From the NCBI GenBank assembly GCA_910580185.1, contig CAJTWC010000003.1:34304-98303 (forward strand): a DNA stretch of 64,000 bases, read 5' to 3'. The stretch comes from an uncultured Bacilli bacterium (lineage in GTDB: Bacteria > Bacillota_I > Bacilli_A > RF39 > UBA660). Shown piece by piece: positions 1 through 64,000 of the stretch. The notes under the pieces were generated by a model. That model was not told the origin of the DNA, searched no databases, and was given only the letters and a program-made list of their open reading frames with translations. Each line of letters starts with the position of its first letter. Within the stretch, counting starts at the first letter, position 1. The position numbers and the translations under genes are program-made.

Positions 1-1
1 G

Positions 2-328
2 GATAGAATTTTAAACCCTGATTATCCAGAAAACTATTTAAAAGCAATAAATTCAAATATAGATAAATACAACATTATCTTAATAACTCCAGAAAAAATG
101 ATAAGGGATATATTAAGAGAAAAAAATATTGATTACTACGTAGCATATCCTAAAAATCCAGAATTTGTAATGGAAAGAGCTATAAAAAGGGGAAATAACA
201 TGCATTTTACCAATAGTTTAAAAATATCCTATGAGAAATGGTTTCCAGACAAAAATGAAAAAATATTAATTGTAAAAGATAATGAATATTTGGAAGATAT
301 TTTAAAGACATATAAAATATTAAAATAA
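2..328 (+). CDS. 3' end of a CDS that begins upstream of the window; hypothetical protein
   Basis: The reading frame is open from position 2 with no in-frame stop until the TAA at 326-328; the ORF track shows only the part from the ATG at position 98. Confidence 0.35.
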   Translation, partial: DRILNPDYPENYLKAINSNIDKYNIILITPEKMIRDILREKNIDYYVAYPKNPEFVMERAIKRGNNMHFTNSLKISYEKWFPDKNEKILIVKDNEYLEDILKTYKILK

Positions 329-437
329 AATTAATTGATTTAAAATCTTATTTAGTAGAAAAGGTTAATATTTTATTAATCTTTTTTATTTTTATAATAT
401 CTATGATAAAATGAAAGTACGTAGTAGGAGTGGTGTT

Positions 438-2204
438 ATGAAATTATTAAAAATAATGTTAGAGTGTATAAAGAAAAAGATAATATATGTTATTTTGTTT
501 ATAATATTTAGTATTTTTAGTATGTATTTATTAACCTATATACCAGTTGTAATTAGTTATGGTATAAACCATATAATGGGAAATAATGATAGTATATATT
601 TTTTAGATGAAGTCTTAAAAAACATAAATGATATAAAAATATACCTTGTTATTATTTGTTTAATATTACTTTTAATGCAAGGCATTATTTGCTTGCTTAA
701 TTATCTTAAATCAAGGGTGAAAGATAAGTTTATTCAAAAGTTTCAATATGAACTAAAGCATAATATATTTAATCATATACAAGAACTTACTTATACATCT
801 TTTTATAATAACTCAGTTGCTGACCTAGTTCAAAAAGCATCAAGCGACATAAATAAATTAGTTAGTTTCATTGACAAACAATTAATATTTTTTGTCGATT
901 TATTCTTACTTGTAATATTTATTGGCCTTAGATTATTTAAAATACATTACTTATTTTTAATTTTAATATTTTTTATATCACTTTTAATAATCGTAAGAAG
1001 TGTTTGGTACTTTAAGAAATGTAGTCCATTTTTAAACAAACTAATTGATGTATCAAACAAAGCGTATGAAAAACTAGAAGACAATTATAGAAACGTTAAG
1101 TTTATTAAATTAAATAATTTAGAAGAAAAAACAGTTGCAGACTTTGATGAAATAGCAGACGAAAATAAAAAGTATATGGATTTAAAATATTATTATGATG
1201 ATAAGTATTACTCATTTGTTATGTTTGTTTCGATGATTAATAGCCCACTTAACTTTATATTAGGTGCAGTGTTGCTTGCAGCAGGAGAAATAACCTTGCC
1301 GATTATGCTTGTAGTATTTGATTACTCATCAAAGATAATTAATCAGTTTAGTGAGTTCCACCACGTATTAGAAGAATTTAATGATTTTATAATATCTTAT
1401 AAAAGAATTTCTAATCTAGTTAATTTAACAATAGAAGATAATAAAATTAAGCGTATTACTTTAAATAATTATGATATAGAATTTACCAATGTAACTATAA
1501 CATTAAAAGATAAGGTAATATTAAAAGATTTAAATTTTAAAATAAATGAAAACGAAAAAGTATTAATAGTTGGTAAAACTGGTAGTGGTAAAACCATTTT
1601 ATTTAAGACTCTTATAGGTTTTTATGATTATTCTGGAAGCATTACTATAGGCGGTGTTGAAATAAAGGAAATGAACCGTAAAAACATAAGAGAGTACGTA
1701 TGTATGATCTTGCAAGACTCTTACATATATAGTAAAACAATCAGGGATAACATTAAAGTATTAGATCAATACATACCTGATAATTTTATGATTGATTTAT
1801 CAAAAGAGTTTATGCTTCATGATGATATTATAAATTTAAAAGAAGGATATAACACTATGCTAGGAAGTCATGGAATTAAACTATCTAAAGGACAAAATCA
1901 AAGGTTAATCCTTACCAGAAGTTTTGTTAAACCTAAAAACATTATGATATTTGATGATTCGTTTTCAGCGATAGATAATAAGAATAAAAAAGTTATTTTA
2001 AAGGATTTGCTAACTAAAAAAGATAATTTTACCAAGATAATTGTAACTTATGATATTTTAAATGCCCCTTTATTTGATAAGGTATTATACATTAATAATG
2101 GCAAGGTAAAAGTGGGTACTCATAATACTTTAATTAATAGTGATAAGACATATAAGAAGATATATGATATTGCAAGTGATAAAGTAGGTGATAGCTATGA
2201 ATAA
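438..2204 (+). CDS. ABC transporter, fused permease/ATP-binding subunit (first half of a heterodimeric exporter)
   Basis: N-terminal TM-rich domain; Walker A GKTGSGKT, ABC signature LSKGQNQRL, Walker B IMIFDDSFSAID; AGGAG RBS 8 nt upstream of the ATG at 438 (the ORF-track start at 411 is less likely). Confidence 0.85.
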   Translation: MKLLKIMLECIKKKIIYVILFIIFSIFSMYLLTYIPVVISYGINHIMGNNDSIYFLDEVLKNINDIKIYLVIICLILLLMQGIICLLNYLKSRVKDKFIQKFQYELKHNIFNHIQELTYTSFYNNSVADLVQKASSDINKLVSFIDKQLIFFVDLFLLVIFIGLRLFKIHYLFLILIFFISLLIIVRSVWYFKKCSPFLNKLIDVSNKAYEKLEDNYRNVKFIKLNNLEEKTVADFDEIADENKKYMDLKYYYDDKYYSFVMFVSMINSPLNFILGAVLLAAGEITLPIMLVVFDYSSKIINQFSEFHHVLEEFNDFIISYKRISNLVNLTIEDNKIKRITLNNYDIEFTNVTITLKDKVILKDLNFKINENEKVLIVGKTGSGKTILFKTLIGFYDYSGSITIGGVEIKEMNRKNIREYVCMILQDSYIYSKTIRDNIKVLDQYIPDNFMIDLSKEFMLHDDIINLKEGYNTMLGSHGIKLSKGQNQRLILTRSFVKPKNIMIFDDSFSAIDNKNKKVILKDLLTKKDNFTKIIVTYDILNAPLFDKVLYINNGKVKVGTHNTLINSDKTYKKIYDIASDKVGDSYE

Positions 2205-3915
2205 AAAAGAGAACATAAAGAAATTACTTACGTTTGGAGAAAATAAAAAAGCACTTACTTTTTGGTACATAGTAAGACTTTTACCAAGTATTTTAGTTTT
2301 TACTGGACCATTGTTAACTTCATTAATTCTTGATACGTATTTTCCAGACAATAATTATAAATACGTCTACTACTGTTCATTTATTTATATTGTTTTAACC
2401 ATTTTAAGAACTATGCAAATATTTTTCTATAACAACAAAAGAAATAAGATAATTTCAAAAGAGGAAAACACCATAAAGAAAAAAATGTATGAAAACGTAA
2501 TTAAATCAAAGGTATCATTAACGGATAGTTACCCAGTAGGTGAATTAATCGCACTTAACACTAGTGAATCTAAAAGTGCATCACTTCTTTTTGCATGGTC
2601 ATACATGAGAATTTACCCAATTGCTTATAAGGAAGTATTTTATACAATAATCGTAATGCTGTTTTTAGATTATAAACTTGCGATAATATCGACAGTAGTA
2701 TTCTTCTTAAGTTATTTTATGCTTAAACCACTTTATAAGAAAAACTATAAAGTAATAGAAAAATTACAAAAAATAAGATTAGAATTATCCTCTAAAACTA
2801 ATGAATTTATTAATAGTTACTCAACTAATAAATCACTTAGAATTGAAGAAAGTAATTTAAGTGAAATTGATGAGCTGCTTAAGAAAACATCAGATGAAGT
2901 ATTAAAATATAACAAAGTAATATACATTCATAAATACCTACTTAGCTTTATAAGCTTTATAAGCACCATTTTGATAGTTTACGTAGGCGGTGTAAACATT
3001 CTATCAGGAGTATCTTCTCTTGCTTTAATAATATTATTTAGAAACTATATAGCAAGTTTAGATTCGGCGATGAATATTATCGTAGAGTTTAAAAACGAAG
3101 CTAATAACAATTATAATGCTTATATGAAAATATATAATTTATGCTTAAATAAAAAAGAAGATAAAAAGGCTGGATTATTACTTAAAAAGGTAGATAGTAT
3201 AAAATTTAAGCATGTTAAGATGAGTTATGATGGTGTAAATGACATATTAAAAGATATTAATTTAGATATAACAAAACCAATGAAAATAGCCTTAGTTGGA
3301 AAAAGTGGTTGTGGTAAAAGTACGTTAGTTAACTTAATACCAAGGTTTTATGATATAACCGGTGGTTCTATTTTAATAAATGATACGGATTATAAAGAAT
3401 ATAGTTTAGAGACTTTAAGAAACAATGTTGGATATGTCTTTCAAGAACCAGTAATATTTCATATGAGTATTATGGATAATATAAAATATGGTCAAAATAG
3501 AAAAGTTACTAATAAAGAGGTAATAGAAGTTTGTAAAAGAATCGGCTTACACGATAAAATCACTTCGTTAGAAAATGGATATAATACTAAAATAGACATT
3601 TATAGTGATAAAATATCTTACGGTGAAAAACAGCTTTTAAATTTTGCTAGAGCGATATTAAAAAACGCTGATATTTTAATATTAGATGAAGTAACTTCAA
3701 ACCTTGATTTAGAATTTGAACAAAAAGTTATGAAAGCAACTAAAGAAGTTCTTAAAAATAAGTTTTCCTTTATCATTGCACACAGACTTAAAACCATTAA
3801 AGAAGCTGATTTAATTGTTTATATAGAAAATGGTAAGATAAAAGAAATGGGAACACATGATGAACTTATTAAAATGAATGGAAAATATAAGACATTATAT
3901 AACGATAAAAAATAA
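2197..3915 (+). CDS. ABC transporter, fused permease/ATP-binding subunit (second half of the heterodimer)
   Basis: Walker A GKSGCGKST, signature ISYGEKQLL, Walker B ILILDEVTSNLD; ATG at 2197 overlaps the upstream stop (ATGAATAA), suggesting translational coupling; the ORF track starts at a GTG at 2188. Confidence 0.85.
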   Translation: MNKKENIKKLLTFGENKKALTFWYIVRLLPSILVFTGPLLTSLILDTYFPDNNYKYVYYCSFIYIVLTILRTMQIFFYNNKRNKIISKEENTIKKKMYENVIKSKVSLTDSYPVGELIALNTSESKSASLLFAWSYMRIYPIAYKEVFYTIIVMLFLDYKLAIISTVVFFLSYFMLKPLYKKNYKVIEKLQKIRLELSSKTNEFINSYSTNKSLRIEESNLSEIDELLKKTSDEVLKYNKVIYIHKYLLSFISFISTILIVYVGGVNILSGVSSLALIILFRNYIASLDSAMNIIVEFKNEANNNYNAYMKIYNLCLNKKEDKKAGLLLKKVDSIKFKHVKMSYDGVNDILKDINLDITKPMKIALVGKSGCGKSTLVNLIPRFYDITGGSILINDTDYKEYSLETLRNNVGYVFQEPVIFHMSIMDNIKYGQNRKVTNKEVIEVCKRIGLHDKITSLENGYNTKIDIYSDKISYGEKQLLNFARAILKNADILILDEVTSNLDLEFEQKVMKATKEVLKNKFSFIIAHRLKTIKEADLIVYIENGKIKEMGTHDELIKMNGKYKTLYNDKK

Positions 3916-3972
3916 TTATAAAATCATATATAAAGTATGTTATAATATTATTAGTTAGGGAGGTTTTTGAAT

Positions 3973-4497
3973 ATGAAAACAATGGAAGAACATAAAAAAG
4001 AAAAATCAGAATTAATGAGAGAAAAAATAATAAATGAGATAAATGATTGTGATAATGATGAGCAAAAAGCAATGTTATTAGATAAAGCCGTAGCTTCTGA
4101 TGACCCAGTTTTAATTAGAGAGGTTTTAACAAAAACCAAATTATCAGAAACAGAGAATGATAAAGTTTTAAAAGCATTTCTTTCAAAAAACGACAGTGAG
4201 TATTTTACACAACAAATAGTTTACTTATATTTTAAGGATGCGGAATCTTTAGCTGCTTCATTTGGAAGTTCAAATAATTTTAGAGATTATGTATTATCTG
4301 ATACGTATCTTGATACAGAAAATATTCCTAAAGACTTTTTGGATAGTGTTGAGGCTATTGCTAAAAGTGAATCAAATAGTATGATGATAATAACAAGAAC
4401 AATGATAGAACAACATATACTTCCACATATAAACGAAGAAAAAATTCCAGTAGTTAATCTTCACTATAATTCAAATAAATCATATAGAAGTAGGTAA
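3973..4497 (+). CDS. hypothetical acidic protein
   Basis: GGGAGG RBS 9 nt upstream of the ATG at 3973 (the ORF track begins at a TTG at 3967); no recognisable motifs. Confidence 0.5.
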   Translation: MKTMEEHKKEKSELMREKIINEINDCDNDEQKAMLLDKAVASDDPVLIREVLTKTKLSETENDKVLKAFLSKNDSEYFTQQIVYLYFKDAESLAASFGSSNNFRDYVLSDTYLDTENIPKDFLDSVEAIAKSESNSMMIITRTMIEQHILPHINEEKIPVVNLHYNSNKSYRSR

Positions 4498-4558
4498 AAA
4501 AATCAAGGCTAGTAATAGCTTTGATTTTTTGCTATAATAACGTTATGAGGGTGGTTTT

Positions 4559-5530
4559 ATGGTGAATTATTTTAAGATGAGAAAAGAAGCAATCGATAAT
4601 ATAAAAGATGCCATAAACAATTTAAGTGGTGAAGGCGTTATTAATAAAAGATTAACCTATAATAGATTTTTTTATCCAAGAAACTATATAAATAAATTAC
4701 TTACTGAAATAGAAGATTATAAACATGGCATAGAATATACATCGTTTAATGGTAATGAAAAAAATAAAAGAATAATCGGATTTGGTTTTAGTCAAATGAA
4801 AAAACCATTAAATGCATTTATTATAAATGATATTCCTGATTTTGATAATACCATTTTGATAACTGGAGTAATGCACGGATTTGAAGGTGCTTTTTCACAT
4901 GATGGGAAGTTAATATATGATACCTTAAATGAAACTGCATATTATTATTCTAATAATAATGATATTTTGAATAAAACAAGAATTATAATAGTTCCATACT
5001 GTAATCCTGATGGTTTGTTTGATGGTAAATCAGATAAAGGCTTTGGTAGAAAAACTTCAAATAATACTGATATGAATAGGGATTTTGGACAATTTAACGC
5101 TCGTGAAACAGTCGAAATATCTAATCTCATGTTAAAGTATAAACCTAATATTTATATTGACGTGCATGGATGGTTAAATGCTTTATATGGTGATGATGAA
5201 ATATTAAAACCTTTTTATAATAATTGCCTAATAGATAGAAAATATCCTAACCAGTTTGGTCACGGGAAAGGATATGCTATATCTTATGCAAAAAATAATT
5301 TTAAAGCCAAATGTGCCTTAGTGGAGTTTAATAGTCCTGATGAAATATCACCGCAAAAAATGGTCATGGCATTAAATGAGTTACTTGGCTTGGATTCTAA
5401 ATACAGTTTCATAGATGAACAAACAATGAAAATAACTAAAGGATATTGTGATATGATAAGAGCTAGTAAAGATTTAGCCAAAACTTTACTTAGAAGAAAT
5501 GGAGGATTAAATGACAAAAATAAAAACTAA
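4559..5530 (+). CDS. M14-family zinc carboxypeptidase-like protein (gamma-D-glutamyl-diamino acid endopeptidase / AstE-AspA-like)
   Basis: HxxE zinc motif (MHGFEG), an NPDG motif about 55 aa later, and a second His (VHGW), all spaced as in M14 peptidases; GAGGGTGG RBS. Confidence 0.45.
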   Translation: MVNYFKMRKEAIDNIKDAINNLSGEGVINKRLTYNRFFYPRNYINKLLTEIEDYKHGIEYTSFNGNEKNKRIIGFGFSQMKKPLNAFIINDIPDFDNTILITGVMHGFEGAFSHDGKLIYDTLNETAYYYSNNNDILNKTRIIIVPYCNPDGLFDGKSDKGFGRKTSNNTDMNRDFGQFNARETVEISNLMLKYKPNIYIDVHGWLNALYGDDEILKPFYNNCLIDRKYPNQFGHGKGYAISYAKNNFKAKCALVEFNSPDEISPQKMVMALNELLGLDSKYSFIDEQTMKITKGYCDMIRASKDLAKTLLRRNGGLNDKNKN

Positions 5531-6323
5531 AGGAATTATTACTAAGAAAGATGTATTAAAATATGCCGCTGAACAAGGCTATGATATTAACTTATTTTTA
5601 GAATATTTAAAATTTCAGCAAAAAGAAGTAAACAAAAATGATGGAGAATTCAAAATGCCTGTTGAAGAATGCGCACTTGCTACTCTAGAATTAGACATGA
5701 ATAGTTTTGAAAACCTAGATTGGTATAGTAACTGGATGGGATTTGGAGACCGCGACTACATACCATCAGAATATGATTTTAAAACTTTTTGTACAAGAAG
5801 AGATAATTGGATGTATAAATCACATAGTTATGATATTCTTCAAAAAATAAATTCTGATAACGAAATATATGTGTTTCGTGATGATAATTTGCAGTCTTTA
5901 AAAATATCGGAAGCTGGTAATTCTTATAAAATTAATTTAAGGAGCAATGATAAATTAGACTTAAAAAACTTTAATCAAGGAAAAGTTTTGGCAATGGCGT
6001 TAGTAACCGAAAAAGCTGATGCTTTATGTGCTATTTTAGAAAAATTTTATAATAATTTAAGAGGAAATCCAATTACTTGTGACATTAGTTCTGGAATTAA
6101 AGGAAATATCGAAATCATTTCTGGGGTAAGAGGATTTTCTATGGTCGTAGATACAAATTATTTATCACGACCTCCAATTTCAATAAATATGGATATTAAT
6201 AAAGAAGATAATGAAGATGCTTTTTTAGCAACTAAAGAGTTATATAGTGATTTAGATGATATAAAAATAAAGAGTGAAAACATTAACACCCGTTTAAGTT
6301 TATTAAGAATAAAGGCAAAATAA
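5511..6323 (+). CDS. hypothetical protein
   Basis: GGAGG RBS; start overlaps the upstream gene by 20 nt; followed by the intrinsic terminator at 6311-6340. Confidence 0.5.
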   Translation: MTKIKTKGIITKKDVLKYAAEQGYDINLFLEYLKFQQKEVNKNDGEFKMPVEECALATLELDMNSFENLDWYSNWMGFGDRDYIPSEYDFKTFCTRRDNWMYKSHSYDILQKINSDNEIYVFRDDNLQSLKISEAGNSYKINLRSNDKLDLKNFNQGKVLAMALVTEKADALCAILEKFYNNLRGNPITCDISSGIKGNIEIISGVRGFSMVVDTNYLSRPPISINMDINKEDNEDAFLATKELYSDLDDIKIKSENINTRLSLLRIKAK

Positions 6324-6404
6324 AATGCCTTTTTAATTTTATGTTTACAAATACAATTGTTCGTGATAAAATTAACTTGTATTAAAAATAAATGAGGTGT
6401 ATTT

Positions 6405-6956
6405 ATGTATTCATACATTAAAGGTATTGTAACAATGATAGAACCCAGTTATGTGGTTATTGAAAATAACGGAATTGGTTATATGATATATGTAGCAAAT
6501 CCATATTCATATAAAATAAATGAGGAAGTATTAATTTACTTATATCAACAAATTAGAGAAGAAGAAAACACGTTATATGGTTTTAAGAATAAGGAAGATA
6601 AAAATTTATTTTTAAAATTAATTAGTGTTAAAGGTTTAGGTTGTAAAATGGCACTTCCAATGCTTTCAGGAGATAATAAAGATAGTATTTATGATGCTAT
6701 AGAAAGTGGAAATATTAACTACTTGAAAAAATTTCCTAAGATTGGTGATAAGGTTGCAAGACAAATTATCCTTGATTTAAAAGGAAAATTAGCGGTTGAC
6801 GTAAAAGAAGTAAAACAAGATTATACCGAACTTACCGAAACTCTTAAGTCTTTGGGATATAAACCAGCTGATATTAAAAAGATACTACCTAACATTGATA
6901 TTTCAAAAACGTTAGAATCTCAAGTTAAGGAAGCTTTAAAGTTATTATTAAAATAG
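6405..6956 (+). CDS. ruvA: Holliday junction DNA helicase RuvA
   Basis: Typical RuvA N-terminus MYSYIKGIV...; size 183 aa; sits upstream of ruvB; GAGGTG RBS. Confidence 0.9.
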   Translation: MYSYIKGIVTMIEPSYVVIENNGIGYMIYVANPYSYKINEEVLIYLYQQIREEENTLYGFKNKEDKNLFLKLISVKGLGCKMALPMLSGDNKDSIYDAIESGNINYLKKFPKIGDKVARQIILDLKGKLAVDVKEVKQDYTELTETLKSLGYKPADIKKILPNIDISKTLESQVKEALKLLLK

Positions 6957-6970
6957 AAAGGAATTAATTT

Positions 6971-7975
6971 ATGGATAACAGAATAATTACTTCTGAAAAA
7001 TTAAAAGAAGATAGTTTTGAATCAACTATAAGACCACAAAGCATTGATGAATACATCGGTCAGAAAGATATAGTAGAAAATTTAAAGGTGTTTATGAAAG
7101 CTGCTAAAATGCGTGGTGAAGCACTCGACCACGTCTTACTATACGGCCCTCCTGGTCTTGGTAAAACAACTCTTTCTTATGTAATAGCAAACGAGATGGA
7201 TGCCAATATTAAAACCGCATCTGGTCCATCAATTGAAAAATCAGGAGATTTAGCAGCGATTTTATCTTCGTTAGAAGAAGGCGACGTGCTATTTATTGAT
7301 GAAATACATAGAATGCCAAGGTTTGTTGAAGAAATACTTTATTCGGCAATGGAAGATTTTACCCTTGATATAATTGTTGGTGGAGAAGGATCTAATCGTA
7401 ATTTAAGAATCGATTTACCTAGGTTTACACTTGTTGGAGCAACAACAAGAGCTGGTGACTTGTCCGCACCTTTAAGGGACCGTTTTGGAATTGTATCGAA
7501 ACTTAATTATTATACTGAAGAAGAAATAACAGAAATAATTAAAAGAAGTGCAAGGGTGCTTGATTTAAGCATTGAAGATGAAGCTGCTAGTGAACTTGCT
7601 AACAGGTGTCGTAGAACCCCTAGAATAGCTAATAGATTACTTAAACGTGTAAGTGATTTTGCGTTAGTTAAAGGTAATGGAACAATTACCCTTGATATCA
7701 CGAAGTTTGCCCTTGATTCATTAAAAGTAGATAAACTAGGATTGGATGAGGTTGACTATGAATTATTAAAGACTATTATATATAAATTTAATGGTGGTCC
7801 CGTTGGAGTTGAAGCAGTTGCGGCATCCATCGGAGAAGAAGTATCAACAATAGAAGATGTATGTGAACCATATCTTTTACAGATTGGTTATTTAAAAAGA
7901 ACGCCAAGGGGGCGCATAGTAACTGATATGGCGTATAGACACTTAGGAATAGATAGGAATAGTAATAATGGCTAA
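6971..7975 (+). CDS. ruvB: Holliday junction branch migration ATPase RuvB
   Basis: AAA+ Walker [18 protein letters not shown] box, RuvB C-terminal winged helix; 334 aa. Confidence 0.95.
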
Positions 7976-8855
7976 CCAAATGCTTGAAAAATTAATTAGG
8001 GTATATGATGAAAATTTTGAAAAAGATAAAGAAGAATTTATGGACGCTGATTATTTAAAGAATTATATGTATTTAGTAAAAAATTATCGCGATTTAAATA
8101 AAACTTTTTTGAATGAGAAAAACGAGGAAATTAATAAAAATATTGATGCTTTTATTAGTTTAATATTAAATATGGTAAATAATTTTAAATTTTCAGTAGA
8201 AAAGGTATGGGCTATTTTGTATGCGTACAATTTATATAAATTATATGGGTTTAAAGTAAATAATTTAACATCTGCTGACATCAACTTATTGGTTAATTTA
8301 TATATGGGATTAGATAGAAAGTATTCTTTGTCATTTCTAAATAAAATAATGGATTTTATATTTGATGCTAATTTAAAAAATGAGCTTTATGATATGAATT
8401 TATCTTTAGGTGAATTAACAAATTTTTTATTAGAACCAATAGATGAATATATTGATGAGGGCATAAATTTTAATATTCCTTTAATTTTTTATATTAAAGA
8501 AGAAATTAAAAATAAAACACAAAATAAAGTAAGTACAAAGGAAACTTTAAGATTAAATTGGGATACACCCGAAGACATTTATGATAATTTAAAAAATAAA
8601 ATAACGTCCATGGCAAATTTGATGATAAATTCTGGTTATGAAAAACAAGAACAAGAAGGCTATGAACTTCTTTCTAATTTAGGAATGTTAGTATGTAAAT
8701 TAAAGAATATGTCAGAAGAAAACTTTGGTATTTGTAGAGAAACTATTAAAATTCTAATGGAAGATGAAAAAAGAAAACTTCAAGACAAATATTATCTAAT
8801 CTTTAGCTTGATTAATCAGCTTACTACATATAATTCTAATAAAGGTATGAAATGA
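7968..8855 (+). CDS. hypothetical protein inserted between ruvB and queA
   Basis: ORF of 295 aa; its start overlaps the ruvB stop; no known motifs. Confidence 0.45.
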
Positions 8856-8926
8856 TTTGAATTTTTAATTAAAATAATTTATAATAAGTACTTGCAATGT
8901 GCTTATTTTTGTTTGGAGGGATGTAT

Positions 8927-9949
8927 ATGAAGACTGATGATTTTGATTATGATTTACCAAAAGAACTTATCGCGCAAACGCCTCTTAAAAAAAGAGATTC
9001 TTCACGTATGATGGTGTTAGATAAAAAAACAGGCAAAACAGAGGATAAAATATTTACTGATTTAATCGATTATGTAGAAACAGGTGATACACTAGTTTTA
9101 AATGACACTAAGGTTATACCAGCAAGATTAATTGGACATAAGCCTGATACTGGTGCAGTGATAGAAGTTTTAATGTTAAAAGATTTAGGCGATGATGAAT
9201 GGGAATGCTTGACGAAACCTGCAAAGAGAATTAAAATCGGTACTACTGTTAAGTTTTCTGATGATTTATCTTGTAAGTGTACTTTTGTGGGAGAAGATGG
9301 AATTAGAAGGTATAAGTTTATTTATGACGGAATATTACTTGAAATATTAGATAAATTAGGGGAAATGCCACTTCCTCCATACATAACAGAAAAATTAAAT
9401 GAAAAAGATAGATATCAAACCGTTTATGCAAAAAATCCTGGTAGTGCAGCAGCGCCTACAGCAGGTCTTCATTTTACTGATGATGTTTTAAGTAAGATAA
9501 AAGAAAAGGGCGTTAGCATAGCATATGTAACACTTCATGTTGGACTTGGAACTTTTAGGCCAGTAAGTGTAGAAGATGTGACAAAACATGACATGCATCA
9601 GGAGTATTATGAAATGAGTGAAGATGTAGCTAATCTTCTTAATAAAACAAGAGATAATGGTAAAAGAATAATTGCAGTTGGAACAACATCAACTAGAGTA
9701 TTAGAAACAATTGCTGATGAAACGGGGCATTTTAAAGCACAATCAGGTAATACTAAAATATTTATATATCCTGGATATAAGTTTAAAGGAATTGATTGTT
9801 TACTAACTAATTTTCACTTACCTAAATCCACGCTGATAATGCTTATTAGTGCACTTGCGGGTAAAGAAAATGTTTTAAGTGCATATAAAAATGCAGTAGA
9901 CAAAAAATATAGATTTTTCTCTTTTGGAGATTGTATGTTAATAAAGTAA
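8927..9949 (+). CDS. queA: S-adenosylmethionine:tRNA ribosyltransferase-isomerase QueA
   Basis: Conserved N-terminus [20 protein letters not shown]; GGAGGG RBS 6 nt upstream of the ATG at 8927. Confidence 0.9.
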
Positions 9950-10134
9950 TGGAGGTATTATATGTTTATAGATAAAAAAGTTTTAGCTGATTTAAGAGAA
10001 GAAAAATGACCTTATCAAAAATTGATGAAGCCAAAGAAGTAAAAAAAGAAAATGTAAAGGTTTTAAGAAAAGAAAGAAAAAGATTAAAAACATTAAAAAG
10101 ACAATCAAAGAAATTAAATGATTAAGGAGAAAAA

Positions 10135-10380
10135 ATGTTAAAAAATAAATTAATTAATTTTAAAACAAAATTATCAAATTTAAGTATTAATTATTTTTAT
10201 AAAAACCTAATTAATAAAAGCCAAGGATTAGCTTTAAATGTAAAAGATACTTACACTGACGCTAATGGTTTTCACATAAAAAAAGGTAATGATGAAGTAA
10301 TAATTTCTAAAAGTGTAATTAAAGATCTTTGCAGGAAAAAAATTAAAAAAACATTAAAAAATAAAAAACACTTTAATTGA
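10135..10380 (+). CDS. small basic hypothetical protein
   Basis: AAGGAG RBS; 81 aa, Lys-rich; terminator hairpin overlaps its stop codon. Confidence 0.35.
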   Translation: MLKNKLINFKTKLSNLSINYFYKNLINKSQGLALNVKDTYTDANGFHIKKGNDEVIISKSVIKDLCRKKIKKTLKNKKHFN

Positions 10381-10404
10381 TAAAAGTGTTTTTTATGATA
10401 TAAT
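10377..10404 (+). promoter_or_regulatory. sigma70-like promoter for tgt (-35 TTGATA, 16-nt spacer, extended -10 TGaTATAAT)
   Basis: Read directly: TTGATA at 10377-10382 and TATAAT at 10399-10404 preceded by TG. Confidence 0.5.
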
Positions 10405-10424
10405 TGTTGAGGTAAAGAGGTTGA

Positions 10425-11549
<1,125 letters not shown>

Positions 11550-11918
11550 TTATTTAATGTCTGTTTCTTCTTGCATGTTTTTTCCAAGTATTCCGCCAAG
11601 TAAAGAAAATATAAGTAATACTAAGTAATATATTATATTTTTAAATGATAGATTTATTTTAAAAAACACTAACGATAAAAACAACATAATTATAATGCAA
11701 AATAAGAAGTATAATGCCCCAGAAACAATTCCTTTATAACTTAGGTTTTTACTCATTTTAATAGCGCCCACAAAGATTCCAAGCATACTTATAACATATA
11801 AGAATATATTATTTAATTTATCTGATGTTATATTAAAATAATATAACATGCTAGTTATTAATCCTCCTATTAATATAATACCCAGTGTATATAACATTGG
11901 AAATAAGTATTTTTTCAA
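11550..11918 (-). CDS. small 4-TM membrane protein, hypothetical (TTG start)
   Basis: Hydrophobic segments; GAGGTGA RBS upstream on the minus strand. Confidence 0.4.
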   Translation of the reverse strand: MKKYLFPMLYTLGIILIGGLITSMLYYFNITSDKLNNIFLYVISMLGIFVGAIKMSKNLSYKGIVSGALYFLFCIIIMLFLSLVFFKINLSFKNIIYYLVLLIFSLLGGILGKNMQEETDIK

Positions 11919-11991
11919 AATATCACCTCTGGTTAAATATATTATTTGTATATGAAAATATGAATAATACCATAATAAAATAGGTGATAAA

Positions 11992-12636
11992 ATGAATTAT
12001 TTAGAATTAATTATTAAAACCATATTTATTTATATGCTTGTTGCAGCAATATTTAGAATAATGGGAAAAAGAGAAGTAGGTCAATTAGGAACATTTGATT
12101 TAGTGGTTTTCATATTAATCGCCGAACTTATAGCAATGGCATTAGAGAAGAAAAATGGATTTATAATGGGATTAATACCGGTTGTTATTCTAGTTGTATT
12201 GCAAATTATAATTGCAAAAATATCTCTTAAAAGTTCTAATTTTAGAAAATTAATCGATGGGAAACCAAGCCTTATAATTAAAAATGGCATAGTAAATTTT
12301 AAATGCATGATAGATCAAAGATATACATTAGATGATTTACTTTTGCAGCTAAGAGAAAAAGATATTAGAAGTATTGATGAAGTTGAATATGCTATTTTAG
12401 AAACAAATGGAAAACTATCAGTGTTTAAAAAAGATGATAAAGATAAAAAGACCTATCCATTACCAATAATATTGGATGGTGAGGTTCAATTTGATAATTT
12501 ATATACTATTAATAAAACAAAACAATGGTTACTTAATATATTACGTAATAAAAAGTTAAACGCCGAAGATGTATTTTATGCTTTTAGTAAAAATGGTGAC
12601 TTATTTATAATTAAATATGATGAGGTAAATAAATAA
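11992..12636 (+). CDS. DUF421 (YetF-like) membrane protein
   Basis: N-terminus MNYLELIIKTIFIYMLVAAIFRIMGKREVGQL is characteristic of DUF421/YetF; AGGTGA RBS. Confidence 0.7.
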   Translation: MNYLELIIKTIFIYMLVAAIFRIMGKREVGQLGTFDLVVFILIAELIAMALEKKNGFIMGLIPVVILVVLQIIIAKISLKSSNFRKLIDGKPSLIIKNGIVNFKCMIDQRYTLDDLLLQLREKDIRSIDEVEYAILETNGKLSVFKKDDKDKKTYPLPIILDGEVQFDNLYTINKTKQWLLNILRNKKLNAEDVFYAFSKNGDLFIIKYDEVNK

Positions 12637-12713
12637 AAGGCATGTTACAATGTCTTTTATTTATTGTTAAAAATTATACGTTGTGATATACTATATTGGG
12701 ATGGGTGAATGTT

Positions 12714-13481
12714 ATGCATAAAAAGGATGACAATTTAAAAGATGCTTTAGATGAAATATTCGGCGATGATTTTATCGAAGTTGATATGGATGATAAAAAG
12801 GAAGAAAACGTGCCACTTATAGATAGAGTAATATTTACCGACTATGAATTAGAAGATGAAAAACAAGAACAACTAAAAAGGGCAAACACATCTACTGATA
12901 AAATAAAAAAAATTCCAGTATGGAATGAAGCAAAAAATAATACACCTATTACAAAGAACATCCCTAAAAAGAAGCCAACTAAAAAAATATATAAATCATT
13001 TATATTAATCGTTCTAATAATAACAATGATTTTGATAATTAGTTTATCAATTTATATAACTATTTTTGGAATAGAAAAAAAAGAGGTTTGTGAGTTAAAA
13101 GCAAAAGATGCAGGATATAATTTTAGTGATACATATATAATAGCTTACAAAAAAAATAATATTATTAAAATAAAAAGCTCATATGAATATAATGCAACAG
13201 ATAGTGAATTTACTGAGCAAGTTAAAATTATTAAAGAAAGTAAATTACCAGTTGTAATAAATTCTAATGGTATGAGTGGATTTACATACATAGTAGAAGA
13301 AAATGATAATAGTTTCAAAGTAAATGGCTACTTAGATTTTGAAAAAATGAATTTTAAAGAGGTTGATAAACAGAACTATGATTTATTTCCGATAGCATAT
13401 GAAAAAATAAATTCAAAAACAACTTATAATAATTTTATAAATAAATTAAAAAAACAAGGATATACTTGTAAGAATAAATAA
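12714..13481 (+). CDS. single-pass membrane protein, hypothetical (paralog of 15100-15849)
   Basis: Acidic N-terminus, one TM, extracellular domain with a conserved Cys pair and a C-terminal KGYTC motif; GGGTGA RBS 6 nt upstream of the ATG at 12714. Confidence 0.5.
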   Translation: MHKKDDNLKDALDEIFGDDFIEVDMDDKKEENVPLIDRVIFTDYELEDEKQEQLKRANTSTDKIKKIPVWNEAKNNTPITKNIPKKKPTKKIYKSFILIVLIITMILIISLSIYITIFGIEKKEVCELKAKDAGYNFSDTYIIAYKKNNIIKIKSSYEYNATDSEFTEQVKIIKESKLPVVINSNGMSGFTYIVEENDNSFKVNGYLDFEKMNFKEVDKQNYDLFPIAYEKINSKTTYNNFINKLKKQGYTCKNK

Positions 13482-13497
13482 AAAAGGAGTAGATAAA

Positions 13498-15003
13498 ATG
13501 AGAGAGTTAACAGAACAAGAAATAGTAAGAAGAGGAAAAAAAGAAAAAATTGAAGAATTAGGGATTGATCCATTTGGACATAGTTTTAAAAGAAATGCTT
13601 TTGCAAAAGATATAAAAGAAAAATATAAGGATGTAGAACACGATGAATTTGAAAACATAACTGATGAAGTTGTAGTGGCTGGTAGAATTATGTTTATAAG
13701 AAAAATGGGTAAAGCTTCATTTTTCTCACTTAGTGATAAAACAGGTCCAATTCAAGTATACATATCAATAAATGACATTGGCGAAGATAGTTATAATTTA
13801 TTTAAAAGTGCTGATTTAGGAGACATAGTAGGTGTTCGCGGTAAAGTTATGAAAACCAGAACTGGCGAAATTACAATTAAATGTTTAGAATATACTCATT
13901 TAGTTAAAGCCTTAAGACCACTTCCAGAAAAATTTCACGGATTGAAAGATAAAGAAGAAAGATACAGAAGGCGTTATTTAGATTTAATAACTAATGATGA
14001 GGCTAAACGTGTTGCATTTATGCGTCCAAAAATTATTAGATGTATTCAAAACTTCCTTGATGAAAGAGGTTTTACTGAAGTTGAAACTCCAATTTTAACA
14101 ACACTACTTACCGGTGCTTCCGCAAGACCATTTGTAACACATCATAATACACAAGACCTAGATATGTATTTAAGAGTTGCATTAGAACTTAGTTTAAAAA
14201 GGCTACTTGTCGGTGGCATGGAAAGTGTTTATGAAATAGGTAGAACATTTAGAAATGAAGGAATGGATCCTCAGCATAATCCGGAATTTACCCTAATGGA
14301 AATATATCAAGCATATTCAGATTTAGAAGGCATGATGGATTTAACCGAAGATATGTATCAAACAATTGCAAAAAAAGTATGTGGTAAGATGACATTTAAC
14401 TATCTAGGGCACGAAATAAACCTTGATGGTAAATGGAAAAGAGTTTCTATGGTAGATGCTATTAAAGAACAAACAGGAATAGATTTTAGTAAACAAATGA
14501 CAGATGAAGAAGCTATAAGATTAGCAGAAGAACACAATATAGAGCTTGAAGAACACGAAAAAAGCTTTGGACACGTAGTAAATTTATTCTTTGAAAAATA
14601 CGTAGAAGAAACATTAATTCAGCCAACGTTCCTTTACGATCATCCACTTGAAATTTCGCCGCTTACTAAAAAGAACCCAAAAGACCCTAGATTTGTAGAT
14701 AGATTTGAATTATTTATATCTGGACACGAATGTGCAAACGCATATACGGAATTAAATGATCCAATAGATCAATTAGAAAGATTTGAAGCGCAATTAAAAG
14801 AAAAAGAATTAGGAAATGATGAAGCAAACGATATAGATATGGACTTTATAGAAGCTTTAGAATATGGTATGCCTCCAGCAGGTGGTATAGGATATGGTAT
14901 TGATAGATTAATAATGCTATTTACAGAACAACCATCTATTAGGGACGTATTATTATTCCCATTAATGAAGCCTGAAAATGATCAAAATAAAAAAGAGAGT
15001 TAG
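13498..15003 (+). CDS. lysS: lysine--tRNA ligase (class II)
   Basis: Typical LysS sequence, 501 aa, class II motifs (FRNEG, GGIGYGIDRL); AAGGAG RBS. Confidence 0.95.
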   Translation: MRELTEQEIVRRGKKEKIEELGIDPFGHSFKRNAFAKDIKEKYKDVEHDEFENITDEVVVAGRIMFIRKMGKASFFSLSDKTGPIQVYISINDIGEDSYNLFKSADLGDIVGVRGKVMKTRTGEITIKCLEYTHLVKALRPLPEKFHGLKDKEERYRRRYLDLITNDEAKRVAFMRPKIIRCIQNFLDERGFTEVETPILTTLLTGASARPFVTHHNTQDLDMYLRVALELSLKRLLVGGMESVYEIGRTFRNEGMDPQHNPEFTLMEIYQAYSDLEGMMDLTEDMYQTIAKKVCGKMTFNYLGHEINLDGKWKRVSMVDAIKEQTGIDFSKQMTDEEAIRLAEEHNIELEEHEKSFGHVVNLFFEKYVEETLIQPTFLYDHPLEISPLTKKNPKDPRFVDRFELFISGHECANAYTELNDPIDQLERFEAQLKEKELGNDEANDIDMDFIEALEYGMPPAGGIGYGIDRLIMLFTEQPSIRDVLLFPLMKPENDQNKKES

Positions 15004-15019
15004 TAAAAACTCTTTTTTT
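14991..15019 (+). terminator. rho-independent terminator after lysS
   Basis: Hairpin AAAAGAGAGTT..AACTCTTTT followed by a T-run. Confidence 0.6.
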
Positions 15020-15099
15020 GTGTAAAATTTTATGAAAAAATAATATAATTATTCGTAAATAAAAAAATATGTGGTATTATAATAATACGGAGGAATAAG

Positions 15100-15849
15100 A
15101 TGATGGAAGAGCCAAATAAAAATGAAGAAATTAAAGAAGAAAATTATGAAATTGAAATAACTGAAGAAGATGTCACTAGGGAAATAAATTTAGATGATTT
15201 GTATGATGGTGCTGTTAATAATACGGTAGTAATAGATCCAATTACTAACAATGAAATTCTTTTGTCATCTAAAAAACCTAATTACACGTTAATTGGTGTT
15301 ATATTAGCAGTTATTATACTTTTAGGTTTATACTATATTAATAATAAAACAAACCTTGTGGGAACCACAAAAGAAGTTGAAACAAAAACTACAAAAAAAA
15401 CAACTATTGCAAAGAAAATCACTGATAAAGGAACGTTAACTTGTACTTATTCATCAAAAAGTGATGCTGAAACTCAAAATATAACTTATGTAGCAAACTA
15501 CTTATCTAATAAAGTTACTAATAGTAATTTTAATTATGTTGTAGTGTCAAATAACGATAACAAATCTGCAGTGGTAGAAAATTTAATTAGCCAATATGAG
15601 AATTTTTATTTAAATAATGTTACTGTACCAGCTAATAGTATAAATTTCAATAAAAATGAAAAAGGTTTTACCTTTAACATTGAAACTGATTATGAAAAAG
15701 AAGGATATGAAAATCTGGTAGTAAACGATGGCCAAACGGTTTTATTTGTTAAGCCAACCACATCTGATACAATAGATTTGCTAAAGAAAAATTATACGGA
15801 TAAAGGGTATGATTGTAATATAACTTATGGTGATGATGCAAATGAGTAA
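15100..15849 (+). CDS. single-pass membrane protein, hypothetical (paralog of 12714-13481)
   Basis: Same architecture as the 12714 protein (acidic N-terminus, TM, Cys pair, C-terminal KGYDC); GGAGG RBS. Confidence 0.5.
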   Translation: MMEEPNKNEEIKEENYEIEITEEDVTREINLDDLYDGAVNNTVVIDPITNNEILLSSKKPNYTLIGVILAVIILLGLYYINNKTNLVGTTKEVETKTTKKTTIAKKITDKGTLTCTYSSKSDAETQNITYVANYLSNKVTNSNFNYVVVSNNDNKSAVVENLISQYENFYLNNVTVPANSINFNKNEKGFTFNIETDYEKEGYENLVVNDGQTVLFVKPTTSDTIDLLKKNYTDKGYDCNITYGDDANE

Positions 15850-16027
15850 GAATAAATTAAAAATATATAGAAGTATACTTATTATAATAGACGTATTAGC
15901 AATAATTCAGCTATTAATACAAATTACTTTTAAAGAAATGACTTACGTAAATCATATCTTATTAATAATATTAAACATAGTTTTATTTACTATTAAACCA
16001 AATGATAAAGAGCCTAAAAATAATTAG
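15827..16027 (+). CDS. small membrane protein, hypothetical
   Basis: 66-aa hydrophobic ORF overlapping the upstream stop. Confidence 0.25.
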   Translation: MVMMQMSKNKLKIYRSILIIIDVLAIIQLLIQITFKEMTYVNHILLIILNIVLFTIKPNDKEPKNN

Positions 16028-17322
16028 GTTCTTTTATTTAGATTTTTTACAACGATTATAAACACCAATAACGTAGTAGTTACTATGCCAATTATAATAG
16101 AATATATTAAACTATTCATGCCATAACCAAGCTTGCAAAAAATAAATAGTAGGCTATATTTTAAAATTAAAGAAACAACGCTTGTAACAAATAATTTATT
16201 AGTTTTTCCCATTGCCTGTAGAGCAATTGATAAGGTAGGCTGCATGTATAAAATAATAAAGAAAGGCCCTAATAAATATATATAATTAACACCTAAATTA
16301 ACGTTATAAATAAGTTTTAATAATTTACTTGGAAAAATTAATATAAATGCTAAGCAAAAAGTACCTACCAGCATTGAAATGATCATTAGCTTAAGTAATT
16401 TATTATTAAATGCTTTGTATTTTTTGCCGGCATATAGCTTTGTTACATTAGGCAAAAGTGCAGATGCAATCGCTAATGAAAAAAAGCTAGGAAAAGAAAG
16501 TAGCGGAACTATGTATGAATTTATTATCCCATATTCTAAGGTTATATAATTAGAAGAATATCCTACCGAAAGCAAAGTGTTAGTAAGAATAATTGGCTCT
16601 AAAAAGAATCCAAAAGAAGATATTAACCTAATTAAGGTGGTTGGAAGAGAAATGTCAATTATATCTTTTAATATCTTTTTATTATGGCTGGATACTTTTT
16701 TTATATATTTTTTTACTCTTTGATTTAGTATTAAAATAGTAGAAAGTTCCATAAAAACGTTAAATAAAATTATAAATATAACCGCGGTAACATTTGATGC
16801 AGCTATTGCGTATGGAAGTAATACGACGATTAATATTATTTTAATAATTTCTTCTGTTATATTTGTTATGGCAGGCAAAAACATATCTTCTTTGCCATGT
16901 AAAAAACCTCTTTGTACGCTTGATATTGTAACAAAAGGTATAATTACACATATTGATCTAATAGCAGGCGCTAAAGCATTATTATGGATGAAAGATGCAA
17001 TTAAATTAGAAGATAGTATAACTATAATTATTAAGATTAAATCAATTGCTAAACCTAATTTATACGCCGTTTTAAGAAGTACGTTATTATCATATTTTCC
17101 TTCTGCGGATATCTTACTAATTGATATTGGAAAGCTAAACTGGGTAATTGTAATAATAAGCATAAACGTAGGAGTGAGCATAGTGTATAAACCAACTACG
17201 TTTATGCCAGCAGTTCTTGTGTATATGACTTTTCCAATCATGCCAATTACCTTACTAATACCACCAGATAATAACAATATAATTATGTTTTTAATAAGAA
17301 TGTTATTTTTAAATTTAGTCAT
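16024..17322 (-). CDS. MOP-superfamily flippase (SpoVB/MurJ/Wzx-like polysaccharide biosynthesis protein)
   Basis: 432 aa with about 12-14 TM helices; lies between tgt and secDF, as spoVB does in Bacillus. Confidence 0.55.
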   Translation of the reverse strand: MTKFKNNILIKNIIILLLSGGISKVIGMIGKVIYTRTAGINVVGLYTMLTPTFMLIITITQFSFPISISKISAEGKYDNNVLLKTAYKLGLAIDLILIIIVILSSNLIASFIHNNALAPAIRSICVIIPFVTISSVQRGFLHGKEDMFLPAITNITEEIIKIILIVVLLPYAIAASNVTAVIFIILFNVFMELSTILILNQRVKKYIKKVSSHNKKILKDIIDISLPTTLIRLISSFGFFLEPIILTNTLLSVGYSSNYITLEYGIINSYIVPLLSFPSFFSLAIASALLPNVTKLYAGKKYKAFNNKLLKLMIISMLVGTFCLAFILIFPSKLLKLIYNVNLGVNYIYLLGPFFIILYMQPTLSIALQAMGKTNKLFVTSVVSLILKYSLLFIFCKLGYGMNSLIYSIIIGIVTTTLLVFIIVVKNLNKRT

Positions 17323-17399
17323 AGTAAAGTATATGATTTTTTTTCTAATACTTGAACATTTTATTATGGTACTATATAATTAAATTGAGGTGAATTTAT

Positions 17400-17726
17400 A
17401 TGTATAAAATTAATAGATTTAAGTTGATAGATGTTGTATTATATGCGCAAGACAATAATGACCGAGAAAATTACCCATGGCTACTTGAACTATATAGAAC
17501 AGGCCTTAATCCATTTAAAGAAGAATATGAATTAGATGGATTAAACCAAAATCAAATGGATATTTTAATAAAATATTTAATAGAAGTTAATAGTTATGGT
17601 GAAGATACTGATCCTCAAAACCTTGATGATTTAATACAGTATGACATATTAATACCAATTAACAATATTGCCACATCTACTCCAGTTAAAAGCAAGAAAC
17701 ATAAAAAGAAGAAAAATGAAGACTAA
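17400..17726 (+). CDS. hypothetical protein
   Basis: GAGGTG RBS; followed by a terminator hairpin. Confidence 0.45.
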   Translation: MYKINRFKLIDVVLYAQDNNDRENYPWLLELYRTGLNPFKEEYELDGLNQNQMDILIKYLIEVNSYGEDTDPQNLDDLIQYDILIPINNIATSTPVKSKKHKKKKNED

Positions 17727-17746
17727 TTTTATAGTCTTTTTTCTTT
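17719..17746 (+). terminator. rho-independent terminator
   Basis: AAGACTA-loop-TAGTCTT followed by TTTTTTC. Confidence 0.55.
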
Positions 17747-17839
17747 TTGTCTTTGATTTTGTACTACATATGTTATATAATATTAAATGTACTAATGATG
17801 ATATAGACATCATTAAATATATTTATAAGGATGGTTAAA

Positions 17840-20014
17840 ATGAAAGGAAAATTTGTTAAAAGAATAATTATATTCTTTGTAGTCATAGCATTATTTAGTT
17901 TAATATACATTCCACTATTTAATGATATGAAGTTTGGCCTTGATTTAAAAGGCGGATTTGAAGTGTTATATCAAGTTAAAAGAAGTGATGGTAAAAAGCT
18001 TGCCTCTAGTGATATGAGTAGCACTTATGACGTTTTAAAAAGAAACGTTGATTCTTTAGGTGTATCAGAACCTGAAATAACAATGGAAGGGACTGATAGA
18101 ATAAGAGTAAAATTAGCAGGTGTAACTGATATTGAAGGTGCAAGACGTGCATTATCAAACGTTGCTAACATATCATTTAGGGATACCGATGATAAGTTAT
18201 TAATGGATGCTAGTGTTATAAGTGGAGCTAAATTATCTTATGATGAATCTGGAAAGCCTGCTATTTCTTTACAAGTAAAAGATAAGGAAAAGTTTTTAGC
18301 AGCTACTACGGAAATTAGTAAGAAAGAATCTGGCAAAAACTTAATGGTAATATGGTATAACTATGAAAATGGTGTTAACTCATATGCCAAAGATAGTGAA
18401 ACTTGTGGTGAAGAAGGAAGTCTATGTTTATCTGCCGCAACTGTTTCTCAAGGATTTTCATCTGATGTTATCATAACTGGTAATTTTGAAAAAGAAGAAG
18501 CAGAAAGCTTAGCAACTAGTATTAATGCTGGTTCTATTTCAACAAAGCTTACTGAAATATCTTCTCAAAACGTTAATGCATCATATGGTGAAGGAGTTCT
18601 TACTAAAACTTTTACCGCAGGCATCATAGGTATGATATTAGTTATATTATTCATGACGATACTATATAAGTTTTATGGCTTTATATCAGGTGTTAACTTA
18701 CTTTTATATATGTTATTAGTTATGGGAGTTTTTTGGTTAATAGGTGGAGTTTTAACTCTTCCTGGTATTGCAGCATTAGTCTTAGGTATAGGTATGGCGG
18801 TTGATTCTTGCGTTGTTACAAGTGAAAGAATAAAAGAAGAATTACAATCTGGTAAAAATTTAAAAACTGCTTATGAAAATGGAAACAAGGAGTCTTGGAG
18901 TACGATATTCGATGCTAATGTTACAACGTTTATAGTTGCAATCGTATTATTCATTTTTGGTGAATCTTCAATTAAAGGTTTTGCAACAATGCTTATGATT
19001 ACCATATTTGCAACTATGTTTATTATGGTATTTATAAATAGACAAATATTAAAGGCTTTTGTAAAAACAAACATTTTCGATAAAAAGCCTAATATATTTA
19101 TTAAGTTCGAAAAGAAAAATAATAAATCATTAAAGAAAATAAAGATAAATTCAATTAAGATAATTAAAAAATGCATTACTATTACCTTAATATACTTAGT
19201 TATAGGCGTTATATTTTTAGCAGTTAATGGTCTTAACTTAGGAATAGATTTTAAAGCTGGGTCAGATATTACTTTAAGCGCTGATAATATGAAAACATCG
19301 GAAGTAAAAAAAGATTTAGAGGATATGGGATATAAAGTAGCATCTATTACAAAACAAGAAAATAACGAAATATACGTAAGATTAAATAACGAATTAAAAG
19401 AAGATGGAATAAATAAAGTAAATAATCATTTCGAAGAAAAATATAATGCTAAAACTGAAATTAACGTTGTAACTAACATAGTTAAACAAGAACTTGTTAA
19501 AAACGCAATATATTCAGTTTTAATAGCAGCGGTTGCAATAATAATTTATATTTCATTTAGATTTAAATTTAGTTATGCAATATCATCAATATTAGCACTT
19601 GCACATGACGTTTTATTCGTAATAATATTATTTAGTATATTTAAAATAGAAGTTAATGTTATATTTATCGCAGCTTTATTAACAATAGTTGGTTACTCAA
19701 TTAATAATACGATAGTGGTATTTGATCGTATTAGAGAAAATCTTGGCAAATTTAAAAAGAAACTTACTAAAGAAGAATTAAAAGGCGTTGTAAATGATAG
19801 CATATCTAATACGTTTAATAGATCGTTATATACTACAATTACTACGTTAATACCAGTTATTTGCTTAATAATATTTGGTTCTAAAGGAATATTACCATTT
19901 AATATCGCAATGATATTTGGGCTTGTTGCTGGTTGCTATTCATCAATGCTTCTAGCAGGACAAATATGGTATTTAATTGAAAAGAAAAATTGTAAAAAAG
20001 AAAATAATAAATAA
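17840..20014 (+). CDS. secDF: protein translocase subunit SecDF (fused)
   Basis: Length around 725 aa with two SecD/SecF-type 6-TM bundles and periplasmic domains; start is the ATG at 17840 (AAGGA RBS) or at 17831. Confidence 0.9.
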   Translation: MKGKFVKRIIIFFVVIALFSLIYIPLFNDMKFGLDLKGGFEVLYQVKRSDGKKLASSDMSSTYDVLKRNVDSLGVSEPEITMEGTDRIRVKLAGVTDIEGARRALSNVANISFRDTDDKLLMDASVISGAKLSYDESGKPAISLQVKDKEKFLAATTEISKKESGKNLMVIWYNYENGVNSYAKDSETCGEEGSLCLSAATVSQGFSSDVIITGNFEKEEAESLATSINAGSISTKLTEISSQNVNASYGEGVLTKTFTAGIIGMILVILFMTILYKFYGFISGVNLLLYMLLVMGVFWLIGGVLTLPGIAALVLGIGMAVDSCVVTSERIKEELQSGKNLKTAYENGNKESWSTIFDANVTTFIVAIVLFIFGESSIKGFATMLMITIFATMFIMVFINRQILKAFVKTNIFDKKPNIFIKFEKKNNKSLKKIKINSIKIIKKCITITLIYLVIGVIFLAVNGLNLGIDFKAGSDITLSADNMKTSEVKKDLEDMGYKVASITKQENNEIYVRLNNELKEDGINKVNNHFEEKYNAKTEINVVTNIVKQELVKNAIYSVLIAAVAIIIYISFRFKFSYAISSILALAHDVLFVIILFSIFKIEVNVIFIAALLTIVGYSINNTIVVFDRIRENLGKFKKKLTKEELKGVVNDSISNTFNRSLYTTITTLIPVICLIIFGSKGILPFNIAMIFGLVAGCYSSMLLAGQIWYLIEKKNCKKENNK

Positions 20015-20030
20015 GAAAAGAGTGATTTTA

Positions 20031-22193
20031 ATGAAGCTAAAAGAAAAAGCATACACACTTGATGATTTAATTAAAAAAGCAAGTGAATATATAAAAATTG
20101 ATGAACAAATCGAAGTAATTAAAAAAGCTTATTCTTTTGCTTATAAAGCTCATTTTGGAGATAAGAGACTAACGGGTGATGATTTTATTCTTCACCCTTT
20201 AAACGTTGCTTTGATTCTTACTGAAATATACGCAGATTACGAAACCCTTGCAACCGCGTTATTGCACGATGTAATTAATTTTTCAAACATAACATTAGAA
20301 GAAGTAGAAAAAGAATTTGGCACTGAAATAAGAAATTTAGTTGATGGCATCTCAAAGATAAATAAGTTATCGTTATCGGCAGAATCTAATGCAACAGCTA
20401 CTTACTACAAAAAAATACTAGTTGGGTTATCTGGAGATGTACGTATAATTATATTAAAAGTCGCTGATCGTCTTCATAATATGAGAACTTTATGGGCTAT
20501 ACCAGAAAATAAAAGAAAAGAAAAAGCAAAAGAAACATTAGAAATACTTGTTCCAATAGCGCATGGTCTTGGTATTAATCATATAAAAAGTGAGTTAGAA
20601 GATTTATGTTTAAAATATTATAATCCTGATGTTTATAATGATATCTTAGAAAAATTAAACGAAACAAGGCAAGAGTTAGATGAATCTGTAAATCAAATGA
20701 TGCAAAGCGTATCAAAAGTATTAACAGAAAATAACATTCCTCATGAAATGAAGGGTAGAAGTAAAAGCGTTTATAGTATATATAGAAAACTTCAAAAAGG
20801 TAAATCATTTAATGAAATATATGATATATTAGCACTTCGCTTTTTTGTTAAAACAGAAGCTGAATGTTATTTAGCATTAGGCGCAATACACGCTAAATTT
20901 AAACCAGTTCCAAGAAGATTTAAAGATTATGTTGCAAGGCCAAAGGCAAATGGTTACCAATCTTTACATACTACGGTATTTGGAGTTGATGGTAAGTTAT
21001 TTGAAATTCAAATTAGAACCTATGATATGGATTATGTTGCAGAATATGGTTTTGCATCTCACTGGTCATATAAAGAAGGCACTGCAAAACGAAAAAATAA
21101 CCTAGAAGAAAAATTAATGTCTTTTAGAAATATAATTGAATTAAATGAACAGCAAGTAGAATCAGAAGAAGAATTTGTAAACGTAGTTAAAAACGAGGTA
21201 TTTAATTCTAAAAACATATACGTATATACGCCAAAAGGAGACGTATTTGAACTTCCTCTTGGATCTACACCAATAGATTTTGCGTATAGAGTTCACACTT
21301 CAATTGGGCACCAAATGGTAGGAGCAATTGTAAATAATATGATTGCGCCGCTTAATTACCAATTAAAAGATGGAGATATTGTTAAAATAAACACTAATAA
21401 AAATAGTAAGGGTCCATCTAAAGAATGGATTAATATAGCTTTTACAACTAGTGCTAAAAATAAAATAAAAGCTTTCTTTAGCAAAGTTGATAAAGATGAA
21501 ATGATTAATAAAGGAAAAGATGCTTTATTAAAAACCATACGAAGAAAAAAATTATCTATTAATGATGTACTAGACAATAAAGCAGTTGAAAAAGCACTTG
21601 TAGAATATAACTTAGATAGTGAAAATGATTTATATTATGAAATAGGTATAGGTAAATATAATCCTACTTCCATAATCAAAACTATAATTGGAATAACTAA
21701 TGATGAAAATGATTCAGTAAAGAAAATTCTAAAGAATGCATCTAACGTAAGCGACCCTAAAGGAGATGTATTAGTAGATGGTATAAATGGTATAAAAGTA
21801 TCCTTTGGTGGATGTTGTATGCCAGTTTATGGAGATGATATCGTTGGTTACATTTCAAAAGGCAATGGAATTACGATTCATAGAAAAAATTGCCATAATA
21901 TTTTTGAGGGAAATGATAGACTAATACACGTAGATTGGAATGAAAAACTAAATAAAAAATATATTACAAACGTTTTAATCTATGCTGACAAAAAAGATGA
22001 CTTATTAGCCAATATAATTACCAAAACAACTTCTATGGGAATTGGTGTTAAAAGTGTTAATACGATATTAAATAACGATATATACATATTTGATTTAAAT
22101 GTATTAGTTACTGATAATGAAGTGCTTGACAAATATATCGCTGCTATATCGAATGTAGCAGGGGTTAGTGAAGTTCAAAGGGGCAATAAATAA
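20031..22193 (+). CDS. relA: GTP pyrophosphokinase / (p)ppGpp synthetase-hydrolase RelA/SpoT
   Basis: HD-domain LLHDV motif, synthetase domain, TGS and ACT regions; about 720 aa; the start was chosen after the secDF stop. Confidence 0.9.
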   Translation: MKLKEKAYTLDDLIKKASEYIKIDEQIEVIKKAYSFAYKAHFGDKRLTGDDFILHPLNVALILTEIYADYETLATALLHDVINFSNITLEEVEKEFGTEIRNLVDGISKINKLSLSAESNATATYYKKILVGLSGDVRIIILKVADRLHNMRTLWAIPENKRKEKAKETLEILVPIAHGLGINHIKSELEDLCLKYYNPDVYNDILEKLNETRQELDESVNQMMQSVSKVLTENNIPHEMKGRSKSVYSIYRKLQKGKSFNEIYDILALRFFVKTEAECYLALGAIHAKFKPVPRRFKDYVARPKANGYQSLHTTVFGVDGKLFEIQIRTYDMDYVAEYGFASHWSYKEGTAKRKNNLEEKLMSFRNIIELNEQQVESEEEFVNVVKNEVFNSKNIYVYTPKGDVFELPLGSTPIDFAYRVHTSIGHQMVGAIVNNMIAPLNYQLKDGDIVKINTNKNSKGPSKEWINIAFTTSAKNKIKAFFSKVDKDEMINKGKDALLKTIRRKKLSINDVLDNKAVEKALVEYNLDSENDLYYEIGIGKYNPTSIIKTIIGITNDENDSVKKILKNASNVSDPKGDVLVDGINGIKVSFGGCCMPVYGDDIVGYISKGNGITIHRKNCHNIFEGNDRLIHVDWNEKLNKKYITNVLIYADKKDDLLANIITKTTSMGIGVKSVNTILNNDIYIFDLNVLVTDNEVLDKYIAAISNVAGVSEVQRGNK

Positions 22194-22639
22194 TGAGGGT
22201 AATTATTCAAAGAAGTAAAGAAGCAAGTGTAGAAGTAAATGATAAAATAATTGGTAAAATTACTCACGGCTATGTTTTGTTAATTGGCTTTACAAATGGT
22301 GATAACAAAGAAACAGTTGATAAGATGATTAATAAAATAATAAATCTAAGAATTTTTTCGGATACTAGCGATAAACTTAATCTTAGTTTAAAAGATGTAA
22401 ACGGAAGCGTTTTATCAATATCGCAATTTACTTTATATGCTAAATTAAATGGTAGAAGGCCTTCGTTTACTGATGCATTAAACTATAAAGAAGCTAAGGA
22501 ATTATATGAATACTTTAATCATAAATTAGAAATAGAAGAAATAAATGTTCAAACAGGAGAGTTTGGGGCGGATATGAAAGTTAGTTTAATAAACGATGGT
22601 CCAGTAACCATTATTATTGATAGCAAGGAGGATTTCTAA
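22193..22639 (+). CDS. dtd: D-aminoacyl-tRNA deacylase
   Basis: MRVIIQR N-terminus; 148 aa; immediately downstream of relA, as in Bacillus. Confidence 0.9.
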   Translation: MRVIIQRSKEASVEVNDKIIGKITHGYVLLIGFTNGDNKETVDKMINKIINLRIFSDTSDKLNLSLKDVNGSVLSISQFTLYAKLNGRRPSFTDALNYKEAKELYEYFNHKLEIEEINVQTGEFGADMKVSLINDGPVTIIIDSKEDF

Positions 22640-23700
22640 TGAAGAGTGTTAATTATAAATATTTAAACATACTCTTAATTTTAGGAATAGCTTACTTGCT
22701 ATTTTTAATGAAAGATGTATGGCTTGGGGTTGTAACTAAAATATTTAATATATCTTTTCCTTTTATAATAGCATTTGGTATAGCATATGTCTTTTATCCG
22801 TTTTTAAAGTTTTTAATAAAAAAAGGGATTCCTAAATGGTTATCTGTTTTAATAATAATTTTAAGCGTATTATTAATTGTTGGATTAACTACTTATTTTG
22901 TATTTCCTTTATTTATTGATCAATTAATAAATCTTTTATCTAGTATTTCTAAAGTAACCAGTGATTTAGGTTTAAAATATGGGATTGATATGAATACCAT
23001 AAATAGTTATGTAATCAATTTATCATCAAAATTATTAGAGTCAGTTGGAACATTTATATCAAGCGGAAGTTTAATTAAAGTTTTATCAGGTTGGGTTGAT
23101 GTAATAACTAAATTTATAATAATATTTATTGTTAGTATATATTTCTTATCTGATATGCCTAAAATAAGATTGAAAATAAAAGACTTTATGAAGAAAAAAG
23201 ACAAAAAGAAATATGAACTTATTAAGAATATAGATAATGAAATATATAGCTATCTTAAAGGCCTTGGAATATTTATGATAATTCAATTTTTTGAATATAC
23301 GTTATTGTTCTTAATAATAGGACATCCAAACTTCTTACTTATCGGCATCTTAGCATGTATCACAACCGTTATTCCTTATTTCGGAGGTATCATAACAAAC
23401 TTAATTGCCCTTGTAATAGCATCAGTTATATCTTCTAAGTTGTTTATATTAACACTTATAATCACACTGGTATTTCCAAATATTGATGGTTATGTTATAT
23501 CACCTAAAATATACGGTAAAACAAATGAATTGCCAGCTATTCTAACCGTGTTTGTGGTGTTTGCAGGTGGAGCCTTATTTGGCTTTACCGGAATAGTAAT
23601 TGCAGTACCACTTACCATTATATTAATGGCTATTATAAAAGCATATAAGCCTGAAATAGAAAAAGGTTTTAAAAAGATTAAAAATAAAAATAAATTATAA
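22639..23700 (+). CDS. AI-2E family transporter (PerM/UPF0118)
   Basis: 353 aa with 8 TM helices and typical AI-2E topology; AAGGAGG RBS. Confidence 0.6.
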   Translation: MKSVNYKYLNILLILGIAYLLFLMKDVWLGVVTKIFNISFPFIIAFGIAYVFYPFLKFLIKKGIPKWLSVLIIILSVLLIVGLTTYFVFPLFIDQLINLLSSISKVTSDLGLKYGIDMNTINSYVINLSSKLLESVGTFISSGSLIKVLSGWVDVITKFIIIFIVSIYFLSDMPKIRLKIKDFMKKKDKKKYELIKNIDNEIYSYLKGLGIFMIIQFFEYTLLFLIIGHPNFLLIGILACITTVIPYFGGIITNLIALVIASVISSKLFILTLIITLVFPNIDGYVISPKIYGKTNELPAILTVFVVFAGGALFGFTGIVIAVPLTIILMAIIKAYKPEIEKGFKKIKNKNKL

Positions 23701-23729
23701 AAAAGTGGTAAAAAAATATCACTTTTTTC
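23700..23729 (+). terminator. intrinsic terminator after the AI-2E gene
   Basis: AAAAGTG-loop-CACTTTTTT. Confidence 0.4.
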
Positions 23730-23834
23730 ATATTTTTAGGGGATTTTTAAAATTTTTGACTAACAATTAATTAGGAGGCAATAGAAACTAGCTTTGTTTT
23801 CCATCTTACTAGAATAGGAAGGTGGGTGATATTT

Positions 23835-23924
23835 ATGAGGTTTAGATTTGAAATAAAATTTAGTCCAAAATTAATTATCATATTATTACTTGTAATAGCC
23901 CTAGTGTTAATTACTAGTATATAA
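23835..23924 (+). CDS. 29-aa hydrophobic peptide (MRFRFEIKFSPKLIIILLLVIALVLITSI), candidate type I toxin-like small membrane protein
   Basis: Strong SD AAGGTGG 9 nt upstream; single predicted TM helix; stop codon abuts a 16-bp bidirectional terminator hairpin; missing from the ORF track because of its size. Confidence 0.4.
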   Translation: MRFRFEIKFSPKLIIILLLVIALVLITSI

Positions 23925-24005
23925 GAAAAACAGAGTTAGTGACAAACTAGCTCTGTTTTTCAATAAACAAAACATATGGAAAACAACTAGTAATGTTGCT
24001 TCCTT
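23918..24005 (-). ncRNA. candidate convergent antisense small RNA overlapping the terminator of the 29-aa ORF
   Basis: Minus-strand promoter with -35 TTGAAT (plus 24036-24041), 17-nt spacer and -10 TATAAT (plus 24013-24018); transcription runs into the bidirectional terminator, giving an RNA of about 85 nt. Confidence 0.3.
23925..23961. terminator. bidirectional intrinsic terminator (16-bp stem, GACAA loop)
   Basis: GAAAAACAGAGTTAGT / ACTAGCTCTGTTTTTC pair perfectly apart from one G-U pair. Confidence 0.6.
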
Positions 24006-24098
24006 CATTTATATTATATATTAAATTTTGTAGTTATTCAATTATTTTATCTTTCTTTTTTTTAAATAATGATATATAATTAAATCATAGGAGGATAT

Positions 24099-24653
24099 AT
24101 GAAAATAGCATTAATAATTATTTTAGTAATCGTAGTATTAATAGTAATGTATTTAATATCTACGTATAATTCACTTGTTGGATTAAGAAATAAGGTAAAG
24201 GATCAATGGTCACAAATCGATGTTGTGTTAAAAAACAGAAACGATTTAATACCAAATCTAGTTGAAACTGTTAAAGGTTATGCAAAACATGAAAAAGAAA
24301 CTTTAGATGCTGTTATAAACGCAAGAAGTAAAGCTGCTAACGCAACTTCTGTTGAAGAAGAAATGAAAGCTGCTGGTGAAGTTACACAAGCTTTAGGTCG
24401 TTTATTTGCAATCGCTGAAAGTTATCCAGATTTAAAAGCTAATACTAACTTTTTAGATTTACAAAGTAAATTAAATGAAGTTGAAGAAAAAATACGTTTT
24501 GCAAGACAGTTTTATAATGATACAGTTTTAAATTATAAAAACAAACTTGAAATGTTTCCATCTAATATAGTAGCTAATATGTTTGGCTTTAAACCAGAAG
24601 CTTTCTTTGAAGCTACTGAAGAAGAAAGAAAAAACGTACAAGTTAAATTTTAG
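24099..24653 (+). CDS. lemA: LemA family protein
   Basis: N-terminal TM, then the YNSLVGLRNKVKDQWSQIDVVLKNRNDLIPNLV signature typical of LemA; 184 aa. Confidence 0.85.
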   Translation: MKIALIIILVIVVLIVMYLISTYNSLVGLRNKVKDQWSQIDVVLKNRNDLIPNLVETVKGYAKHEKETLDAVINARSKAANATSVEEEMKAAGEVTQALGRLFAIAESYPDLKANTNFLDLQSKLNEVEEKIRFARQFYNDTVLNYKNKLEMFPSNIVANMFGFKPEAFFEATEEERKNVQVKF

Positions 24654-24680
24654 TCTACTAACAAAGTAGACTTTTTTCTT
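24652..24680 (+). terminator. intrinsic terminator or attenuator between lemA and the DUF2207 gene
   Basis: AGTCTACT-AACAA-AGTAGACT followed by TTTTTTC. Confidence 0.5.
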
Positions 24681-24702
24681 TTAAAAGGAGGAGAAAAAGT
24701 GT

Positions 24703-26427
24703 ATGAAAAAAATATTTAAATTCATATCAATTGCTATACTATTATTTATTTTTCCGCTTGTTGTAAAAGCAAATAGTATATCTTCCATTGATATGGATAT
24801 ATACGTAGATGAAAGTGGCACTGCACACGTAACAGAAACTTGGAGTGCTAATTTAAATCAAGGTACCGAAGGATATAAACCATATTATAATCTTGGTAAC
24901 GCAAAAATATCAAATTTTAAAGTTAGTGAAAATGGTAAAACATATACATATAATGACTATTGGAACACTAATGATAGTTTTGATAAAAAAGCATATAAAA
25001 ATGGTATTAATTATATTTCGGATGGTTTAGAGCTGTGCTGGGGTATAAGTAGTTACGGATACCATAATTATGTTTTAACTTATGATATAGAAGGATTTGT
25101 AGCAACCCTTGATGATGCTGATATGATTTATTGGACGCTTATTCCATACGAATTGTCATCGAAACCAGATGACGTACATATTAAAATACACACTGATAAT
25201 TATTTAAGTGATAGTGTGCCAGTTTGGGGATATGGAAATTATGGTGGTACTGCATACGTATATGATGGTTATATAGAAATGAATTCTGAAGGCACATTAG
25301 AATCAAATGAGTACATGACCATATTAGTTAAATTTGATAAAGGAACGTTTAATACATCTAATACATTAAGTGAAGATTTTGATTACTATCATGATATGGC
25401 AGATGTTGGTGCAACAAAATATAAGGATGATAAAAAATCAAGCTTTTTAGATATTATAATGTCCATCTTTGCAATCGTTTTTCATTTTTTTATTTGGGTT
25501 GTTGTTGTAATAACTATCTCTAAAAGTATGAAGAATGCTGCTAATAGAGTTGGCACTAAGACCTTTAATTTTGGTCCACAAGGGAAAGTATTACCAAAAG
25601 ATATACCTAACTATCGTGATATACCATTTAATAAAGACATATTTAGAACTTTTTGGATAGCAGAAGGCTATAAATTAAATAAAAACAAAACAGATTTTTT
25701 AGGAGCAATTTTACTTAAATGGTTAAAAGAACAAAAGATATCTATAAAAAAAGTAGAAGCTGGTTTTATAAAGAAAAAGGAAGAAACCGCAATTGATTTA
25801 ACCAAGGAAATAACCTTTGATGAAGTATTAGAACAAGAATTATTTGATATGATGAAAGAAGCAAGTCGTGATGGTATCCTTGAATCTAAAGAATTTGAAA
25901 ACTGGTGTGATGATAATTATAGTGAAATTTTAACCTGGTTTGATAAGGTAATAGATAAGGAAACTGATGAATTAATTCTTGAAGGAAAAATAACCGTAAC
26001 AGAAAAAACTAACCTTAAAGTATTTAAGTCCAAGGAATACGTAGTTGATCCATCGATGAAAGAGGAAGCTATTAAATTAAAAGGATTAAAGAACTTTTTA
26101 GAAGAGTTCTCAAGAATAGATGATAAAGAAGCGATTGAAGTAAATATGTGGGAATATTATTTAATATATGCACAAATACTTGGAATTGCAGATAAGGTTG
26201 CTAAACAATTTAAGAAATTATATCCTGAAATTATCGATAATCCAGAACTTGGTTATACATATACTGACATTATGTTTATACATATGGTAAGTCATAGTGG
26301 AATGCGCACAGCAACTACATCACAACAAAGAGCACAAAGCTATTCATCTGGCGGCGGCGGATTCTCTTCTGGAGGAGGTGGAGGCGGCTCCTTCGGTGGT
26401 GGTGGAGGCGGAGGAGGCTTTAGATAG
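24703..26427 (+). CDS. DUF2207-domain membrane protein (LemA partner) with a Gly-rich C-terminal tail
   Basis: Signal peptide, central TM, and C-terminal SSGGGGFSSGGGGGGSFGGGGGGGGFR typical of DUF2207; encoded directly downstream of lemA. Confidence 0.7.
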   Translation: MKKIFKFISIAILLFIFPLVVKANSISSIDMDIYVDESGTAHVTETWSANLNQGTEGYKPYYNLGNAKISNFKVSENGKTYTYNDYWNTNDSFDKKAYKNGINYISDGLELCWGISSYGYHNYVLTYDIEGFVATLDDADMIYWTLIPYELSSKPDDVHIKIHTDNYLSDSVPVWGYGNYGGTAYVYDGYIEMNSEGTLESNEYMTILVKFDKGTFNTSNTLSEDFDYYHDMADVGATKYKDDKKSSFLDIIMSIFAIVFHFFIWVVVVITISKSMKNAANRVGTKTFNFGPQGKVLPKDIPNYRDIPFNKDIFRTFWIAEGYKLNKNKTDFLGAILLKWLKEQKISIKKVEAGFIKKKEETAIDLTKEITFDEVLEQELFDMMKEASRDGILESKEFENWCDDNYSEILTWFDKVIDKETDELILEGKITVTEKTNLKVFKSKEYVVDPSMKEEAIKLKGLKNFLEEFSRIDDKEAIEVNMWEYYLIYAQILGIADKVAKQFKKLYPEIIDNPELGYTYTDIMFIHMVSHSGMRTATTSQQRAQSYSSGGGGFSSGGGGGGSFGGGGGGGGFR

Positions 26428-26507
26428 CCTTCTTTTTTCTTATAATCAATTATAAATAAAGTAAAGTATTAAAAAATAGAAAAAGTATAGTATAATTAAT
26501 TATAGAG

Positions 26508-26753
26508 GTGATATTTTTGGCTAATAAATCTAATAATTATAGTGATAGTAACTTAAACGAGTATGATATTAGAAATTTTTTAAAAAAAGATGAAGAAAGA
26601 AAAGCTTTTCAAAGGGATAAAGTAAAAATAGAAGTTGGAGATCTTCCTAATATTCTTGATGGATCAAGTTTTTATGATCCGTATAAAAAGGGAGTTTCTT
26701 TTAAAAGCCCTGATGGAAAATCAAAAGTTTTTTCTAAAGACTGTATTATATAA
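26508..26753 (+). CDS. small hypothetical protein (TTG start)
   Basis: AGAGGTG RBS 6 nt before the TTG; 81 aa. Confidence 0.3.
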   Translation: MIFLANKSNNYSDSNLNEYDIRNFLKKDEERKAFQRDKVKIEVGDLPNILDGSSFYDPYKKGVSFKSPDGKSKVFSKDCII

Positions 26754-26759
26754 TAGTAT

Positions 26760-26788
26760 TTGACTAATCTTTAAAAATATAATAAAAT
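26760..26788 (+). promoter_or_regulatory. sigma70-like promoter (-35 TTGACT, 17-nt spacer, -10 TAAAAT) driving the T-box leader
   Basis: Read directly from the sequence. Confidence 0.45.
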
Positions 26789-26793
26789 ATATT

Positions 26794-26935
26794 TAGTTTT
26801 TAGTAAGAAGTGACAACTTACAAATAAAATAAAAACTAGACAATTAAATAATATAAACAAAGAGCACTTATGTGAAATAGGGTGGCACCGTGGACAGATT
26901 TGTTCATCCCTATAACTTTAAGGCTCTTTTTATTT
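26794..26935 (+). promoter_or_regulatory. T-box-like leader RNA upstream of the GATase-hisS-ORF-aspS operon
   Basis: AAUAGGGUGGCACCGUGG at 26876-26893 matches the T-box consensus AAUUAGGGUGGNACCGCGG. A candidate antiterminator can be drawn as AGGG / 7-nt bulge UGGCACC / 7-bp helix GUGGACA:UGUUCAU / CCCU. A short stem-loop at 26794-26838 has a GAC (Asp) codon in its apical loop. A U-run lies at 26925-26935. A canonical terminator helix could not be drawn. Confidence 0.45.
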
Positions 26936-26949
26936 AATAAGGAGTGCTT

Positions 26950-27570
26950 ATGAAAAAAGTAGCAATATTACTTAGACTTAATAGAAAAGAAGAAAACGCT
27001 AAAGAAACGTTTTGGATAAAAGAAGACGTGATTAATGTTTTCAAAAATTATGATGTTAACTATTTTCTAATTCCTATGAATACCGCTTCGAATGATGATT
27101 ATGATAACATCATTGAAAAGATAAAGATGGCAGACGGTGTTATTATTCCAGGAGGAGTACGTGGTGGTTCTAAAATGGAACTAGATATTGTTAAATATTT
27201 ATATGATAATGATATCCCAACCATCGGTGTTTGCTTCGGACATCAAAGTATGGGCGTAGTATTTGGTGGTAAAAAAGAAAACGTAGAGGGCCACCATAAA
27301 TTAGGAGAAAAATATGTCCATTATGTTAATATAAATAAGGATTCTTTATTATATAAGATAATAGGTAAAGAAAGATTACTAGTTAATAGTAAACATAAAA
27401 AAATAGTTGTTGGTACAAGCTTGGATATTTCAGCATATAATGATGAAAATATGCCAGAAGCATTTGAAGATAAAACTAAAAAATGTTTTATAGGAGTACA
27501 ATGGCATCCAGAAAGTATAATGGATCTTGATAACAAAAAAATATTTGATTACTTTATAAGTAAGTTATAG
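26950..27570 (+). CDS. class I glutamine amidotransferase-like protein (peptidase C26 / gamma-glutamyl hydrolase family)
   Basis: GVCFGHQ nucleophile motif and QWHPE; AAGGAG RBS 7 nt upstream of the ATG at 26950. Confidence 0.65.
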   Translation: MKKVAILLRLNRKEENAKETFWIKEDVINVFKNYDVNYFLIPMNTASNDDYDNIIEKIKMADGVIIPGGVRGGSKMELDIVKYLYDNDIPTIGVCFGHQSMGVVFGGKKENVEGHHKLGEKYVHYVNINKDSLLYKIIGKERLLVNSKHKKIVVGTSLDISAYNDENMPEAFEDKTKKCFIGVQWHPESIMDLDNKKIFDYFISKL

Positions 27571-27583
27571 AAAGGAAGATATT

Positions 27584-28939
27584 ATGATAACTAAACCAAA
27601 AGGAACAAAAGATATTTATGGGGTAGAAGCTAAAAGATGGCAGTACGTATCTAAGGTAATAGACGAGGTAATGGAAAAGTATAATTATAACTTTATACGT
27701 GTTCCAGTATTTGAAGCAAGCGAATTATTTCATAGAGGAGTTGGAGAAACAACTGATATAGTAACAAAAGAAACTTATGATTTTACTGATCGTGGTGGTC
27801 GATGCATGACTCTTAGACCAGAAGGTACTGCGGGAGTTGCTAGATGTTTCATTGAAAATAAAATGTATGGTGATAATAACCAGCCAATAAAACTTTATTA
27901 TAATTGTCCGATGTATCGATATGAAAGACCACAAGCAGGAAGATATAGAGAACTTACTCAATTTGGTTATGAACTTATTGGAAGTGATGATCCACTAGCA
28001 GATGCTGAAGTAATAAGCCTTGCCGTTAACATATATAAAATACTTGGTTTAAAGGGAATTAAAGTTAATATTAACTCATTAGGGGATGCTGAATCTAGAA
28101 ATAACTATAGAGAAGCTTTAATTAATCACTTTAAACCACATATAGATGAGTTATGCTCTGATTGCAAAGAAAGATTAGAGAAAAACCCTTTAAGAATACT
28201 TGATTGTAAAGTTGATGCTGATAAAGAAGTTATGAAGACGGCTCCTAAAACAATAGATTACCTAAATAAAGAATCTAAAGAAAGATTTGAGAAAGTAAAA
28301 GAGTATTTAGAAGTTATGGGCGTTGAATACATAGTTGATCCATCAGTAGTTAGGGGTCTTGATTATTATAATCATACCGTGTTTGAAGTAGAAGCTGATA
28401 TTGAAGGATTTGGTGCTCAAAACGTTATTGGTGGTGGAGGCCGTTATAATGGCATGATAGAGCAGTTAGGCGGGCCTAGTACTCCAGCGATTGGTTTTGC
28501 AGCAGGCTTTGATAGACTAATGCTTGCTTTAGAGTATGAAAAGGTAAATATACCGGTAAATGAAAGCGTAGATTTGTTCTTACTATACGTAAATGATGAT
28601 GAGAAAAAATACGCTGCATACTTAACTAATGAACTTAGAATGAATGGTTTTGTTGTAGAAACCGATTATTTAAATAGAAGCTTAAAAGCAGGATTTAAAC
28701 AAGCCGATAGGTTAAATAGTAAATTCACTATCGTACTTAATAGTGAAATGTTAGAAAATAACGAAGTCAAAATTAAAAATAATAAAACTAAAGAAGAAGA
28801 AACTATATCAATAGATGCACTAATTTATTATTTAGATGAAAATATAATAGAAGATGAAAATTGTGGATGCTCGCATGATGATCATGAATGTGGTTGTGGT
28901 GATTCATGCAAGTGTCACAACAAGGATAATAATGAATAA
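27584..28939 (+). CDS. hisS: histidine--tRNA ligase with an unusual Cys/His-rich C-terminal tail
   Basis: Typical HisS N-terminus MITKPKGTKDIYG and class II motifs; 451 aa; C-terminus ENCGCSHDDHECGCGDSCKCH. Confidence 0.95.
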   Translation: MITKPKGTKDIYGVEAKRWQYVSKVIDEVMEKYNYNFIRVPVFEASELFHRGVGETTDIVTKETYDFTDRGGRCMTLRPEGTAGVARCFIENKMYGDNNQPIKLYYNCPMYRYERPQAGRYRELTQFGYELIGSDDPLADAEVISLAVNIYKILGLKGIKVNINSLGDAESRNNYREALINHFKPHIDELCSDCKERLEKNPLRILDCKVDADKEVMKTAPKTIDYLNKESKERFEKVKEYLEVMGVEYIVDPSVVRGLDYYNHTVFEVEADIEGFGAQNVIGGGGRYNGMIEQLGGPSTPAIGFAAGFDRLMLALEYEKVNIPVNESVDLFLLYVNDDEKKYAAYLTNELRMNGFVVETDYLNRSLKAGFKQADRLNSKFTIVLNSEMLENNEVKIKNNKTKEEETISIDALIYYLDENIIEDENCGCSHDDHECGCGDSCKCHNKDNNE

Positions 28940-29495
28940 TTTCGAAATAAAAGAGCTTATAAGACAAAAATTTAATGCTATATCAGATCCAGTAGTTGCT
29001 AAAAACTATGATGGTTTTATTGATCAAGATGGATACTTTTATGCATCTGCCCTTAAGTATCGACATGAACCAAGTCATGCTGATTTAGCCCTTGATATAT
29101 TAACTTACTATGATATCATAGTAAATGATGAAAAAGGTGGAATCTTTAGCAAGGTAAAAGAATTCATGTTTTCATATGTAAAAGATGATTATGAAAGAAA
29201 AAAATTGGCGCATTTAAAAGCTCACGTTAATCCAACTAAAGAATTAATTGAAAAATTAAAATTTATGTATTATAGTCATTCTCAAAAAGCCAACAGAAGG
29301 CCTATTATAGAAATAAATGATATGGGAATAGTAAGTAGAGAACAAAAAAATATGTTGATAAGTATTTTACAATTAAATAATGAGTTATCTTTTTTACCAG
29401 ATGATTTAATAGGCGCTAAAAAAGAAGAAATGCACCAAAGATATGTTGATAACTATATTATAAAAAATATGAATAAGGAGAATATAAACAAATGA
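28932..29495 (+). CDS. hypothetical protein inserted between hisS and aspS
   Basis: The ATG overlaps the hisS stop (ATGAATAA); 187 aa; no known motifs. Confidence 0.45.
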   Translation: MNNFEIKELIRQKFNAISDPVVAKNYDGFIDQDGYFYASALKYRHEPSHADLALDILTYYDIIVNDEKGGIFSKVKEFMFSYVKDDYERKKLAHLKAHVNPTKELIEKLKFMYYSHSQKANRRPIIEINDMGIVSREQKNMLISILQLNNELSFLPDDLIGAKKEEMHQRYVDNYIIKNMNKENINK

Positions 29496-30793
29496 TTAAT
29501 TATAAAGAATGTATAAATAAAAAAATTACAATATCTGGCTTTGCTGAAAAGGTTAGAAATCTTCAATGGGTACAATTTATAGTACTTAGAAATGAAGGTC
29601 AAAGAATTCAAGTCACTATTGAAAAGTCTGATGAAAAAAATAAAGAAATGGTTGAAATTGTAGATAAGTTAACCAACGAGTCAACCATTACGGTAACTGG
29701 AACAATAAAGGAAAATGAAAAAGTTAAGATGGGCGGTATGGAGCTAATCCCAGAATCTATTACCGTAACTAGCTTATCAGCGCCTGAACTTCCTATTAAC
29801 ATAACTAATAAGGATGCAGCAGCAATTGATACTAGAATGGATAATAGATTTATTGACCTTAGAAACGATGTTAATTTTCATATATTTAAAATACAAACTG
29901 AATTCGTAAGAGCGATGAGACAGTATTTATATCAAGAAGATTTCACTGAAATTCATACTCCAAAATTAATTGGAGCAGCATCAGAATCAGGTAGTGAAGT
30001 ATTCGAAGTTGATTACTTTGGAGATAAAGCATATCTTGCTCAATCACCACAATTTTATAAACAAATGGCAATAGCAGCAGGATATGAAAGGGTATTTGAA
30101 GTAGCGCCAGCATTTAGAGCAGAAAATTCAAACACTAATAGACACGCAACAGAATTCACTTCATTTGACTTAGAATTTGCTAACATAAGATCATATGAGG
30201 ATGTTATGGCCGTCGAAGAAGACCTTTTAGTAGAAGGCCTTACTGCAGTTAAAGAAAAATATGGAGATTTAATAAAAGAATTATATGGCGTTGACGTAGT
30301 AGTTCCAACTAGGCCATTCCCTAGAATAGACTTACAAGATTTATATAAAGAATTAAGTGAAAGATATGGTTATAAAGTACCCGATCATGATATTGGTGAT
30401 ATGAATGCCGAAGCAGAAAAATTAACTAGTCGTTATGCGATGGACGTATATGGTCATGAATTTATCTTTGTAACTGGTTTTAGTAAAGCAAAAAGACCAT
30501 TCTACCACATGAGAAAAGATGGTATTCCTCAAGGTTATGACCTTATCTGGAAAGGTACTGAAATAACAACTGGGGCACAAAGAGAACATAGATACGATGT
30601 GTTAGAAGCTCAAGCAAACGAAAAAGGTTTAGGAGAGGATATTAAATTTTATAAAGACTTCTTTAAATATGGATGTCCACCACACGGAGGCTTTGCGCTT
30701 GGAATTGATAGAATGACAATGTTACTTTTAGGATTACCATCATTAAAAGAAACAATGTTCTTATTTAGAGGGCCAAACAGAATTACACCTTAA
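29492..30793 (+). CDS. aspS: aspartate--tRNA ligase, archaeal/type-2 (short, about 433 aa)
   Basis: Class IIb motifs (FRAENSNTNRHATEF; GGFALGIDRMTMLLLGL); C-terminal ...FRGPNRITP ending typical of AspRS2; much shorter than the roughly 590-aa bacterial AspS. Confidence 0.8.
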   Translation: MINYKECINKKITISGFAEKVRNLQWVQFIVLRNEGQRIQVTIEKSDEKNKEMVEIVDKLTNESTITVTGTIKENEKVKMGGMELIPESITVTSLSAPELPINITNKDAAAIDTRMDNRFIDLRNDVNFHIFKIQTEFVRAMRQYLYQEDFTEIHTPKLIGAASESGSEVFEVDYFGDKAYLAQSPQFYKQMAIAAGYERVFEVAPAFRAENSNTNRHATEFTSFDLEFANIRSYEDVMAVEEDLLVEGLTAVKEKYGDLIKELYGVDVVVPTRPFPRIDLQDLYKELSERYGYKVPDHDIGDMNAEAEKLTSRYAMDVYGHEFIFVTGFSKAKRPFYHMRKDGIPQGYDLIWKGTEITTGAQREHRYDVLEAQANEKGLGEDIKFYKDFFKYGCPPHGGFALGIDRMTMLLLGLPSLKETMFLFRGPNRITP

Positions 30794-30817
30794 TGCTGGT
30801 AAAAAATAGGAGGGTTT

Positions 30818-31384
30818 ATGGAAAATAAAAATAATAATTATGTAAAAGAAGCATTTGATAAAATTGAACATAGAAAAATTTTACTTAATAATAGAGCAAT
30901 TGAAGCAGATAATTATATAAATAAATTAAATAATTTCATTTTGTATAATAATATGGAAATAAGCTCAATAGTATGTGAAGAAATGCAGTATTACGTAGGA
31001 AATTTAATATGTAATATTTTATTAATTGAAAATGCTATATTAGCTAATATAGTTACAGCTAATGGCTCAGATCCTAATATAATATTTATGTCTTTAAGTA
31101 TTTGTGAGTCTATAAGATTAGCAGATAATAATAATTTTTCTAGAAAATTCATACCTTCTCTTAAGGATTTGTTAAGTAATATATTTGAATTAAAAAAAAT
31201 GAATCGTATTGCACGTAGGCAAATTAATAATAAAGATATTGAGTTAGAAAAATATAGAAAAGAATGTGAATTAAAGGCCCACGAAATAATAAACAACATA
31301 TTTTCAGAAGAAAATATGTATTACGACGGAAACGTCATAAATGAAGAAATAGATAAAGCTAAATCAATAGGTAATAATAATTAA
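30818..31384 (+). CDS. hypothetical protein
   Basis: GGAGGG RBS; 188 aa. Confidence 0.45.
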   Translation: MENKNNNYVKEAFDKIEHRKILLNNRAIEADNYINKLNNFILYNNMEISSIVCEEMQYYVGNLICNILLIENAILANIVTANGSDPNIIFMSLSICESIRLADNNNFSRKFIPSLKDLLSNIFELKKMNRIARRQINNKDIELEKYRKECELKAHEIINNIFSEENMYYDGNVINEEIDKAKSIGNNN

Positions 31385-31525
31385 AATTACAAGTAAGTAT
31401 GAAATATCAAAAAATAATATAGATTAGTATATTATTTTTTTATTTACAAGATATAACCATTTATTATTGTTTTTTAATTTAAAATAATATATAATTATCT
31501 TAGAATGAATAGGAGTGGGATTATG

Positions 31526-32173
31526 AAAGAAGAAATGCTTAGTTTAGAAGCTGATTTTGCAAACAATGAATATTTTGGCACCAACGTATGGACTGATGAA
31601 AAATACCGTGTATTAAGCGGTAATGTTCCTGTCCTTCTTTCAGCACCCCACACTGTTAATCAAATAAGAGGCGATGATGTTAGGGATGCCGAGAAATTTA
31701 CTGGAGCACTAGTAAGATATTTATCTTCTGCAACCAATTCATACGCAATATTTCAAATTTTTACTCACTCTGATCCAAATACTGATAAAGAAAATGATTA
31801 TAAAAATGGTATTATAAACATCATAAATGGTTTTAATATAAAATTATTACTTGATATACATTCTAGTACATTTAAAGATGATACTGATATTGACATTGTT
31901 ACAAACAATAGAGAATCATTAAGGGGAATGGATACTTTAGTTGATAAATTAAAAGAGTTAGGTATAAAATATGATGTTAAATTTGATGAAATGAACGAAC
32001 CAAATAAACAAAAAGAAAACGAAATAATATATGCATCATCATTACTATGTAACATCCCATCTATAAGATTAGTTATTAATAATAAAAGATTAAACATAGA
32101 AGAAGATGATTCATCAATTAAAAAAATAGAAGAATTATTAGAGGAGTTTATATCGTATTTTAATTATTCATAG
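31526..32173 (+). CDS. hypothetical protein
   Basis: AGGAGTGGG RBS upstream of the ATG at 31526; the ORF track begins at 31505. Confidence 0.45.
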   Translation, partial: KEEMLSLEADFANNEYFGTNVWTDEKYRVLSGNVPVLLSAPHTVNQIRGDDVRDAEKFTGALVRYLSSATNSYAIFQIFTHSDPNTDKENDYKNGIINIINGFNIKLLLDIHSSTFKDDTDIDIVTNNRESLRGMDTLVDKLKELGIKYDVKFDEMNEPNKQKENEIIYASSLLCNIPSIRLVINNKRLNIEEDDSSIKKIEELLEEFISYFNYS

Positions 32174-32194
32174 TGTAAAGTTTTGTCTTTACTA

Positions 32195-32224
32195 TTGAAT
32201 AAAATATTACATAAGTGATATAAT
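32195..32224 (+). promoter_or_regulatory. strong sigma70-like promoter (-35 TTGAAT, 18-nt spacer, extended -10 TGaTATAAT)
   Basis: Read directly; the transcription start is predicted near G32231. Confidence 0.5.
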
Positions 32225-32230
32225 ATAAAT

Positions 32231-32409
32231 GCCTAAAGGTATCGGGCGCTAGCACATTTAACCCGCTAAGATTTAATAGGGAATCAGAATCAATAGTGGT
32301 GTTCATGCTTAAATTTATTTAAGAAGTCTAAAACTATTGTGGGATGCCCACCTGCGAGAATTGCAGGTTTATCTTGTTAGCAAACGACCCTTTGGGTTCT
32401 TTTTTTTTA
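32231..32409 (+). ncRNA. candidate stand-alone structured small RNA of about 180 nt, identity undetermined
   Basis: The locally GC-richer segment lies between a strong promoter and an intrinsic terminator (ACGACCC-UUU-GGGUUCU followed by U9). It contains adjacent hairpins GUGGG-AUGC-CCCAC and CCUGC-GAGAAUU-GCAGG. There is no long ORF, and the downstream gene has its own TTGACG/TAACAT promoter. Confidence 0.35.
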
Positions 32410-32500
32410 CAAAAAAACGTTTGTTCATAATTTTTTAATAAATGATTTGACGAAGAAGCTCTTTTTTGTTAACATAATTTTTATAAAAAGGAGAAATTTT

Positions 32501-33136
32501 ATGGCCATATATGAAAAATTAAGTCATAATCAAAACGTAGTTTATCATAAAACTTCAAAAACTTCTGATAAATACAATAGTTATTTAACTCATGAGTGGC
32601 TATTTATTAATTTGTTGTACAAGGAAGAAATAAAAAAAGATCTTGAGCTTGCTAAAAAGTTTTTAATGTATATGATACAATATCATCCAGAGTATAAATG
32701 GACTAGCTTAGATTTAAACAATCCCGTTGGAACAGTTATATTAGAAAGCGATATTTCAGATAAAACTTTTAGTGGAATTAACATATTTAAAGACGAGGAA
32801 GAAGCTAAAACGAAAGCAATGGAATACGGGGAAAATGTCACAGACTTTTTAATACGTTATAGAGGTTATTCTTTAATAAAATGCCAAAATGAAAACATTA
32901 TAATTACAGCCCAAAGTAATTGTGATAAAATATTTGAAGAAGAATTATATAATGGATATTCACTCCAAAGGAAAGCAAAACTCCGTTATGTAAAAACAGA
33001 TGATATAATTAGAAAAACGTATCCTATGATTGATGGATATTTTACTCATTTACCGGTTCTTCCAACAAAAGAAATTGGAATTGAGATAGATGAAATGATT
33101 GAAAATACTGATGGTGTTTTTGTAAAAGTAAAATAA
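32501..33136 (+). CDS. hypothetical protein
   Basis: AAAGGAG RBS upstream of the ATG at 32501 (the ORF-track start at 32447 is unlikely). Confidence 0.45.
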   Translation: MAIYEKLSHNQNVVYHKTSKTSDKYNSYLTHEWLFINLLYKEEIKKDLELAKKFLMYMIQYHPEYKWTSLDLNNPVGTVILESDISDKTFSGINIFKDEEEAKTKAMEYGENVTDFLIRYRGYSLIKCQNENIIITAQSNCDKIFEEELYNGYSLQRKAKLRYVKTDDIIRKTYPMIDGYFTHLPVLPTKEIGIEIDEMIENTDGVFVKVK

Positions 33137-33166
33137 AATTAATATTTTATAATAAGGAAATTAGTT

Positions 33167-33844
33167 ATGGAACAAAGTAGAACAGAAAAAATTATAGGAA
33201 TAGATAATATAAATAAATTAAATAACACTAGCGTGTTATTAGTTGGTATAGGTGGGGTAGGAGGATCTGCTCTTGAAATGCTTGTTAGGTCAGGCGTAAA
33301 TAACATTACAATAGTTGATTTTGATAAGTTTGAAAAAAGCAATTTAAATAGACAAATACTTAGTTTAGAAACTAATATAAATAAATATAAAGTAGATATT
33401 GCAAAAGAAAGGGTATTTTTGATAAATCCAAAATGCAACGTAATTACTTACAATAAGAAAGTTGATAAACATTTTATAAATATATTAGATAATAATTATG
33501 ATTATATTATTGATGCCTGTGATGATGTAAATGCAAAGGTAATACTTGTGAAATATGCAATTAAAAAGGGCATCAAAATAATATCATGTTGTGGTACCGG
33601 TAATAAAATTGATCCTAGTAAATTATATATTACTAACATTTGGAAAACAGAGTATGATCCGCTAGCAAAAAAACTTAGATCAGAATTAAAAAAAGAAAAA
33701 ATAAATTATAAATTACCGGTTGTTACCTCAAGTGAGCAACCTTTAATAAAAACTGGGGGTTTTGTTGGTTCTATGGCAATGGTTCCCAATAGTGCCGGAA
33801 TCCTTCTTGCAAGTTATGTAATAAATGATGTAATTGATAAATAA
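33167..33844 (+). CDS. tcdA: ThiF/MoeB-family E1-like protein, likely tRNA threonylcarbamoyladenosine dehydratase TcdA
   Basis: Rossmann motif LLVGIGGVGGSALEMLVRSGV...IVDFDKFEKSNLNRQ; 225 aa. Confidence 0.7.
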   Translation: MEQSRTEKIIGIDNINKLNNTSVLLVGIGGVGGSALEMLVRSGVNNITIVDFDKFEKSNLNRQILSLETNINKYKVDIAKERVFLINPKCNVITYNKKVDKHFINILDNNYDYIIDACDDVNAKVILVKYAIKKGIKIISCCGTGNKIDPSKLYITNIWKTEYDPLAKKLRSELKKEKINYKLPVVTSSEQPLIKTGGFVGSMAMVPNSAGILLASYVINDVIDK

Positions 33845-33907
33845 ATTTTATTGTAATTTATAAAATAAAATGTTACAATACCTTATGTAAAATAGGAGTT
33901 GAATAAA

Positions 33908-35260
33908 ATGAAAAAAAGAAATTTATTTATAACATTTTTGCTGGTTTTCTTTGCATCACTTACGACGATTAATGCGGAAGAAAAACTAGATTGTACTAAA
34001 ACCGTTGAAGTAGGTAATACTGTTACATGTACATTTACACTTGGTGAAGAAACTAAAATGATAGAAACTGATTCAGAATGTCTTAAAATCGAGTCTGTAA
34101 GCGGAAATGGTAATACGCAGTTGAATGATTATCAGGCAATTTTTCAATCATCCGGAAAAATAAAATTCACTGCGAAAAAAAGTGGAAATGCCCACGTATA
34201 TGTTAGTTCGGAAGATGGCATCTTTGGCTATGAGGAATTAGAACAAATAGTTAAAATAACTGAAAAAACTACTACTACAAAAACCACTACGACAACAACT
34301 ACTAAAGCAAAATCTGATAATAATTATTTATCATCAATAACAATAGATGGTATAGAAATCGAAGATTTTTCAAAAAATACTACAAAGTATTTCGTTGATG
34401 TTGAAAATGACACTAAGAAAGTAACAATTAAAGCACAAGCCGAAGATAGTACCGCAACAATATCAATTGATGGGCCTAAAACACTTAACGTTGGTGATAA
34501 TGAATATACTATATCAGTTACTTCTGAAAGCGATATCACAAAATATTATAAAATAATCATTACTAGAGCTGATGTAGAAGAATCTTCTAGTACTGAAATA
34601 AAAAGTATAAAAATAAGAGGCTACAAATTAAATTTTGATAAAACGTCTAAAACATTTCATTTAAATATTAAGCCTGAAGATAGTCAGTTAGACATAACCA
34701 TAACTTTAAAAGATAAAAAGGCAAATTATGAAATAGAAAATAATGATAATTTAAAAGATGGTAGTGTAATTAAAATAATTGTTACTGCGGAAGATGATAC
34801 TACTGATACATATAGAATAATAATTTCTAAAAAAAGTAATAATGTTATGCCAATCATTATTGGATCACTAATAATAGTAGTTGCAATCATAGTTATAGTT
34901 TTAGTAATTATCAATAAAAAAAGAAAAAATTATAAAGATAATAAAAAAGCTAATAATGTTGATGAAAAAAAAGATAGCAAAGATAAAATTGAAAAAGAAA
35001 ACATTATTGATGAGAAAACAATAGAAATGCCTGCGATAAATGAACCGGAGCAAACTTCTGAAACTAGTTTTGATGAAGAAGATTATAGTATACCTTATGA
35101 TAATGATGAGGAAGAAGAAACTAGAATACTTTCATACGCAGAAAAAAAAGAATTAGAAAAAGCTAATAAAGAAGAAAATGAAAAAACTAGTATAGAAATT
35201 GATAAAGCGCTAGAAAATATGCTTAGTTTTGAATATGAATCTGATGAAGATGATGAATAA
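33908..35260 (+). CDS. surface-anchored protein with signal peptide, Thr-rich linker, cadherin-like beta-sandwich repeats, C-terminal TM and acidic tail
   Basis: Signal peptide MKKRNLFITFLLVFFASLTTINA; TTTTKTTTTTTTK linker; repeated YxSxITIDG..YxIxV motifs; TM IIIGSLIIVVAIIVIVLVII. Confidence 0.5.
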   Translation: MKKRNLFITFLLVFFASLTTINAEEKLDCTKTVEVGNTVTCTFTLGEETKMIETDSECLKIESVSGNGNTQLNDYQAIFQSSGKIKFTAKKSGNAHVYVSSEDGIFGYEELEQIVKITEKTTTTKTTTTTTTKAKSDNNYLSSITIDGIEIEDFSKNTTKYFVDVENDTKKVTIKAQAEDSTATISIDGPKTLNVGDNEYTISVTSESDITKYYKIIITRADVEESSSTEIKSIKIRGYKLNFDKTSKTFHLNIKPEDSQLDITITLKDKKANYEIENNDNLKDGSVIKIIVTAEDDTTDTYRIIISKKSNNVMPIIIGSLIIVVAIIVIVLVIINKKRKNYKDNKKANNVDEKKDSKDKIEKENIIDEKTIEMPAINEPEQTSETSFDEEDYSIPYDNDEEEETRILSYAEKKELEKANKEENEKTSIEIDKALENMLSFEYESDEDDE

Positions 35261-35265
35261 TTAAT

Positions 35266-35297
35266 AAAGAGCAAGAAATTAATTTTCCTTGCTCTTT
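35266..35297. terminator. bidirectional terminator between the convergent surface-protein and rarA genes
   Basis: Perfect 10-bp stem AAAGAGCAAG / CTTGCTCTTT. Confidence 0.6.
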
Positions 35298-36496
35298 ATG
35301 TTTTCTATATTATCAATTGTCATCTTAAATACCTTTTCATATTTATTATTCTTTGGTTTATAATAAACTCTGTTTTTTAAATTATCAGGTAAGTATTGTT
35401 GTACGACATAGCTGCCAGGATAATCATGAGGATACTTATATCCAAAGGCCTGAGCGTTAATATGAGATGGTACATCTCCAATATTTCCATTTTCGATATC
35501 TTTCATTGCTAAGTCAATAGCTGCTTCAGCACTATTAGATTTAGGAGATAATGCTAATTCTATAACCGTTTTAGCAAGTGGTATTCTAGCTTCTGGTAAC
35601 CCAACCCTTTCAGATGCATTAATCGCTGCTTCAACTTTTACGCCCATACTAGGATTTGCAAGCCCAATATCTTCATATGCAATAACCGTCATCCTTCTAT
35701 ATATGCTATCTAAATCTCCCGAAGAAATTAATCTTGCCAAATAATGCAGTGAGGCATTAACATCTGATCCTCTAATTGACTTTTGAAAAGCGGATAAAAC
35801 GTCATAATGACCTGATTCATCTTCATCCATTGGATTAGATGATTTAGTATTTACACCTTTTACAACATCACAATCAACTTTTTTATCAGATGTACTATAA
35901 TAGGCTACTTCTAGTAAGTTTATTGCAAATCTAAAATCTCCATTTGCCATAGTGGAAATTAAATTTAAGGTTTTAGTATCTATTTTTATATTTTCTAATG
36001 CTTTAGAAGCTTTTTTTAGTCCCTTTACAATATCTTCTTTGGTTAAAGCCTTAAGTTCAAATATCTGACATCTACTTCTTATCGCCGGATTTATTTTATG
36101 ATAGGGATTCGATGTAGTAAGACCAATTAATGTTATCTTACCATTTTCAAGCATAGGAAGTAATAAATCTTGCTTATCTTTATTAAGCCTATGAATTTCA
36201 TCTACCACAAGAACTATGTTTCCATAAATTTTTGTTTCCTCAAATACTATTTCAAAGTCTTTCTTATTGTTAACAACCGCGTTTAAAAACCTATGTTTAA
36301 TGCCTAACTCTTCGGTAATTGCATTTGCAATAGACGTTTTGCCAATTCCAGGAGGCCCAAATAATATCATTGAAAATATTTTTTTATTCTTAACTAAATT
36401 AGACAATATTTTATCTTTACCAATTAAATGTTCCTGGCCAATTACATCATTTAACTTTTTAGGTCTTAAATAATTTGCTAAAGGCTCATTTTTCAT
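35279..36496 (-). CDS. rarA: replication-associated recombination protein A (RarA/MgsA AAA+ ATPase)
   Basis: Walker A FGPPGIGKTS, Walker B VVDEIHRLNK, MgsA C-terminal domain; GGTGA RBS upstream of the ATG at 36496. Confidence 0.9.
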   Translation of the reverse strand: MKNEPLANYLRPKKLNDVIGQEHLIGKDKILSNLVKNKKIFSMILFGPPGIGKTSIANAITEELGIKHRFLNAVVNNKKDFEIVFEETKIYGNIVLVVDEIHRLNKDKQDLLLPMLENGKITLIGLTTSNPYHKINPAIRSRCQIFELKALTKEDIVKGLKKASKALENIKIDTKTLNLISTMANGDFRFAINLLEVAYYSTSDKKVDCDVVKGVNTKSSNPMDEDESGHYDVLSAFQKSIRGSDVNASLHYLARLISSGDLDSIYRRMTVIAYEDIGLANPSMGVKVEAAINASERVGLPEARIPLAKTVIELALSPKSNSAEAAIDLAMKDIENGNIGDVPSHINAQAFGYKYPHDYPGSYVVQQYLPDNLKNRVYYKPKNNKYEKVFKMTIDNIENIKSKEN

Positions 36497-36578
36497 TAAT
36501 ATCACCAATAATAATTATATCACATATTGACAATTAAGTCTTTTGCTGATAATATAATTCTGCAAAAAAGGTGACGAA

Positions 36579-37085
36579 ATGGAAAATGAAAATGTAATTG
36601 CAGTAAAAAAATATATTTTATCTCTTAATATTGAAAATAAAACTAAAATAGTGATTTTAAATGAATTTAATGAATTTATTAAATCGCTTAAAAATTTCTA
36701 TGATAAAATATTACAAAACAATTCAGAAACTGCAGAAATGTACATAAAAATTAATTGTGAAAAATTTAAAAACAATTTAGATACTTATGTTTTTTCAAAT
36801 AATAATCCTACAAAGCATATAAAGTACATTAAAAAACATATTTCTAAGGAAAATGAAAGAAAAATAAAAAATGATAAGCTAGAAGCGATATATACATTAA
36901 TAAAAACAGATAATTTAAATAATACGTTTTACAAAAGAATTCTAACATGCTCTACTGTAAATTATGATACTTTATGTGCTGATATAAGAAATTTAGCATA
37001 TTTTTTAGGATATAGTGACCTAATAGATAATAATGAAAATTATACGGACTTAGATATTCAAACAACAATAGATAAACACCAATAA
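36579..37085 (+). CDS. hypothetical protein
   Basis: ORF of 168 aa; followed by the palindromic terminator at 37088-37112. Confidence 0.4.
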   Translation: MENENVIAVKKYILSLNIENKTKIVILNEFNEFIKSLKNFYDKILQNNSETAEMYIKINCEKFKNNLDTYVFSNNNPTKHIKYIKKHISKENERKIKNDKLEAIYTLIKTDNLNNTFYKRILTCSTVNYDTLCADIRNLAYFLGYSDLIDNNENYTDLDIQTTIDKHQ

Positions 37086-37178
37086 AATTAAAAGCTAATT
37101 AGCTTTTTTATTTACGATTTTATTATTTAAAATTTGACAAATATTAATAGCTATCGTAACATTAAATGGGAGGATTTT

Positions 37179-37682
37179 ATGAAACCAGATTATAAAACAA
37201 GAGAAATAAATAAATTAGTTATTAATTTAGAAACACTAGGTATAGGAAAAAAAGCAATTAACTATATAAAATTAAAATTTAGTGATATTCAAAATAATCA
37301 GCATGAAAAAATAAAATCATATAACAATATACAATTTGAAAAACAGGAATATTATGCTACACAAATTAAATTCTTTAAAAAAATTGAGAATATCTATAAT
37401 TCAATAAATAGTATTGTTAAATTAACCAATTCACTTCCTGAGGTAGTGCTTAAAAACAATAAATTATATTATATAAATAAAATTAAAAATTTAAGTGAAG
37501 ATAAAGATGAAATTTTACTATTTATATTAAAAACAGGAATTAAAACAGATGATTTAATAAGCCTGCTTCACTTATTAATAAAGTCGCATAATGATCTAAC
37601 AAATGCAACAGTAAGTAAATATATTGATAAAATAAATAATGAAATAAGCTATAGCGCAAAAAATTCAACACCTAAAAGGTAA
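37179..37682 (+). CDS. hypothetical protein
   Basis: GGGAGG RBS upstream of the ATG at 37179. Confidence 0.4.
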   Translation: MKPDYKTREINKLVINLETLGIGKKAINYIKLKFSDIQNNQHEKIKSYNNIQFEKQEYYATQIKFFKKIENIYNSINSIVKLTNSLPEVVLKNNKLYYINKIKNLSEDKDEILLFILKTGIKTDDLISLLHLLIKSHNDLTNATVSKYIDKINNEISYSAKNSTPKR

Positions 37683-37686
37683 TAAT

Positions 37687-38571
37687 ATGAATAGAAATAT
37701 TGAAGAATATATAAATTATATATATATTGAAAAAAAACTAAGTGATAATACAAAAGATGCATATCAAAGGGATTTATTATCATTCTCTAATTTTTTAAAT
37801 AACAAAAAAATTAATAACATTACTACTAATGACATAAGAGATTATATAAACCATTTAAGTGATAATAATGATAAGGATAAAACGATTGCAAGAAAAGTAG
37901 TTAGTATAAGAACCTTTTTTGATTATTTGATGAGAGAAAATAAAATAAGTACTAATCCTTGTGAAAAAATAGAATTACCAAAAATCAAAAAAACTCTTCC
38001 TAAAACGTTATCAGAAGAAGAAATAAATATGCTATTAGATTTTAAGCCTAATACGGCGTTAGAGCATCGTAACAAAGCAATGCTTGAGCTTGCATATGGT
38101 TGTGGTTTACGTGTCTCAGAACTTGTTAATTTGTCCTTAAATGATATTAATTTAGAAGATGATTATATAAGAATATTTGGTAAAGGGAAAAAAGAAAGAA
38201 TAGTACCTATGGCAACTATTACTACTAATATATTAGAAGAATATATAAACGTATATAGAAATAGTCTATTAAAAGGATATCTTACTGATAAACTATTTAT
38301 CAGTAGCTATGGAAAGGCTATAACAAGACAGGGATTCTTTAAAATGCTTAAAAAGCATGCTAAAGAAATGGGAATAGAAAAAGACTTTTCTCCTCATACT
38401 TTAAGACATTCTTTTGCAACTGAATTACTGGAATATGGTGCAGATCTTAGAAGTGTAGGAGAGATGTTAGGCCATGAAAATATTAAAACTACTCAAATAT
38501 ATACACATTTATCAAATAATAAATTAAAAAAAGATTATGAGGAATATCATCCTAGAAATAAAAAAATATAA
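37687..38571 (+). CDS. xerD: site-specific tyrosine recombinase, XerD/XerC-like
   Basis: C-terminal catalytic region HTLRHSFATELLEYGADLRSVGEMLGHENIKTTQIYTH with the R..H..R..Y residues; 294 aa; N-terminal core-binding domain. Confidence 0.8.
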   Translation: MNRNIEEYINYIYIEKKLSDNTKDAYQRDLLSFSNFLNNKKINNITTNDIRDYINHLSDNNDKDKTIARKVVSIRTFFDYLMRENKISTNPCEKIELPKIKKTLPKTLSEEEINMLLDFKPNTALEHRNKAMLELAYGCGLRVSELVNLSLNDINLEDDYIRIFGKGKKERIVPMATITTNILEEYINVYRNSLLKGYLTDKLFISSYGKAITRQGFFKMLKKHAKEMGIEKDFSPHTLRHSFATELLEYGADLRSVGEMLGHENIKTTQIYTHLSNNKLKKDYEEYHPRNKKI

Positions 38572-38658
38572 TTTCCGAAAATCTTACGATTAAATAAAAA
38601 ACATTGCTAATAAAAATATAATTTGTTATAATAACCACCATATAAGGTGGTTATTATT

Positions 38659-40527
38659 ATGGAGCAAAAGGAAAAAACAATTTTATTCGTCATAGATGTT
38701 AGTGAAATAATAAATTCAAATGTTAATTATGATGATATTAAATATTTCTATGAAAAAATAAATAATAAAAGAGAATATGAAAAGGCAGATAAAATAACCA
38801 TAGTTATAACTGATTTTAAGTGTAATAGCACACGTGATGACTTATGTGAATATGGATTGCAATTAAAACAAATATTAGGACATGATATTAATTTTTATCG
38901 TTATAATTATACTCAAGCTGATAAAAACACTGACTTTTCTAATATGACAAGCTATCAAATGCAGTGCACTAACAATCATCATAAATATAATTTTATACTT
39001 AATATAATTAATAAAGTTAGTAAAAAATATAACGTAGTATATACTGCTTTAATGCATGATTTAAATATTTTTGATACATCAGAGGAATTCCAAGCTAAAG
39101 AAGAGATAAAAGCCATAAATAATATTTGTAAATTTGATTTATTACTTAACTCTAACAGAGTAAATAATTTACAAAATACTTACAATGATCATCTAGTTAT
39201 ATCAAGTAATAATAACCTATATGGATATGCTGAAAGTTTAGCGGTTAAGATGGATTTCGACAATGGTATAATGCCAAATGAAACATACCGAGAATATAAT
39301 TTAAAAAATAAAAAACAAAAGAAAGATATGCTAATTATAATTGATGCATACAATATGGGTATGTATGAAGATTTATATGATGATTTATTAAATAATATTA
39401 TTTCTAAAAAACAAGAAGTAGGAGCTGATGATATATATATCGTAGTTTCTAGTCGAGTGCCTAACTATTTTACAAAAGATGAATTAAAAGAAATAGGACG
39501 TGAGATCCGATATATATTAGGGGATGAAGCTAAATATTACGTTAATGAATACGCTTCTAATGATAATCATCAATCAACTCTTAATTCATCTAATAATCTT
39601 TATTTAAATCATGCAATTGAAACAAAAAATTCATTTTCAAAAAAATATAAAGCTAATTTTATATATACTGCATACTTTACTAACGCTTTATCTTATAATA
39701 ATATTAACATATTTAATAAAGAGAAAATGAATGATTCAAAAATAGATTTTTTTGCTCATAGTGCTGAAAAAGATATAAATGGCGTAGTATGTTCAAATGT
39801 TAATGGGCTTGATGCGCTTAATGATTGCTTAATATACTCTATGAATAAAGATAATTATAAAGATAATGATACATCAGTTAATAATAAAGAAATAACTGTA
39901 TTTTACTGTGATATAGCTGGTACTATAGATTATATAACTCATAATAAGGATATGATTAAAACTTTAAATGATAAATTAATAGAATTAAACCAAACTCATG
40001 GTACTAATAAAATATTGTTATGTTTAATAACTAATGATAGTGATTTAAATTATTTGAATGGTTTCATAAATGAATTAAAAAATAAAATAGATTCTAGTAT
40101 TATTTTTACTGACCATTTCTATGTTGAAGGAGCATTAATAAATGGAAAATTAGTACAAGAAGGTGGAAGTGTTGGATATAACAAATTTGGAAAAATTAAA
40201 TATCACCTAAATAAATTAATAAACAATGGATATAAAATCAACTATGTATATTTTGCAGATGATAATATGGATGAATATGATGTATTTAGTTTTGATGAAT
40301 ATTTGCCTAATGAGACTAATGGCCGGTTATTAATCCCAGATAATAATTGTAATATAATAGAAAATTATATAATCCCATCTGAATTCCAAAATATAGATGG
40401 ATTAATAGATTGCATAAACAAGAGTATTGAATTAGAATGTTCTAAAGAAAAAGGAATAGCATATAAAAAACAATACATTGCAAAAACAACCGAGGTAGAA
40501 GATGACGATGATGATTTACCATTTTAA
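38659..40527 (+). CDS. large Asn-rich protein with three internal repeats of a HAD-like domain (paralog family member 1)
   Basis: Repeats begin ILFVIDVS, LIIIDAYNMG and ITVFYCDIAGT; the last repeat has DxxGT, a downstream LITND motif, YFADD, and a C-terminal GLIDCINK motif shared with the next two genes; AGGTGG RBS lies inside the hairpin at 38632-38653. Confidence 0.45.
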   Translation: MEQKEKTILFVIDVSEIINSNVNYDDIKYFYEKINNKREYEKADKITIVITDFKCNSTRDDLCEYGLQLKQILGHDINFYRYNYTQADKNTDFSNMTSYQMQCTNNHHKYNFILNIINKVSKKYNVVYTALMHDLNIFDTSEEFQAKEEIKAINNICKFDLLLNSNRVNNLQNTYNDHLVISSNNNLYGYAESLAVKMDFDNGIMPNETYREYNLKNKKQKKDMLIIIDAYNMGMYEDLYDDLLNNIISKKQEVGADDIYIVVSSRVPNYFTKDELKEIGREIRYILGDEAKYYVNEYASNDNHQSTLNSSNNLYLNHAIETKNSFSKKYKANFIYTAYFTNALSYNNINIFNKEKMNDSKIDFFAHSAEKDINGVVCSNVNGLDALNDCLIYSMNKDNYKDNDTSVNNKEITVFYCDIAGTIDYITHNKDMIKTLNDKLIELNQTHGTNKILLCLITNDSDLNYLNGFINELKNKIDSSIIFTDHFYVEGALINGKLVQEGGSVGYNKFGKIKYHLNKLINNGYKINYVYFADDNMDEYDVFSFDEYLPNETNGRLLIPDNNCNIIENYIIPSEFQNIDGLIDCINKSIELECSKEKGIAYKKQYIAKTTEVEDDDDDLPF

Positions 40528-40547
40528 TAAAGAAGGAAAATGATAAT

Positions 40548-41162
40548 ATGAAACATAATAAAGAAAAAGTGATGGTATTTTTTAGTGATATATCGGGCAC
40601 TTTCAATTTAGACTTAATGTCTATAAATAATTTTGATATATATAATGAAATAAAAGTTTTATTGGAACAAGCAAGAAGAAAATTAGGTTTAGATAAAATT
40701 ATTTTCTGCTTTATTACCGCTGATGAAAGAATTAATCTTTTATTAAATTATGTAAAAATTTTTCAAGAACATATCGAAACAGATAACATAGTTTTAGGAT
40801 TACAATTTTATATGACTGGCAAAATTAAATTATTAAAGAATAGAAACTTTATAGTTAAAAAAGACTATGATGACACTTTAAAGGAAAATAAAATAAAAAG
40901 ATACGTAGAAGAATTAAAAAATGAATACATAGTATCCAACGTGGTCTTTGCGGATGATTTTGCTAATTATGATACAGAAAATAATATTAAAGAATTATTA
41001 AATGATGATAAAATTGAAACAACTGTTTTAATACCTTGTGCAAGTGGTAATTTTAATAATAAAACATTTACTTCATCATTAGTTGGAATAAGCGGATTAA
41101 TTGAATGTATAAAAAAATATGATTCATACATAGATGACGCAGATAATCTCAAAATAAAATAA
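40548..41162 (+). CDS. HAD-like paralog 2 (degenerate motif I DxxGT)
   Basis: VMVFFSDISGTFNLD (motif I-like), IIFCFITAD (motif II-like), VVFADDFANYD (motif IV-like), C-terminal GLIECIKK. Confidence 0.45.
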   Translation: MKHNKEKVMVFFSDISGTFNLDLMSINNFDIYNEIKVLLEQARRKLGLDKIIFCFITADERINLLLNYVKIFQEHIETDNIVLGLQFYMTGKIKLLKNRNFIVKKDYDDTLKENKIKRYVEELKNEYIVSNVVFADDFANYDTENNIKELLNDDKIETTVLIPCASGNFNNKTFTSSLVGISGLIECIKKYDSYIDDADNLKIK

Positions 41163-41212
41163 CCACCTATCAGTATAATTTATAATTCTAATAAAAAGGA
41201 GACAAAAAGGAA

Positions 41213-41875
41213 ATGGAAAATGAAAGACTAGTATTATTTTTTAGTGACGTAGAAGGAACACTAAACAAATTAGACTATGATAGTGCGCAAAAACTAAAAG
41301 CATTATTAGAAAAGAAAAGATTACATTATAAAGCCGATAAAGTAGTAGTATCTTTAGTTAGTAATTGTATGAACTGTTTCTTAGAAGAATATATTGAAAC
41401 TTTAGCTAAACCATTAGAGGATAATGAAACAATAGTTTTAGGAAGATGTTTTTCTCACGATGACATTATAGAAAATGGAGAAACCATTTATGCTTATGGA
41501 GGCGATAGTAAACCTGGGAAAATATCTAGGTATACAAATGATATAACCTTTGAGCAAGGTGCCATAGTTGCCTACGCTATGTACGCTGATGATGAAATGA
41601 CTAATGATATTATGCAAACCGTAAATGATTCATTAAAATGGGATGTAGAGTCAAAAGTTGATTTCTTTATTCCTGGCGCTAAAAAAGATAAAAACTATTT
41701 TATTGAAGAAAGAGAAAATAATAATCCCTTTATTATAGGAGGACATAAAACAAAAAAAGATAATATATTTACTTCTTCAAAACCTAACGTAAATGGTTTA
41801 ATAGAATGTATGAAAAAAAGTAGTTTTAAAGATAGTGACCCATACGAAGTTCCAACTGAAAATATAATTAAGTAA
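41213..41875 (+). CDS. HAD-like paralog 3 (degenerate motif I DxxGT)
   Basis: LVLFFSDVEGTLNKLD, VVVSLVSNC, AMYADDEMTND, C-terminal NVNGLIECMKK. Confidence 0.45.
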   Translation: MENERLVLFFSDVEGTLNKLDYDSAQKLKALLEKKRLHYKADKVVVSLVSNCMNCFLEEYIETLAKPLEDNETIVLGRCFSHDDIIENGETIYAYGGDSKPGKISRYTNDITFEQGAIVAYAMYADDEMTNDIMQTVNDSLKWDVESKVDFFIPGAKKDKNYFIEERENNNPFIIGGHKTKKDNIFTSSKPNVNGLIECMKKSSFKDSDPYEVPTENIIK

Positions 41876-41885
41876 ATATTCGTTT

Positions 41886-41916
41886 AAAAAAGTATCGATT
41901 TTTGATACTTTTTTGT
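41886..41916 (+). terminator. rho-independent terminator after the paralog cluster
   Basis: AAAAAGTATC-loop-GATACTTTTTT. Confidence 0.55.
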
Positions 41917-42026
41917 TTAAGAAAAAAGAAAGTCTACCATATTTTTAAAAGTATACGCATTGTAGGTTGAAAAAAATATGTAGAAATTTTAAAATAGTAG
42001 AGTAAAGTATGAGAGGAGTAAACATT

Positions 42027-42926
42027 ATGGACGCAAAAAAAATAGGCGAACTAATTAAGAAAAAAAGATTAGAATTAGAACTAACGCAAAATGAACTTGC
42101 CAGCAAATTAAATATAACAGATAAAGCAATTTCAAAATGGGAACAAGGATTAGGTTGCCCTGATATATCAATTGTTAAATATCTTTCTAATATATTAGGA
42201 ATTAGCACTGAAGAGCTTTTAGAAGGAGAAGAAAAAGAAGGAGGAAGTATAAATTATATTAAGAAATATAGTAATGTAAGAACAAGAAATAAAGATAGAT
42301 CGGAATCTATAATAAAATTTTGTATACTTTTCTTAGTGATATTCGCATTGTTGGGTACTATTATAAGTCTCTTAGGTAATACGTTAAAGATTTATAGCCC
42401 AGTTGATGATTTATATTTAGTGATATATGATGAGGATAATATGTCTGAATTATATAAAGATACTAAGAAAAAAATAGAAGTAATAAAAAAAGATGATAAG
42501 ATTTTATATACTAATGAAGAAAAACAAGTAATAGTAGACTATCTAACATATTTAGATAACAACATAAATGAATTAATAAAAATTATGGATAAAGATAGCA
42601 AAATTAATTTTTATAAAATACCACAATTATTTAATGACGTTTTCTCAATGTCCGGGCCTGACAAAAAAAATAAATTATCAAATATAGCTAAAATTATGAA
42701 AAAGTATACTAACAAAGGTTTTAATGACCATATAAAAACTTTTGATTCTTATGAAGAATATAGGTTGAATTTTTACAAATCATCTTTATTATCAGAGCAA
42801 TTTAATAAACCAAAATTATATTATAAAAATTACGTATCAAACGTTGATTTTAATATAGATTGGAAAATTAAGTATTTTAATGAAATTACTAATTTCTTAA
42901 TGGAAGTAGGTGAAGTAAATGAATAA
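42027..42926 (+). CDS. membrane-anchored XRE-family HTH transcriptional regulator (copy 1)
   Basis: N-terminal HTH LTQNELASKLNITDKAISKWEQG, one TM (FCILFLVIFALLGTIISLL), extracytoplasmic domain; GAGAGGAG RBS. Confidence 0.65.
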   Translation: MDAKKIGELIKKKRLELELTQNELASKLNITDKAISKWEQGLGCPDISIVKYLSNILGISTEELLEGEEKEGGSINYIKKYSNVRTRNKDRSESIIKFCILFLVIFALLGTIISLLGNTLKIYSPVDDLYLVIYDEDNMSELYKDTKKKIEVIKKDDKILYTNEEKQVIVDYLTYLDNNINELIKIMDKDSKINFYKIPQLFNDVFSMSGPDKKNKLSNIAKIMKKYTNKGFNDHIKTFDSYEEYRLNFYKSSLLSEQFNKPKLYYKNYVSNVDFNIDWKIKYFNEITNFLMEVGEVNE

Positions 42927-43353
42927 TAAAAAATTTACTATATTAACAACAGTATCAACTATAATAATTTGGATTATCCTTAGTTTGCTTATAAGTATTA
43001 GTAATAACATTCATTATGATTATAATGTTTATTATTATTTAATTGAACATCCATATTTTATAATAACTTTCACAATATTAATAATTTTTCTTTTGGTTTA
43101 TTTATTTTATAATAAATACAAAATAAGGTTTTTTTATTCGAAAAATTTAAATATATATATAAACGTAGTAAATATAACGTTCATCTTACTTAGTTTGATA
43201 GATTTATGTTTATCAATTTATTTAACTAATATATATAATACAGAATTTTATTATGAGAATTTTTACATGGTGCAATGCTCAATAATATATAACATCATTT
43301 ATTTGCTACTTATCATATGGATATTTACTTTAAAGAAAAAGAGGATAAAATAA
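42919..43353 (+). CDS. small polytopic membrane protein partner of the XRE regulator (copy 1)
   Basis: 144 aa with 4 TM helices; its start overlaps the regulator stop by 8 nt. Confidence 0.4.
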   Translation: MNNKKFTILTTVSTIIIWIILSLLISISNNIHYDYNVYYYLIEHPYFIITFTILIIFLLVYLFYNKYKIRFFYSKNLNIYINVVNITFILLSLIDLCLSIYLTNIYNTEFYYENFYMVQCSIIYNIIYLLLIIWIFTLKKKRIK

Positions 43354-43354
43354 G

Positions 43355-44500
43355 ATGAAAAAAACAGATATAGGCAAAATAATAAAAGAAAATAGATTAA
43401 AACTTGGAATAACACAAGAAGAACTTGCAAAAAAATTAAAAGTAAGTAATAAAGCTGTCTCTAAGTGGGAATCTGGAAAATCATCACCTAAAGTAAACAT
43501 TTTAAAAGAATTATCAAGCATTTTAGATGTAGATTTTTCTAATTTCATAGAAGAAAATGAGAAAAACAACATAAATGAATATGAATATTCAATCACGTAT
43601 AAAACTGATACAAATTTTTATAAGATAAGAAACACTTTAAAATCTATCCTTATGGTTTTAATGATAAGTATTCTATCAATATATGTGTCAATAATTTATA
43701 TGCAAGAAAAAGGTGCAAATATAAATAATGAATATTTAACTCTAAACGGATATAAAGCATTAAAAAAAGAAAATAATGAAATAATAAATAAATGCGATTA
43801 CATACTAAATAACTATGAAAAAGTAAAATTTAGTAAAAATGAAAATAAAGTAATTAAAAAAAACGGAAAAAATTATAGAGGAAAATATGAAATAATTAGA
43901 GAATATTATGATTTATTTAGTTATGAAACTTATTCATATATTAATGATGATGAAAATTTTGAAGAAGAAGAGGCCGAAAAACTTTCATTATATAATTATA
44001 TATATTGGAATGTAAAAAGACTCAAAGATTTTACAATATATAAGCAAGAATTACTAGATGAATTATGGAATAATAAAAAAGAAAGCAATTATAATTCTAG
44101 GTTTACTCTTGATTTTATAAATAAATATATAAACTATAAGGACAAAAATCTATTAAAAGGTAATACTAGCTGTCTTTATGGCATTGACGGATATTCAGAT
44201 GGTGAGTATTGTTCTAACATTGATATAAATGGTATTTATGATATTTTATGGTATTATGGAAATAAAGAAGAAATGAAAAAGGAATTAACTAATCAAAAAA
44301 GAAATAGAAAAGCCTCTGGTAGTATTATCTCGGATAATTATCAATATAATGCTTTTTCATATAAAGTTATGAAGTTAAATGCACTAGGACGTTTTTCTGA
44401 CAATTCAATTGCTGATTTGCAAAATGCTTTATTAGTAATTGATGATGCGAACATAAAACTATTAGATGATATTATTAAAGTAGGTGGAATAAATGAATAA
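43355..44500 (+). CDS. membrane-anchored XRE-family HTH transcriptional regulator (copy 2)
   Basis: HTH ITQEELAKKLKVSNKAVSKWESG, TM, larger C-terminal domain. Confidence 0.65.
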   Translation: MKKTDIGKIIKENRLKLGITQEELAKKLKVSNKAVSKWESGKSSPKVNILKELSSILDVDFSNFIEENEKNNINEYEYSITYKTDTNFYKIRNTLKSILMVLMISILSIYVSIIYMQEKGANINNEYLTLNGYKALKKENNEIINKCDYILNNYEKVKFSKNENKVIKKNGKNYRGKYEIIREYYDLFSYETYSYINDDENFEEEEAEKLSLYNYIYWNVKRLKDFTIYKQELLDELWNNKKESNYNSRFTLDFINKYINYKDKNLLKGNTSCLYGIDGYSDGEYCSNIDINGIYDILWYYGNKEEMKKELTNQKRNRKASGSIISDNYQYNAFSYKVMKLNALGRFSDNSIADLQNALLVIDDANIKLLDDIIKVGGINE

Positions 44501-44912
44501 AATTTTAAAAATACTAATTTACTTATTATCTATTACGTCAACTATTTTATTGATTTACTATTATAAGTCTTATGATACTATTTATATATCTGATATCGTA
44601 AAATTAATTATATTGGTTTTATTTATTAACCTATATATTACAATAATTAATATTAAGAAAAACATAAATAAATACAAAGTATATAATAATTCATATATAT
44701 TTTATTTGATAATATCATTAGCTTTAATAGGAAGTATAATATATGGAATGCATTTAAACAATATATATTTAAATTTAACATCTTATGATCAATATGTAGG
44801 TACAACGTTTGATAGCTTTTTTATAAAAACTTTTAAATCTTTATATTTTATTTTTTCTATATATTTAATTTTAAGTTTCAAAAGTAAAAAAATAATAATA
44901 AAAAAAAGATAA
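44493..44912 (+). CDS. small polytopic membrane protein partner (copy 2)
   Basis: 139 aa with 4 TM helices; overlaps the upstream stop by 8 nt. Confidence 0.4.
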   Translation: MNKILKILIYLLSITSTILLIYYYKSYDTIYISDIVKLIILVLFINLYITIINIKKNINKYKVYNNSYIFYLIISLALIGSIIYGMHLNNIYLNLTSYDQYVGTTFDSFFIKTFKSLYFIFSIYLILSFKSKKIIIKKR

Positions 44913-44993
44913 TTTAATAAATTATAATAATGTTGTCTTTATATCTAATATAATTAATATTTTAAAGCATATAATTAGTTAGGAGGAAAATTC

Positions 44994-45755
44994 ATGCCAA
45001 ATAGCACATTATATGCTTTTATTTTGTCTTTTTTAGCGGGTATATCAACCGTTATAGGGGCTTTTCTTATATTTTTTGATAAAAATAGGAATAATAAACT
45101 AGTAACAATAAGTTTATCTTTTGCTGCAGGAGTTATGATATGCGTATCATTAACTGACTTGCTACCAAATAGTTTTAATATGATTTTAAGTAGTAATAAC
45201 TCTTTTCCAAAACTAATATTAACACTTATATTTATGGTTATTGGAATAATTATTTCTATGTTAATCGATAAATACTTACCAAGCGAATACGAAAACAAAG
45301 ATAACAAAGGATTATATAAAATAGGAATAATAAGCATGGTTGCAATTATTCTTCATAATATTCCAGAAGGTATTGCAACGTTTATCACTTCTACTAATAA
45401 TTTAAGTTTAGGAATAACACTAACACTTGCAATAGCACTTCATAATATTCCGGAAGGAATATCAATTGCCGTTCCAATATATCATTCTACTGGTAATAAG
45501 TTAAAAGCAATTATGTATGCACTATTATCTGGTATGAGTGAGGTAGTAGGAAGCATATTAGCATACCTTTTTTTAGCGCCTTTTATAAACGATCACATAA
45601 TGGCCTCTTTATATGCGATAATAGCAGGTATAATGATTCATATATCAGTTTATGAACTTATTCCAGGAGCATATAAAGATAGCACTTTAAAAACGGTCAT
45701 TAAGTTTTTTTTAATAGGTACAATCGTAATGTTACTAAGTCATGTTTTAATGTAA
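44994..45755 (+). CDS. zupT: ZIP-family zinc transporter ZupT
   Basis: Two HNIPEG motifs (HNIPEGIATF, HNIPEGISIA); 8 TM helices; AGGAGG RBS. Confidence 0.85.
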   Translation: MPNSTLYAFILSFLAGISTVIGAFLIFFDKNRNNKLVTISLSFAAGVMICVSLTDLLPNSFNMILSSNNSFPKLILTLIFMVIGIIISMLIDKYLPSEYENKDNKGLYKIGIISMVAIILHNIPEGIATFITSTNNLSLGITLTLAIALHNIPEGISIAVPIYHSTGNKLKAIMYALLSGMSEVVGSILAYLFLAPFINDHIMASLYAIIAGIMIHISVYELIPGAYKDSTLKTVIKFFLIGTIVMLLSHVLM

Positions 45756-45850
45756 TATGATGTTAATTTTTAATAGAGATAGATAAAAGTGAGGTTAATA
45801 TAGACATTTAAATGCGTTTTTGATAAAATAATTGCATTTAGGAGGCTTTT

Positions 45851-46942
45851 ATGAAAGACGGAATCGTAGAACTTTTAAACACTCTAAGTATAAAAACAGG
45901 ATATTCATATACCACCTTATCATCAGTAAACAAAAGAATTACATGGACTTTTCCTAACATGAGTTTTGACGAAAAATCAAAATTATTATTAAGTATAACA
46001 GAACTAGATGAATTTATTTTTAGAGAAGATAATAAAAGAATCCGCGTAAACGGGTATCAACTAGATATGGTTACATATGCTGTTTTAAGTGACATTTTAA
46101 CAAAAAAATACAATGAGAAAAATAAGATGATAGGAGAAATATTAGATGAATATTTAATAGAAAATAAAGATTCTTTAATGATAACACCAGAATTAAAAAA
46201 TAATTTAAAAAGCACGTTGGGAATAGGTGAAGAAACTCTTACAAAGTGTTTTTATCGGTTAAAAAAAGACCATAAAGATTTGAATTATAAAGAAATAATT
46301 GATGTAATAAAATTTTTATTACAATTTAAAGGAAAGTTTAGTTTTGTTCCGCATAAGCGTCTGGTAAAGATTAAAGATAATTTTTATAATACAACTCAAA
46401 TATCATTTATTAACACAATAATAAATATAAAAATAAATGACAAAATTGCAAATCCAGATGAAATAATTAATATTTATATGGAAATTTATGACCATAACAA
46501 AAAAATTATAGATGAACCAAAAATAAATGAAAGCATAGAAGAAACGACAAAGTTAAGAGAGTTAGAAGCTCAAATAAGTAAAAATTTAGGATATTCACCA
46601 GTTTTCTTTAAACAATTATTTAATATGTTAAAATGTAGAAATTCATCCATTAAAGATTATGATTATTTTAGTTGCTTAAATATGGTTCTAAATTTATCCT
46701 CATATGTTTATTATGAAGAATCTAAACGTTATAAAGTTGTTATTGAAAAATACAACTACAAATATAACGCTTCTACATTCTGGATAATGCTATTTGAATT
46801 AAAACTTAAAAATCCTTCTTTATCCTTAGATGATGCAGTTTTAAAAGTTATAGAACAAACTGATGGTAATATTCATTTTTCTGACGATGGAAAACAATCA
46901 AAAAATAAAGGTGCATCTATAACTAAAAAAGGTAAAATATAA
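45851..46942 (+). CDS. hypothetical protein
   Basis: AGGAGG RBS; 363 aa. Confidence 0.45.
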   Translation: MKDGIVELLNTLSIKTGYSYTTLSSVNKRITWTFPNMSFDEKSKLLLSITELDEFIFREDNKRIRVNGYQLDMVTYAVLSDILTKKYNEKNKMIGEILDEYLIENKDSLMITPELKNNLKSTLGIGEETLTKCFYRLKKDHKDLNYKEIIDVIKFLLQFKGKFSFVPHKRLVKIKDNFYNTTQISFINTIINIKINDKIANPDEIINIYMEIYDHNKKIIDEPKINESIEETTKLRELEAQISKNLGYSPVFFKQLFNMLKCRNSSIKDYDYFSCLNMVLNLSSYVYYEESKRYKVVIEKYNYKYNASTFWIMLFELKLKNPSLSLDDAVLKVIEQTDGNIHFSDDGKQSKNKGASITKKGKI

Positions 46943-46945
46943 ACT

Positions 46946-47758
46946 ATGAATTATGAATTATTAAATGAAATCATAAATTATATAGAAAAAAATTTAACAA
47001 ATAATATTGATATTAAAAAACTAGCTAAAAAGTTAGGATTAAATGATTTTATAATGGGAAGGGTATTTAGCATTGTAACTAATATATCAATTAGTGAATA
47101 CATAAGAAAAAGAAGACTATCACTAGCTTTTGAAGAACTTAAATTAACCGATAATAAAATTATTAATATAGCCTTAAAATATGGATATGATTCACACATT
47201 TCTTTTTCAAGAAGTTTTAAAAAAGAATTTGGAATAACACCTAGTAATTTAAGAAAAACAAAAGAAGAAAATTATAAGTTATTTCCTAGAATTAAATTCG
47301 GAAGTGAATTTCAAAGCAAGAACATCATTAATTATGAAATTAAAAAGATAAATGGGTTTACCATTTATGGAAAAAGTGTAAATGCTAAAACTTTTGATGA
47401 CTTGCACTATAAGATTAGAAAATTATATAATGAGCTTAGAGAAAATGGCACTTATGAACGATTTTTAAAAAGTGGGTACTATGCTTTAACATGTTATAAT
47501 AACGATCCTTTAATATACTTAGTTGGAAGCAAGCTAAAAGATAATAATCTTGATAGTTATGATGTAAAAAAAGGTGAATATGCTATATTCGAAGTTGGTT
47601 CTAAAAATCAAAAAGATATTATCAAAACGATAAAATTCATAAATGAGATATACTGTGGATCTACAAAATTAGAAATTAAAGAAGATCCGTATATTGAATG
47701 TTATACAAAAGATAATTGTTATATATACGTCCCAATAGAAAAAAAGAAACAAAACTGA
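46946..47758 (+). CDS. AraC-family transcriptional regulator with GyrI-like effector-binding domain
   Basis: N-terminal AraC HTH (ISISEYIRKRRLSLAFEEL...YGYDSHISFSRSFKKEFGITPS) and a C-terminal GyrI-like fold. Confidence 0.75.
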   Translation: MNYELLNEIINYIEKNLTNNIDIKKLAKKLGLNDFIMGRVFSIVTNISISEYIRKRRLSLAFEELKLTDNKIINIALKYGYDSHISFSRSFKKEFGITPSNLRKTKEENYKLFPRIKFGSEFQSKNIINYEIKKINGFTIYGKSVNAKTFDDLHYKIRKLYNELRENGTYERFLKSGYYALTCYNNDPLIYLVGSKLKDNNLDSYDVKKGEYAIFEVGSKNQKDIIKTIKFINEIYCGSTKLEIKEDPYIECYTKDNCYIYVPIEKKKQN

Positions 47759-47816
47759 TATATAAAATGTTTCTTTTTTTATTGATTTAATTGCTAAAAT
47801 CATAATGGTGGTATTA

Positions 47817-49505
47817 ATGATTAAAAGGTATTATAATATTTGTAAAAAAACAAGATGTATACTTTATTTCTTTTTGTTATGTTTAATTGTTTTAGGAGTA
47901 TTGAATTTAATTTTACCAATTTATGCATCTAAAATAATTGATTATTTAACCATTAAAAACTTAAATATGTTTGTTAAAACGATTATTATTTTAACAATTC
48001 TTTTTTTAGTAACAAATTTGTTTTCCTATTTTGCAAAAAAACTGTATTCAGTATTTTTTAGAGAAACGTTTATAGACGTTCATAAGATGATTATAAATAA
48101 ATTATATGATTATAATGATGAGTTAATAAACATCCCAAAAGGAAAAATAATTAGTACAACAAACATAGATGCTATTAACATAGCAGAAATGCCTGATTAT
48201 ATGTTTAACGTTTTATTTAACTTTTTACTAATAATATGCATGTTAATATTTTTTATGAAAATTAGTTTAATATTTGGTATTATTTTATTATTAGTAATTA
48301 TTATATATATGTTTTTAGCAAGCAGACTAATCAAAAAAGAGGCTCATTACATGGGAGGGCAAAGAGGATACCAAGATAAACTAACTAACTTACTTGGTCA
48401 AACATTAAATGGTATAAGAGAGATAAAAACCTTTAATATGAAATCTGGTTTAAATAGAAAATATGATACTTTAAGACGCGGTTGGGCTAGAAAATACATG
48501 TTAAAAAGAAAGTACGTAATAGCACATCAAGTTCATTTAAAGTACATAACTTATGTATCAAAAATTATCTTATACGTAGTATCAGCATATCTTTTATTTA
48601 ATAATAAAATAACTATTGGTGTAATAATTTTATTAATAAATTATTTTAATAACATTTTTTCATATGCATCTGAATTAGTAAGTGACGCATCAACCGTTAG
48701 AAATTACAATATATCATTAGATAGAGTATGTAATTTATTAGAAAATGGTAACGAAAAAAATGTATATGGAAGTGTTAATAATAATTACATTGATGGTAAA
48801 GTACTATTTAAAAACGTATCATTTTCTTATAAAGATATACCAACCATTAAGAATATTAGTTTTGAATCTAACCCTAACAAGATAACCGTTATAGCGGGTA
48901 AAACCGGGAGTGGTAAAACAACCATATTTAATATCTTATTAAGGTTATATAAACCTAATAAAGGATATGTTACCATAGATGATATAAAAATAGACGAATA
49001 TACTAAAGATGTATATTATAATAACGTATCAGTAGTTAACCAGGAAAGTTTTTTATTTAACATGAGTATCAAAGATAATTTATCTATGATTAGTAAAGAC
49101 ATTAATAAACAAATAGAAGTATGTAAAAGAGTAGGAATACATGATTTAATAGTTAAACTACCTAAAGGCTATGACACTATTTTAAGTGAGAATGCGGGCA
49201 ATTTATCAGGAGGGCAGAAAAGACTACTATCTCTTGCTAAAACACTTCTAACTGGCTCTGAAATACTTTTATTTGATGAGGTAACATCATCACTTGATCC
49301 AGGAACTACCAAAGAGATAATAAAGGTATTAAAAGACTTAAAAAAAGATCATACAATAATTATTATTACTCATAAAGAAGAGATGATGAAAATAGCCGAT
49401 GAACTAATTATATTAAATAAGGGAAGAATCGTTCAAAAAGGAAATTATAAAAGTTTAATAAATAACGCACATTTAAAAAATTTAATTGGAAAAGAAGGTA
49501 AATAA
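47817..49505 (+). CDS. ABC transporter fused permease/ATP-binding protein (multidrug-type exporter)
   Basis: Walker A GKTGSGKTT, signature LSGGQKRLL, Walker B ILLFDEVTSSLD; start is the ATG at 47817 (GGTGG upstream) or at 47805. Confidence 0.85.
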   Translation: MIKRYYNICKKTRCILYFFLLCLIVLGVLNLILPIYASKIIDYLTIKNLNMFVKTIIILTILFLVTNLFSYFAKKLYSVFFRETFIDVHKMIINKLYDYNDELINIPKGKIISTTNIDAINIAEMPDYMFNVLFNFLLIICMLIFFMKISLIFGIILLLVIIIYMFLASRLIKKEAHYMGGQRGYQDKLTNLLGQTLNGIREIKTFNMKSGLNRKYDTLRRGWARKYMLKRKYVIAHQVHLKYITYVSKIILYVVSAYLLFNNKITIGVIILLINYFNNIFSYASELVSDASTVRNYNISLDRVCNLLENGNEKNVYGSVNNNYIDGKVLFKNVSFSYKDIPTIKNISFESNPNKITVIAGKTGSGKTTIFNILLRLYKPNKGYVTIDDIKIDEYTKDVYYNNVSVVNQESFLFNMSIKDNLSMISKDINKQIEVCKRVGIHDLIVKLPKGYDTILSENAGNLSGGQKRLLSLAKTLLTGSEILLFDEVTSSLDPGTTKEIIKVLKDLKKDHTIIIITHKEEMMKIADELIILNKGRIVQKGNYKSLINNAHLKNLIGKEGK

Positions 49506-50068
49506 TGGAAACAATTGATAGCATAAAAACAAGGTGGAGTAACTATAAATATAAAAATAAAGATATTCCAAAAGATGTTATAGAAGACATATTAAATTGT
49601 GGTAGGCTTGCTCCTTCTGCTAAGAATAGACAACCTTGGTACTTTGTAGTTACAACAGGTAATACAAAGAATGAAATTACAAACATAATGCTTAGTGAAG
49701 TGGGAAGAATCACTGATAAGGATGAAATAAAAAGAATAGGGCATCCTTGTAGTCTTTTATCAACCGCAAGGACAATAAAAAAAGTTCCTGTATTAATTTT
49801 AATATTTAGACCAAATGATAAAGCTTGGGCTAAAGGAGATAGATTATCACTTGGTGCGTGTATAGAAAACATGTGCTTAAAAGCAACTGAGTTAGGTATT
49901 GGTTCTTTATGGATATTAGATACCGTATACGTTGAAAAAGAAATACAAAAAGTTACTAACCATGAAGACATGGAATTAGTGTGTGGTTTATTACTAGGAT
50001 ATCCAGATCAAAAACCCAGAAAAAAGATTAGAAAAAAATTAAAAGATATGATGGAGTGGCAAATATAA
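49505..50068 (+). CDS. nitroreductase family protein
   Basis: RLAPSAKNRQPWYFVV motif; 187 aa. Confidence 0.75.
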   Translation: METIDSIKTRWSNYKYKNKDIPKDVIEDILNCGRLAPSAKNRQPWYFVVTTGNTKNEITNIMLSEVGRITDKDEIKRIGHPCSLLSTARTIKKVPVLILIFRPNDKAWAKGDRLSLGACIENMCLKATELGIGSLWILDTVYVEKEIQKVTNHEDMELVCGLLLGYPDQKPRKKIRKKLKDMMEWQI

Positions 50069-50565
50069 TGTACGAAATAAAAGAAGTAAAACATAGTAAT
50101 AAAGACTTTATAAATTTATGCAAAAAAATAGATGAGTATCAAAACGATTTAATTCCATTAAGAAAAAATTGGGGTTTTTCTTCTCTAGATGAAATAGATG
50201 TTTTAGATAAAATATTATTAATGTATGATAATGAAAAAGCAGTAGCATCAGCTTCTATTAGAAAAGTTGATAATAATACTGCTGAATTATGCTCTATATA
50301 TACAGAAGAAGAATATAGAAATAAAGGAATATGCACTTTACTTATAAATGAGTTAATAAAGTATTTAGCCTCCAATAACTACAAGAAACTTATATTATAT
50401 ACTCTAAAAGGAAGTATACCTGCTATTTCTTTGTATAATAAGTTTGGTTTTGTAAAAATAAATATAGAAGAAAAGAAAGAAGATATGGATCACATGTCTT
50501 ATTTAAATAATGATACGTTAGAAGAAATAGATAAGTATACAGTTTATATGGAAAAGATATTATAG
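50056..50565 (+). CDS. GNAT family N-acetyltransferase
   Basis: Acetyl-CoA binding region RNKGICTLLINELIKY; 169 aa. Confidence 0.7.
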   Translation: MANIMYEIKEVKHSNKDFINLCKKIDEYQNDLIPLRKNWGFSSLDEIDVLDKILLMYDNEKAVASASIRKVDNNTAELCSIYTEEEYRNKGICTLLINELIKYLASNNYKKLILYTLKGSIPAISLYNKFGFVKINIEEKKEDMDHMSYLNNDTLEEIDKYTVYMEKIL

Positions 50566-50608
50566 TTAAAAATATAATGGTCTTTTTTATTTATAATATT
50601 AAAAAGCA

Positions 50609-50637
50609 TTGACAAAACAATAAGAATTTGTTAATAT
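50609..50637 (+). promoter_or_regulatory. near-consensus sigma70 promoter (-35 TTGACA, 17-nt spacer, -10 TAATAT)
   Basis: Read directly; lies upstream of the ORF at 50670. Confidence 0.5.
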
Positions 50638-50669
50638 AACGCCGTTAGGTTACTTAAGAGGGGGATACA

Positions 50670-51071
50670 ATGAAAATATTTAAAAACTTTGAAAATGATG
50701 AAACTAATAAATATATGATTAAAAATTACAATTTAAAAAATGTCAATAAAAAAAAGCTTGCATATTTAATTTTGGTTCCAGTGATTATTTGTGGTAGTAT
50801 TATTGGTACAGCTACCACCGTTAAAGCTTCGCAAATAGAGGATAATTATTATAATAAAAAAGAAACTAGTAGTATAATGTATGTTGATGAAAATACGAAC
50901 AAATTAGCATATCAAACAGATAAAAGTCATAAAGAAAATAATAATCTGCGTTTTATTGATTCTGAAGAGAATAGTGAATTATTAGATTATATTGCGCTTG
51001 GTGTAAGTTGTACAGCATTAGGATTATCAGTAGCCAATTTTGCAAACATACTAAGTAAAAGAAAAAGATAA
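50670..51071 (+). CDS. hypothetical secreted or membrane protein
   Basis: N-terminal TM or signal peptide and a C-terminal hydrophobic segment plus KRKR; AGAGGGGGA RBS. Confidence 0.4.
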   Translation: MKIFKNFENDETNKYMIKNYNLKNVNKKKLAYLILVPVIICGSIIGTATTVKASQIEDNYYNKKETSSIMYVDENTNKLAYQTDKSHKENNNLRFIDSEENSELLDYIALGVSCTALGLSVANFANILSKRKR

Positions 51072-51257
51072 ATAGCTAAACATTTTGGCTATTTTTATTA
51101 TAAAATAATTAAAAAAATGATTTAAGAAAAGATTATGAATAACAATATTATAGATAAAGTTATTAGAAAAAATCATATTAAATTAATAAAAGATAAATTC
51201 AATCAATAAGTCCCCTATTATTTATTAAAATTTAAGTAGGGGAGTTAAGTATAAAAA

Positions 51258-51296
51258 CATAGATGCAACACATATCAATTGCATCTATGTTTTTAT
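51258..51296 (+). terminator. strong intrinsic terminator inside a 670-bp noncoding region
   Basis: 10-bp stem ATAGATGCAA / TTGCATCTAT followed by GTTTTTATT. Confidence 0.55.
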
Positions 51297-51740
51297 TATT
51301 AATTTTCAATATATTGTTTTTATAATAAAACTAGCATGCATTTTAACGCATTTTTTATTTAAAAGATGCATAGTTGTTCATTCGGGTTTGTCTAGTGAAC
51401 TACTATTTTTCGTGATACTTCCCCTACTATGTAATTAAAACATGATAAAAAGGGGAGTAGGAGACTAATACAGCCACTTTTTTTAATAAGAGTGATGATT
51501 TATATATAATTTTTTCAAAACCATTTAAGATAGGTTAAAAATAATTAATAATAATTTTAAAAGATTTATATTTGAGTTTAGTTGCTTATACAGATAACAC
51601 ATATAACACAATCACGAAAGTGGATTTAATAGATTAGTAAATAAACATAATAAAAAGATAACTATAAAATAGCTATCTTAAATTCAAAATTAAAATGTTA
51701 ACATAATATGTATTATACGAACTAAAATATAGTAGTGTAC

Positions 51741-52508
51741 TTAAACATCGCGAGACTGTATTTCAGCTATCTTAGCTAATACTTCCGATGCATTTGTTTG
51801 ATTGATTTCTGTGTATCCTAACTCATGTAATGCTTGTATCTTAGCTGAATTTATTTCTTGAGTTCTAGAAAGTTTTTCTTCGTTCTTGTGTTCTATTTCT
51901 GCTACAAACTTCTTATGTTGTTCGGCAAGTTTTGTTTTTGATGCGCCACCATTACGGTATAAAGTCATTGCTGAATGCATAATACTTTCAAAAATAAATT
52001 GTTCTTCCTCATTAAATGTATATTCTTCTGGATCAACAAAGCCTAATAGTTTATCAATATATCCCATCATATATTTTAACTCTTTAACATTTTCTAATCC
52101 TTGGACAAAATTAAGTAAATATTTATATGTTAAATATGCGTCATTAGAATTTTCTATAAAACGTTCTTTTATTAAGAAAATAATGTCATTTAATAATTCT
52201 TGTTCTCTTGGCTTTAATTCTTTAAATTCTATTGATTCTGAATGAGTTACACTTATATTAGATGCGTCACCATTTAATACCATATCAACCTTATTTATAA
52301 ATTCAGCATCTACTTTTATATTATCTATATCAGTAGCCTCTTTAATATCCAATAAATTAAATAATTTCATTTTTTTATCTTTTGGCCATCTAGAAATATC
52401 ATTCATTTCTAAATAATTATAAATCATTTGGCGAGATACACCTAAATATTTTGCAAGTTTAACTTTAGAAATCCCTACCTCTTGTAAAATTTCGTTAAGT
52501 TTATCCAT
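51741..52508 (-). CDS. putative DNA-binding protein with N-terminal HTH
   Basis: N-terminus VGISKVKLAKYLGVSRQMIYNYL is a helix-turn-helix; GAGGAG RBS. Confidence 0.45.
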   Translation of the reverse strand: MDKLNEILQEVGISKVKLAKYLGVSRQMIYNYLEMNDISRWPKDKKMKLFNLLDIKEATDIDNIKVDAEFINKVDMVLNGDASNISVTHSESIEFKELKPREQELLNDIIFLIKERFIENSNDAYLTYKYLLNFVQGLENVKELKYMMGYIDKLLGFVDPEEYTFNEEEQFIFESIMHSAMTLYRNGGASKTKLAEQHKKFVAEIEHKNEEKLSRTQEINSAKIQALHELGYTEINQTNASEVLAKIAEIQSRDV

Positions 52509-52617
52509 AATTCTCTCTCCTCTACTCTATCTACTCTAACTATAATTTTACACTTTTTTACATTTTTGTCAACTTTTGTACAAAAAAATAATAGAATTAT
52601 AAATTCTATTATTGGTT

Positions 52618-53250
52618 TCATATTAAAAACGTAAATAATTTTAATAATACCGGTGTTATATAAGCATCAACTAATGATATAGTTATAATTAAAATCAATG
52701 ATATTATAAAAGCTAGAAAATATCTACCAATAAAAGTTTTGAAATCTAAACTTTTTTTAGTAAGTAAAGATTTTAAAAATTTAATAGATACATATACTGA
52801 GAAAAATGATAAAAATAAATAAATCAGTATAAATGCTACATGGCAAGGAAATATATATAATAATGAACCTAAAATACCTTTTAATGAATATTTATATATT
52901 ATAGTTCCTATTGTAAGACCAGTTGTAAAACCCTTAAAAAATAATATCAGAATAACCGCAAATATACCTATCATAGAAATTCCTAAAATAAAAATTATAG
53001 TAATTTGAATTATATTATTTATCAAAATACTTTCAAATGCACCTAGTCCAAATATACTTTTATCAAGAGTTTTAACACAAGTAAAAAATTCTCCTACTTC
53101 ATCTACTAATATTTTTTTATCAGCATTTCCAATAAAATTTATAAAGAGTGAGCCAAATATTAATCCTACCAAAAATATTATTATATTAAATATTATAATT
53201 TTCTTTTCTTTTTTTAATAGTTCGTTTAAATAGTTTATTAATTTCTTCAT
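52618..53250 (-). CDS. SpoIIM/DUF95-like polytopic membrane protein
   Basis: 210 aa, about 6 TM helices, N-terminal pattern resembling stage II sporulation protein M; AGGGAG RBS. Confidence 0.35.
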   Translation of the reverse strand: MKKLINYLNELLKKEKKIIIFNIIIFLVGLIFGSLFINFIGNADKKILVDEVGEFFTCVKTLDKSIFGLGAFESILINNIIQITIIFILGISMIGIFAVILILFFKGFTTGLTIGTIIYKYSLKGILGSLLYIFPCHVAFILIYLFLSFFSVYVSIKFLKSLLTKKSLDFKTFIGRYFLAFIISLILIITISLVDAYITPVLLKLFTFLI

Positions 53251-53345
53251 TTTAATCTCCCTAATAAACTATATTAATAATATTTAATATTATGACTTTT
53301 ATTTTAATGATTTTTATATTATAATTATCCTAAGAGGTGAATAAA

Positions 53346-53489
53346 TTGGCTAAAAACATTAGTGAAAACAAAAAGAAAAAGAAAAAATTCAAAATAAATT
53401 GGAGTAAAGTTTTAGTTTGGTTTGCGCTAATCGCAATGGTCGGATCAGCTATAATAGCAATACTATCCCCTATCATGTATAATAACTAG
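53346..53489 (+). CDS. 47-aa small membrane protein (TTG start), hypothetical
   Basis: AGAGGTG RBS 6 nt upstream of the TTG; poly-Lys N-terminus followed by one TM helix; not in the ORF track. Confidence 0.3.
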   Translation: MAKNISENKKKKKKFKINWSKVLVWFALIAMVGSAIIAILSPIMYNN

Positions 53490-53529
53490 AATACTGTCGT
53501 ATTCTTTTTTTTATTAAATATAATTTAGT

Positions 53530-53931
53530 ATGACAAACGAAGAAAAAATAAATAATCAAAAAATAAAATTTTTAGATCTTCAAATGGTAGCAACTATAGG
53601 ATTTATTTTAACTCTTATAATATCTTTTTTACTATCCTATGATAAAAAATTATCTTTAGAAAAAAAAGATAGATTATTCACAGAAGAAAACGCTCAAAAT
53701 TTAGCTCTTTTTCAAACTATCTTAGTATTTGTAATAGCCATATGCTTTTTATATATAAATTATAAACAATATAATATCGCTAAAGAAAATCATGGTAATG
53801 ATGAAAATGACTTTCTTCTTCAAATAGAAACTTCAATATTCGCTATAATATCAGCTATCATTGGATTATATATTGTATTTAAAAATTACCGAAATAAAAA
53901 TCTTAATATATCAGAAACGGAACCGTTTTAA
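53530..53931 (+). CDS. hypothetical membrane protein
   Basis: 3 predicted TM helices. Confidence 0.35.
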   Translation: MTNEEKINNQKIKFLDLQMVATIGFILTLIISFLLSYDKKLSLEKKDRLFTEENAQNLALFQTILVFVIAICFLYINYKQYNIAKENHGNDENDFLLQIETSIFAIISAIIGLYIVFKNYRNKNLNISETEPF

Positions 53932-54485
53932 TTATCATATTTATAATTTAAACTTTTTTCAGCATACTCTAAAGCTTTATCTCTGTCAAAAAAATATTCA
54001 TCAGGAATTATAAAACAGCTAGTTTTACGATAACCATTTGATATTTCAAAAGAAAGTGCAATTCCAATTATTTGTTCATCATTAAGTTTTTTTAAATGCT
54101 TCAATAGTTCTTTATCATAATGTTTAATAATATCAATTTTTAAATTTTCTTCAATGTACACTCTTTTTACAGATGCTTTTAAAGTTTCTAAATAATTATT
54201 ATCTACGTTTACTTTTCTTTTAATTAAATAATAAGTATATGCTTCACAAAAACCATCTATACATAAAAGAAAATTAGTATGACTATTAGGATATGGTAAA
54301 GTTAGATTAATATTATATATTTTATTATTTTTAAAATTTACCATACATATATTCTGATTATTACTTAAATTTCTAACAAACTTAGCTTTATCTTCCATAT
54401 AACTTATAAACTTTTTATCGAAAAAACGTAACTTTTCTAAAAAGGTTATAACCTTTAAATAATAATTTTTAGTTTTTTTATCCAT
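53928..54485 (-). CDS. hypothetical protein
   Basis: AGGTGA RBS upstream of the ATG at 54485; the ORF track begins at a TTG at 54491. Confidence 0.4.
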   Translation of the reverse strand: MDKKTKNYYLKVITFLEKLRFFDKKFISYMEDKAKFVRNLSNNQNICMVNFKNNKIYNINLTLPYPNSHTNFLLCIDGFCEAYTYYLIKRKVNVDNNYLETLKASVKRVYIEENLKIDIIKHYDKELLKHLKKLNDEQIIGIALSFEISNGYRKTSCFIIPDEYFFDRDKALEYAEKSLNYKYDN

Positions 54486-54545
54486 ATGCAAATCACCTGG
54501 TAAAATATAATATCACAAAAAAAGAAAAAAAGGAACTAAACGTTC

Positions 54546-55535
54546 CTAATTTTCCGCTTCTTTAAGCATTGTTGTAATTAATATCCCATATCCTCTTTTA
54601 GGATTATTAACTACTACGTTCGTTACTGCACCTATTATATTATCTCCTTGAATTATAGGAGAACCACTCATTCCTTGAACAATTCCACCAGTTTTTTCAA
54701 CTAAATTATCATCTGTTACTTCAAATAATATATTTTTATTACTATTACCATCATTAGTTACCTTAATTATGTTTATTTCGTATTCTGTTTTTATATCATC
54801 TTTTAATACCGTTATAATTTTAGCTTTGCCTAGTTTTATATCTTCATAATCAACTACTTTATATAAACTATTTTTATTTATTTCTTTCGTATAGCTACCA
54901 AATATTCCTGATGTTGTATTTTCTTTTATATCACCAAATACTTCATTTGAATTTACATTAGCATTTTTAGCACCAGGTTCTCCTCTGGTAGATTTATCAA
55001 TAGACGTTACGTTTGAATCATAAATTTTACCGTCTTTTACATTTAACATAACACCGCTTGTTCCTTCTATTACTTCGTGCCCTAATGCACCATAAAGTTT
55101 AGTTTTTGGATCGATAAATGTTAAAGTTCCTATTCCTGAGACCATGTCTTTAACATAAAGCCCAGTTTTTAATGTATTATCTTCATTTATTAAATTTAAA
55201 GTCGTATCGCTATTTTTTTTATTTCTCTTATACGTAATTTTTAAACTTCTTTGATTACTATTTTTTATCGAGGTAATAAAATCATCTATTGTTTTAACAT
55301 TATTATCATCTACTTTAACTATAGTATCTCCTGCTTTTAAATTAGCTTCTACTCCTGGAGACATATCACCTACTTTATAAAAACCTGCTATTATAACTCC
55401 GTTATTATTAATTTGAAGCCCTATGTTTTCTCCGCCTGCTATTATATAATCAGAATAAGCAAATAAAGTTTGTGGCATAATAAATGTAGCAACTATAAAA
55501 ATTGCTATAAAACTTTTAATTTTTTTAAAAAACAT
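54546..55535 (-). CDS. SpoIVB-like S55 serine peptidase with PDZ domain
   Basis: Signal peptide, PDZ-like region (GDTIVKVDDNNV), S55-type motifs SGIGTLTF and GMSGSPI; AAGGAG RBS. Confidence 0.55.
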   Translation of the reverse strand: MFFKKIKSFIAIFIVATFIMPQTLFAYSDYIIAGGENIGLQINNNGVIIAGFYKVGDMSPGVEANLKAGDTIVKVDDNNVKTIDDFITSIKNSNQRSLKITYKRNKKNSDTTLNLINEDNTLKTGLYVKDMVSGIGTLTFIDPKTKLYGALGHEVIEGTSGVMLNVKDGKIYDSNVTSIDKSTRGEPGAKNANVNSNEVFGDIKENTTSGIFGSYTKEINKNSLYKVVDYEDIKLGKAKIITVLKDDIKTEYEINIIKVTNDGNSNKNILFEVTDDNLVEKTGGIVQGMSGSPIIQGDNIIGAVTNVVVNNPKRGYGILITTMLKEAEN

Positions 55536-55629
55536 TTTTTATGCTCCTTTTGTAATTCGAACTACATTATTATTATGTTTCAAATATTTTTAATAATTAG
55601 TGATAAAAAATGGTAATAAAAAAAGGAAA

Positions 55630-56532
55630 TTAATCCCATAAATTTTTAGGATATTTTCCTTCTTCTATCATTTTATTAATAGCATTAACTAAGTCTTCTT
55701 TATCTTCTTTATAAGTAACACCATACCATTTTTCATCAGTGTCCAATACTTTAACATTTATTTTACCTTCGTCAATTCTTTTAAACACACTAGTTGGTAT
55801 TAAGAATTCACATTTGTCTAAATCATTTTTATGATTTTCAAAAAATTCTATCATTTCTTCTTCTAAATAATTAAATATAGAAGGTTTAAATCCAAAGAAG
55901 TTCATTGATACTAAATCGTTTTCATTTATTTCAAAAATATTGTTTTCATCTTCTAAAGATGTAGCCATTATCTTATCACCATTTTTTTCTATACTAGATT
56001 CAATTAGACTAGTTAAGTTTCCGTTGCTATCTTTTTCGCAAACTCCTCTTTTAACAGATCCGTTTTCACTCATGGTGTTTATTACGTTATATCCTACCAT
56101 AGCATATTCATTACTATCTGTTACTTTATCGAAGTATTCCTTTGTTTTTACATATGGATCAAGTCCATAAAAATCATCTGCATTTATTATAGAAAATGGT
56201 TCATTTACATACTTTTTAGCAGATAAAATCGCATGTGATGTTCCCCAAGGTTTTACTCTTCCAACAGGTATTTCAACACCTTCAGGTACATCTTCTATTT
56301 TCTGGAATGCATATTCAACTTTTATTTTAGATTCTATTCTTTTTCCAATAGTATCTCTAAATAAATCGTAGTTTTCTTCTTTTATTATGAAAACAACTTT
56401 ATCATATCCAGCTCTTATTGCATCATATACTGAATAATCTAAAATAAATTCTCCATTTGGTCCTACTGGTTCTACTTGTTTTAATCCGCCGAATCTAGAA
56501 CCCATTCCGGCAGCCATAATTACTAATGTCAT
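55630..56532 (-). CDS. sugar-phosphate nucleotidyltransferase (NTP_transferase family)
   Basis: N-terminal MAAGMGSRFGGLKQ nucleotide-binding loop; AGGAGG RBS. Confidence 0.6.
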   Translation of the reverse strand: MTLVIMAAGMGSRFGGLKQVEPVGPNGEFILDYSVYDAIRAGYDKVVFIIKEENYDLFRDTIGKRIESKIKVEYAFQKIEDVPEGVEIPVGRVKPWGTSHAILSAKKYVNEPFSIINADDFYGLDPYVKTKEYFDKVTDSNEYAMVGYNVINTMSENGSVKRGVCEKDSNGNLTSLIESSIEKNGDKIMATSLEDENNIFEINENDLVSMNFFGFKPSIFNYLEEEMIEFFENHKNDLDKCEFLIPTSVFKRIDEGKINVKVLDTDEKWYGVTYKEDKEDLVNAINKMIEEGKYPKNLWD

Positions 56533-56533
56533 A

Positions 56534-56938
56534 TTATTTTCCTCCTTTATTTACAATATCTATAACATATTTTTTTAAGTCACTTGTAATATCAATTTGA
56601 TAGCTATCATCATTTTTTAAGTTATGAAGATACGTAACTCCACATTCTGTGTTATCAAAAGTAATCTTATAATTACCAAACTTAACTATATACATACCAA
56701 TTCCAATACAATTTGTAATATGTTTAGTTTCCTTTAAATCCTCTTTTTTTAAATATTTTTTAATTATATTCTGATTTTTTTTTGTTAACTTAATTTTTTT
56801 AGTTCTATCAGTTTGATAATCAAGCCTTTTATAGACTTCAACATTATTAGAACTATTACTCTTATTTAACATTAAAATACTTATTATAATTACTAATATT
56901 AACAAAATCATAATAATTATTTTTTTAATATTTCTCAT
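56534..56938 (-). CDS. hypothetical protein with N-terminal TM
   Basis: 134-aa ORF. Confidence 0.4.
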   Translation of the reverse strand: MRNIKKIIIMILLILVIIISILMLNKSNSSNNVEVYKRLDYQTDRTKKIKLTKKNQNIIKKYLKKEDLKETKHITNCIGIGMYIVKFGNYKITFDNTECGVTYLHNLKNDDSYQIDITSDLKKYVIDIVNKGGK

Positions 56939-56943
56939 TATGT

Positions 56944-57165
56944 TTACTCCGCAGTAAAGTCTTCTTCACTACCATTTTCCGTTAATATTTTATTAACATT
57001 TTCTTCTGCGGTTTTAAGCTTTAATGAGCATTCCTTAGCAAGTTTCATAGCAGTAGTATATTTTTCTATTGCATCATCTAAATCTACATCGCCTCGTTCT
57101 AACTCACTTACCATTTTTTCAAGTTCATTTAACTTATCTTCAAATTTTGTTTCTTCTTTTTCCAT
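56944..57165 (-). CDS. xseB: exodeoxyribonuclease VII small subunit
   Basis: FEDKLNELEKMVSELERGDVDLDDAIEKY is typical XseB; GGAGGA RBS upstream of the ATG at 57165. Confidence 0.85.
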   Translation of the reverse strand: MEKEETKFEDKLNELEKMVSELERGDVDLDDAIEKYTTAMKLAKECSLKLKTAEENVNKILTENGSEEDFTAE

Positions 57166-57173
57166 GTTTCCTC

Positions 57174-57458
57174 CTACATACATTTATATATTCCTAAAAT
57201 GCAAAGTATAATTGATACTATGACAAGTCCCAAATGATAATATTTATCATCTTTATCTTTAACTTTAAACATCCCAAATATATTATATATAATTGATATT
57301 GTCATAGATAAAACTATTATCGTAAATAATAATTTACCAAATAAATTATTATAACTAATTCTAGCGTTAAATAAAGCCATTACAACTTCTATTAAAAGAA
57401 GTATAAAAGTAAGCGTTGTACCTATAATCGCACTATTTGCTTTTTTATTATTTTTCAT
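57174..57458 (-). CDS. small membrane protein between xseA and xseB
   Basis: GGAGG RBS 6 nt upstream of the ATG at 57458; 3 TM helices. Confidence 0.4.
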   Translation of the reverse strand: MKNNKKANSAIIGTTLTFILLLIEVVMALFNARISYNNLFGKLLFTIIVLSMTISIIYNIFGMFKVKDKDDKYYHLGLVIVSIILCILGIYKCM

Positions 57459-58719
57459 GTAAAACCTCCATAACCTTAGCATTTATTTTACCATCTTTTA
57501 ACATAATATTAATATTATCTTCTATTTTTAAATCATTAACGCTTGATATGCAAATATCATCTTTTTTTGTTACAGAGTATCCTCTTTTTAAAGCGTTTAG
57601 TGGATTTAATATTTCTAACTTTTCAATTAAATGGTTAGTTTTCTTTAATTTGTTTTCATATAGAATATTTGGATTTTTAAATATAATACTATTTTCTATT
57701 ATTTCTAATTTAGATTTACTAGTATATATAATAGTATTCATACACGTATTTAACTTATCTATTATGTTGTCTAACTTCTGTTCTTTTATTTCGTATAAAC
57801 TTAAAGGATTTTTTAAAACATAACTTTCCGATAGTTTTTTTAGTCTTAATTTATTATTTTCTAAAATTCTTTTAACACTATTTGTAAGCCTTGCCTCATT
57901 ATTACTTATTTCTAATAACAAATCAGTTAAAATAGGCACCGCACGCTCTGCTGCTCCCGTTGGAGTTTCAGCTCTTACATCCGCTACAAAATCGCATATC
58001 GTAAAATCTATTTGATGGCCAACGCCACTTATTATAGGTGTTTTACAAGAAAAAACTTTACGAGCAACTACTTCTTCGTTAAAAGGCCATAAATCCTCGA
58101 TAGAACCTCCTCCACGTCCAAGTATAATAACGTCTAAATCGTAATTATCAGCAATATCTAACTTTTTTACAATGTCATCTTTAGCAAGCTCTCCTTGTAC
58201 TAAACAAGGAAATAAAATTGTTTTACAAATTGGAAACCTTCTTTTAATGGTAGATAAAATATCTTTTACCGCCGCTCCAGTAGATGCTGTAATGATACCT
58301 ACCCTCATAGGAATTTTTGGAATTTCCTTTTTATATTTAGGGTCAAATAAACCTTCTTCACCTAGTTTTTTCTTTAACTGTTCAAACGCAATATGCAAAT
58401 TACCAACGCCATCTTCTAACATTTCACTTACGTATATTTGATAATTACCAGTTGATTCAAAAACACTTATTTTACCCTTTACCAATATCTTCATACCATC
58501 TTCTGGTATAAATTTAAGTTTAGAGGCGTTAAAACTAAACATAATGGCATTTATTCTTGAGTTTTCATCCTTAATAGTAAAATAGAAATGACCACGAGTA
58601 TGTGCTTTAAAATTAGATATTTCTCCTTTTAAGTACACTTCTTGCAGGTTTTTATCATTATCAATTTTATACTTAATGTATCTAGTAAGTGCGGTTACAC
58701 TCAAATATTTATCATCCAT
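57448..58719 (-). CDS. xseA: exodeoxyribonuclease VII large subunit
   Basis: OB-fold N-terminus LSVTALTRYIKYKID...VYLKGEISNF; AGGTGA RBS upstream of the ATG at 58719 (the ORF track begins at a GTG at 58728). Confidence 0.9.
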   Translation of the reverse strand: MDDKYLSVTALTRYIKYKIDNDKNLQEVYLKGEISNFKAHTRGHFYFTIKDENSRINAIMFSFNASKLKFIPEDGMKILVKGKISVFESTGNYQIYVSEMLEDGVGNLHIAFEQLKKKLGEEGLFDPKYKKEIPKIPMRVGIITASTGAAVKDILSTIKRRFPICKTILFPCLVQGELAKDDIVKKLDIADNYDLDVIILGRGGGSIEDLWPFNEEVVARKVFSCKTPIISGVGHQIDFTICDFVADVRAETPTGAAERAVPILTDLLLEISNNEARLTNSVKRILENNKLRLKKLSESYVLKNPLSLYEIKEQKLDNIIDKLNTCMNTIIYTSKSKLEIIENSIIFKNPNILYENKLKKTNHLIEKLEILNPLNALKRGYSVTKKDDICISSVNDLKIEDNINIMLKDGKINAKVMEVLHEK

Positions 58720-58801
58720 ATCTTTCACCTATTTTTCTTACAATTACATTGTATCATTTTTTAGAATTAGGTGCAATTTATATCACAAAAAAAGTATCTC
58801 A

Positions 58802-59506
58802 TTAGATACTTTTTAATGTTTTTTCAATCTCTTTTATTTTCTTATTTGAGATTTTTTTGTTTTTTCTTCTTAATTCTTTAGAAATCCCATTCACAGCGTT
58901 TCTTATAATAATTTCTTCATCCGTATCTTTATAACAATTAAGTGTAAATGTCAATGCTTTTGAAAAATCTTCTATTCCTCTATTTAAAATATGATTGGCA
59001 AAATCTCTTGACAACCTTTTACAATATAAGTATTCCCACATGTTATCAGGATTTGCGTAAAAGGTAGCATACATTCCTGGATTATAAACAGGTCTAATCA
59101 TTTTTTCACGTTTAGGCAAATTAGAATATTCGCTATACATTTCATCTAATTCGTCATATAAATCACAAATATATTCTTTTCTTAAATTTTCTTTAATCAT
59201 ATGAAATTCTAACATTATCTCATTGTTATTCTCAAACTCATCTATTTCCATTCCATGAAAAAATCTTTCTTTAATATATTCTTCATATTCATTAGCAAAT
59301 TTTGAAACAGCATATACCGTTGGTACTTTCATTTCTTCTTTTGGAACTGACATAATTGCTAATGCTTCTAAATTTAACGCCGCTTCAAAACTTGCTTTGG
59401 TTTTAAAAGCAGAAGATATTATATCTTCACACTTTTGGTCAACCCTTTTTCTATATCCAACACCGTCATTTTTATCGGATTCTTCTCTCTTAAAATAATT
59501 AAACAC
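58802..59506 (-). CDS. hypothetical protein (GTG start)
   Basis: AGGAGG RBS 8 nt upstream of the GTG. Confidence 0.4.
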   Translation of the reverse strand: MFNYFKREESDKNDGVGYRKRVDQKCEDIISSAFKTKASFEAALNLEALAIMSVPKEEMKVPTVYAVSKFANEYEEYIKERFFHGMEIDEFENNNEIMLEFHMIKENLRKEYICDLYDELDEMYSEYSNLPKREKMIRPVYNPGMYATFYANPDNMWEYLYCKRLSRDFANHILNRGIEDFSKALTFTLNCYKDTDEEIIIRNAVNGISKELRRKNKKISNKKIKEIEKTLKSI

Positions 59507-59600
59507 CTTAAAACCCTCCTTTTAAGTAATATTATTATAAATGGAATTATAATAATTTGCAATATTTTTGTTTATGATATATCATTATCTTGGTGATTTT

Positions 59601-60377
59601 ATGAATGAAGAAAACTTAATTACTTACTATAATAAATTTAACGAAGATAAAAGATTAACTCATCGTCATGGTATTGTAGAATATGTAACCGCTATGAAAT
59701 ATATTCATGATTTATTAAAAAAATACAAAAATCCTAAAATATTAGACGTGGGAGCTGGTACTGGTAGGTATTCGGTTACATTAGCAAATGAAGGTTATGA
59801 TGTAACTGCTATCGAGCTTGTAAAACATAATTTAATGACGTTAAAATCAAAAAACAGCACTGTTAAAGCACATTTAGGTAATGCTACTAACCTTTCCTTA
59901 TTTAAAGATAATTCGTTTGATGTGGTGCTTTTATTTGGGCCACTATATCATTTAATTAATAAAGAAGATAAATTAAAAGCTATAATAGAAGCTAAAAGGG
60001 TTTTGAAAAAAGATGGTGTTATATTAATTAGTTATTATATGAATGAATATGCAATAATTACCCATGGATTCAAAGATAATAATATATTGGATGCAATTAA
60101 AAACAATGAAATTGATGAAAACTTTCATGTTACGCCTAAAGAAACCGACCTTTATAGCATGGTTAGATTAGAAGATATTAATGAATTAAAAGATTTATCA
60201 GAATTAAATAGAATTAAAATATTATCCCAAGATGGCCCTTCTGATTATATTAGGCGGGTAATTAATAAAATGGATGAAAAAACTTTTAATACGTATATAA
60301 AATACCATCTGTCAACGTGTGAAAGGCCTGAACTTTTAGGCGCATCAAGTCATGTTTTAGATATATTAAAAAAATAA
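59601..60377 (+). CDS. class I SAM-dependent methyltransferase
   Basis: Motif I ILDVGAGTGRYSVTLA; the start could be further upstream (the ORF-track start is 59568; 59574 is another option). Confidence 0.7.
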   Translation: MNEENLITYYNKFNEDKRLTHRHGIVEYVTAMKYIHDLLKKYKNPKILDVGAGTGRYSVTLANEGYDVTAIELVKHNLMTLKSKNSTVKAHLGNATNLSLFKDNSFDVVLLFGPLYHLINKEDKLKAIIEAKRVLKKDGVILISYYMNEYAIITHGFKDNNILDAIKNNEIDENFHVTPKETDLYSMVRLEDINELKDLSELNRIKILSQDGPSDYIRRVINKMDEKTFNTYIKYHLSTCERPELLGASSHVLDILKK

Positions 60378-60380
60378 TAT

Positions 60381-60408
60381 TTACATAAATATAATATTTT
60401 TGTATAAT
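60381..60408 (+). promoter_or_regulatory. sigma70-like promoter (-35 TTACAT, 16-nt spacer, TG-TATAAT) driving a short plus-strand RNA
   Basis: Read directly. Confidence 0.45.
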
Positions 60409-60415
60409 TTAATTA

Positions 60416-60503
60416 GTGAGAGCACCTAACTTAAGGTTAGTAGCTTTCCTTAAATTTGTTTAGGGAAAAAGCGTAACTCCCCCCTGGGTATAGTTACGCT
60501 TTT
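60416..60503 (+). ncRNA. candidate ~88-nt small RNA convergent with the 26-aa peptide gene
   Basis: Starts at the left inverted repeat, contains the hairpin CUAAC-UUAAG-GUUAG, and ends at the bidirectional terminator at 60466-60504. Confidence 0.3.
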
Positions 60504-60504
60504 T
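60466..60504. terminator. bidirectional intrinsic terminator
   Basis: AAAAAGCGTAACT-loop-AGTTACGCTTTTT. Confidence 0.55.
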
Positions 60505-60507
60505 CTT

Positions 60508-60588
60508 TTATATTTTAAAAATTAGTATTGCTAATAATAAAATTAAAAGGATAATTATTACTCTTTGAAACTTAGTTTCACTTTTCAT
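60508..60588 (-). CDS. 26-aa hydrophobic peptide (MKSETKFQRVIIILLILLLAILIFKI), candidate type I toxin-like small membrane protein
   Basis: AGGTGGTG SD 6 nt upstream; single TM helix; stop codon abuts the bidirectional terminator; sequence-similar to the 29-aa peptide at 23835. Confidence 0.4.
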   Translation of the reverse strand: MKSETKFQRVIIILLILLLAILIFKI

Positions 60589-60752
60589 AAACATCACCAC
60601 CTTTCTATTCTTCATAAAAAGACGGAAAGCTAAACTAACCCACTATTAGGTGTTCTCATATTTATTATTAGATAAAACTTTTAAATATCCCCTAAAATTA
60701 AATAAAAAAATTAAAAAATACAAGAATTATTTAATATCTTGTACTTTTTTTA

Positions 60753-61583
60753 TTATCTATAATATTTATAACGTTCATTAAGAGGAACCATTTTTTTGAT
60801 TGATTCTATCTCATCTTTTAATATTAACTCGCTTTCTGGAACTAAAAACTCATTTAATCTATATTCTTTATACATTTTTTCATCATCACTATAAATCATT
60901 TTTGGTATTCTTACCACATTAAAATCATTCAAGAAATAATTATAAAAAGTTTCATATATTTTAAATTCAGATGTAGTTATAGTTTTAGGCAAACGTTCAA
61001 CCCTATGATAGCCTAAATATTGAACGTATATATCATTTAAATAATATAGCATTTGACGATATTTATAATCATCATAATATATATCTAAAGTGCGCTCATT
61101 ACTTTGATTTTTTAAATATAAGATATTATAGCTTTCTTTATCTAATAAATTTACATCTTTACCAAAACCTTTAGTAAAATATTTATTTTTATAGCAATTA
61201 TTAAAAAATGTCAATAAATTCTTTTTTAATAAGGTAATAGGGTATTCACCAAAACGACTTTCAAACCTAATTTCAGAATTAACTCTACTTATACATTCAA
61301 GAATATAATCTCTACTTGCATCAGTAATATATTCTTCATCACGCTTATTTCTTAGTATTAGTTGTTCTTTATCCATATTTATATCTATTTCATTGACATA
61401 GAAAATGTCTAAAAATAATTCGGTAACAGGATTAATATCATGCCCTCCAATTCCAAATGGACAAGAGTAATCAATAGGCCTTCCACTTGGATCTAAAAAA
61501 CCAATAAACTTTGCTGCAAAATTAAAATTATCTGGTGTAATTTCAGTATCGTTGATAACATTCTTATTAAATGATAATGTCAT
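60753..61583 (-). CDS. hypothetical protein
   Basis: ORF of 276 aa. Confidence 0.4.
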   Translation of the reverse strand: MTLSFNKNVINDTEITPDNFNFAAKFIGFLDPSGRPIDYSCPFGIGGHDINPVTELFLDIFYVNEIDINMDKEQLILRNKRDEEYITDASRDYILECISRVNSEIRFESRFGEYPITLLKKNLLTFFNNCYKNKYFTKGFGKDVNLLDKESYNILYLKNQSNERTLDIYYDDYKYRQMLYYLNDIYVQYLGYHRVERLPKTITTSEFKIYETFYNYFLNDFNVVRIPKMIYSDDEKMYKEYRLNEFLVPESELILKDEIESIKKMVPLNERYKYYR

Positions 61584-61605
61584 TTAAATCGCATCCTTCT
61601 CTTTT

Positions 61606-62178
61606 TTATACTCCCATTTTAGCTTTAATAAGTTTGGTTTTTCTTTTTCTACCCAATTCACCTACTGATATTTCGTAGTCTTTGTCGCCAAAAATATGTT
61701 CTTGCAATATTGTTTCCTCATAACCATTAGTAAGAGGAACAATAATCTCTTTAGTTTGTTTTAACTTTGGTATTTTTAAAGCACCATCACTATATACTAT
61801 TTTATGCTTAATATCATTTAGTTTAGATTCTTTTAACAATTCACCAGTAGTTCTAACTTCTAGATTATATAATCTATTTGCAAGTTCTTGCAACTCAGTA
61901 ACAGCCTCTTCTTCCCTTATTTTACTAAAGTTCTTTAAAACTTTATTAGTTATTAATGCACTGCCACCACAAATTCCAGCACACCCCAAAATCGTTAGTA
62001 TTATGCCAATTTTTTTATCTAATATAAAACCGGCTACGTAAGCTGCTAATAAGTTAAAATTAACAAACTTAAACACAGGTTCATTTAACATTGCTTTAAC
62101 TTCTGATTTATATAATTTCGCTCCGTTTTTAGACTGGCGTATTTTATCTAATAAGTCATAATTTATCTTTAGTTTCAT
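61606..62178 (-). CDS. hypothetical membrane-associated protein
   Basis: AAGGAG RBS; central hydrophobic segment with GxxxG repeats. Confidence 0.4.
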   Translation of the reverse strand: MKLKINYDLLDKIRQSKNGAKLYKSEVKAMLNEPVFKFVNFNLLAAYVAGFILDKKIGIILTILGCAGICGGSALITNKVLKNFSKIREEEAVTELQELANRLYNLEVRTTGELLKESKLNDIKHKIVYSDGALKIPKLKQTKEIIVPLTNGYEETILQEHIFGDKDYEISVGELGRKRKTKLIKAKMGV

Positions 62179-62218
62179 ATGTTTCAGCTCCTTTAAATGC
62201 GTCTATTATAACATATAA

Positions 62219-62869
62219 TTAGGATTTCAAAAAATTATTTACACTTTCTTTTATTAGTTCTAAATCCTTACCAGTTGCTTGGCACGTGTTCCAACCTCTT
62301 TTTTTAGCTACTTCAATATTTTCTTTTGTATCATCTATTAATAATATATCGTCAGGTTTAAAACCAGAAAGTTTTTCTACTTTTTCATAAATTTTTTCAT
62401 CTGGTTTTATTAAACCCATCTCAAATGATAAAAAAACATAATCAAAATCAGATAACGCCATTTGCTTATCAATTCTTTCTTTATCGATTAGCATTAAATT
62501 GGACAATATGGCAATTTTGCATTTACTTTTAACACTCTTAATAAAATTTACTACATCCTGATATGAATAAATTAAATCATGAGTCCTTCTATAATCTTCT
62601 AAGAATTTACCATAAGATACATTTATTTTAAAATTATCATTTATCCTATCAATCCATTCATATATATCATTAATTGTTCCTAATTCACCTATATCTTTAC
62701 CATTTCTATTAATGGAACATTTATTAAATATTGTTAATATTTCTTCATCACTATACTTATTAGTATATAATTTTATAAAATCTATGCTTGCTTGAAAAAC
62801 TGAGTAAACACCATGGTGACTTTCTACTACTCCGCCCCAATCAGAAATAATTATTTTTCCCTTCTTCAT
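62219..62869 (-). CDS. HAD-superfamily hydrolase (subfamily IA-like)
   Basis: HAD motifs: IIISDWGGV (motif I-like), ILSN (motif II), LLIDDTKENI (motif IV); GGAGG RBS upstream of the ATG at 62869. Confidence 0.7.
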   Translation of the reverse strand: MKKGKIIISDWGGVVESHHGVYSVFQASIDFIKLYTNKYSDEEILTIFNKCSINRNGKDIGELGTINDIYEWIDRINDNFKINVSYGKFLEDYRRTHDLIYSYQDVVNFIKSVKSKCKIAILSNLMLIDKERIDKQMALSDFDYVFLSFEMGLIKPDEKIYEKVEKLSGFKPDDILLIDDTKENIEVAKKRGWNTCQATGKDLELIKESVNNFLKS

Positions 62870-62904
62870 TATATCCTCCAAAAAAAAGAGTATCAAAGAT
62901 ACCC

Positions 62905-63303
62905 TTATGCTATTTTTTCATGATATACCTTATCAAGTACACCATTAATCATATTTTTAACTTTATCATCAGAATATTTTTTGGCAAGCTCAACAGCTTC
63001 GTTTATCGCTACCACATCTGGTGTATCAGTATATAATAGTTCATATATTCCAAGCGATAATATTGCTTGATCAGTTAAACCTAAACGATCCATTTTCCAA
63101 TCTTTTAAATTATCATTTGCAATACTAAATAACTCTTCTTTTTTTTCTAATACACCCTTTGACATTTCTTTAACAAATTCATTATCTATTTCAAGGTTTT
63201 CTTTTATAATTTCATCTGTATCATACTTAATACCATTTTTTTGATACATAAATATTTGATACAAAATAGTCATTATAACTACTCTTGATTCATTACGATT
63301 CAT
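62905..63303 (-). CDS. nusB: transcription antitermination factor NusB
   Basis: Typical NusB sequence (ILSLGIYELLYTDTPDVVAINEAVELAK); 132 aa. Confidence 0.9.
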   Translation of the reverse strand: MNRNESRVVIMTILYQIFMYQKNGIKYDTDEIIKENLEIDNEFVKEMSKGVLEKKEELFSIANDNLKDWKMDRLGLTDQAILSLGIYELLYTDTPDVVAINEAVELAKKYSDDKVKNMINGVLDKVYHEKIA

Positions 63304-63319
63304 TTATATCACCCTATTT

Positions 63320-63955
63320 CTATAAACTACTATCAAATTTCTTCATACACTTTTGTCTTAATTCATCAGTGGTTACTAAGGCACAAAAGGCAAAGTAATT
63401 TTGATCCATTTTTGTAAACATATCATTTACTATTATTTGATACTTATCAAGCAATTCTTTTTCTTTCTCACTAGGTTGATTCATTACCTTTCTTTGAATG
63501 TACATAATAGTTAGATTATCAAGTACTTGTAATAATAAATTAGTATTACTATCGTTTGGAAGTACTCTTTTTATTACCGTATCATAACCTTCAAAATACA
63601 TATCGTGAATTACTCTATTTTCGTTTATTCCTTTACAAATAAAGAATTGTTTTAATAAAGATATAACTAAATTATAGTTCATATACCCAGCACGAATTTG
63701 TATTTGTACATTATTAAATAACATTTCATTATCAGTCTTAGGCATAACTATTCTAGAAGCATTAACATCCATATTATATATTTTTTCAGCAGTCATATTA
63801 GTTAATGCGTTAGAAAGTCCCATATGATTATCATTCGTACCAAAAATAGTTTCACTAACAGCCTTATAAAAATTTATTTGATAAAAGGCATCATTAGTAT
63901 CTTTTAAAGCACCATTTATGTATAAAACACCATTACTAATTACATAGTAATCCAT
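63320..63955 (-). CDS. hypothetical protein upstream of nusB
   Basis: ORF of 211 aa. Confidence 0.4.
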   Translation of the reverse strand: MDYYVISNGVLYINGALKDTNDAFYQINFYKAVSETIFGTNDNHMGLSNALTNMTAEKIYNMDVNASRIVMPKTDNEMLFNNVQIQIRAGYMNYNLVISLLKQFFICKGINENRVIHDMYFEGYDTVIKRVLPNDSNTNLLLQVLDNLTIMYIQRKVMNQPSEKEKELLDKYQIIVNDMFTKMDQNYFAFCALVTTDELRQKCMKKFDSSL

Positions 63956-64000
63956 TTTATTAACATTGTTATAATTTAGTACGATAAACTTTACTTTACT

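Follow-up and report, generated by a model that had tools for sequence, protein, structure and literature searches.

A candidate type I toxin-antitoxin-like module present in two copies in the genome of an uncultured gut member of the Bacilli

To our knowledge, type I toxin-antitoxin loci hardly ever receive annotation, and most of those described come from model bacteria in culture. A 64,000-nucleotide stretch of a contig from an uncultured Bacilli bacterium (referred to here as the window) raises the question of whether such a locus is present in the interval between an AI-2E transporter gene and lemA. A reading made from the sequence alone (the sequence-only reading) had placed there a small hydrophobic peptide gene, a convergent antisense small RNA (sRNA), a bidirectional terminator shared by the two, and a fold-back of the 5′ untranslated region (5′UTR), and had labelled the whole as 'Fst/Ldr-type'. 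A paralogue and several orthologues, through their conservation and covariation, lend strong support to this combination of elements, and we consider that the unit probably represents a hitherto undescribed family of chromosomal type I toxin-antitoxin-like modules. The core type I-like architecture is supported, whereas the Fst/Ldr label is not. The features of both copies in the window are listed in Table 1; all of those described earlier for the first copy were located where they had been placed, with the correction that the stop codon (TAA, 23922-23924) is followed directly by the terminator hairpin, such that the gap is 0 nt rather than 1 nt.

Table 1. Features of the two copies of the unit, in window coordinates; SD, Shine-Dalgarno sequence.
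Copy	Feature	Position	Strand	Remarks
1	Conserved G-rich upstream motif TTTTAGGGGATTTTTAAAATTTTT	23735-23758	+	
1	-10-like hexamer ATTAAT, predicted toxin-mRNA promoter	23766-23771	+	From alignment with relatives
1	Leader segment A GGAGGCAATAGAAACTAGCTTTGTTTTCCAT	23774-23804	+	Pairs with terminator 5′ arm or C′
1	SD-sequestering stem-loop	23801-23825	+	Anti-SD CCATCTT 23801-23807; SD AAGGTGG 23819-23825
1	Candidate toxin ORF, 29 aa, MRFRFEIKFSPKLIIILLLVIALVLITSI	23835-23924	+	Homologous ORFs in relatives
1	Shared hairpin T1, bidirectional intrinsic terminator	23925-23961	both	A tract before, U tract after
1	Segment C′, complementary to leader A	23976-24004	+	Right arm of inverted repeat
1	Predicted antisense sRNA, ~90 nt	23916-24006	-	5′ stem-loop, linker, terminator
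1	sRNA promoter TTGAAT-17-TATAAT	24013-24041	-	10/12 matches
2	Conserved upstream motif TTTTAGGGGATATTTAAAAGTTTT	60674-60697	-	
2	Leader segment A CACCTAATAGTGGGTTAGTTTAGCTTTCC	60624-60652	-	
2	SD-sequestering stem-loop CCGTCTTTTTATGAAGAATAGAAAGGTGG	60597-60625	-	
2	ORF, 26 aa, MKSETKFQRVIIILLILLLAILIFKI	60508-60588	-	Orthologue P0141 in L121/L122
2	Shared terminator hairpin GCGTAACT...AGTTACGC	60465-60505	both	Flanking A and U tracts
2	Segment C′, complementary to leader A	60423-60451	-	
2	Predicted antisense sRNA, ~96 nt	60415-60510	+	5′ stem-loop, linker, terminator; z = -5.7
2	sRNA promoter TTTACA-17-TATAAT	60380-60408	+	11/12 matches

The candidate toxin of the first copy has a charged N-terminus and one C-terminal hydrophobic helix, and its ORF is preceded, as proposed, by a strong SD that lies 9 nt before the ATG; there is also an in-frame GTG at 23826. 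The SD forms one side of a stem-loop that was absent from the earlier description, and which recurs in all three sequence types (copy 1, copy 2, and a further locus, L108) at -9.8, -9.8 and -13.5 kcal/mol, respectively, although the 5′ arms differ. The 16-bp bidirectional hairpin that follows the ORF has arms of 16 nt (23925-23940 and 23946-23961) that are 94% complementary and are separated by a 5-nt loop. Its lone non-Watson-Crick pair is G·U in the plus sense and C·A in the minus sense, and its U tail is longer in the direction of the sRNA.

Upstream of the ORF, a G-rich motif occupies the -35 position but is not sigma-70-like; its core (TTAGGGGAT) is present in 6/6 aligned modules (alignment A4), with the version in L108 being TTTTTAGAGGGATTTTTAC. 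At the position of the -10-like hexamer of copy 1, two JGI contigs (L121 and L122) have a perfect TATAAT, copy 2 has TAAATA, and L108 has TATTAA. The toxin mRNA is predicted to start at about 23775-23779, which is the left end of an inverted repeat described below. This promoter is only tentatively assigned, and is predicted to be weaker than that of the sRNA.

The near-consensus promoter proposed on the minus strand is present at 24041-24013, but the match alone does not exceed chance expectation in sequence of 26% GC, with 17 promoter-like sites in 2 kb compared with 13.2 expected. It carries weight because it is conserved in relatives: all six modules have it, with an invariant TATAAT, a -35 hexamer that is TTGAAT, TTTACA or TTGTAT, and a spacer of 17 nt throughout, in spite of divergence of the spacer sequence itself. 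The promoter of copy 2 lacks an extended -10 (TGn). The ~85-nt antisense RNA envisaged earlier retains its layout, running into the shared terminator with complementarity to the 3′ end of the peptide mRNA, and its size is now predicted to be ~90 nt (24006 to ~23916). The predicted RNA folds as a 5′ hairpin plus the terminator (z = -5.1), as do all five distinct predicted sRNAs (z = -4.2 to -7.2), and its 5′ hairpin includes two G·U pairs that exist in the minus sense only. Its overlap with the ORF is limited to the final two or three codons at most. A 33-aa ORF on the minus strand (23907-24008) was dismissed because its first codon precedes the predicted start of the sRNA and copy 2 contains nothing equivalent.

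The window contains the whole unit a second time, on the minus strand at about 60380-60697, with NusB-xseA as neighbors and a convergent downstream gene. This copy had not been seen in the sequence-only reading. Orthologues are present in a sister lineage (L110-L113) and in the two JGI contigs, and in part in L108. Those of copy 1 come from a lineage whose LemA is 95% identical, and those of copy 2 occupy the syntenic site in the JGI contigs, where housekeeping genes are only 80-84% identical and the module is 84% identical. L108 is a partial further member in which the GC content shifts from 22% to ~50%, and it is chimeric beyond the stop codon; the one metagenome scan with an SD-ATG pattern recovered this one true member together with one chance match (L107). 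DNA of the species that carries the two copies is present in sequencing runs such as SRR20792761 and ERR3199547.

It is these comparisons that carry the decisive evidence for the unit. The members share the SD-sequestering 5′ hairpin, an ORF of 26-29 aa with a charged N-terminal and a hydrophobic C-terminal part, a hairpin directly after the stop codon – in all modules, and with a stem sequence that differs between subfamilies – and the convergent promoter. The ORF is under coding constraint: its frame is kept across a 9-nt indel between subfamilies, the three differences in the L121/L122 ORF are all synonymous, and the other peptide replacements are conservative (L/I, R/K and V/A). Copy 1 is also better conserved than its flanks: relative to L111 it has 0 differences in 175 nt (23730-23904) and 4 in 272 nt, whereas divergence of the flanking AI-2E gene is 14-16% overall and 30-34% for third codon positions, although recent transfer or gene conversion, as opposed to selection, could also account for this near-identity.

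The 5′UTR fold-back is likewise supported, and is part of a more extensive set of predicted pairings. The 17-nt leader segment described as being repeated in the 3′ arm of the terminator corresponds to 23785-23803 and 23944-23962, which are identical at 17/19 positions, and the duplex of the 5′UTR with the 5′ arm of the terminator is at -16.5 kcal/mol, compared with -6.6 ± 2.1 for shuffled sequences (0/500 as good). A longer inverted repeat, missed earlier, pairs 23774-23804 (leader segment A) with 23976-24004 (segment C′) at -32.3 kcal/mol, and again 0/500 shuffles are as good. Cognate duplexes of A with the terminator 5′ arm (B′) and with C′ are far more stable than non-cognate or shuffled ones; for copy 2 they are at -18.0 (A:B′) and -29.5 (A:C′) kcal/mol, with non-cognate values of -7 to -13. 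The A:C′ helix consists of 22 pairs between the 5′ leader and a segment beyond the terminator; 131/131 cells are paired across modules and 7 pairs are changed on both sides, all of them on the one split between copy-1 and copy-2 types, whereas slid controls pair in only 27-53% of cells, although a DNA-level inverted repeat would give the same numbers. Only the G·U asymmetry (4 positions), in which 11 cells are G·U in the mRNA sense alone, argues for formation of the helix in the mRNA. For the predicted start, the 5′ end is expected to be sequestered by this long-range helix and not by a local one. On the minus strand, the bases of C′ constitute the 5′ hairpin of the copy-1 sRNA.

These features resemble those general to type I systems. 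Such systems have an mRNA for a small hydrophobic peptide of 20-60 aa, and here there are 29- and 26-aa ORFs with an SD and a single hydrophobic helix; they have an antisense RNA with its own promoter and terminator, elements that are recognizable at the sequence level only in 6/6 modules; and their mRNA is structured so as to limit translation, with SD sequestration and 5′-3′ pairing both present here. We propose that a weak or non-canonical promoter would drive synthesis of a short mRNA for a 26-29 aa peptide, presumably toxic, in which a positively charged N-terminus is followed by one transmembrane helix at the C-terminal end. By default this mRNA would be inert, its SD buried by the 5′ stem-loop and leader segment A folded back onto the 3′ region, either on the 5′ arm of the terminator or, in read-through transcripts, on C′ beyond it; either pairing would enclose the ORF. 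The near-consensus convergent promoter would produce the ~90-nt sRNA – a 5′ stem-loop, a linker and the shared terminator – with perfect complementarity to the mRNA 3′ end over ~45-50 nt if the mRNA stops at the terminator, and over ~90 nt with read-through. By analogy with 3′-overlapping Gram-positive systems, pairing may lead to duplex cleavage and mRNA decay, or may lock the mRNA in its inert fold, and the peptide would be made only when the sRNA level drops. An mRNA ending at the shared terminator would offer the sRNA only a short complementary stretch, distant from the ribosome-binding site, which counts against a type I reading.

An unlikely explanation, but the most probable of the rivals, is that the unit is a conserved gene for a small and benign membrane protein – for instance a modulator or subunit of a membrane complex – whose level is tuned by a cis-antisense sRNA, with no toxin-antitoxin function. 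The coding constraint, the sRNA promoter and terminator, and the structure of the mRNA fit this equally well, the peptide resembles no known toxin, and copy 2 still occupies the same chromosomal site, surrounded by housekeeping genes, in lineages that differ at the species level. It accounts less readily for the occurrence of multiple copies in one genome with presence or absence at orthologous sites, and for neighbors that are functionally unrelated (AI-2E transporter and lemA; NusB and xseA; a phosphodiesterase in L108). The unit also combines a strong antisense with a weak sense promoter, SD sequestration and a 5′-3′ fold-back, which are standard safeguards of toxic peptide genes (PMC7472228, PMC8594479, PMC6562991). 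Should the peptide prove not to be toxic, the locus would still encode a conserved and unannotated membrane micro-protein with a dedicated antisense regulator.

Also doubtful, and somewhat more so, is the idea that the four copies of the motif (A, the terminator arms B′ and B, and C′) constitute an RNA switch, and also a self-propagating multi-copy element that homogenizes its copies. The four copies co-vary as a set between subfamilies; in this reading, co-transcriptional A:B′ pairing would act as an antiterminator that chooses between stopping at the terminator and reading through to C′, with read-through closing the mRNA into a 5′-3′ locked form. The 5′ domain of the sRNA, as a sense copy of the toxin leader, would compete for or mimic its partners instead of acting as a plain antisense. 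The self-propagating aspect would rest on the near-identity of copy 1 where the flanking genes differ by 15%, and on assemblies that break inside the unit.

The same observations bear on an improbable third explanation, that of a repeated and possibly mobile intergenic element of the MITE or REP kind, defined by its inverted repeats and with only an incidental ORF and promoters. The unit is multi-copy, contains an inverted repeat of ~30 nt, and is always immediately preceded by the terminator of a gene in the same orientation; it is missing at the orthologous site in the nearest species, and k=31 assemblies break inside both copies (at 23854, 23916 and 60602). Copy 1 is nearly the same in lineages with a divergence of 15% in the flanks. 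Patchy, multi-copy distributions are typical of type I loci, and a mobile element may at the same time function as a toxin-antitoxin module. However, the inverted repeat lies inside the unit and not at its ends, with conservation extending ~40 nt further on each side to the upstream motif and the sRNA promoter; the ORF frame, its length and the synonymous-only changes point to a coding function; the strand-specific G·U pattern is a signature at the RNA level; and copy 2 is vertically inherited, with divergence similar to that of its neighboring genes. Viral, plasmid and phage collections yielded no relatives: three pattern scans of viral contigs gave only chance matches in unrelated coding DNA, and distant blastn comparisons with plasmids and phages gave nothing relevant.

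An ordinary bidirectional terminator accompanied by a chance ORF and a chance promoter match, or, as a variant, a lemA leader or attenuator, is very improbable and was rejected: promoter-like matches at chance level and the abundance of short hydrophobic ORFs in AT-rich DNA would favor it, but the comparative data contradict it, in that conservation in the paralogue and orthologues extends over the entire unit with its ORF and promoter, a separate terminator upstream of the unit (23701-23728) serves the AI-2E gene, lemA has a promoter of its own that is retained in species without the unit, and the downstream gene of copy 2 is convergent, so the unit cannot be a leader.

Returning to the favored type I-like reading, we searched for matches to described families and for further members. 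At gathering thresholds, an Rfam scan of the whole window identified only 6S RNA, and permissive scans of both copies gave only sub-threshold, terminator-driven matches with no antitoxin family at threshold, the best being SR6_antitoxin (21.4 bits against a gathering score of 55; E = 0.24). The peptides match no toxin model in Pfam or NCBIfam at E ≤ 10, a doubled-peptide protein query found nothing, and exact look-ups of the 32-aa and 35-aa extended ORFs gave no match. Scanning all fetched loci with nhmmer, and their small ORFs with a peptide profile, identified no further members. Homologues of the 276-aa gene adjoining copy 2 are at most 47% identical, and no module is present among the genes called in L120, the only one of these loci that was inspected. 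In the resources searched, no type I family is described for these Bacilli.

The unit would add a type I family from relatives of Candidatus Aphodocola, which are uncultured gut Bacilli with very AT-rich DNA, and its two peptide/sRNA pairs are compact enough to lend themselves to testing. The presence of two copies within a single window, together with exact-protein look-ups of the neighboring genes, can give enough comparative signal for annotation of loci of this kind.

Comparison with known systems shows how the unit relates to them. The closest layout is that of par of Enterococcus faecalis plasmid pAD1 (Fst; RNA I-RNA II) and the related SprA1/SprA1AS of Staphylococcus aureus, with which it shares convergent promoters and a bidirectional intrinsic terminator common to both RNAs, an antisense RNA whose overlap is essentially confined to the terminator and leaves the ORF uncovered, and an SD-sequestering 5′ stem-loop; the mRNA 5′ end is held by intramolecular pairing in those systems, and is predicted to be so in the unit (PMC7472228, PMC8594479). 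However, the hydrophobic helix of Fst peptides is N-terminal and carries a PXXXG motif, with a charged tail at the C-terminus (PMC7472228), whereas those of the unit have a charged N-terminus and a hydrophobic C-terminus without PXXXG. RNA II of par can pair a second time, across the SD and start codon, through direct repeats (DRa/DRb), a contact that the unit does not have; its flanking repeats are inverted rather than direct, and the 5′ end of the sRNA is therefore a sense copy of the mRNA leader. Pairing of the sRNA 5′ domain with the SD/start region is at -15.8 and -17.7 kcal/mol in comparison with -14.2 ± 2.7 and -15.6 ± 3.0 for shuffles, of which 128/500 and 106/500 pair as well; this complementarity is not significant, so a DRa/DRb-type contact is absent. 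A par-like second sRNA-mRNA contact was likewise rejected over the whole length of the RNAs, for which RNAduplex scores are no better than those of shuffles. Given the reversed polarity of its peptide, the lack of PXXXG and of a second contact of the DRa/DRb type, and the negative outcome of the Pfam, NCBIfam and Rfam comparisons, the unit is not an Fst/Ldr member.

The Bacillus subtilis pairs txpA/RatA, bsrG/SR4, bsrE/SR5 and yonT/SR6 are, like the unit, chromosomal and Gram-positive, with a convergent antisense RNA of ~100 nt that pairs with the mRNA 3′ end; the SD of bsrG mRNA is partly sequestered, and regulation likely proceeds by decay initiated by RNase III, possibly with an allosteric effect on the SD (PMC6562991). 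Their complementarity extends over 100-140 bp including the 3′ part of the ORF (PMC6562991, PMC8594479), which is longer than the overlap in the unit (~45-50 nt, or ~90 nt with read-through). The Bacillus toxins have N-terminal transmembrane helices and charged C-termini, the reverse of the unit's peptides, and the unit matches neither an Rfam antitoxin nor a protein-family model of these 3′-overlapping families.

In hok/Sok of plasmid R1 and aapA1/IsoA1 of Helicobacter pylori, long-distance 5′-3′ pairing encloses the ORF and renders the primary transcript inert (PMC8594479, PMC6733600). Only this long-distance pairing is shared with the unit, in the form of the 22-bp, covarying A:C′ helix, whose 3′ partner lies beyond the terminator hairpin, unlike that of hok and aapA1. 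Their antisense RNAs are opposite the 5′ part of the mRNA and act on a 3′-processed form, whereas that of the unit is at the 3′ end; in addition, hok and aapA1 belong to Gram-negative hosts and have no sequence similarity to the unit, whose peptides have no Pfam match. The Ibs, ShoB, TisB and ZorO toxins of Escherichia coli are 19-29 aa long, with a short polar N-terminus followed by a hydrophobic helix extending almost to the C-terminus, and so resemble the peptides of the unit in size and polarity. They have no detectable homology to them (Pfam, NCBIfam), and their antisense RNAs are opposite the whole ORF or divergent at its 5′ end. The unit is thus an unusual mix, in which a Gram-positive convergent 3′ antisense RNA and shared terminator are found together with a covarying helix of the hok/AapA kind that spans the terminator, and with a peptide polarity opposite to that of all the Gram-positive toxins compared here.

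The AI-2E transporter gene ends at 23700 and the lemA ATG lies at 24099; the 398 nt that separate them house a small ORF preceded by an SD sequence and followed by a hairpin, with a predicted promoter on the opposite strand. The ORF and SD are located where the sequence-only reading had placed them, as is the 16-bp hairpin, although this directly follows the TAA rather than lying 1 nt beyond it. From the promoter position, the predicted minus-strand RNA would start at G24006, extend for ~90 nt and end at the same hairpin; its fold combines a stem-loop at the 5′ end with the terminator (z = -5.1). Taken by itself, the promoter match does not exceed chance in DNA of 26% GC (17 promoter-like sites observed, 13.2 expected).

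Features of the modules
Feature	Position (window unless stated)	Strand	Remarks
Copy-1 ORF	23835-23924	+	product MRFRFEIKFSPKLIIILLLVIALVLITSI
Copy-1 SD	23819-23825	+	AAGGTGG, upstream of ORF
Copy-1 SD-pairing stem-loop	23801-23825	+	CCATCTT pairs with SD
Copy-1 hairpin	23925-23961	both	16+16 nt, 94% complementary, abuts TAA; A tract 5′, U tract 3′
Copy-1 sRNA promoter	24041-24013	-	TTGAAT-17-TATAAT
Copy-2 sRNA promoter		convergent	TTTACA-17-TATAAT; 11/12 matches
G-rich upstream motif	23735-23758		copy 1
G-rich upstream motif	60674-60697	-	copy 2
G-rich upstream motif	L121 2453-2475		copy-2 orthologue
G-rich upstream motif	L108 ~720-745	-	partial member

The repeat of the hairpin 3′ arm proposed to lie in the 5′ UTR is present at 23785-23803 (17/19 positions). 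Two elements go beyond that reading: the stem-loop sequestering the SD, and complementarity between leader positions 23774-23804 and 23976-24004, past the hairpin, which forms the strongest pairing of the region (-32.3 kcal/mol, versus -8.7 ± 2.6 for shuffles). Because the leader is complementary both to a hairpin arm and to the downstream segment, each module contains one motif in four versions: A (leader), B′ and B (hairpin arms) and C′ (downstream).

The suggested paralogue search, in which the unit was compared with the window by blastn and tblastn, yielded a second module on the minus strand at ~60380-60697. Its neighbours are an uncharacterised 276-aa gene and a methyltransferase gene in convergent orientation. 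The two copies align at an upstream motif (TTTTAGGGGATwTTTAAAAkTTTT) and at GAATAGrAAGGTGG(G)TGATrTTTATGA. The copy-2 ORF encodes 26 aa (MKSETKFQRVIIILLILLLAILIFKI) and differs from copy 1 by a 9-nt indel that leaves the frame intact; ATATAA then runs directly into an A-tract hairpin whose stem (GCGTAACT/AGTTACGC) is unlike that of copy 1. Copy 2 also carries a downstream complement to its own leader. Cognate duplexes of leader and terminator arm reach -16.5 (copy 1) and -18.0 (copy 2) kcal/mol, and those of leader and C′ reach -32.3 and -29.5 kcal/mol, versus -7 to -13 kcal/mol for non-cognate combinations. The 276-aa gene (60753-61583) and a 190-aa gene (61606-62178), both on the minus strand, lie between a HAD hydrolase gene and copy 2; neither product has a Pfam domain, and the best relatives of the 276-aa protein are just 47% identical. 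In the JGI contig L121, calls of 36 and 130 aa replace both genes, so this islet next to the module is variable.

The SD hairpin is retained in all three sequence types with differing 5′ arms. RNAalifold recovers the A:C′ helix with 22 pairs, and all 131 cells pair, compared with 27-53% in slid controls; seven pairs are changed on both sides, all on the single split between two subfamilies, and thus constitute one evolutionary comparison. At four positions, 11 cells form G.U pairs when read as mRNA and would be A.C in the opposite strand; this suggests that the hairpin is read through by at least some toxin transcripts. Fold-back of the leader onto the terminator arm, as originally proposed, is supported in both subfamilies; the leader:C′ pairing is stronger and covaries.

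The sRNA promoter has an unchanged -10 (TATAAT) in all six modules, a -35 of TTGAAT, TTTACA or TTGTAT, and a constant 17-nt spacer despite divergence of the spacer sequence. The predicted sRNAs all fold alike (z = -4.2 to -7.2), and two G.U pairs in the copy-1 5′ hairpin are present only in the sRNA sense. In the ORF, all three differences between L121 and a second JGI contig, L122, are synonymous; copy-2 peptide replacements relative to L121 are chiefly L/I and R/K; and copy-1 alleles show V24A, T27I or T27F, plus one synonymous change. L084 and L089 have TTTT instead of TACT at 23912-23915 (Thr27Phe). In the sister-lineage locus L110, AAGGTGG is AAAGTGG (1720; window 23821) and GAT is GGT just 5′ of the ATG (1728; window 23829); the former change weakens the SD and its sequestering hairpin alike, and this variant may be an attenuated toxin allele. 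Upstream of every module is a conserved G-rich motif, TTAGGGGAT (TTAGAGGGAT in L108), with an A/T-rich, -10-like hexamer 17-19 nt downstream; the motif takes the place of a -35, is not sigma-70-like, and could be a regulator site or an alternative sigma factor target.

The DNA comes from an uncultured gut bacterium of the Bacilli, close to Candidatus Aphodocola. The nearest species representatives (L001, L002) share the gene order and the lemA promoter, with AI-2E-lemA spacers of ~65-100 nt lacking the module, and a lineage with 89%-identical LemA (L116-L119) also lacks it at this site. A lineage with 90%-identical LemA has an unrelated 229-nt spacer (L114 1772-2000; L115 120-348), containing GC-rich hairpins (e.g. 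CACGG...CCGTG) and two short ORFs (38 and 24 aa), with no Rfam match at E <= 1. Copy 1 is present in a sister lineage with 95%-identical LemA (L110-L113). Searching 1.84 billion protein representatives with a profile gave a single match, P0141, a 45-aa call containing MKKETKFLKVIIILLILLIALLIFKI, whose contigs L121 and L122, from other species, bear copy-2 orthologues; the L121 site is syntenic (NusB, HAD, module, convergent methyltransferase, xseA). A metagenome pattern scan added L108, a partial member with peptide MKQERNFLRVIIIMLVIVVILLISKM on a contig (1.7x coverage) that is probably chimeric just past the stop codon, its GC rising from ~22% to ~47-50% exactly at the module terminator (contig positions 1-560 versus 560-2172 compared); the assembly was probably misjoined at the hairpin, and the 3′ half of the module is thus absent there.

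Between the window and L111 there are no differences in 23730-23904 and 4 in 272 nt across the whole module, against 7.6% for lemA and 14-16% for AI-2E (30-34% at its third codon positions). Strong constraint would fit this contrast, as would recent spread or gene conversion, or several of them together. Copy 2 is 84% identical to its L121 orthologue, on a par with neighbouring protein-coding genes (80-84%), which indicates long vertical retention under selection. Logan contigs (k=31) from many independent samples end at 23854, start at 23916, and also break at 60602 beside copy 2 (L084-L090, L093-L095, L109, L112-L113), whereas MAG assemblies continue through all three points. These breaks fit an exact repeat of ~120 nt (~23825-23945) elsewhere in the genome, and further near-identical copies probably exist. 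The DUF2207 gene (24703-26427) differs from L110 by 14% and from L111 by 4%, with the same LemA protein in both; such mosaicism points to frequent homologous recombination in the population.

Near 52 kb the GC skew drops from positive values to negative ones, and in the same stretch (~50000-53000) a predominance of plus-strand genes gives way to one of minus-strand genes, consistent with a replication terminus with converging forks within the window; both candidate toxin ORFs run along the skew-inferred replication direction. A 6S RNA (SsrS) gene lies at 32227-32402 on the plus strand (RF00013, 65 bits, E = 1.4e-10); no other Rfam family passes threshold anywhere in the window.

From its sequence, the locus would follow standard type I toxin-antitoxin logic, in which a structurally silenced, weakly expressed mRNA for a small membrane peptide opposes an antisense RNA from a strong promoter. 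Because sRNA complementarity is limited to the mRNA 3′ end, with no significant second contact at the SD region, the sRNA would most likely act through duplex-triggered decay or by stabilising an inert fold, as in Bacillus 3′-overlapping systems (PMC6562991). It is less likely to block the ribosome-binding site directly, as happens in par (PMC7472228). That the peptide is instead a micro-protein without toxicity, its level set by an antisense RNA, is unlikely, if still the best-placed alternative. A purely repetitive element is improbable, as the inverted repeat sits internally, the ORF carries a coding signal and the G.U pairs are strand-specific. The comparative data contradict two further readings, a lemA leader and a terminator that happens to adjoin a chance ORF, which are highly improbable.

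In layout, par/Fst and SprA1 come nearest: their promoters converge, the terminator is shared and the overlap spares the ORF (PMC8594479). The observations behind the sequence-only reading are confirmed. Its interpretation is partly supported, in its type I-like core but not in its Fst/Ldr assignment, since peptide polarity is reversed relative to Fst, the peptide lacks PXXXG and a contact of the DRa/DRb type is missing. Long-distance 5′-3′ pairing is shared with hok and aapA1, but their 5′ antisense is not, and no family in Pfam, NCBIfam or Rfam matches the module. We accordingly place it, as a well-supported candidate, in a new family of the type I toxin-antitoxin kind, outside Fst/Ldr and with some unusual structural features.

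Follow-up and report, generated by a model that had tools for sequence, protein, structure and literature searches.

Some type I toxin-antitoxin families of Gram-positive bacteria place the antisense RNA 3' of the toxin gene, where it leaves the ORF free (PMC8594479; PMC7472228). Examples are par/Fst, the RNA I / RNA II pair on pAD1 of Enterococcus faecalis, and SprA1/SprA1as, its Staphylococcus aureus homologue (PMC7472228; PMC8594479). Within the window, the whole 64-kb stretch of DNA from an uncultured gut bacterium analysed here, two loci, named A and B, share with these systems convergent promoters (near-consensus for the small RNA in both loci), a shared bidirectional intrinsic terminator whose stem-loops are complementary between the two RNAs, a similarly sized antisense RNA located on the 3' side without overlapping the ORF, an intramolecular hairpin that sequesters the Shine-Dalgarno (SD) sequence, a second complementarity outside the overlap that varies between paralogues, and a small single-helix peptide (PMC7472228; PMC8594479). 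They may also share the helix that sequesters the 5' terminus of the toxin mRNA, which is predicted here with a transcript start placed to within ~3 nt. The second complementarity is built differently, however. In par/Fst, the direct repeats DRa and DRb are transcribed oppositely and their complementarity spans the SD and the start codon (PMC7472228), whereas here it falls on the mRNA 5' hairpin, and the repeat consists of look-alike 5' hairpins on both RNAs. Unlike toxins with the Fst/Ldr signature (PMC7472228), the peptides have no P/D/S/TxxxG motif, post-helix tryptophan or charged C-terminal tail, and their charges are N-terminal. No YUNR U-turn was evident by eye in the predicted terminator loops of the toxin RNA, a motif that some par/Fst homologues lack (PMC7472228).

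The 3'-overlapping systems of Bacillus subtilis, TxpA/RatA, BsrG/SR4, BsrE/SR5 and YonT/SR6, resemble loci A and B in their Gram-positive host, in a 3'-side antisense RNA that is complementary to the toxin mRNA mainly where the two overlap, and in the outcome proposed here, duplex formation followed by RNase III-dependent decay (PMC6563280; PMC8594479). By contrast, their antisense RNA also overlaps the ORF, with a longer overlap (PMC8594479), while the overlap here would be the 39-45-nt terminator only, and no sequence match to SR6 or to their toxin models was found. The Clostridioides difficile modules CD2517.1/RCd8, CD2907.1/RCd9 and CD0956.2/RCd10 similarly comprise convergent, overlapping toxin and antitoxin genes, reside in a low-GC Gram-positive gut organism and encode unannotated toxins without sequence homology to other families (PMC6563280). 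These toxins are 34-59 aa long, hydrophobic at the N-terminus and rich in lysine at the C-terminus, and are located in prophages or beside CRISPR arrays (PMC6563280); the peptides described here have 26-29 aa and the reverse distribution of charges, and their loci show no evident prophage context.

The initial annotation suggested a comparison with Fst, Ldr, TxpA/BsrG, SprA1 and CD toxins, which is a sensible frame, but no sequence model of these named families matched. None of the Pfam and NCBIfam toxin families was detected for five peptides even at E<=10, a search in which HMMER filters may drop weak matches of such short peptides, and PADLOC assigned no toxin family to them. No Rfam antitoxin RNA (RNAII/par, SprA1as, RatA, SR4-SR6 and others) reached the gathering threshold; 6S RNA was the only Rfam family at gathering score in the window, and the best sub-threshold matches of a permissive search fell on terminator hairpins (e.g. 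SR6, 21.4 bits versus a gathering score of 55). Loci A and B probably form a type I toxin-antitoxin-like family, new and narrowly distributed, that is arranged like par/Fst and SprA1 and encodes a presumed toxin. The 3'-side antisense RNA that does not overlap the ORF supports this assignment (PMC8594479; PMC7472228), and the lack of a toxin-family or Rfam antitoxin match counts against it.

Loci A and B as copies of one element

The two loci follow the same order: a TTAGGGGAT box, a weak -10, a 5' hairpin, the SD within an anti-SD hairpin, the ORF, a bidirectional terminator and a convergent promoter.

Locus A
23735..23752, + strand: upstream box TTTAGGGGATTTTTAAAA, at the left end of the unit, promoter-proximal
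23766..23771, + strand: likely mRNA -10, ATTAAT, placed by alignment with the other loci
23773..23802, + strand: predicted mRNA 5' hairpin (fold; sequence repeat p<0.0005)
23801..23825, + strand: SD-sequestering hairpin, anti-SD CCAUCUU pairing with AAGGUGG in minimum-energy and centroid folds
23835-23924 including stop, + strand: peptide A ORF, ATG at 23835, 29 aa, MRFRFEIKFSPKLIIILLLVIALVLITSI
23923..23961, both strands: bidirectional intrinsic terminator, 16-pair stem, ~39-nt overlap of mRNA and convergent RNA
23923..24006, - strand: predicted convergent small RNA, 84 nt, start placed from its promoter; 5' stem-loop 24003-23979, linker, terminator
24041->24013, - strand: convergent RNA promoter, TTGAAT-17-TATAAT, 10/12 consensus positions

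Locus B
60679..60696, - strand: upstream box TTTAGGGGATATTTAAAA, exact match to the locus A box
60624..60657, - strand: predicted mRNA 5' hairpin, with a near-identical same-sense counterpart at the convergent RNA 5' end (p<0.0005)
60597..60625, - strand: SD-sequestering hairpin, CCGUCUUUUUAU ... AUAGAAAGGUGG, 12 pairs
60588-60508 including stop, - strand: peptide B ORF, ATG at 60588, 26 aa, MKSETKFQRVIIILLILLLAILIFKI
60465..60509, both strands: bidirectional terminator, ~45-nt overlap of both RNAs
60416..60509, + strand: predicted convergent small RNA, 94 nt; 5' stem-loop ~60418-60448, CC..GG hairpin ~60448-60465, terminator
60380->60408, + strand: convergent RNA promoter, TTTACA-17-TATAAT, 11/12 consensus positions

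Judged from their sequence, loci A and B are true copies of one ~330-base element. The initial annotation had rested the case for a small family of homologous peptides on a shared IIILL-containing core. The BLOSUM62 local score between peptides A and B is 45, which is significant against a full shuffle (p=0.0017), but in the refutation test set by the initial annotation itself the similarity nearly vanishes with composition- and layout-matched shuffles that keep the polar N-terminus and the hydrophobic helix apart (p=0.089). Likewise, a leave-one-out HMM of the five B-type peptides placed peptide A (E=1.7, 8.1 bits) on a par with random hydrophobic ORF segments among 13,443. The peptide resemblance alone is thus at chance level and not statistically convincing. 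By contrast, the non-coding 116 nt upstream in locus A match the upstream region of B with E=3.4e-8 (window runner-up, 0.005), and a DNA profile from B-type loci only, applied leave-one-out, recovers locus A over the whole ~330-nt unit (23713-24045, E=3.2e-19). The homology of A and B therefore follows from flanking regulatory and RNA-coding DNA rather than from the peptides: the proposed family exists and its loci are homologous, but the IIILL core is insufficient as proof.

Both small ORFs were confirmed with the ends given in the initial annotation; no gene-finder call corresponds to ORF A in MAGs of the same species. In six B-type sequences (B and five other lineages), the length of ORF B is kept at exactly 26 codons, with pN/pS <1 in 14/15 pairs and 12/7/16 variable sites at the three codon positions. 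The ORFs of lineages L011 and L013 differ by three synonymous and zero non-synonymous changes, and the remaining frames of the region are full of stops. Peptide A comprises a basic N-terminus and one hydrophobic helix, with the C-terminal tail nearly absent. The peptides, of 26-29 aa, contain an I/L/V/A run of 14-17 residues, carry their charges N-terminally and end 2-3 residues past the helix (TSI, FKI, SKM); none of the six has a glycine or proline within the helix, and there is no tryptophan in the peptides examined. They are predicted to be small hydrophobic transmembrane peptides (<60 aa) on a short mRNA of ~190 nt, as is general for type I toxins. In reviews, type I toxins are characterised by a charged C-terminus (PMC6563280), so the N-terminal charges and the near absence of a C-terminal tail count against the toxin-antitoxin assignment.

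Leader, convergent small RNA and their complementarity

The upstream box is exact in loci A and B and found nowhere else in the window; it is conserved in L011 and L064 and present in a variant form in L050, and the flank common to locus A and L007 stops just before it. The mRNA promoter was placed from the aligned -10 element only: besides ATTAAT in locus A, these elements read ATAAAT (B), TATAAT (L011), TATAAG (L064) and TATTAA (L050), all 5-8 nt upstream of the 5' hairpin start. No sigma-A-type -35 was found for the locus A peptide mRNA. In all loci, the 5' hairpin is predicted to lie within 1-4 nt of the putative start, which is itself placed to ~3 nt, and leader folds are unexceptional by energy alone (z=-0.8 and -1.6).

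As the initial annotation proposed, each ORF has its own SD (AAGGTGG, 8-9 nt 5' of the ATG), a strong terminator hairpin with a U-run directly after the stop codon, and a convergent promoter. The SD is embedded in a local hairpin. In all five lineages, 6-7/8 bases of the SD window are paired in the minimum-energy fold, 34/35 core cells of the hairpin are paired across these lineages, and the anti-SD is variable at three positions with pairing preserved every time. Since the SD is locked by the upstream anti-SD, the primary transcript should be poorly translated.

In both loci, a terminator stem of 16-17 pairs separates the small-RNA body from the stop codon. With an A-run on one side and a U-run on the other, the stem is readable as a terminator in either direction, and compensatory changes occur in it among B orthologues. 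The predicted small RNAs are structured, with fold z-scores of -4.36 for locus A (0/200 shuffles fold as well) and -5.69 for locus B. The 5' stem-loop of the locus B small RNA is near-invariant and includes two G-U pairs whose complements would mismatch on the opposite strand; its CC..GG hairpin is formed by five different stems in five lineages, each better than shuffles (p=0.003-0.041). The convergent promoter of locus B begins 3 nt past the stop codon of a methyltransferase gene and is kept in L011, L062, L063 and L064, with a -35 variant in L013. Promoter-like hexamers are equally frequent in shuffles of the local AT-rich DNA, which, like the unexceptional leader folds, counts against the toxin-antitoxin reading, whereas the promoter scores of 10/12 and 11/12 support it.

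Because both RNAs are predicted to end at the shared terminator, they would have 39-45 nt of perfect 3'-end complementarity. A second complementarity connects mRNA nt 12-35, within the 5' hairpin, to the small RNA in both paralogues. Pairing energies are -21.7 kcal/mol in locus A (null minimum, -14.6) and -17.6 kcal/mol with the small RNA terminator arm in locus B (1% null level, -14.4). This second complementarity is significant in A and B, which supports the toxin-antitoxin reading, and borderline in B-type orthologues, which counts against it. No significant pairing of the small RNA to the SD/AUG region was found in any of five loci, and this too counts against the reading. Unit homology, the conserved ORF, the SD hairpin, small RNA structure and covariation, convergent promoters, locus-specific co-evolution of the two 5' ends and patchy distribution support it.

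In such a type I-like module, one strand would produce the ~190-nt mRNA for the 26-29-aa single-helix membrane peptide, and the near-consensus promoter on the opposite strand an 84-94-nt structured RNA converging on the peptide gene. We infer that both RNAs are transcribed with the ends given, that they pair in the cell and that the peptide is toxic. Pairing would begin at the complementary terminator loops and spread into a duplex, with a possible second contact between the mRNA 5' hairpin and the terminator arm and look-alike 5' hairpin of the small RNA. The duplex may lead to mRNA cleavage or decay, as by RNase III in known systems, and/or keep the mRNA untranslated. Upon loss of the small RNA, the peptide would be made and inserted into the membrane.

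The 5'-terminal hairpins form a locus-specific inverted repeat. The locus A hairpin sequence recurs, without a change of sense, both in the terminator 3' arm and at the convergent RNA 5' end, with a direct repeat of 17/19 positions (23785-23803 vs 23944-23962). The mRNA and small RNA 5' ends co-evolve in a locus-specific manner, the look-alike hairpins differing between A and B. It is conceivable, although we consider it doubtful, that these near-identical hairpins constitute an address label for cognate recognition, acting by hairpin-to-hairpin strand exchange or by 5'-3' closure after terminator read-through instead of antisense pairing over the ribosome-binding site. If true, cognate RNAs would recognise each other by a logic so far undescribed for type I systems, one that would account for how a genome keeps its paralogous modules from cross-talk.

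Distribution and alternative readings

The initial annotation suggested that more copies may exist elsewhere in the genome. B-type copies were found in five further lineages (L011/L012, L013, L050, L062/L063 and L064/L065), carried by related uncultured Bacilli near Candidatus Aphodocola; the 64-kb window holds just A and B, and 475 kb of related loci contain no further copy elsewhere. One relative emerged when 1.84 billion protein representatives were searched exhaustively with HMMER, and none when 185,579 species genomes were scanned along with viral contigs, plasmids and phages. The family is narrowly distributed.

The same anatomy could belong to a non-toxic small membrane protein gene, for example a membrane-protein modulator, with a 3'-overlapping antisense RNA. 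This reading, which we judge unlikely though the strongest of the alternatives, accounts for a peptide that matches no toxin model, is under just moderate sequence constraint and has no charged C-terminal tail typical of type I toxins (PMC6563280). It also fits L062/L063, where the SD-locking leader is replaced by a strong SD and nine extra codons while the locus persists, which is odd for a strongly toxic peptide. However, even very close relatives differ in whether they carry the module, it is located in variable regions, the paralogues are diverged and have locus-specific RNA ends, SD sequestration is combined with a strong antisense promoter, and no conserved partner gene adjoins the unit, the neighbours of A and B being different. 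Patchiness, diverged paralogues, and SD sequestration with an antisense promoter are hallmarks of type I toxin-antitoxin modules, not of housekeeping small proteins.

Much less probable is a small non-autonomous mobile element, MITE- or PATE-like, whose end hairpins would be transposase recognition sites and whose ORF and RNAs would be incidental. A locus-specific inverted repeat does bracket each unit and folds into hairpins that resemble each other at the two ends, the unit is gained or missing only as a whole, and IS605-family OrfB/TnpB genes are found near the methyltransferase in L062/L063. Yet A/B homology continues for ~45-60 nt beyond the left hairpin and takes in the box and the -10, and A and B have different repeats, a divergence that would be incompatible with a shared transposase. 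In addition, ORF length and hydrophobic character are conserved with pN/pS <1, the copy number and the lack of plasmid, phage and viral matches given above are unfavorable, and a target-site pattern is not evident.

Finally, chance ORFs and terminators in AT-rich intergenic DNA are effectively refuted: although peptide similarity is at chance level and promoter-like sites are common in the local DNA, the leave-one-out DNA match of locus A, the ORF kept across six diverged sequences and the RNA covariation all speak against a chance origin.

Homology of two small loci

The window (G+C about 26%) comes from an uncultured gut bacterium of the Bacilli, with Candidatus Aphodocola as its nearest named relatives, and contains two units of about 330 nt, loci A and B, in each of which a small peptide ORF faces a predicted convergent RNA. 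The initial annotation had described these ORFs accurately: each is preceded by an AAGGTGG Shine-Dalgarno (SD) sequence 8-9 nt 5' of the ATG, is followed immediately 3' of the stop codon by a long hairpin and U-run, and is opposed by a convergent promoter-like site.

Features of loci A and B (window coordinates)
23835-23924, plus strand: ORF of peptide A, MRFRFEIKFSPKLIIILLLVIALVLITSI; the first coordinate of the initial annotation is its start codon
60588-60508, minus strand: ORF of peptide B, MKSETKFQRVIIILLILLLAILIFKI; the second coordinate of that annotation is its start codon
24041->24013, minus strand: convergent promoter-like site of locus A, TTGAAT-17-TATAAT
60380->60408, plus strand: convergent promoter-like site of locus B, TTTACA-17-TATAAT
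24006->23923, minus strand: predicted convergent RNA of locus A, 84 nt, placed from the conserved promoter
60416->60509, plus strand: predicted convergent RNA of locus B, 94 nt, placed from the conserved promoter
23735-23752 and 60679-60696: upstream box TTTAGGGGAT(T/A)TTTAAAA, at the extreme left end of each unit

The two peptides had been proposed to be homologous on the basis of a common IIILL transmembrane core. Their BLOSUM62 local score of 45 indeed exceeded that of fully shuffled sequences (p=0.0017), but p rose to 0.089 with the polar N-terminal part shuffled apart from the hydrophobic helix. Similarly, an HMM built from the peptides of five B-type relatives (copies resembling locus B) scored peptide A at only 8.1 bits (E=1.7), on par with random hydrophobic ORF segments (n=13,443). 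Peptide resemblance is thus not by itself proof of anything beyond chance, and by the condition for refutation that the initial annotation had set, the argument from the peptides comes close to failing. The claim of homology is upheld by the DNA. Loci A and B share 76% column identity in an alignment over ~330 nt, and the 116 nt of non-coding sequence 5' of ORF A match the region 5' of ORF B with E=3.4e-8, the runner-up in the window reaching 0.005. Moreover, a profile built exclusively from B-type loci recovered locus A (23713-24045) over the whole unit, with E=3.2e-19. These data strongly support homology at the DNA level. What is conserved between A and B is regulatory: the box, a -10-like element, the SD/start region and the order of the parts. 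The window has exactly two copies. We conclude that loci A and B are true paralogues of one small, narrowly distributed module comprising a peptide gene and a predicted antisense RNA. Homology of such short hydrophobic peptides is not provable by protein similarity, but can be proven by the architecture of leader, terminator and antisense RNA, in loci that gene callers overlook completely.

The ORF, its leader and the convergent RNA

The B-type ORF behaves as a genuine gene. It is exactly 26 codons long in 6/6 sequences, the other frames being full of stops, and its variable sites are distributed 12/7/16 over codon positions 1/2/3. The pN/pS ratio is below 1 in 14 of the 15 pairs of B-type sequences, and the ORFs of the orthologues L011 and L013 differ by three synonymous and no non-synonymous changes. 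Every peptide consists of a basic N-terminus, an I/L/V/A helix of 14-17 residues and then just 2-3 residues. In a rearranged B-type copy (L062, 2772-3075, and L063, with the peptide encoded on the minus strand), the native promoter, 5' hairpin and SD hairpin of the peptide gene are replaced. Nine codons (MKFVIDYDI) from another small gene, which has a strong AAGGAG SD, are joined in frame to the ORF, and the antisense-RNA side is intact; this fusion is a further pointer to translation of the ORF. The joined piece is the N-terminus of a 36-aa ORF, MKFTINYDILEEIHQSKNGYRIKRYLVGDYVEMLLA, located upstream of the B-type locus in L011 (4206-4316) and present as a decayed copy in L064.

On the mRNA side, the SD is paired with an upstream anti-SD (CCAUCUU, CCGUCUU, CCGCCUU or CCACUUU) in the minimum-energy fold of all five lineages. 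Of the 35 core cells of this hairpin, 34 are paired, and at each of the three variable anti-SD positions the pairing is kept. Since the leader fold energies are unexceptional taken alone (z=-0.8 and -1.6), the support for this fold is comparative. In each of the two predicted convergent RNAs, a linker joins a 5' stem-loop to the shared terminator; the fold z-scores are -4.36 (A) and -5.69 (B). Among B-type orthologues, the 5' stem-loop is nearly invariant and includes two G-U pairs whose counterparts on the opposite strand would be mismatches, and the terminator stem displays compensatory changes. A short CC..GG hairpin of the B-type small RNA is formed by five different stems in five lineages, each of which beats its shuffles (p=0.003-0.041). 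The predicted small RNA ends at the stop codon without overlapping the ORF, and its predicted overlap with the mRNA, 39-45 nt, is confined to the terminator.

Further upstream, the box TT(T)TAGGGGAT(T/A)TTTAAAA occurs only twice in the window, once per locus, roughly 15-35 nt 5' of the likely -10 element. No sigma-A-type -35 was found in the box region of either unit, and comparison by eye gave no convincing fit to a sigma-A -35, sigma-H, sigma-F/G, SigB or CodY site. The box may be a regulator-binding site. A short upstream ORF running across it (…FRGFLKFLTNN) was rejected, since it lacks an SD, overlaps the upstream terminator with its N-terminal part and has completely different A and B versions.

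How the two RNAs would recognize each other was addressed by pairing predictions. No significant pairing of the small RNA at the SD or start codon was obtained at the loci examined, and par-like pairing of its 5' part with the SD/AUG was therefore rejected. The best mRNA site is the 5' hairpin (nt 12-35), predicted to pair with the 5' arm of the small RNA terminator at -21.7 kcal/mol in A (null minimum -14.6) and -17.6 kcal/mol in B (1% null level -14.4), and borderline in orthologues. The value for A arises because the leader stretch 23785-23803 is directly repeated, at 17/19 positions, in the terminator's 3' arm (23944-23962). A pairing between the 3' end of the coding sequence and the 5' stem-loop of the small RNA, apparent in B and L013, was discounted because neither L062 nor L064 retains it.

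The mRNA and the small RNA of a given locus begin with nearly identical same-sense stretches of ~32-35 nt (p<0.0005 for A, B, L011 and L064). Cross-locus comparisons are non-significant (p=0.12-0.17), and A-mRNA versus B-mRNA gives no better than p=0.03. Since both 5' ends fold as hairpins, each arm is complementary to the other arm of its partner; a duplex between the two hairpins, predicted at -16 to -23 kcal/mol, was no better than shuffled controls. The match within and not between loci indicates that the two 5' ends co-evolve within a locus. This may serve recognition between the two RNAs or 5'-3' closure upon read-through of the terminator, or may be a trace of gene conversion or of mobile-element ends. 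These look-alike hairpins might be the one mechanistically new feature, and provide a concrete, testable hypothesis for the partner specificity of RNAs in paralogous modules.

Comparison with known type I systems

According to Weaver's review, par/Fst loci possess convergent promoters, a bidirectional terminator, DRa/DRb repeats over the initiation region, an SD-sequestering 5' stem-loop and a 5' upstream helix, and their toxin has a TM helix, a PxxxG-type motif, a tryptophan and a charged C-terminus (PMC7472228). The module resembles them in its convergent promoters, bidirectional terminator, SD hairpin and probably 5' helix. By contrast, it has no DRa/DRb repeats over the start site, and its peptides fail every Fst peptide feature. 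In T1TAdb, Fst/RNAII and SprA1/SprA1as are the Gram-positive families whose 3'-side antisense RNA leaves the ORF uncovered and makes contacts beyond the overlap (PMC8594479). The charge layout called typical in reviews is the reverse of that of the module peptides, which carry N-terminal charges and no C-terminal tail (PMC6563280). Pfam, NCBIfam, PADLOC and Rfam models gave no match to the module.

Taken together, the module is fairly likely to represent a new type I toxin-antitoxin-like family, with toxicity, transcription and RNA pairing predicted from sequence. The main rival, a non-toxic small membrane protein under antisense control, would share the ORF and RNA architecture, and we consider it possible yet clearly less probable. 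To our knowledge, no type I toxin-antitoxin family has been described in the lineage near Candidatus Aphodocola; if our preferred reading is true, these uncultured gut Bacilli would carry one that is unannotated. Its practical impact would be modest, since new type I families turn up regularly and toxicity here is only predicted.

Distribution and genomic surroundings

Locus A is identical in two MAGs of the same species; MAGs of this organism include GCA_949956995.1 and GCA_948686965.1. It is absent from the same intergenic (LemA) site in the sister lineage L007, whose LemA is 90% identical, and in more distant relatives, and LemA-site synteny yielded no A-type orthologue among the relatives examined. 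In L007, a 230-nt filler of unrelated sequence, with GC-rich hairpins of its own, occupies this AI-2E transporter-LemA site (2271-2501), which seems to be a hot spot for small variable insertions. Orthologues of locus B were found in L011/L012 and L013 (traced via the protein relative P0121) and in L064/L065. L064 and L007 belong to one contig, so the organism carries B without A. In L061, L066/L067 and L068/L069, the same methyltransferase has no locus B downstream of it. This presence/absence pattern among close relatives indicates that the module comes and goes and occupies variable regions. That it is itself a mobile element, an origin also conceivable for its look-alike 5' ends, is unlikely given its codon-level conservation. 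Chance is excluded as an explanation of the two loci.

Gene content between NusB/HAD hydrolase and the methyltransferase (window 60753-63303; L011, L061-L069) differs in every relative examined. The 276-aa gene beside locus B in the window has no Pfam family, and 3'-end remnants of it adjoin the element in L011 and L064. In L062/L063, Abi_2 and IS605 OrfB/TnpB genes lie next to the methyltransferase.

Wider searches confirmed the narrow distribution. An exhaustive search of 1.84 billion protein representatives returned one relative only, P0121, as did stop-to-stop translations used as protein queries. The box+SD DNA pattern found no member in 185,579 species genomes, only two chance matches (L005, L006), and two patterns scanned against viral contigs gave no match. 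Plasmids and phages searched by tblastn/blastn yielded nothing relevant, with a low-complexity filter that may mask weak peptide matches. A metagenome pattern scan returned 47 loci including one true, more diverged member, L050. Its contig (ERZ842401 NODE-69473, 2172 nt, coverage 1.7x) shifts from ~25% to >50% G+C right after the peptide stop codon and is probably a chimeric assembly, and is thus uninformative on the small RNA.

On another metagenome contig (L017, OGLB01000964.1; minus strand, ~3505-3526), a 36-aa ORF, MKFGFEYNVQDLIVTALISVIVTLILKMREDEDDHE, combines a hydrophobic core with an acidic tail and looks Fst-like. Its N-terminus is like that of peptide A, CGAAGTATAATATAG occurs both in its upstream region and in the L011 promoter, and its SD segment agrees with that of locus B. 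Neither Pfam nor NCBIfam gave a match to it, and an overlapping ORF, rather than a terminator, lies downstream. This ORF may be a distant relative bridging to tailed toxins, or a coincidence.

Elsewhere in the window, a 6S/SsrS RNA gene (RF00013; 32227-32402, plus strand) scores 65 bits against a gathering score of 46.4, and is the only Rfam family at gathering score. GC skew is positive before ~52 kb and negative after, flipping at ~52000, where genes turn to the minus strand; this position could be a replication origin or terminus, or the boundary of a large inversion or island.

Follow-up and report, generated by a model that had tools for sequence, protein, structure and literature searches.

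A strongly shrunken T-box-type leader before the hisS–aspS operon of an uncultured Bacilli bacterium

How little RNA can suffice for a leader to recognize a tRNA and check whether it is charged? The question is raised by a leader in a 64,000-nt stretch of contig CAJTWC010000003.1 (the window) from an uncultured Bacilli bacterium. A first-pass annotation of the letters had proposed a T-box-like leader whose specifier is apparently GAC (Asp) and whose UGGC bulge matches discriminator base G73, and the comparative data support that proposal. They favour the view that positions 26760–26949 hold a strongly shrunken T-box riboswitch of ~140 nt before a hisS–aspS operon, and it is probable, though well short of certain, that this RNA acts as a transcription-attenuating, reduced T-box answering to uncharged tRNA-Asp.

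A compact leader and its full-length relatives

The T-box core AAUAGGGUGGCACCGUGG lies at 26876–26893, and the core string GGGTGGNACCRYG has a single occurrence in the window, where 0.04 would be expected. The fold of the whole leader has a z-score of −3.0 (RNAfold). The promoter proposed by the first-pass annotation was recovered by a consensus scan; its hexamers and their spacing are kept in all relatives with a compact leader, while the spacer sequence varies. Transcription is predicted to start at about 26795–26796, at the foot of the first hairpin.

The Rfam T-box model RF00230 gave no match in the window at its gathering threshold of 93 bits, and when the full 64 kb were scanned permissively, neither RF00230 nor any other sub-threshold T-box was listed at E ≤ 1. 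When 401 nt were scanned alone, a local match of 31.6 bits (E = 1.9e-5) was obtained, in which 7 nt stand for 74 Stem I model positions and Stem II and IIA/B are deleted. For the compact leader of one relative, L007, RF00230 finds nothing at E ≤ 1e-3. The first-pass annotation had staked its assignment on a covariance-model match and on conservation of the motif before hisS. The former came close to failing, and the latter held clearly, the motif being present in 75 of 80 related genomes.

A search for T-box cores on both strands of the window and in all 98 loci found them in hisS leaders only. A match in locus L050 (position 8023) has no A1 partner strand and was put down to chance, and a few matches inside coding regions were dismissed. 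No leader was found at the other synthetase gene of the window (13498–15003, lysS-like).

Compact leaders occur in 19 related species-level gut 'Bacilli/Tenericutes' genomes and on 16 metagenome contigs, and in every case they stand at the 5′ end of the hisS–aspS operon. They precede the GATase gene in the window and in L001–L003, L016 and L020, and hisS elsewhere; hisS is followed by aspS in 77 of 80 loci. More distant relatives, with a HisRS identity of 67–73%, carry a full-length T-box at the orthologous site, directly before hisS, which RF00230 scores at 81–102 bits. Its canonical specifier loop reads GAA-GAC-A and its bulge is likewise UGGC. Because these distant relatives hold a full-length T-box with GAC and UGGC in the same place, the compact form is, on this sequence comparison, derived by reduction from a full-length Asp T-box that occupied this locus.

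Base pairing was counted in a hand-made, motif-anchored alignment of 27 distinct compact leaders. A MAFFT alignment had mis-registered the 5′ hairpin, from which RNAalifold gave a wrong 4-bp Stem I, and the motif-anchored alignment was used instead. The elements of the leader and operon are collected in Table 1.

Table 1. Predicted elements of the compact leader and the operon behind it, in window coordinates.
Feature	Position	Strand	Details	Basis
Sigma-70-type promoter	26760–26788	+	TTGACT-17-TAAAAT	Consensus scan, 10/12 positions
Miniature Stem I	26795–26838	+		RNAfold and pair counts, 27 distinct leaders
Stem I lower helix	26795–26802 with 26831–26838	+	AGUUUUUA with UAAAAACU, 8 bp, A/U
Stem I upper helix	26803–26807 with 26816–26820	+	GUAAG with CUUAC, 5 bp
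Stem I apical loop	26808–26815	+	AAGUGACA, 8 nt
Proposed specifier	26812–26814	+	GAC (Asp); U26811 before, A26815 after
Stem I internal loop	26821–26830	+	A-rich, 3′ asymmetric
Linker	26839–26858	+	A/U-rich, single-stranded, in place of Stem II and Stem IIA/B
Long terminator-type hairpin and U-tract	26859–26934	+	OFF state
Hairpin, lower stem	26859–26865 with 26923–26929	+	AAAGAGC with GCUCUUU
Hairpin, middle pairs	26867–26870 with 26919–26922	+	CUUA with UAAG
Hairpin, upper pairs	26872–26873 with 26915–26916	+	GU with AC
U-tract	through 26934	+	UUUUUAUU
Discriminator latch	26860–26876	+	Purine string AAGAG (26860–26864), Stem III, AA
Stem III	26865–26867 with 26872–26874	+	CAC, loop UUAU, GUG; flanking AA 26875–26876
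Antiterminator	26877–26914	+		Rfam alignment, RNAfold, RNAalifold
A1	26877–26882 with 26909–26914	+	AUAGGG with CCCUAU
T-box bulge	26883–26889	+	UGGCACC, 7 nt
A2	26890–26896 with 26901–26907	+	GUGGACA with UGUUCAU, loop GAUU
Shine-Dalgarno (SD) and start codon	26939–26953	+	AAGGAG 26939–26944, ATG 26951	Sequence, Pfam
Operon	26951–30793	+		Pfam, NCBIfam
GATase	26951–27570	+	Class I glutamine amidotransferase/peptidase C26	Pfam
hisS	27584–28939	+		TIGR00442, 488 bits
ORF of no assigned family	about 28854–29495	+
aspS	29492–30793	+	Archaeal-type, non-discriminating	Aspartate--tRNA(Asn) ligase NF003483, 454 bits

Architecture of the leader RNA

The 5′ hairpin, which the first-pass annotation had described as a stem-loop presenting GAC-A in its apical loop, was found as a miniature Stem I of ~13 bp in all with a small loop of 8–9 nt; the larger figure comes from minimum free energy (MFE) folds, in which A26815 is unpaired and the loop has 9 nt. 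In the 27 leaders the lower helix is 96% paired, with compensatory exchanges between A-U and U-A (9/11) and between G-C and A-U (25/2), and the upper helix is 100% paired, with one between G-C and A-U (26/1). Within Stem I the lengths of the U-run and A-run covary as well (U5 with A5, U4 with A4). Stem I has no K-turn, S-turn specifier side bulge, AG bulge or distal loop, and the elbow platform is absent.

The triplet GAC in the apical loop sits between a U and a purine, a context similar to the U33-NNN-R37 layout of an anticodon loop. The string GUGACA is invariant in all 27 distinct leaders, compared with column identities of 66–85% in other unpaired segments, and a constant distance separates the triplet from the 3′ strand of the stem, whereas the 5′ side of the loop differs in length by 1–3 A. 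We infer that this GAC is the specifier. Followed by a purine, it fits Asp, and aspS lies inside the operon. tRNA-Asn, which had also been considered as a ligand, is improbable, since the loop triplet is always GAC, never AAC. An alternative register of upper Stem I, in which AAGU/ACUU closes a GACA tetraloop, would hide the triplet. A search of the metagenome collection for a compact hairpin followed by a T-box, with an A-, C- or U-initial loop triplet, gave 0 matches. A relaxed scan gave 16 true leaders, all with GAC and all before hisS, and two further sequences (L088 and L090) that were judged chance matches. No natural specifier swap was found; all the compact leaders found carry one triplet.

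The linker measures 20–23 nt across the leaders. It has no conserved pairing in the 27 sequences, and its mean column identity is 0.71. It opens with a second GACAA (26840–26844), just 3′ of Stem I. All but two of the 27 sequences keep its GAC (L007 has AAC, L015 GGC), at a varying distance from the stem, and the switch proposed below does not account for this conservation.

The T-box core and antiterminator were correctly located by the first-pass annotation, and the fold was reproduced by RNAfold; Stem III (CAC/GUG, 26865–26874) had been overlooked. The purine string AAGAG is invariant in the 27 leaders. Pairing in Stem III is complete (100%), and L094 has a single compensatory change there, to CGC/GCG; A1 and A2 are 99 and 100% paired respectively, with a compensatory pair in each. 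Over all five helices of the ON state, 98.8% of alignment cells are paired and six compensatory pairs occur. None of 500 shuffles scored as high, and sliding the partner strands reduced pairing to 40–50%. The basal pair of A2 is G·U in 23 leaders and G-C in 4; the G26890·U26907 wobble of the window is the counterpart of the known aminoacyl sensor. The structure-derived description of a T-box discriminator combines an RRRxG-Stem III-AA motif with a basal G·U in A2 (PMC7583486), and the compact leader has both.

The bulge is UGGC in 26 of 27 leaders and UGGU in one (L081, where a U·G wobble is possible). UGGC implies a tRNA with G73, the discriminator base of bacterial tRNA-Asp and tRNA-Asn, while that of tRNA-His is C73 (PMC9976931). 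A tRNA-Asp gene was sought as a check on G73 and the anticodon GUC, but none was found in the window or in the loci of relatives; the window contains no tRNA genes, and L058 has only tRNA-Met and tRNA-Leu. The ligand of the compact leader is most likely uncharged tRNA-Asp, a function read from the triplet and the bulge.

In the alternative state, the partners of the segment 3′ of A1 are the purine string and the 5′ and 3′ strands of Stem III, and not the 3′ strands of A1 or A2. The A1-bulge-A2 element stays intact inside a long hairpin, and antiterminator and terminator are not mutually exclusive. All 24 compact leaders that were folded have this long hairpin as their MFE structure, at −20 to −28 kcal/mol; Stem III and the antiterminator by themselves reach −11 to −15 kcal/mol. 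Pairing in the lower stem of the hairpin stands at 93.6%, with compensatory A-U/U-A exchange (10/5), and in L096 a different 3′ strand pairs with the same target. A run of 5–7 U follows the hairpin in every sequence. The first-pass annotation had noted the AAAGAGC/GCUCUUU pairing and the U-run as a mere clamp. Both are present, but in the modelled folds the clamp is the base of the terminator-type hairpin. As that annotation had also remarked, there is no canonical terminator made from the 3′ strand of A1/A2, either in compact leaders or in full-length relatives; in the latter, the 3′ strand has the T-box 5′ strand AAGGUGGCACC as its partner. The lower stem is A/U-rich and interrupted, and a simple terminator scan did not call the long hairpin. 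The SD lies 5–18 nt past the U-run (5–10 nt in most relatives), outside the conserved structure.

A proposed switch and competing readings

We infer termination, antitermination and tRNA binding from these sequence features, and the switch would operate as follows. While transcription proceeds, the anticodon GUC of tRNA-Asp would pair with the loop GAC. Since the loop sits on a 5-bp stem and is bounded by a 5′ U and a 3′ purine, the contact might resemble an anticodon–anticodon loop–loop complex. The free 3′ end of the tRNA, GCCA, would pair with the bulge UGGC, and Stem III and the purine string would dock on the resulting duplex as in known T-box discriminators. Docking would keep Stem III and the purine string from the 3′ strand of the terminator, allowing polymerase to pass the U-tract and transcribe GATase-hisS-aspS. 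With a charged tRNA, or none at all, the latch would not be engaged, the 3–4 bp Stem III would be invaded, and the long hairpin would zip down to GAGC/GCUC, stopping transcription at the U-tract. Switching would thus rest on a Stem III of 3–4 bp together with purine-string docking through tertiary contacts.

This economy is also a difficulty. Transcriptional T-boxes generally need the elbow platform of a long Stem I, and truncated Stem I's without Stem II show barely any tRNA binding (PMC7583486). Two short contacts, of 3 and 4 bp, may be insufficient for tRNA binding. With elbow platform and Stem II domain both gone, the leader could be a degenerate T-box that has lost anticodon decoding, its discriminator alone sampling the 3′ end of any uncharged G73 tRNA or acting as a constitutive partial terminator, and the 5′ hairpin serving only as a stabilizer or folding aid. 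The lack of any variant with another triplet, which would prove decoding, agrees with such decay. However, a hairpin kept only for stability needs no conserved loop sequence, whereas GUGACA is invariant next to an internal loop, linker and A2 loop of 66–85% identity. The triplet is moreover the specifier of the full-length ancestor type, and its distance to the 3′ strand is fixed even where the 5′ side of the loop changes length. We regard loss of decoding as unlikely. A different specifier, the second GAC (26840–26842), would make the hairpin a remnant of distal Stem I, whose loop GUGACA is faintly like the distal-loop sequence GGUGAAA of the full-length relatives. The segment UAGACAAU does resemble the ancestral UAGAAGACAU, and GAC is found there in 25 of 27 sequences, but L007 and L015 have AAC and GGC at this site and yet retain the UGGC bulge and the loop GAC, and on these two leaders the second GACAA was rejected as specifier. 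Its distance from the helix also varies by 0–3 nt, a specifier loop there would have no 5′ partner strand, as the transcript begins at the hairpin foot, and a lone T-loop-like loop without an AG bulge cannot form an interdigitated platform. Such a specifier is very improbable.

The level of control is a separate matter. In a translational or dual mode, the strand GCUCUUUUU would toggle between two partners: the purine string AAAGAGC, with the SD left free, or the A-rich spacer together with the SD AAGGAG, with the SD hidden; the U-run would then belong to a sequestrator helix instead of, or besides, a terminator tail. When the ON state was enforced, the freed 3′ strand did pair with the SD region, the probability of an unpaired SD being <0.2 in ~20 of 25 compact leaders, as against 0.5–0.95 with the long hairpin, and the median gap between the two full-length states is only 4 kcal/mol. 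Apart from this leader, a short Stem I is known only in translational T-boxes (PMC7583486). The polarity of such a switch is wrong, however: the tRNA-bound fold would hide the SD, and starvation would repress the synthetases. Similar occlusion is seen in 25 of 53 full-length relatives and is therefore largely generic, a pyrimidine-rich strand lying by a purine-rich SD. The SD is also separate from the conserved structure, with variable distance and spacer, L019 and L096 escape occlusion, and a hairpin followed by U5–7 is the layout of an intrinsic terminator, common to the full-length relatives. The SD-sequestration model was demoted, and we consider it unlikely. Transcription attenuation by the long hairpin remains the preferred reading.

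Place among known T-boxes

The compact leader shares much with class I T-boxes (RF00230), such as that of B. subtilis tyrS and the full-length hisS–aspS leaders of the relatives (L021–L080), the latter being homologous in genomic position. Common to all are the 7-nt UGGN-ACC bulge between A1 and A2, the RRRxG-Stem III-AA motif, the basal G·U of A2, a hairpin with U-tract, a site before aminoacyl-tRNA synthetase genes, and a specifier triplet plus purine matching a gene of the operon. Class I leaders, however, measure ~200–300 nt and have a long Stem I with platform, whereas the compact leader, at ~140 nt, lacks the platform, Stem II and IIA/B. In a canonical class I terminator, moreover, the 3′ strands of A1/A2 serve as the 5′ strand, while the hairpin of the compact leader encloses the antiterminator instead and pairs with the purine string and Stem III.

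T-boxes of the glyQS type are likewise transcriptional and naturally without the Stem II domain. They work in this form owing to a strong codon–anticodon duplex, GGC:GCC (PMC7583486), compared with GAC:GUC, with two G-C pairs, in the compact leader, and they keep the long Stem I with an elbow-binding platform, required for function, that the compact leader lacks. The first-pass annotation had been reminded of actinobacterial ileS T-boxes, and the likeness extends to the apical-loop specifier but not to Stem II or to an SD inside the switch. These class II T-boxes have a short or 'ultrashort' Stem I without elbow platform and a conserved discriminator, as does the compact leader, and short Stem I's that carry the specifier in the apical loop have been described (PMC7583486). 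As far as the work of Sherwood et al. (2015) is recounted in PMC7583486, tRNA binding in this class depends on Stem II and the IIA/B pseudoknot, and control is by SD sequestration. The compact leader has an A/U linker in place of Stem II/IIA-B and a hairpin with U-tract, with the SD outside the switch; it also belongs to low-GC Bacilli and not to Actinobacteria. More generally, according to current structural and kinetic studies, Stem II and IIA/B become essential when Stem I is truncated, and transcriptional T-boxes depend on the long Stem I platform to capture tRNA quickly (PMC7583486).

A literature search found no earlier minimal or compact T-box and no transcriptional T-box with a short Stem I. 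It is conceivable, though we would put it somewhat below an even chance, that the compact leader represents a fourth T-box archetype and, at ~140 nt, the smallest natural one: a transcription-attenuating leader made only of an anticodon-arm-like hairpin (GAC:GUC) and a discriminator, without platform or Stem II, in which the terminator competes for the Stem III/purine-string latch and the antiterminator is not unzipped. If it is a transcriptional T-box without platform and Stem II, the least RNA needed for tRNA decoding and charge checking becomes testable, and such a leader would also test the Stem III purine latch as the switching element itself. For engineering, a tRNA sensor of 140 nt would be attractive as a minimal part. 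Compact leaders fall far below the Rfam T-box threshold and outside the search strategy of TBDB (PMC7778990), and for this reason the T-box regulons of uncultured gut Bacilli ('Tenericutes'-like lineages) are probably under-annotated.

Leader anatomy and operon context

Direct inspection of the sequence between 26760 and 26950 found every feature that the first-pass annotation had named there, together with the predicted gene order: a class I glutamine amidotransferase (GATase; peptidase C26), hisS, an unannotatable ORF and an archaeal-type non-discriminating aspS. The 13-nt T-box core has a single occurrence in the window, where chance would give 0.04, and the leader fold is stabler than that of shuffled sequence (z = −3.0).

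Features of the leader and neighbouring sequence in the window
Feature	Position	Strand	Basis
Promoter-like TTGACT-17-TAAAAT	26760-26788	+	sequence scan
Hairpin, apical loop AAGUGACA(A)	26795-26838	+	sequence
Second GACAA	26840-26844		
A/U-rich spacer	between hairpin and T-box core	+	sequence
T-box core AAUAGGGUGGCACCGUGG	26876-26893	+	sequence
Helix-bulge-helix AUAGGG / UGGCACC / GUGGACA-GAUU-UGUUCAU / CCCUAU	region 26760-26950	+	sequence
AAAGAGC:GCUCUUU pairing, then UUUUAUUU	region 26760-26950	+	sequence
Terminator 3' strand GCUCUUUUU with the A-rich spacer and SD	26923-26944		
SD AAGGAG; ATG	ATG at 26951	+	sequence
GATase gene	26951-27570		
213-aa ORF	28854-29495		
aspS	29492-30793		
6S RNA (RF00013)	32227-32402	+	65 bits, E=1.4e-10
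81-aa GTG-initiated ORF	26508-26753		
Second class II (D/K/N) synthetase gene	13498-15003		
RelA/SpoT-family gene	19977-22193		

The scan that the annotation had proposed, with the Rfam T-box model RF00230, gave a divided result. The window did not reach the gathering score of 93 bits, and no hit was listed even at E ≤ 1 in a permissive scan of the 64 kb. When 401 nt were scanned alone, a full-length alignment was obtained (31.6 bits, E = 1.9e-5), in which the T-box sequence and antiterminator matched near-perfectly, 74 Stem I positions were shrunk to 7 nt and neither Stem II nor Stem IIA/B was retained. Since the leader is not a T-box by the database criterion, the case was built on comparative evidence.

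Among 80 species-representative loci of relatives, aspS follows hisS in 77. The leader always lies at the operon 5' end, ahead of the GATase gene in the six genomes that have it and about 65 nt upstream of hisS in the others. A GATase gene between leader and hisS is present only in the window and in loci L001, L002, L003, L016 and L020, which suggests that it was recruited into a predicted tRNA-Asp-controlled operon in a subset of species. The aspS slot holds two unrelated enzyme types: the archaeal-type non-discriminating AspRS (81–95% identical) in the window and most compact-leader genomes, and a homologue with an identity of only about 30%, presumably the bacterial-type AspRS, in L007, L009, L013 and most full-length-leader genomes (including L033, L041, L058 and L070). 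This looks like gene displacement inside one T-box operon. The 213-aa ORF between hisS and aspS, which as listed overlaps the end of hisS, matched nothing in Pfam or NCBIfam, and its conservation is patchy (11 loci, 27–70% identity). The 6S RNA lies about 1.4 kb downstream of aspS; matches about as far from hisS in L007, L023, L026, L027, L028, L032 and L062 indicate conserved synteny. The 81-aa ORF lies between the DUF2207 gene and the leader and carries separate promoter-like sites; it matched no family, and none of the fetched loci has a homologue. Farther upstream are the RelA/SpoT-family gene, about 5 kb from the operon, and the second class II synthetase gene, probably lysS, which begins 17 nt after the preceding ORF and has no leader.

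Two leader types and covariation

The window HisRS groups with those of uncultured gut Bacilli ("Tenericutes/Mycoplasmatota" MAGs). In 75 of the 80 loci, hisS or the gene just ahead of it is preceded by a T-box core that has a UGGC bulge, bearing out the expected conservation of the motif upstream of hisS in related genomes. The window and 19 loci with HisRS at least 80% identical (Group A) share the same compact leader, with promoter hexamers at an equal distance from it. Group B (HisRS 67–73% identical) has leaders of about 200 nt that score 81–102 bits with RF00230 and show the canonical Stem I marks, namely an AGAGA bulge, a GGUGAAA distal loop and the specifier side loop AAGAGUA...GAA-GAC-A, as well as a CG...CGUUA element and the same UGGC bulge as in Group A. 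Because these full-length T-boxes occupy the orthologous site, and the leader is always 5' of the operon, the compact leader is, on this comparison, a reduced descendant of an Asp-specific T-box and no chance look-alike. The Group A segment UUAGUA-AGAAGUGACA-GCUU resembles the ancestral specifier loop (AGAGUA ... AGAAGACA-UCC) with its two sides directly joined, which may have followed the loss of everything above them. In a close relative (L004:600-850; HisRS 87% identical) there is no leader and hisS directly follows the upstream DUF2207-like gene, which indicates T-box loss in that species.

MAFFT mis-registered the 5' hairpin, and the alignment was instead anchored on invariant motifs, with N as the gap symbol. 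Distinct leaders were added from a metagenome pattern scan, which gave 16 true matches, all before hisS, and 2 chance matches. The ON-state structure comprises both helices of Stem I (lower and upper), Stem III and antiterminator helices A1 and A2; over 27 distinct sequences it was 98.8% paired, with compensatory double changes in six pairs, at least one per helix. None of 500 column shuffles equalled this result, and sliding partners by 1–3 columns lowered pairing to 40–50%. The compensatory changes include A-U/U-A (9/11) and G-C/A-U (25/2) in the Stem I lower helix, whose U-run and A-run lengths also covary; G-C/A-U (26/1) in the upper helix; CAC/GUG versus CGC/GCG (metagenome leader L094) in Stem III; A-U, G-U and G-C at the outer pair of A1; and C-G/G-C at the top of A2. 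The counts are modest because the sequences are closely related, though consistent and well spread over the helices.

Discriminator domain and terminator

The T-box discriminator consists of 5'-RRRxG-Stem III-AA-3', A1, a bulge of 7 nt in which UGGN pairs with the NCCA end of the tRNA, and A2, at whose base a G·U pair serves as the main steric sensor of an aminoacyl group (PMC7583486). The window reads AAGAG-CAC(UUAU)GUG-AA-AUAGGG-UGGCACC-GUGGACA...UGUUCAU-CCCUAU, with G26890·U26907 at the base of A2. All 27 sequences have the purine string AAGAG; 26 have the bulge UGGC and one UGGU, and 23 have G·U as the A2 basal pair, so that by sequence the domain is complete. The bulge would call for G73, the discriminator of bacterial tRNA-Asp and tRNA-Asn; tRNA-His has C73 (PMC9976931). 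The UGGU variant, a metagenome leader (L081:4486-4573, minus strand) with UGGUACC for UGGCACC and the loop GAC kept, would pair with G73 by U·G wobble only.

Each of the 24 compact leaders folded gave, for its 3' domain, one long hairpin (−20 to −28 kcal/mol) followed by U5–U7 and predicted to enclose an intact A1-bulge-A2. In the lower stem of this hairpin, the purine string and Stem III 5' strand (AAAGAGC, CUUA), with part of the Stem III 3' strand, pair with the segment after A1 (UAAG, GCUCUUU). With the 3' segment removed, the same RNA folded as Stem III plus antiterminator (−11 to −15 kcal/mol). Pairing in the lower stem is 93.6%, with covariation between CUUA/UAAG and CUUU/AAAG (A-U in 10, U-A in 5), and in metagenome leader L096 another 3' strand (AUUUAGGUGUUUUU) pairs continuously with the same target. 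The first-pass annotation was right that no terminator uses the antiterminator 3' strand, and the AAAGAGC/GCUCUUU "clamp" before a U-run that it described is present; it is more than a bare clamp, however, forming the base of this terminator hairpin. In the modelled folds the antiterminator is compatible with the terminator, which would instead exclude Stem III and its purine latch. The Group B terminator is nested too, its 3' strand (e.g. GGUUGCCAUCUU) pairing with the T-box 5' strand and bulge AAGGUGGCACC and enclosing the A2 hairpin. Both registers differ from the textbook terminator, whose 5' strand is formed by the A1/A2 3' strands (PMC7583486). In the full-length-leader loci L021-L080, the terminator 3' strand lies about 60 nt before hisS; Stem III is not recognisable in most of these leaders, but L058, L059 and L070 have one.

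Proposed decoding and control by tRNA-Asp

Anticodon arms have the layout U33-NNN-R37. The apical-loop triplet is likewise preceded by U, followed by a purine and carried on a 5-bp stem, and from this layout we infer that tRNA-Asp may bind by an anticodon–anticodon-like loop–loop contact. The loop GUGACA is invariant in 27/27 sequences (column identity is 85% in the internal loop, 71% in the linker, 66% in the A2 loop and 68% after A1), its 3' side (GAC-A-R, then stem) being fixed and its 5' side varying by one to three A's. The earlier Asp reading, from a GAC specifier and UGGC bulge, is upheld by this loop and by the GAC-A and UGGC of the Group B T-boxes. Captured by the apical loop, tRNA-Asp would pair its free GCCA end with the bulge UGGC; Stem III and the purine string would dock on this duplex, withheld from GCUCUUU, and polymerase would pass the U-tract. 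With charged or no tRNA, the latch would be free, the short Stem III invaded and the hairpin zipped to its base.

That the leader is a relic that no longer decodes is unlikely, given that its loop is invariant and the triplet identical to the ancestral specifier. Translational or dual control seems slightly less likely again: when the ON state was enforced, the freed terminator 3' strand paired with the A-rich spacer and SD in about 20/25 compact leaders, but the polarity is wrong and 25/53 full-length relatives show the same SD pairing. We consider it quite improbable that the specifier is the second GACAA, directly 3' of the miniature Stem I, rather than the apical-loop GAC, as it reads AAC in L007 and GGC in L015 (GAC in 25/27 compact leaders) and its spacing from the stem is not constant; it may have been left over from the ancestral specifier region.

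A T-box decoding through its apical loop has partial precedent. A specifier in this loop is a known arrangement of short Stem I's, and glyQS T-boxes naturally lack Stem II, explained by a strong codon–anticodon duplex (PMC7583486); GAC:GUC of the compact leader has two G-C pairs. A literature search did not find the combination of short Stem I, no Stem II or IIA/B and terminator-type platform described. The T-box interpretation is supported overall, with terminator and Stem III refined: by descent and by discriminator domain the leader qualifies as a T-box, but it falls short on three defining features of the curated family, namely long Stem I, canonical terminator register and Rfam score. Transcriptional T-boxes generally need a long Stem I platform, and truncated Stem I's without Stem II scarcely bind tRNA (PMC7583486); this published need is what most calls for caution, and it is also what makes the compact leader most interesting.

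Follow-up and report, generated by a model that had tools for sequence, protein, structure and literature searches.

Among the aminoacyl-tRNA synthetases (aaRSs), zinc knuckles are present in the MetRS/IleRS-type enzymes, and catalytic zinc ions are present in ThrRS, AlaRS, and CysRS. Among eukaryotes, domains appended to aaRSs are a prominent theme, but few are seen in bacteria.

Metal-binding terminal extensions have been described for other housekeeping proteins. The C-terminal tail of E. coli SlyD is unstructured, rich in His, Cys, Asp, and Glu, and variable among orthologues, and it binds up to seven Ni(II) ions (PMC7055735). Several Ni or Zn ions per chain have been described for the SlyD tails of E. 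coli and H. pylori (PMC7055735; PMC3292732), and Ni bound to the tail reversibly inhibits the PPIase activity of the protein (PMC7055735). The GroES homolog of H. pylori (HspA) has a domain B with four Cys and eight His that serves in Ni storage and detoxification, and the cysteines of this domain form disulfides (PMC5116745). Among stand-alone small proteins, the Cu-metallothionein of N. crassa (family 8; MGDCGCSGASSCNCGSGCSCSNCGSK) has a Cys pattern nearly equal to that of the tail described below (PMC4755600), and the pattern in the beta-domain of mammalian metallothionein MT2A is likewise close; metallothioneins have also been described as antioxidants (PMC7996892). For histidyl-tRNA synthetase (HisRS) with Cys-rich, His-rich, or metallothionein-like tails, or for HisRS of Erysipelotrichaceae, we found nothing relevant in the searchable literature.

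The 64-kb window (the whole stretch of DNA that was analyzed) contains a hisS gene in the context relA-dtd-...-hisS-ORF187-aspS. Profile searches identify its product as a true HisRS (class IIa aaRS), with a TIGR00442 match of 487.9 bits (cutoff, 286.75). The HisZ model TIGR00443 gave 167.1 bits, under its cutoff of 271.65, and identity as a HisZ paralogue was rejected because all HisZ models scored below their cutoffs. In the PDB, S. aureus HisRS (1QE0, 420 aa) matched best (E=2.9e-151). A class II catalytic domain precedes a C-terminal HGTP anticodon-binding domain (PF13393, PF03129, and the 1QE0 alignment), the same two domains as in canonical bacterial HisRS. However, the canonical enzymes (S. 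aureus 1QE0, E. coli, and T. thermophilus) end about two residues past the point where the tail of the window's HisRS starts (Table 1). The terminal helix of the anticodon-binding domain spans residues 410–420, with a conserved YYLDE at its end and a pLDDT of 94 in the AlphaFold model. The catalytic core contains a CxxC...C motif (C191, C194, and C208) that is invariant in the alignment and also occurs in S. aureus HisRS. Because the S. aureus enzyme has this motif without having a tail, the motif is not tail-specific and is unlikely to be a partner of the tail.

Table 1. Coordinates of hisS and of the parts of its product within the window.
Feature	Residues	Position (nt)	Strand	Basis or remark
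hisS, histidine--tRNA ligase (451 aa; stop codon 28937-28939 counted within coordinates)		27584..28939	+	open reading frame list
Class II catalytic core with HisRS insertion	7-312	27602..28519	+	PF13393 E=2.2e-46
HGTP anticodon-binding domain	332-419	28577..28840	+	PF03129 E=4.4e-14
Acidic linker NIIEDEN, extension start	420-426	28841..28861	+	linker pairwise identity 0.49
Cys/His block CGCSHDDHECGCGDSCKCH, putative metal-ligand cluster	427-445	28862..28918	+	sequence, conservation
Polar tail end NKDNNE	446-451	28919..28936	+	read from sequence

The C-terminus of HisS, as translated from 27584..28939, reads ...YYLDENIIEDENCGCSHDDHECGCGDSCKCHNKDNNE. An initial sequence-only reading of this DNA had reported a Cys/His-rich extension on the 451-aa HisS, lying beyond the anticodon-binding domain. 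That extension is real and ends exactly as quoted there, with coordinates accurate to within 1 nt. It comprises the final 32 residues (N420–E451, nt 28841–28936), since the PF03129 match ends at residue 419 and the 1QE0 alignment covers query residues 1–417, leaving residues 418–451 past the canonical end. The three His that had been counted were found (H431, H434, and H445), whereas the count of seven Cys has to be corrected to six (C427, C429, C436, C438, C442, and C444). The six Cys form three CxC pairs with the spacing CxC-x6-CxC-x3-CxC, and the tail contains neither a CxxC nor a CPxC knuckle. Nearly the whole tail is made up of Cys, His, Asp, and Glu, which are the four classical metal ligands, together with Asn, Gly, Ser, and Lys, and with nine D/E against two K it is strongly acidic.

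Such a segment exceeds what chance would provide, given that Cys makes up 0.93% of the residues in the 63 other proteins of the window. About 3e-4 segments of 19 aa with at least six Cys are expected across the window proteins, and the highest number observed in any such segment elsewhere is three. When all 64 kb were translated in six frames, no further Cys-dense segments appeared, and none besides the HisS tail were present in the DNA flanking this gene in 80 genomes (916 kb in total). The two other class II aaRS genes in the window (AspRS and a Lys/Asn-type enzyme) lack such a tail. The Cys-dense tail is specific to HisS within the DNA sampled, namely the 64-kb window and the 916 kb of flanks. 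A frameshift or assembly artefact, which had been named as a way in which the tail could prove spurious, is ruled out because the same protein is present in identical form on three contigs (NCBI, Logan) and equivalent acidic Cys/His tails occur on all of the 120 best homologues, which come from independent assemblies.

The Cys pattern of the tail is metallothionein-like, with CxC-x6-CxC-x3-CxC in HisRS compared to CxC-x5-CxC-x3-CxC in metallothionein. About 30% Cys in the block, the lack of aromatic residues, and the capacity for tandem multiplication of units are further points of likeness. In contrast, the HisRS tail is attached to an enzyme of 419 aa, is very acidic, and includes His. A very high content of Asp and Glu is unusual for classical metallothioneins. 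Searches of Pfam, NCBIfam, and PDB gave no family match to the window's tail, even with E values up to 10 in Pfam and PDB. The longer tails of relatives reached 14.5 bits with PF00131 (E=0.039), which is below the cutoff of 23, as well as 11.5 bits with PF01439 and 8–11 bits with PF02067, and these scores do not place them among the metallothioneins. Because no Pfam model reaches its threshold, the likeness is one of pattern only, without demonstrated homology. A homology search with the doubled tail as query (54 aa) returned two word-sharing candidates, neither of which scored.

The affinity to SlyD and HspA is one of kind. In position, composition, and variability, the HisRS tail falls within the SlyD/HspA/HypB/UreE-type class of tails, which is a functional class and not one of homology. 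The predicted disorder of the HisRS tails also matches the SlyD tail, as does their attachment as a terminal extension to a housekeeping enzyme. However, the carrier is an FKBP prolyl isomerase in SlyD and a class II aaRS with putative metal binding here; His prevails in the SlyD tail, whereas Cys arranged as CxC pairs prevails in the window's HisRS tail; and no hyp, ure, or other Ni-enzyme genes were seen in the window. Domain B of HspA is likewise a Cys/His tail restricted to one lineage; it measures about 27 aa, is carried by an essential housekeeping protein, and looks very similar to HisRS tails in a second group of bacteria (see below). It differs in having CC pairs rather than the CxC pairs of the window's tail, and in being fairly fixed and known only from H. 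pylori and one close relative, whereas the HisRS tails occur in hundreds of species and are hypervariable.

Related gut Bacilli MAGs were sampled with 80 species-representative genomes, of which 73 encode an acidic Cys/His tail at the same attachment point. Composition across 79 species-level tails is dominated by Cys (19.6%), Asp (17.3%), Glu (14.8%), and His (10.0%), which together account for 62% of residues, while hydrophobic and aromatic residues are almost nil (F+Y+W below 2%). Length ranges from 18 to 132 aa and the number of Cys from 0 to 41 among orthologues. The array with the most Cys (L061; 41 Cys and one His) is encoded by an 18-nt unit repeated 20.8 times in tandem, and another tail (L063) by a 66-nt unit repeated 2.8 times. 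At the other extreme, one sub-clade (L014–L018 and L020) has kept the acidic tail and lost all Cys, which suggests that the function of the tail is dispensable or replaceable.

Despite this variability, the Cys residues are conserved among close relatives. In 39 relatives with at least 80% identity, the core is 85.8% identical and the non-Cys columns of the block 23.8% identical, compared to 97.1% for the Cys columns. Each of the six Cys columns is Cys in 37–39 of these 39 relatives, with C427 and C438 invariant and the remaining four at least 90% conserved. Moreover, synonymous TGT/TGC changes are found at conserved Cys positions among relatives, pointing to selection on the Cys residues themselves. 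Taken together, the alignments indicate that selection specifically targets the tail Cys residues and that the extension is a genuine, selected C-terminal appendage. The metal-binding-like composition noted in the sequence-only reading is likewise supported.

These patterns bear on the notion that the tail is a neutral low-complexity extension, arising from slippage-prone AT-rich codon repeats (TGT, GAT, CAT, and GAA) that are tolerated at a free C-terminus. The huge length variation with its clear tandem-repeat expansions, the loss of Cys in a sub-clade that kept hisS, and the lack of any partner genes found would all fit such an origin. However, neutrality does not account for Cys columns that surpass the catalytic core in conservation (97% vs. 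86%) among nearly randomized neighbors, for synonymous changes at their codons, or for the retention of a tail across at least 70 species-level genomes. In addition, no tandem repeat was found in the DNA of the window's own tail, and AT-biased slippage is not the cause given that similar tails occur in an organism with 52% GC. We consider a neutral origin quite improbable.

The organism with 52% GC at the hisS locus (P0285) belongs to the second group, which includes HisRS labeled as Erysipelotrichales and has tails rich in CCC and HHHH (for example ...HECCCGHHHKEEK). Within the last 45 aa, at least four Cys are present in 87 of 119 relatives of P0285, and at least four His in 25 others. His makes up as much as 17% of the tails in this group, with up to 15 His within the last 45 aa, and certain relatives have tails with His only (e.g., ...EEHHHHEE). 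Sequence comparisons indicate that similar, hypervariable tails span hundreds of species in the gut Bacilli lineage and the Erysipelotrichales-related group. Across bacterial HisRS more broadly, 150 representatives of 50%-identity clusters (38–64% identity) included only four with a Cys-rich tail and one more with a His-rich tail. Most bacterial HisRS lack such a tail, in line with the earlier reading. An alignment of orthologs had been suggested as a check for lineage specificity. Such tails are rare among the bacterial HisRS sampled, but they are not confined to one lineage, as they are also present in the Erysipelotrichales-related group. Identical tails that are widespread and already annotated had been named as a refutation, and this is half borne out. 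Similar tails are widespread in the gut Bacilli lineage and in the Erysipelotrichales-related group, but database annotation of the tailed proteins reads only 'histidine--tRNA ligase', and no paper that describes them was found.

The distribution of His among these tails is informative about a possible redox function, in which clustered Cys, instead of binding metal, would be oxidized sacrificially or form a disulfide switch to protect or regulate a gut anaerobe that is sensitive to oxygen. This is conceivable given the very high Cys density, with Cys as the only conserved residue, and given the disulfides of HspA domain B (PMC5116745) and the antioxidant role described for metallothioneins (PMC7996892). 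However, the Cys are consistently joined by His, Asp, and Glu, and the high His content of the second group together with its His-only tails fits metal ligation better than thiol chemistry alone, making a redox tail unlikely.

The predicted structure provides supporting evidence on the state of the tail. AlphaFold with 147 sequences gave a confident core (mean pLDDT of 83.6) in which residues 425–451 were the sole stretch of at least three residues below a pLDDT of 50, predicted as coil with a pLDDT of 30–34 and without contact to the core. An earlier run with only relatives of at least 80% identity gave a mean pLDDT of 54 and was discarded. The low-confidence coil is consistent with a disordered tail, although this prediction counts as supporting evidence only because metal ions are not part of the model. 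Such a coil does not bear out the idea, raised as a check in the sequence-only reading, that the tail folds back onto the catalytic core. Together with the alignments, it points to a disordered ligand array rather than a folded domain.

The zinc ribbon that had been proposed alongside is likewise unsupported, in view of the near absence of CxxC and the predicted coil. Under this hypothesis, a structural zinc module (ribbon or knuckle) would fold back on the catalytic core or aid tRNA binding, and six Cys plus three His within 19 residues could indeed build one or two tetrahedral Zn sites. However, the Cys–Cys gaps in the 79 tails are mostly CxC (49%) and Cx3C (25%), with CxxC at 3%, and CxxC accounts for 1% of gaps in both groups of alignment A2. 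The number and spacing of ligands are unconserved, no zinc-finger Pfam family matches the tail even at E values up to 10, the tail is modeled as coil at a pLDDT of about 30 next to a confident core, with no compact beta-hairpin, and its excess of acidic residues would repel tRNA. Compared to the zinc sites of other aaRSs, which also use Cys/His ligands inside the polypeptide, the HisRS tail is terminal, predicted to be disordered, variable, and dispensable, whereas those sites are folded, have fixed CxxC-type spacing, and are needed for catalysis or structure. A structural zinc module is very unlikely.

A metal sensor or switch is rather unlikely as well. In this scenario, gain or loss of metal would alter the activity, oligomerization, or stability of HisRS without any storage, such that charging of tRNA-His would be coupled to metal or histidine-metal status. 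Histidine is a major metal ligand in cells. Two sequence-distant groups carry such tails on HisRS but not on the neighboring AspRS or the Lys/Asn-type aaRS, which hints at a HisRS-specific link, and a precedent is available in the reversible inhibition of SlyD PPIase by Ni (PMC7055735). However, a sensor would be expected to have a defined site, yet the number of ligands (4–41 Cys), their spacing, and tail length vary freely with tandem expansion. The lack of tail–core contact in the model and the sub-clade without any Cys also argue against it.

The gene neighborhood does not point to any metal, with no metal-related genes found adjoining hisS. Metal-related genes in the window are limited to a ZIP transporter (44994-45755, 16 kb off) and an M14 peptidase, and a Pfam scan of window ORFs of at least 110 aa found no hyp, ure, nik, or hydrogenase genes. 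Downstream of hisS, a 187-aa ORF starts with an ATG at 28932-28934, overlapping the hisS stop (ATGAATAA), and is preceded by an AAGGA Shine-Dalgarno-like site at 28922-28926, inside the DNA that encodes the tail. Among relatives, this ORF may be present or absent and two AspRS types occur downstream, both independently of tail state. A functional tie between the tail and the overlapping ORF was rejected, as the presence of the ORF does not follow tail state. In a tail-less sister lineage (P0121), HisRS terminates at the linker position (...YLDMNI*), and gatC-like, gatA, and gatB genes follow hisS. No separate small Cys-rich ORF is present downstream of hisS in this lineage, and an origin of the tail through fusion with such a gene is therefore unsupported.

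This neighborhood also bears on a device at the mRNA level, in which the many His and Cys codons close to the 3' end of hisS would sense charged tRNA-His in the manner of an attenuator and control the expression of hisS or of aspS downstream. Tails with many His on the very enzyme that charges tRNA-His, the overlap of the hisS stop with the next start, and the result of an Rfam search, which detected no T-box or other riboswitch near hisS, are compatible with such a device. However, Cys rather than His is conserved in the window's clade (41 Cys compared to one His in L061), the downstream arrangement varies independently of the tail, and codon sensing gives no reason for Asp and Glu to be enriched as well. 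This explanation is extremely unlikely. The sole Rfam match in the window is a 6S RNA.

We favor the reading, at a probability of roughly 0.55, that the tail is an unstructured metal-binding appendage, metallothionein-like in its Cys pattern and SlyD/HspA-like in kind. From composition, the structural model, and the analogies above, we infer metal binding, the choice of metal, and a storage or buffering role, with chelation of soft or borderline ions as the most likely activity. The three CxC pairs and the His would hold such ions in a small metal-thiolate or mixed thiolate/imidazole cluster, with each subunit of the dimeric HisRS contributing one tail. By default one would guess Zn(II); Ni(II)/Co(II) and Cu(I) fit equally well. 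As with SlyD and HspA, a constitutive housekeeping enzyme would thus carry a metal reservoir or buffer. Metal loading might also feed back on HisRS activity, in the manner of the Ni-inhibited PPIase of SlyD. Aminoacylation itself does not depend on the tail, since most HisRS lack it and one sub-clade has replaced all Cys.

A more far-reaching possibility, which we regard as speculative and on balance doubtful, is that HisRS is bifunctional throughout this large gut Bacilli radiation, which comprises uncultured 'Tenericutes-like' Bacilli and the Erysipelotrichales-related group. It would then represent the first aaRS-metallothionein-like fusion. Its tail would be a main buffer of cytosolic Zn/Ni/Cu in these bacteria with reduced genomes, or would link the charging of tRNA-His to the pool of histidine-bound metal. 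If so, the association with HisRS would be functional and no historical accident. If, on the other hand, the tail affects neither metals nor activity, it would merely be a curious low-complexity extension.

The repeat expansions, with up to 41 Cys, provide a natural series for the evolution of metal-thiolate arrays. The tails also amount to natural His/Cys tags, and the proteins that carry them would co-purify during IMAC and skew the results of metalloproteomics. A conserved metal-ligand tail across hundreds of gut species, if confirmed, would constitute a new class of aaRS appendage, and HisRS would join the small set of housekeeping carriers of metal reservoirs (SlyD and HspA). These uncultured bacteria live in large numbers in the guts of humans and animals, an environment with host-imposed restriction of Zn, Mn, and Ni, and the tail could help such reduced-genome gut bacteria to buffer metals.

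Judged by its sequence, the hisS product is a bona fide histidyl-tRNA synthetase (HisRS): it scores 487.9 bits against NCBIfam TIGR00442 (cutoff 286.75), and the HisZ models score under their own cutoffs. The extension past the anticodon-binding domain, described in the sequence-only reading, is confirmed. The Pfam domain ends at residue 419. Among solved structures the nearest is 1QE0, the 420-aa HisRS of S. aureus, whose alignment covers query residues 1–417 and which ends two residues beyond that point. Given these limits, N420–E451 is a true C-terminal extension (the tail). The C-terminal sequence quoted earlier matches the translated ORF end, and the count of three His stands, but the Cys number six rather than seven (427, 429, 436, 438, 442, and 444; CxC-x6-CxC-x3-CxC). 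The window tail also holds nine Asp/Glu.

Features of the window around and beyond hisS
Feature	Position	Strand	Remarks
hisS (HisRS), 451 aa	27584-28939	+	ORF; C-terminal end ...ALIYYLDENIIEDENCGCSHDDHECGCGDSCKCHNKDNNE
HisRS catalytic domain	aa 7-312		Pfam
HGTP anticodon-binding domain	aa 332-419		Pfam
HisRS C-terminal extension, N420-E451	28841-28936	+	
187-aa ORF between hisS and aspS	28932-29495	+	ATG overlaps hisS stop (ATGAATAA); AAGGA 5 nt upstream of ATG
aspS, short 433-aa type	29492-30793	+	PF00152 and OB fold, without GAD insertion
ORFs of 188, 222, and 229 aa	30818-33136	+	no Pfam match
6S (SsrS) RNA gene	32227-32402	+	Rfam 65 bits, gathering score 46.4
Tyrosine recombinase/integrase	37687-38571		with HTH regulators; adjoins following ORF run
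ORFs of 626, 204, and 220 aa	38647-41875	+	no Pfam match
ZIP-family (ZupT-like) zinc transporter	44994-45755	+	16 kb downstream of hisS
SpoIIM homologue	52618-53250	-	
SpoIVB (peptidase S55) homologue	54546-55535	-	

The Cys cluster is not a product of chance. The window has 26% GC, and Cys makes up 0.93% of residues in its other 63 proteins, among which about 3e-4 windows of 19 aa with at least six Cys are expected; the highest count in any of them is three. A six-frame translation of the window contains no second Cys-dense segment. The possibility of a sequencing or assembly artefact, raised in the sequence-only reading, is excluded by the presence of the identical protein on three contigs (NCBI and Logan) and of comparable tails at the ends of all 120 best homologues (80–95% identity, independent metagenome assemblies), all sequences compared being MAG-derived.

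A scan of species-representative genomes yielded 80 loci (HisRS identity 67–93%), all from low-GC (22–35%) MAGs of gut, rumen, or faeces. These are labelled as uncultured Bacilli, Tenericutes, or Mollicutes, as Ca. Aphodocola and Ca. Faecimonas (both Bacilli incertae sedis according to NCBI), or as Clostridium sp. CAG:451 and Mycoplasma sp. CAG:877. At least four Cys follow the conserved YYLDE motif in 73 of them. Among 39 relatives with at least 80% identity, mean pairwise identity is 85.8% in the HisRS core, 97.1% in the six Cys columns of the tail, and 23.8% in the non-Cys columns within the Cys block. TGT and TGC replace each other at conserved tail Cys positions among close relatives, indicating constraint on the amino acid rather than on DNA or RNA.

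Across species, the tails vary from 18 to 132 aa and from 0 to 41 Cys. At locus L061 (7273-7646), an 18-nt tandem unit repeated 20.8 times (93% match) encodes (DDCSCG)n with 41 Cys, and L063 (1505-1692) has a tail-coding array of a 66-nt unit repeated 2.8 times. These arrays point to slippage-type expansion of a Cys-rich unit; no repeat is present in the DNA encoding the window tail. In the small sub-clade of L014–L018 and L020, the tail is still acidic and the Cys have been lost. P0121 (64% identity), the closest relative to lack a tail, terminates exactly at the point where the tail starts (...YLDMNI*), and no separate Cys-rich ORF lies 3' of hisS at its locus.

In a broader sample of 150 representatives of 50%-identity clusters (38–64% identical to the query), nearly all proteins terminate at approximately 415–430 aa. 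Cys-rich tails occur in four (P0137, P0138, the fragment P0139, and P0148, which is weak with three Cys) and a His-rich one in P0129. A second tailed group is represented by P0285, from a 52%-GC MAG with the gene context recJ-relA-hisS-aspS. Among its best 119 relatives, 87 have at least four Cys within the last 45 aa and a further 25 have at least four His, although the use of a tailed query may have slightly favored tailed proteins in this match list. CCC triplets and HHHH runs are frequent in these tails, and the few named sources are 'Erysipelotrichales bacterium', 'Firmicutes bacterium', or 'Bacilli bacterium'. The conserved Cys, the synonymous changes in their codons, and the presence of the tail in a 52%-GC organism all argue against neutral low-complexity DNA. 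With few tails among the 150 representatives and many among relatives of the window protein and P0285, the tail is lineage-restricted yet broad. In a crude neighbor-joining tree without support values, P0137, P0138, and P0285 are separated from the window's clade by tail-less lineages. These patterns are compatible with either a single origin in the ancestor of these Bacilli followed by diversification, or more than one origin.

The zinc ribbon proposed in the sequence-only reading is rejected, as is any zinc finger or structural zinc module. The window tail lacks a CxxC knuckle, and over 79 tails the Cys–Cys spacings are CxC (49%), Cx3C (25%), and rarely CxxC (3%). Moreover, the number of putative ligands is not conserved among relatives, and no Pfam zinc-finger family matches the tail. 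In an AlphaFold model built on a 147-sequence alignment, the core is confident (mean pLDDT 83.6, pTM 0.80), and residues 425–451 form the only stretch of at least three residues with pLDDT below 50. This segment is all coil and is not placed against the core; since AlphaFold omits metals, the result amounts to no more than the lack of a predicted fold. PDB yielded no sequence match to the tail. Membership in the metallothionein Pfam families was also dismissed, as sub-threshold matches alone were obtained, solely for the longer tails of relatives.

The usual Firmicute cluster is secDF-relA-dtd-hisS-aspS. In the window (17831-27570, +), it is broken between dtd and hisS by genes for an AI-2E family transporter, LemA, a DUF2207 membrane protein, and a class-I glutamine amidotransferase/peptidase C26, the last ending 13 nt upstream of hisS. 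The 187-aa ORF has no Pfam or NCBIfam match, and its homologues (27–73% identity) occur in about 12 of the 20 closest loci whatever the state of the HisS tail, so a tie between the two was discarded. A tie to a riboswitch or T-box was likewise discarded, as Rfam matched nothing in the window other than the 6S RNA, and neither hisS nor aspS has a T-box ahead of it. In the related genomes (L001–L081), the gene that follows hisS encodes either a short AspRS (58–95% identity) or one of bacterial type, at about 30% identity, which in L081 has 578 aa and a GAD domain. To judge by these sequences, repeated exchange of the AspRS type seems to have taken place within this radiation. At the P0121 locus (L082, 5001-9457), the genes after hisS are, in order, a gatC-like ORF, gatA, and gatB in place of aspS, which is an alternative arrangement of Asp/Asn-tRNA genes beside hisS. 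Elsewhere in the window, the ORF run next to the recombinase and HTH regulators may be an integrated element, and the SpoIIM and SpoIVB homologues indicate that sporulation genes were kept despite a Tenericutes-/Mollicutes-like database label. The gene for the ZIP-family transporter, which does not adjoin hisS, is the sole metal-transport gene recognized in the window.

Over 79 tails, Cys (19.6%), Asp (17.3%), Glu (14.8%), and His (10.0%), all classical metal ligands, account for 62% of residues, with hydrophobic ones nearly absent. A codon-level sensor of charged tRNA-His is argued against by tails that are Cys-dominated and His-poor, and a redox-active thiol appendage by the His, Asp, and Glu that are enriched along with Cys, as well as by the existence of His-only variants. 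The Cys pattern of N. crassa Cu-metallothionein (PMC4755600) and the mammalian MT beta-domain (PMC7996892), CxC-x5-CxC-x3-CxC, is nearly the same as that of the window tail, differing in x5 instead of x6. In overall behavior, the tails resemble that of SlyD, which is terminal, unstructured, ligand-rich, and variable among orthologues, binds up to seven Ni(II), and belongs to a protein whose PPIase activity is inhibited by Ni (PMC7055735). They also resemble domain B of H. pylori GroES/HspA (four Cys and eight His), which serves in Ni storage and detoxification (PMC5116745). Taken together, the composition, the metallothionein-like pattern, and these likenesses suggest a metal-binding appendage.

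No similar tail was found on the window's other two class II aminoacyl-tRNA synthetases (13498-15003 and aspS) or in 916 kb flanking hisS in 80 genomes; within the sequence sampled, the tail is HisS-specific. Such appendages are already known from SlyD, HspA, and metallothioneins. No paper was found on Cys/His-rich, metallothionein-like, or metal-binding HisRS tails. Their occurrence on an aminoacyl-tRNA synthetase, their hypervariability, and how broadly they are spread among gut Bacilli appear not to have been described before. As for whether such tails are widespread and already annotated, similar ones are indeed widespread, but tailed homologues are named simply 'histidine--tRNA ligase'. 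A metal-dependent regulatory switch is plausible, although the variable ligand array speaks against a defined sensor site. We infer that the tail would be a metal-binding, intrinsically disordered appendage, present twice in each dimer, whose most likely role is the buffering or storage of Zn, Ni, Co, or Cu and which may possibly also make HisRS metal-responsive.
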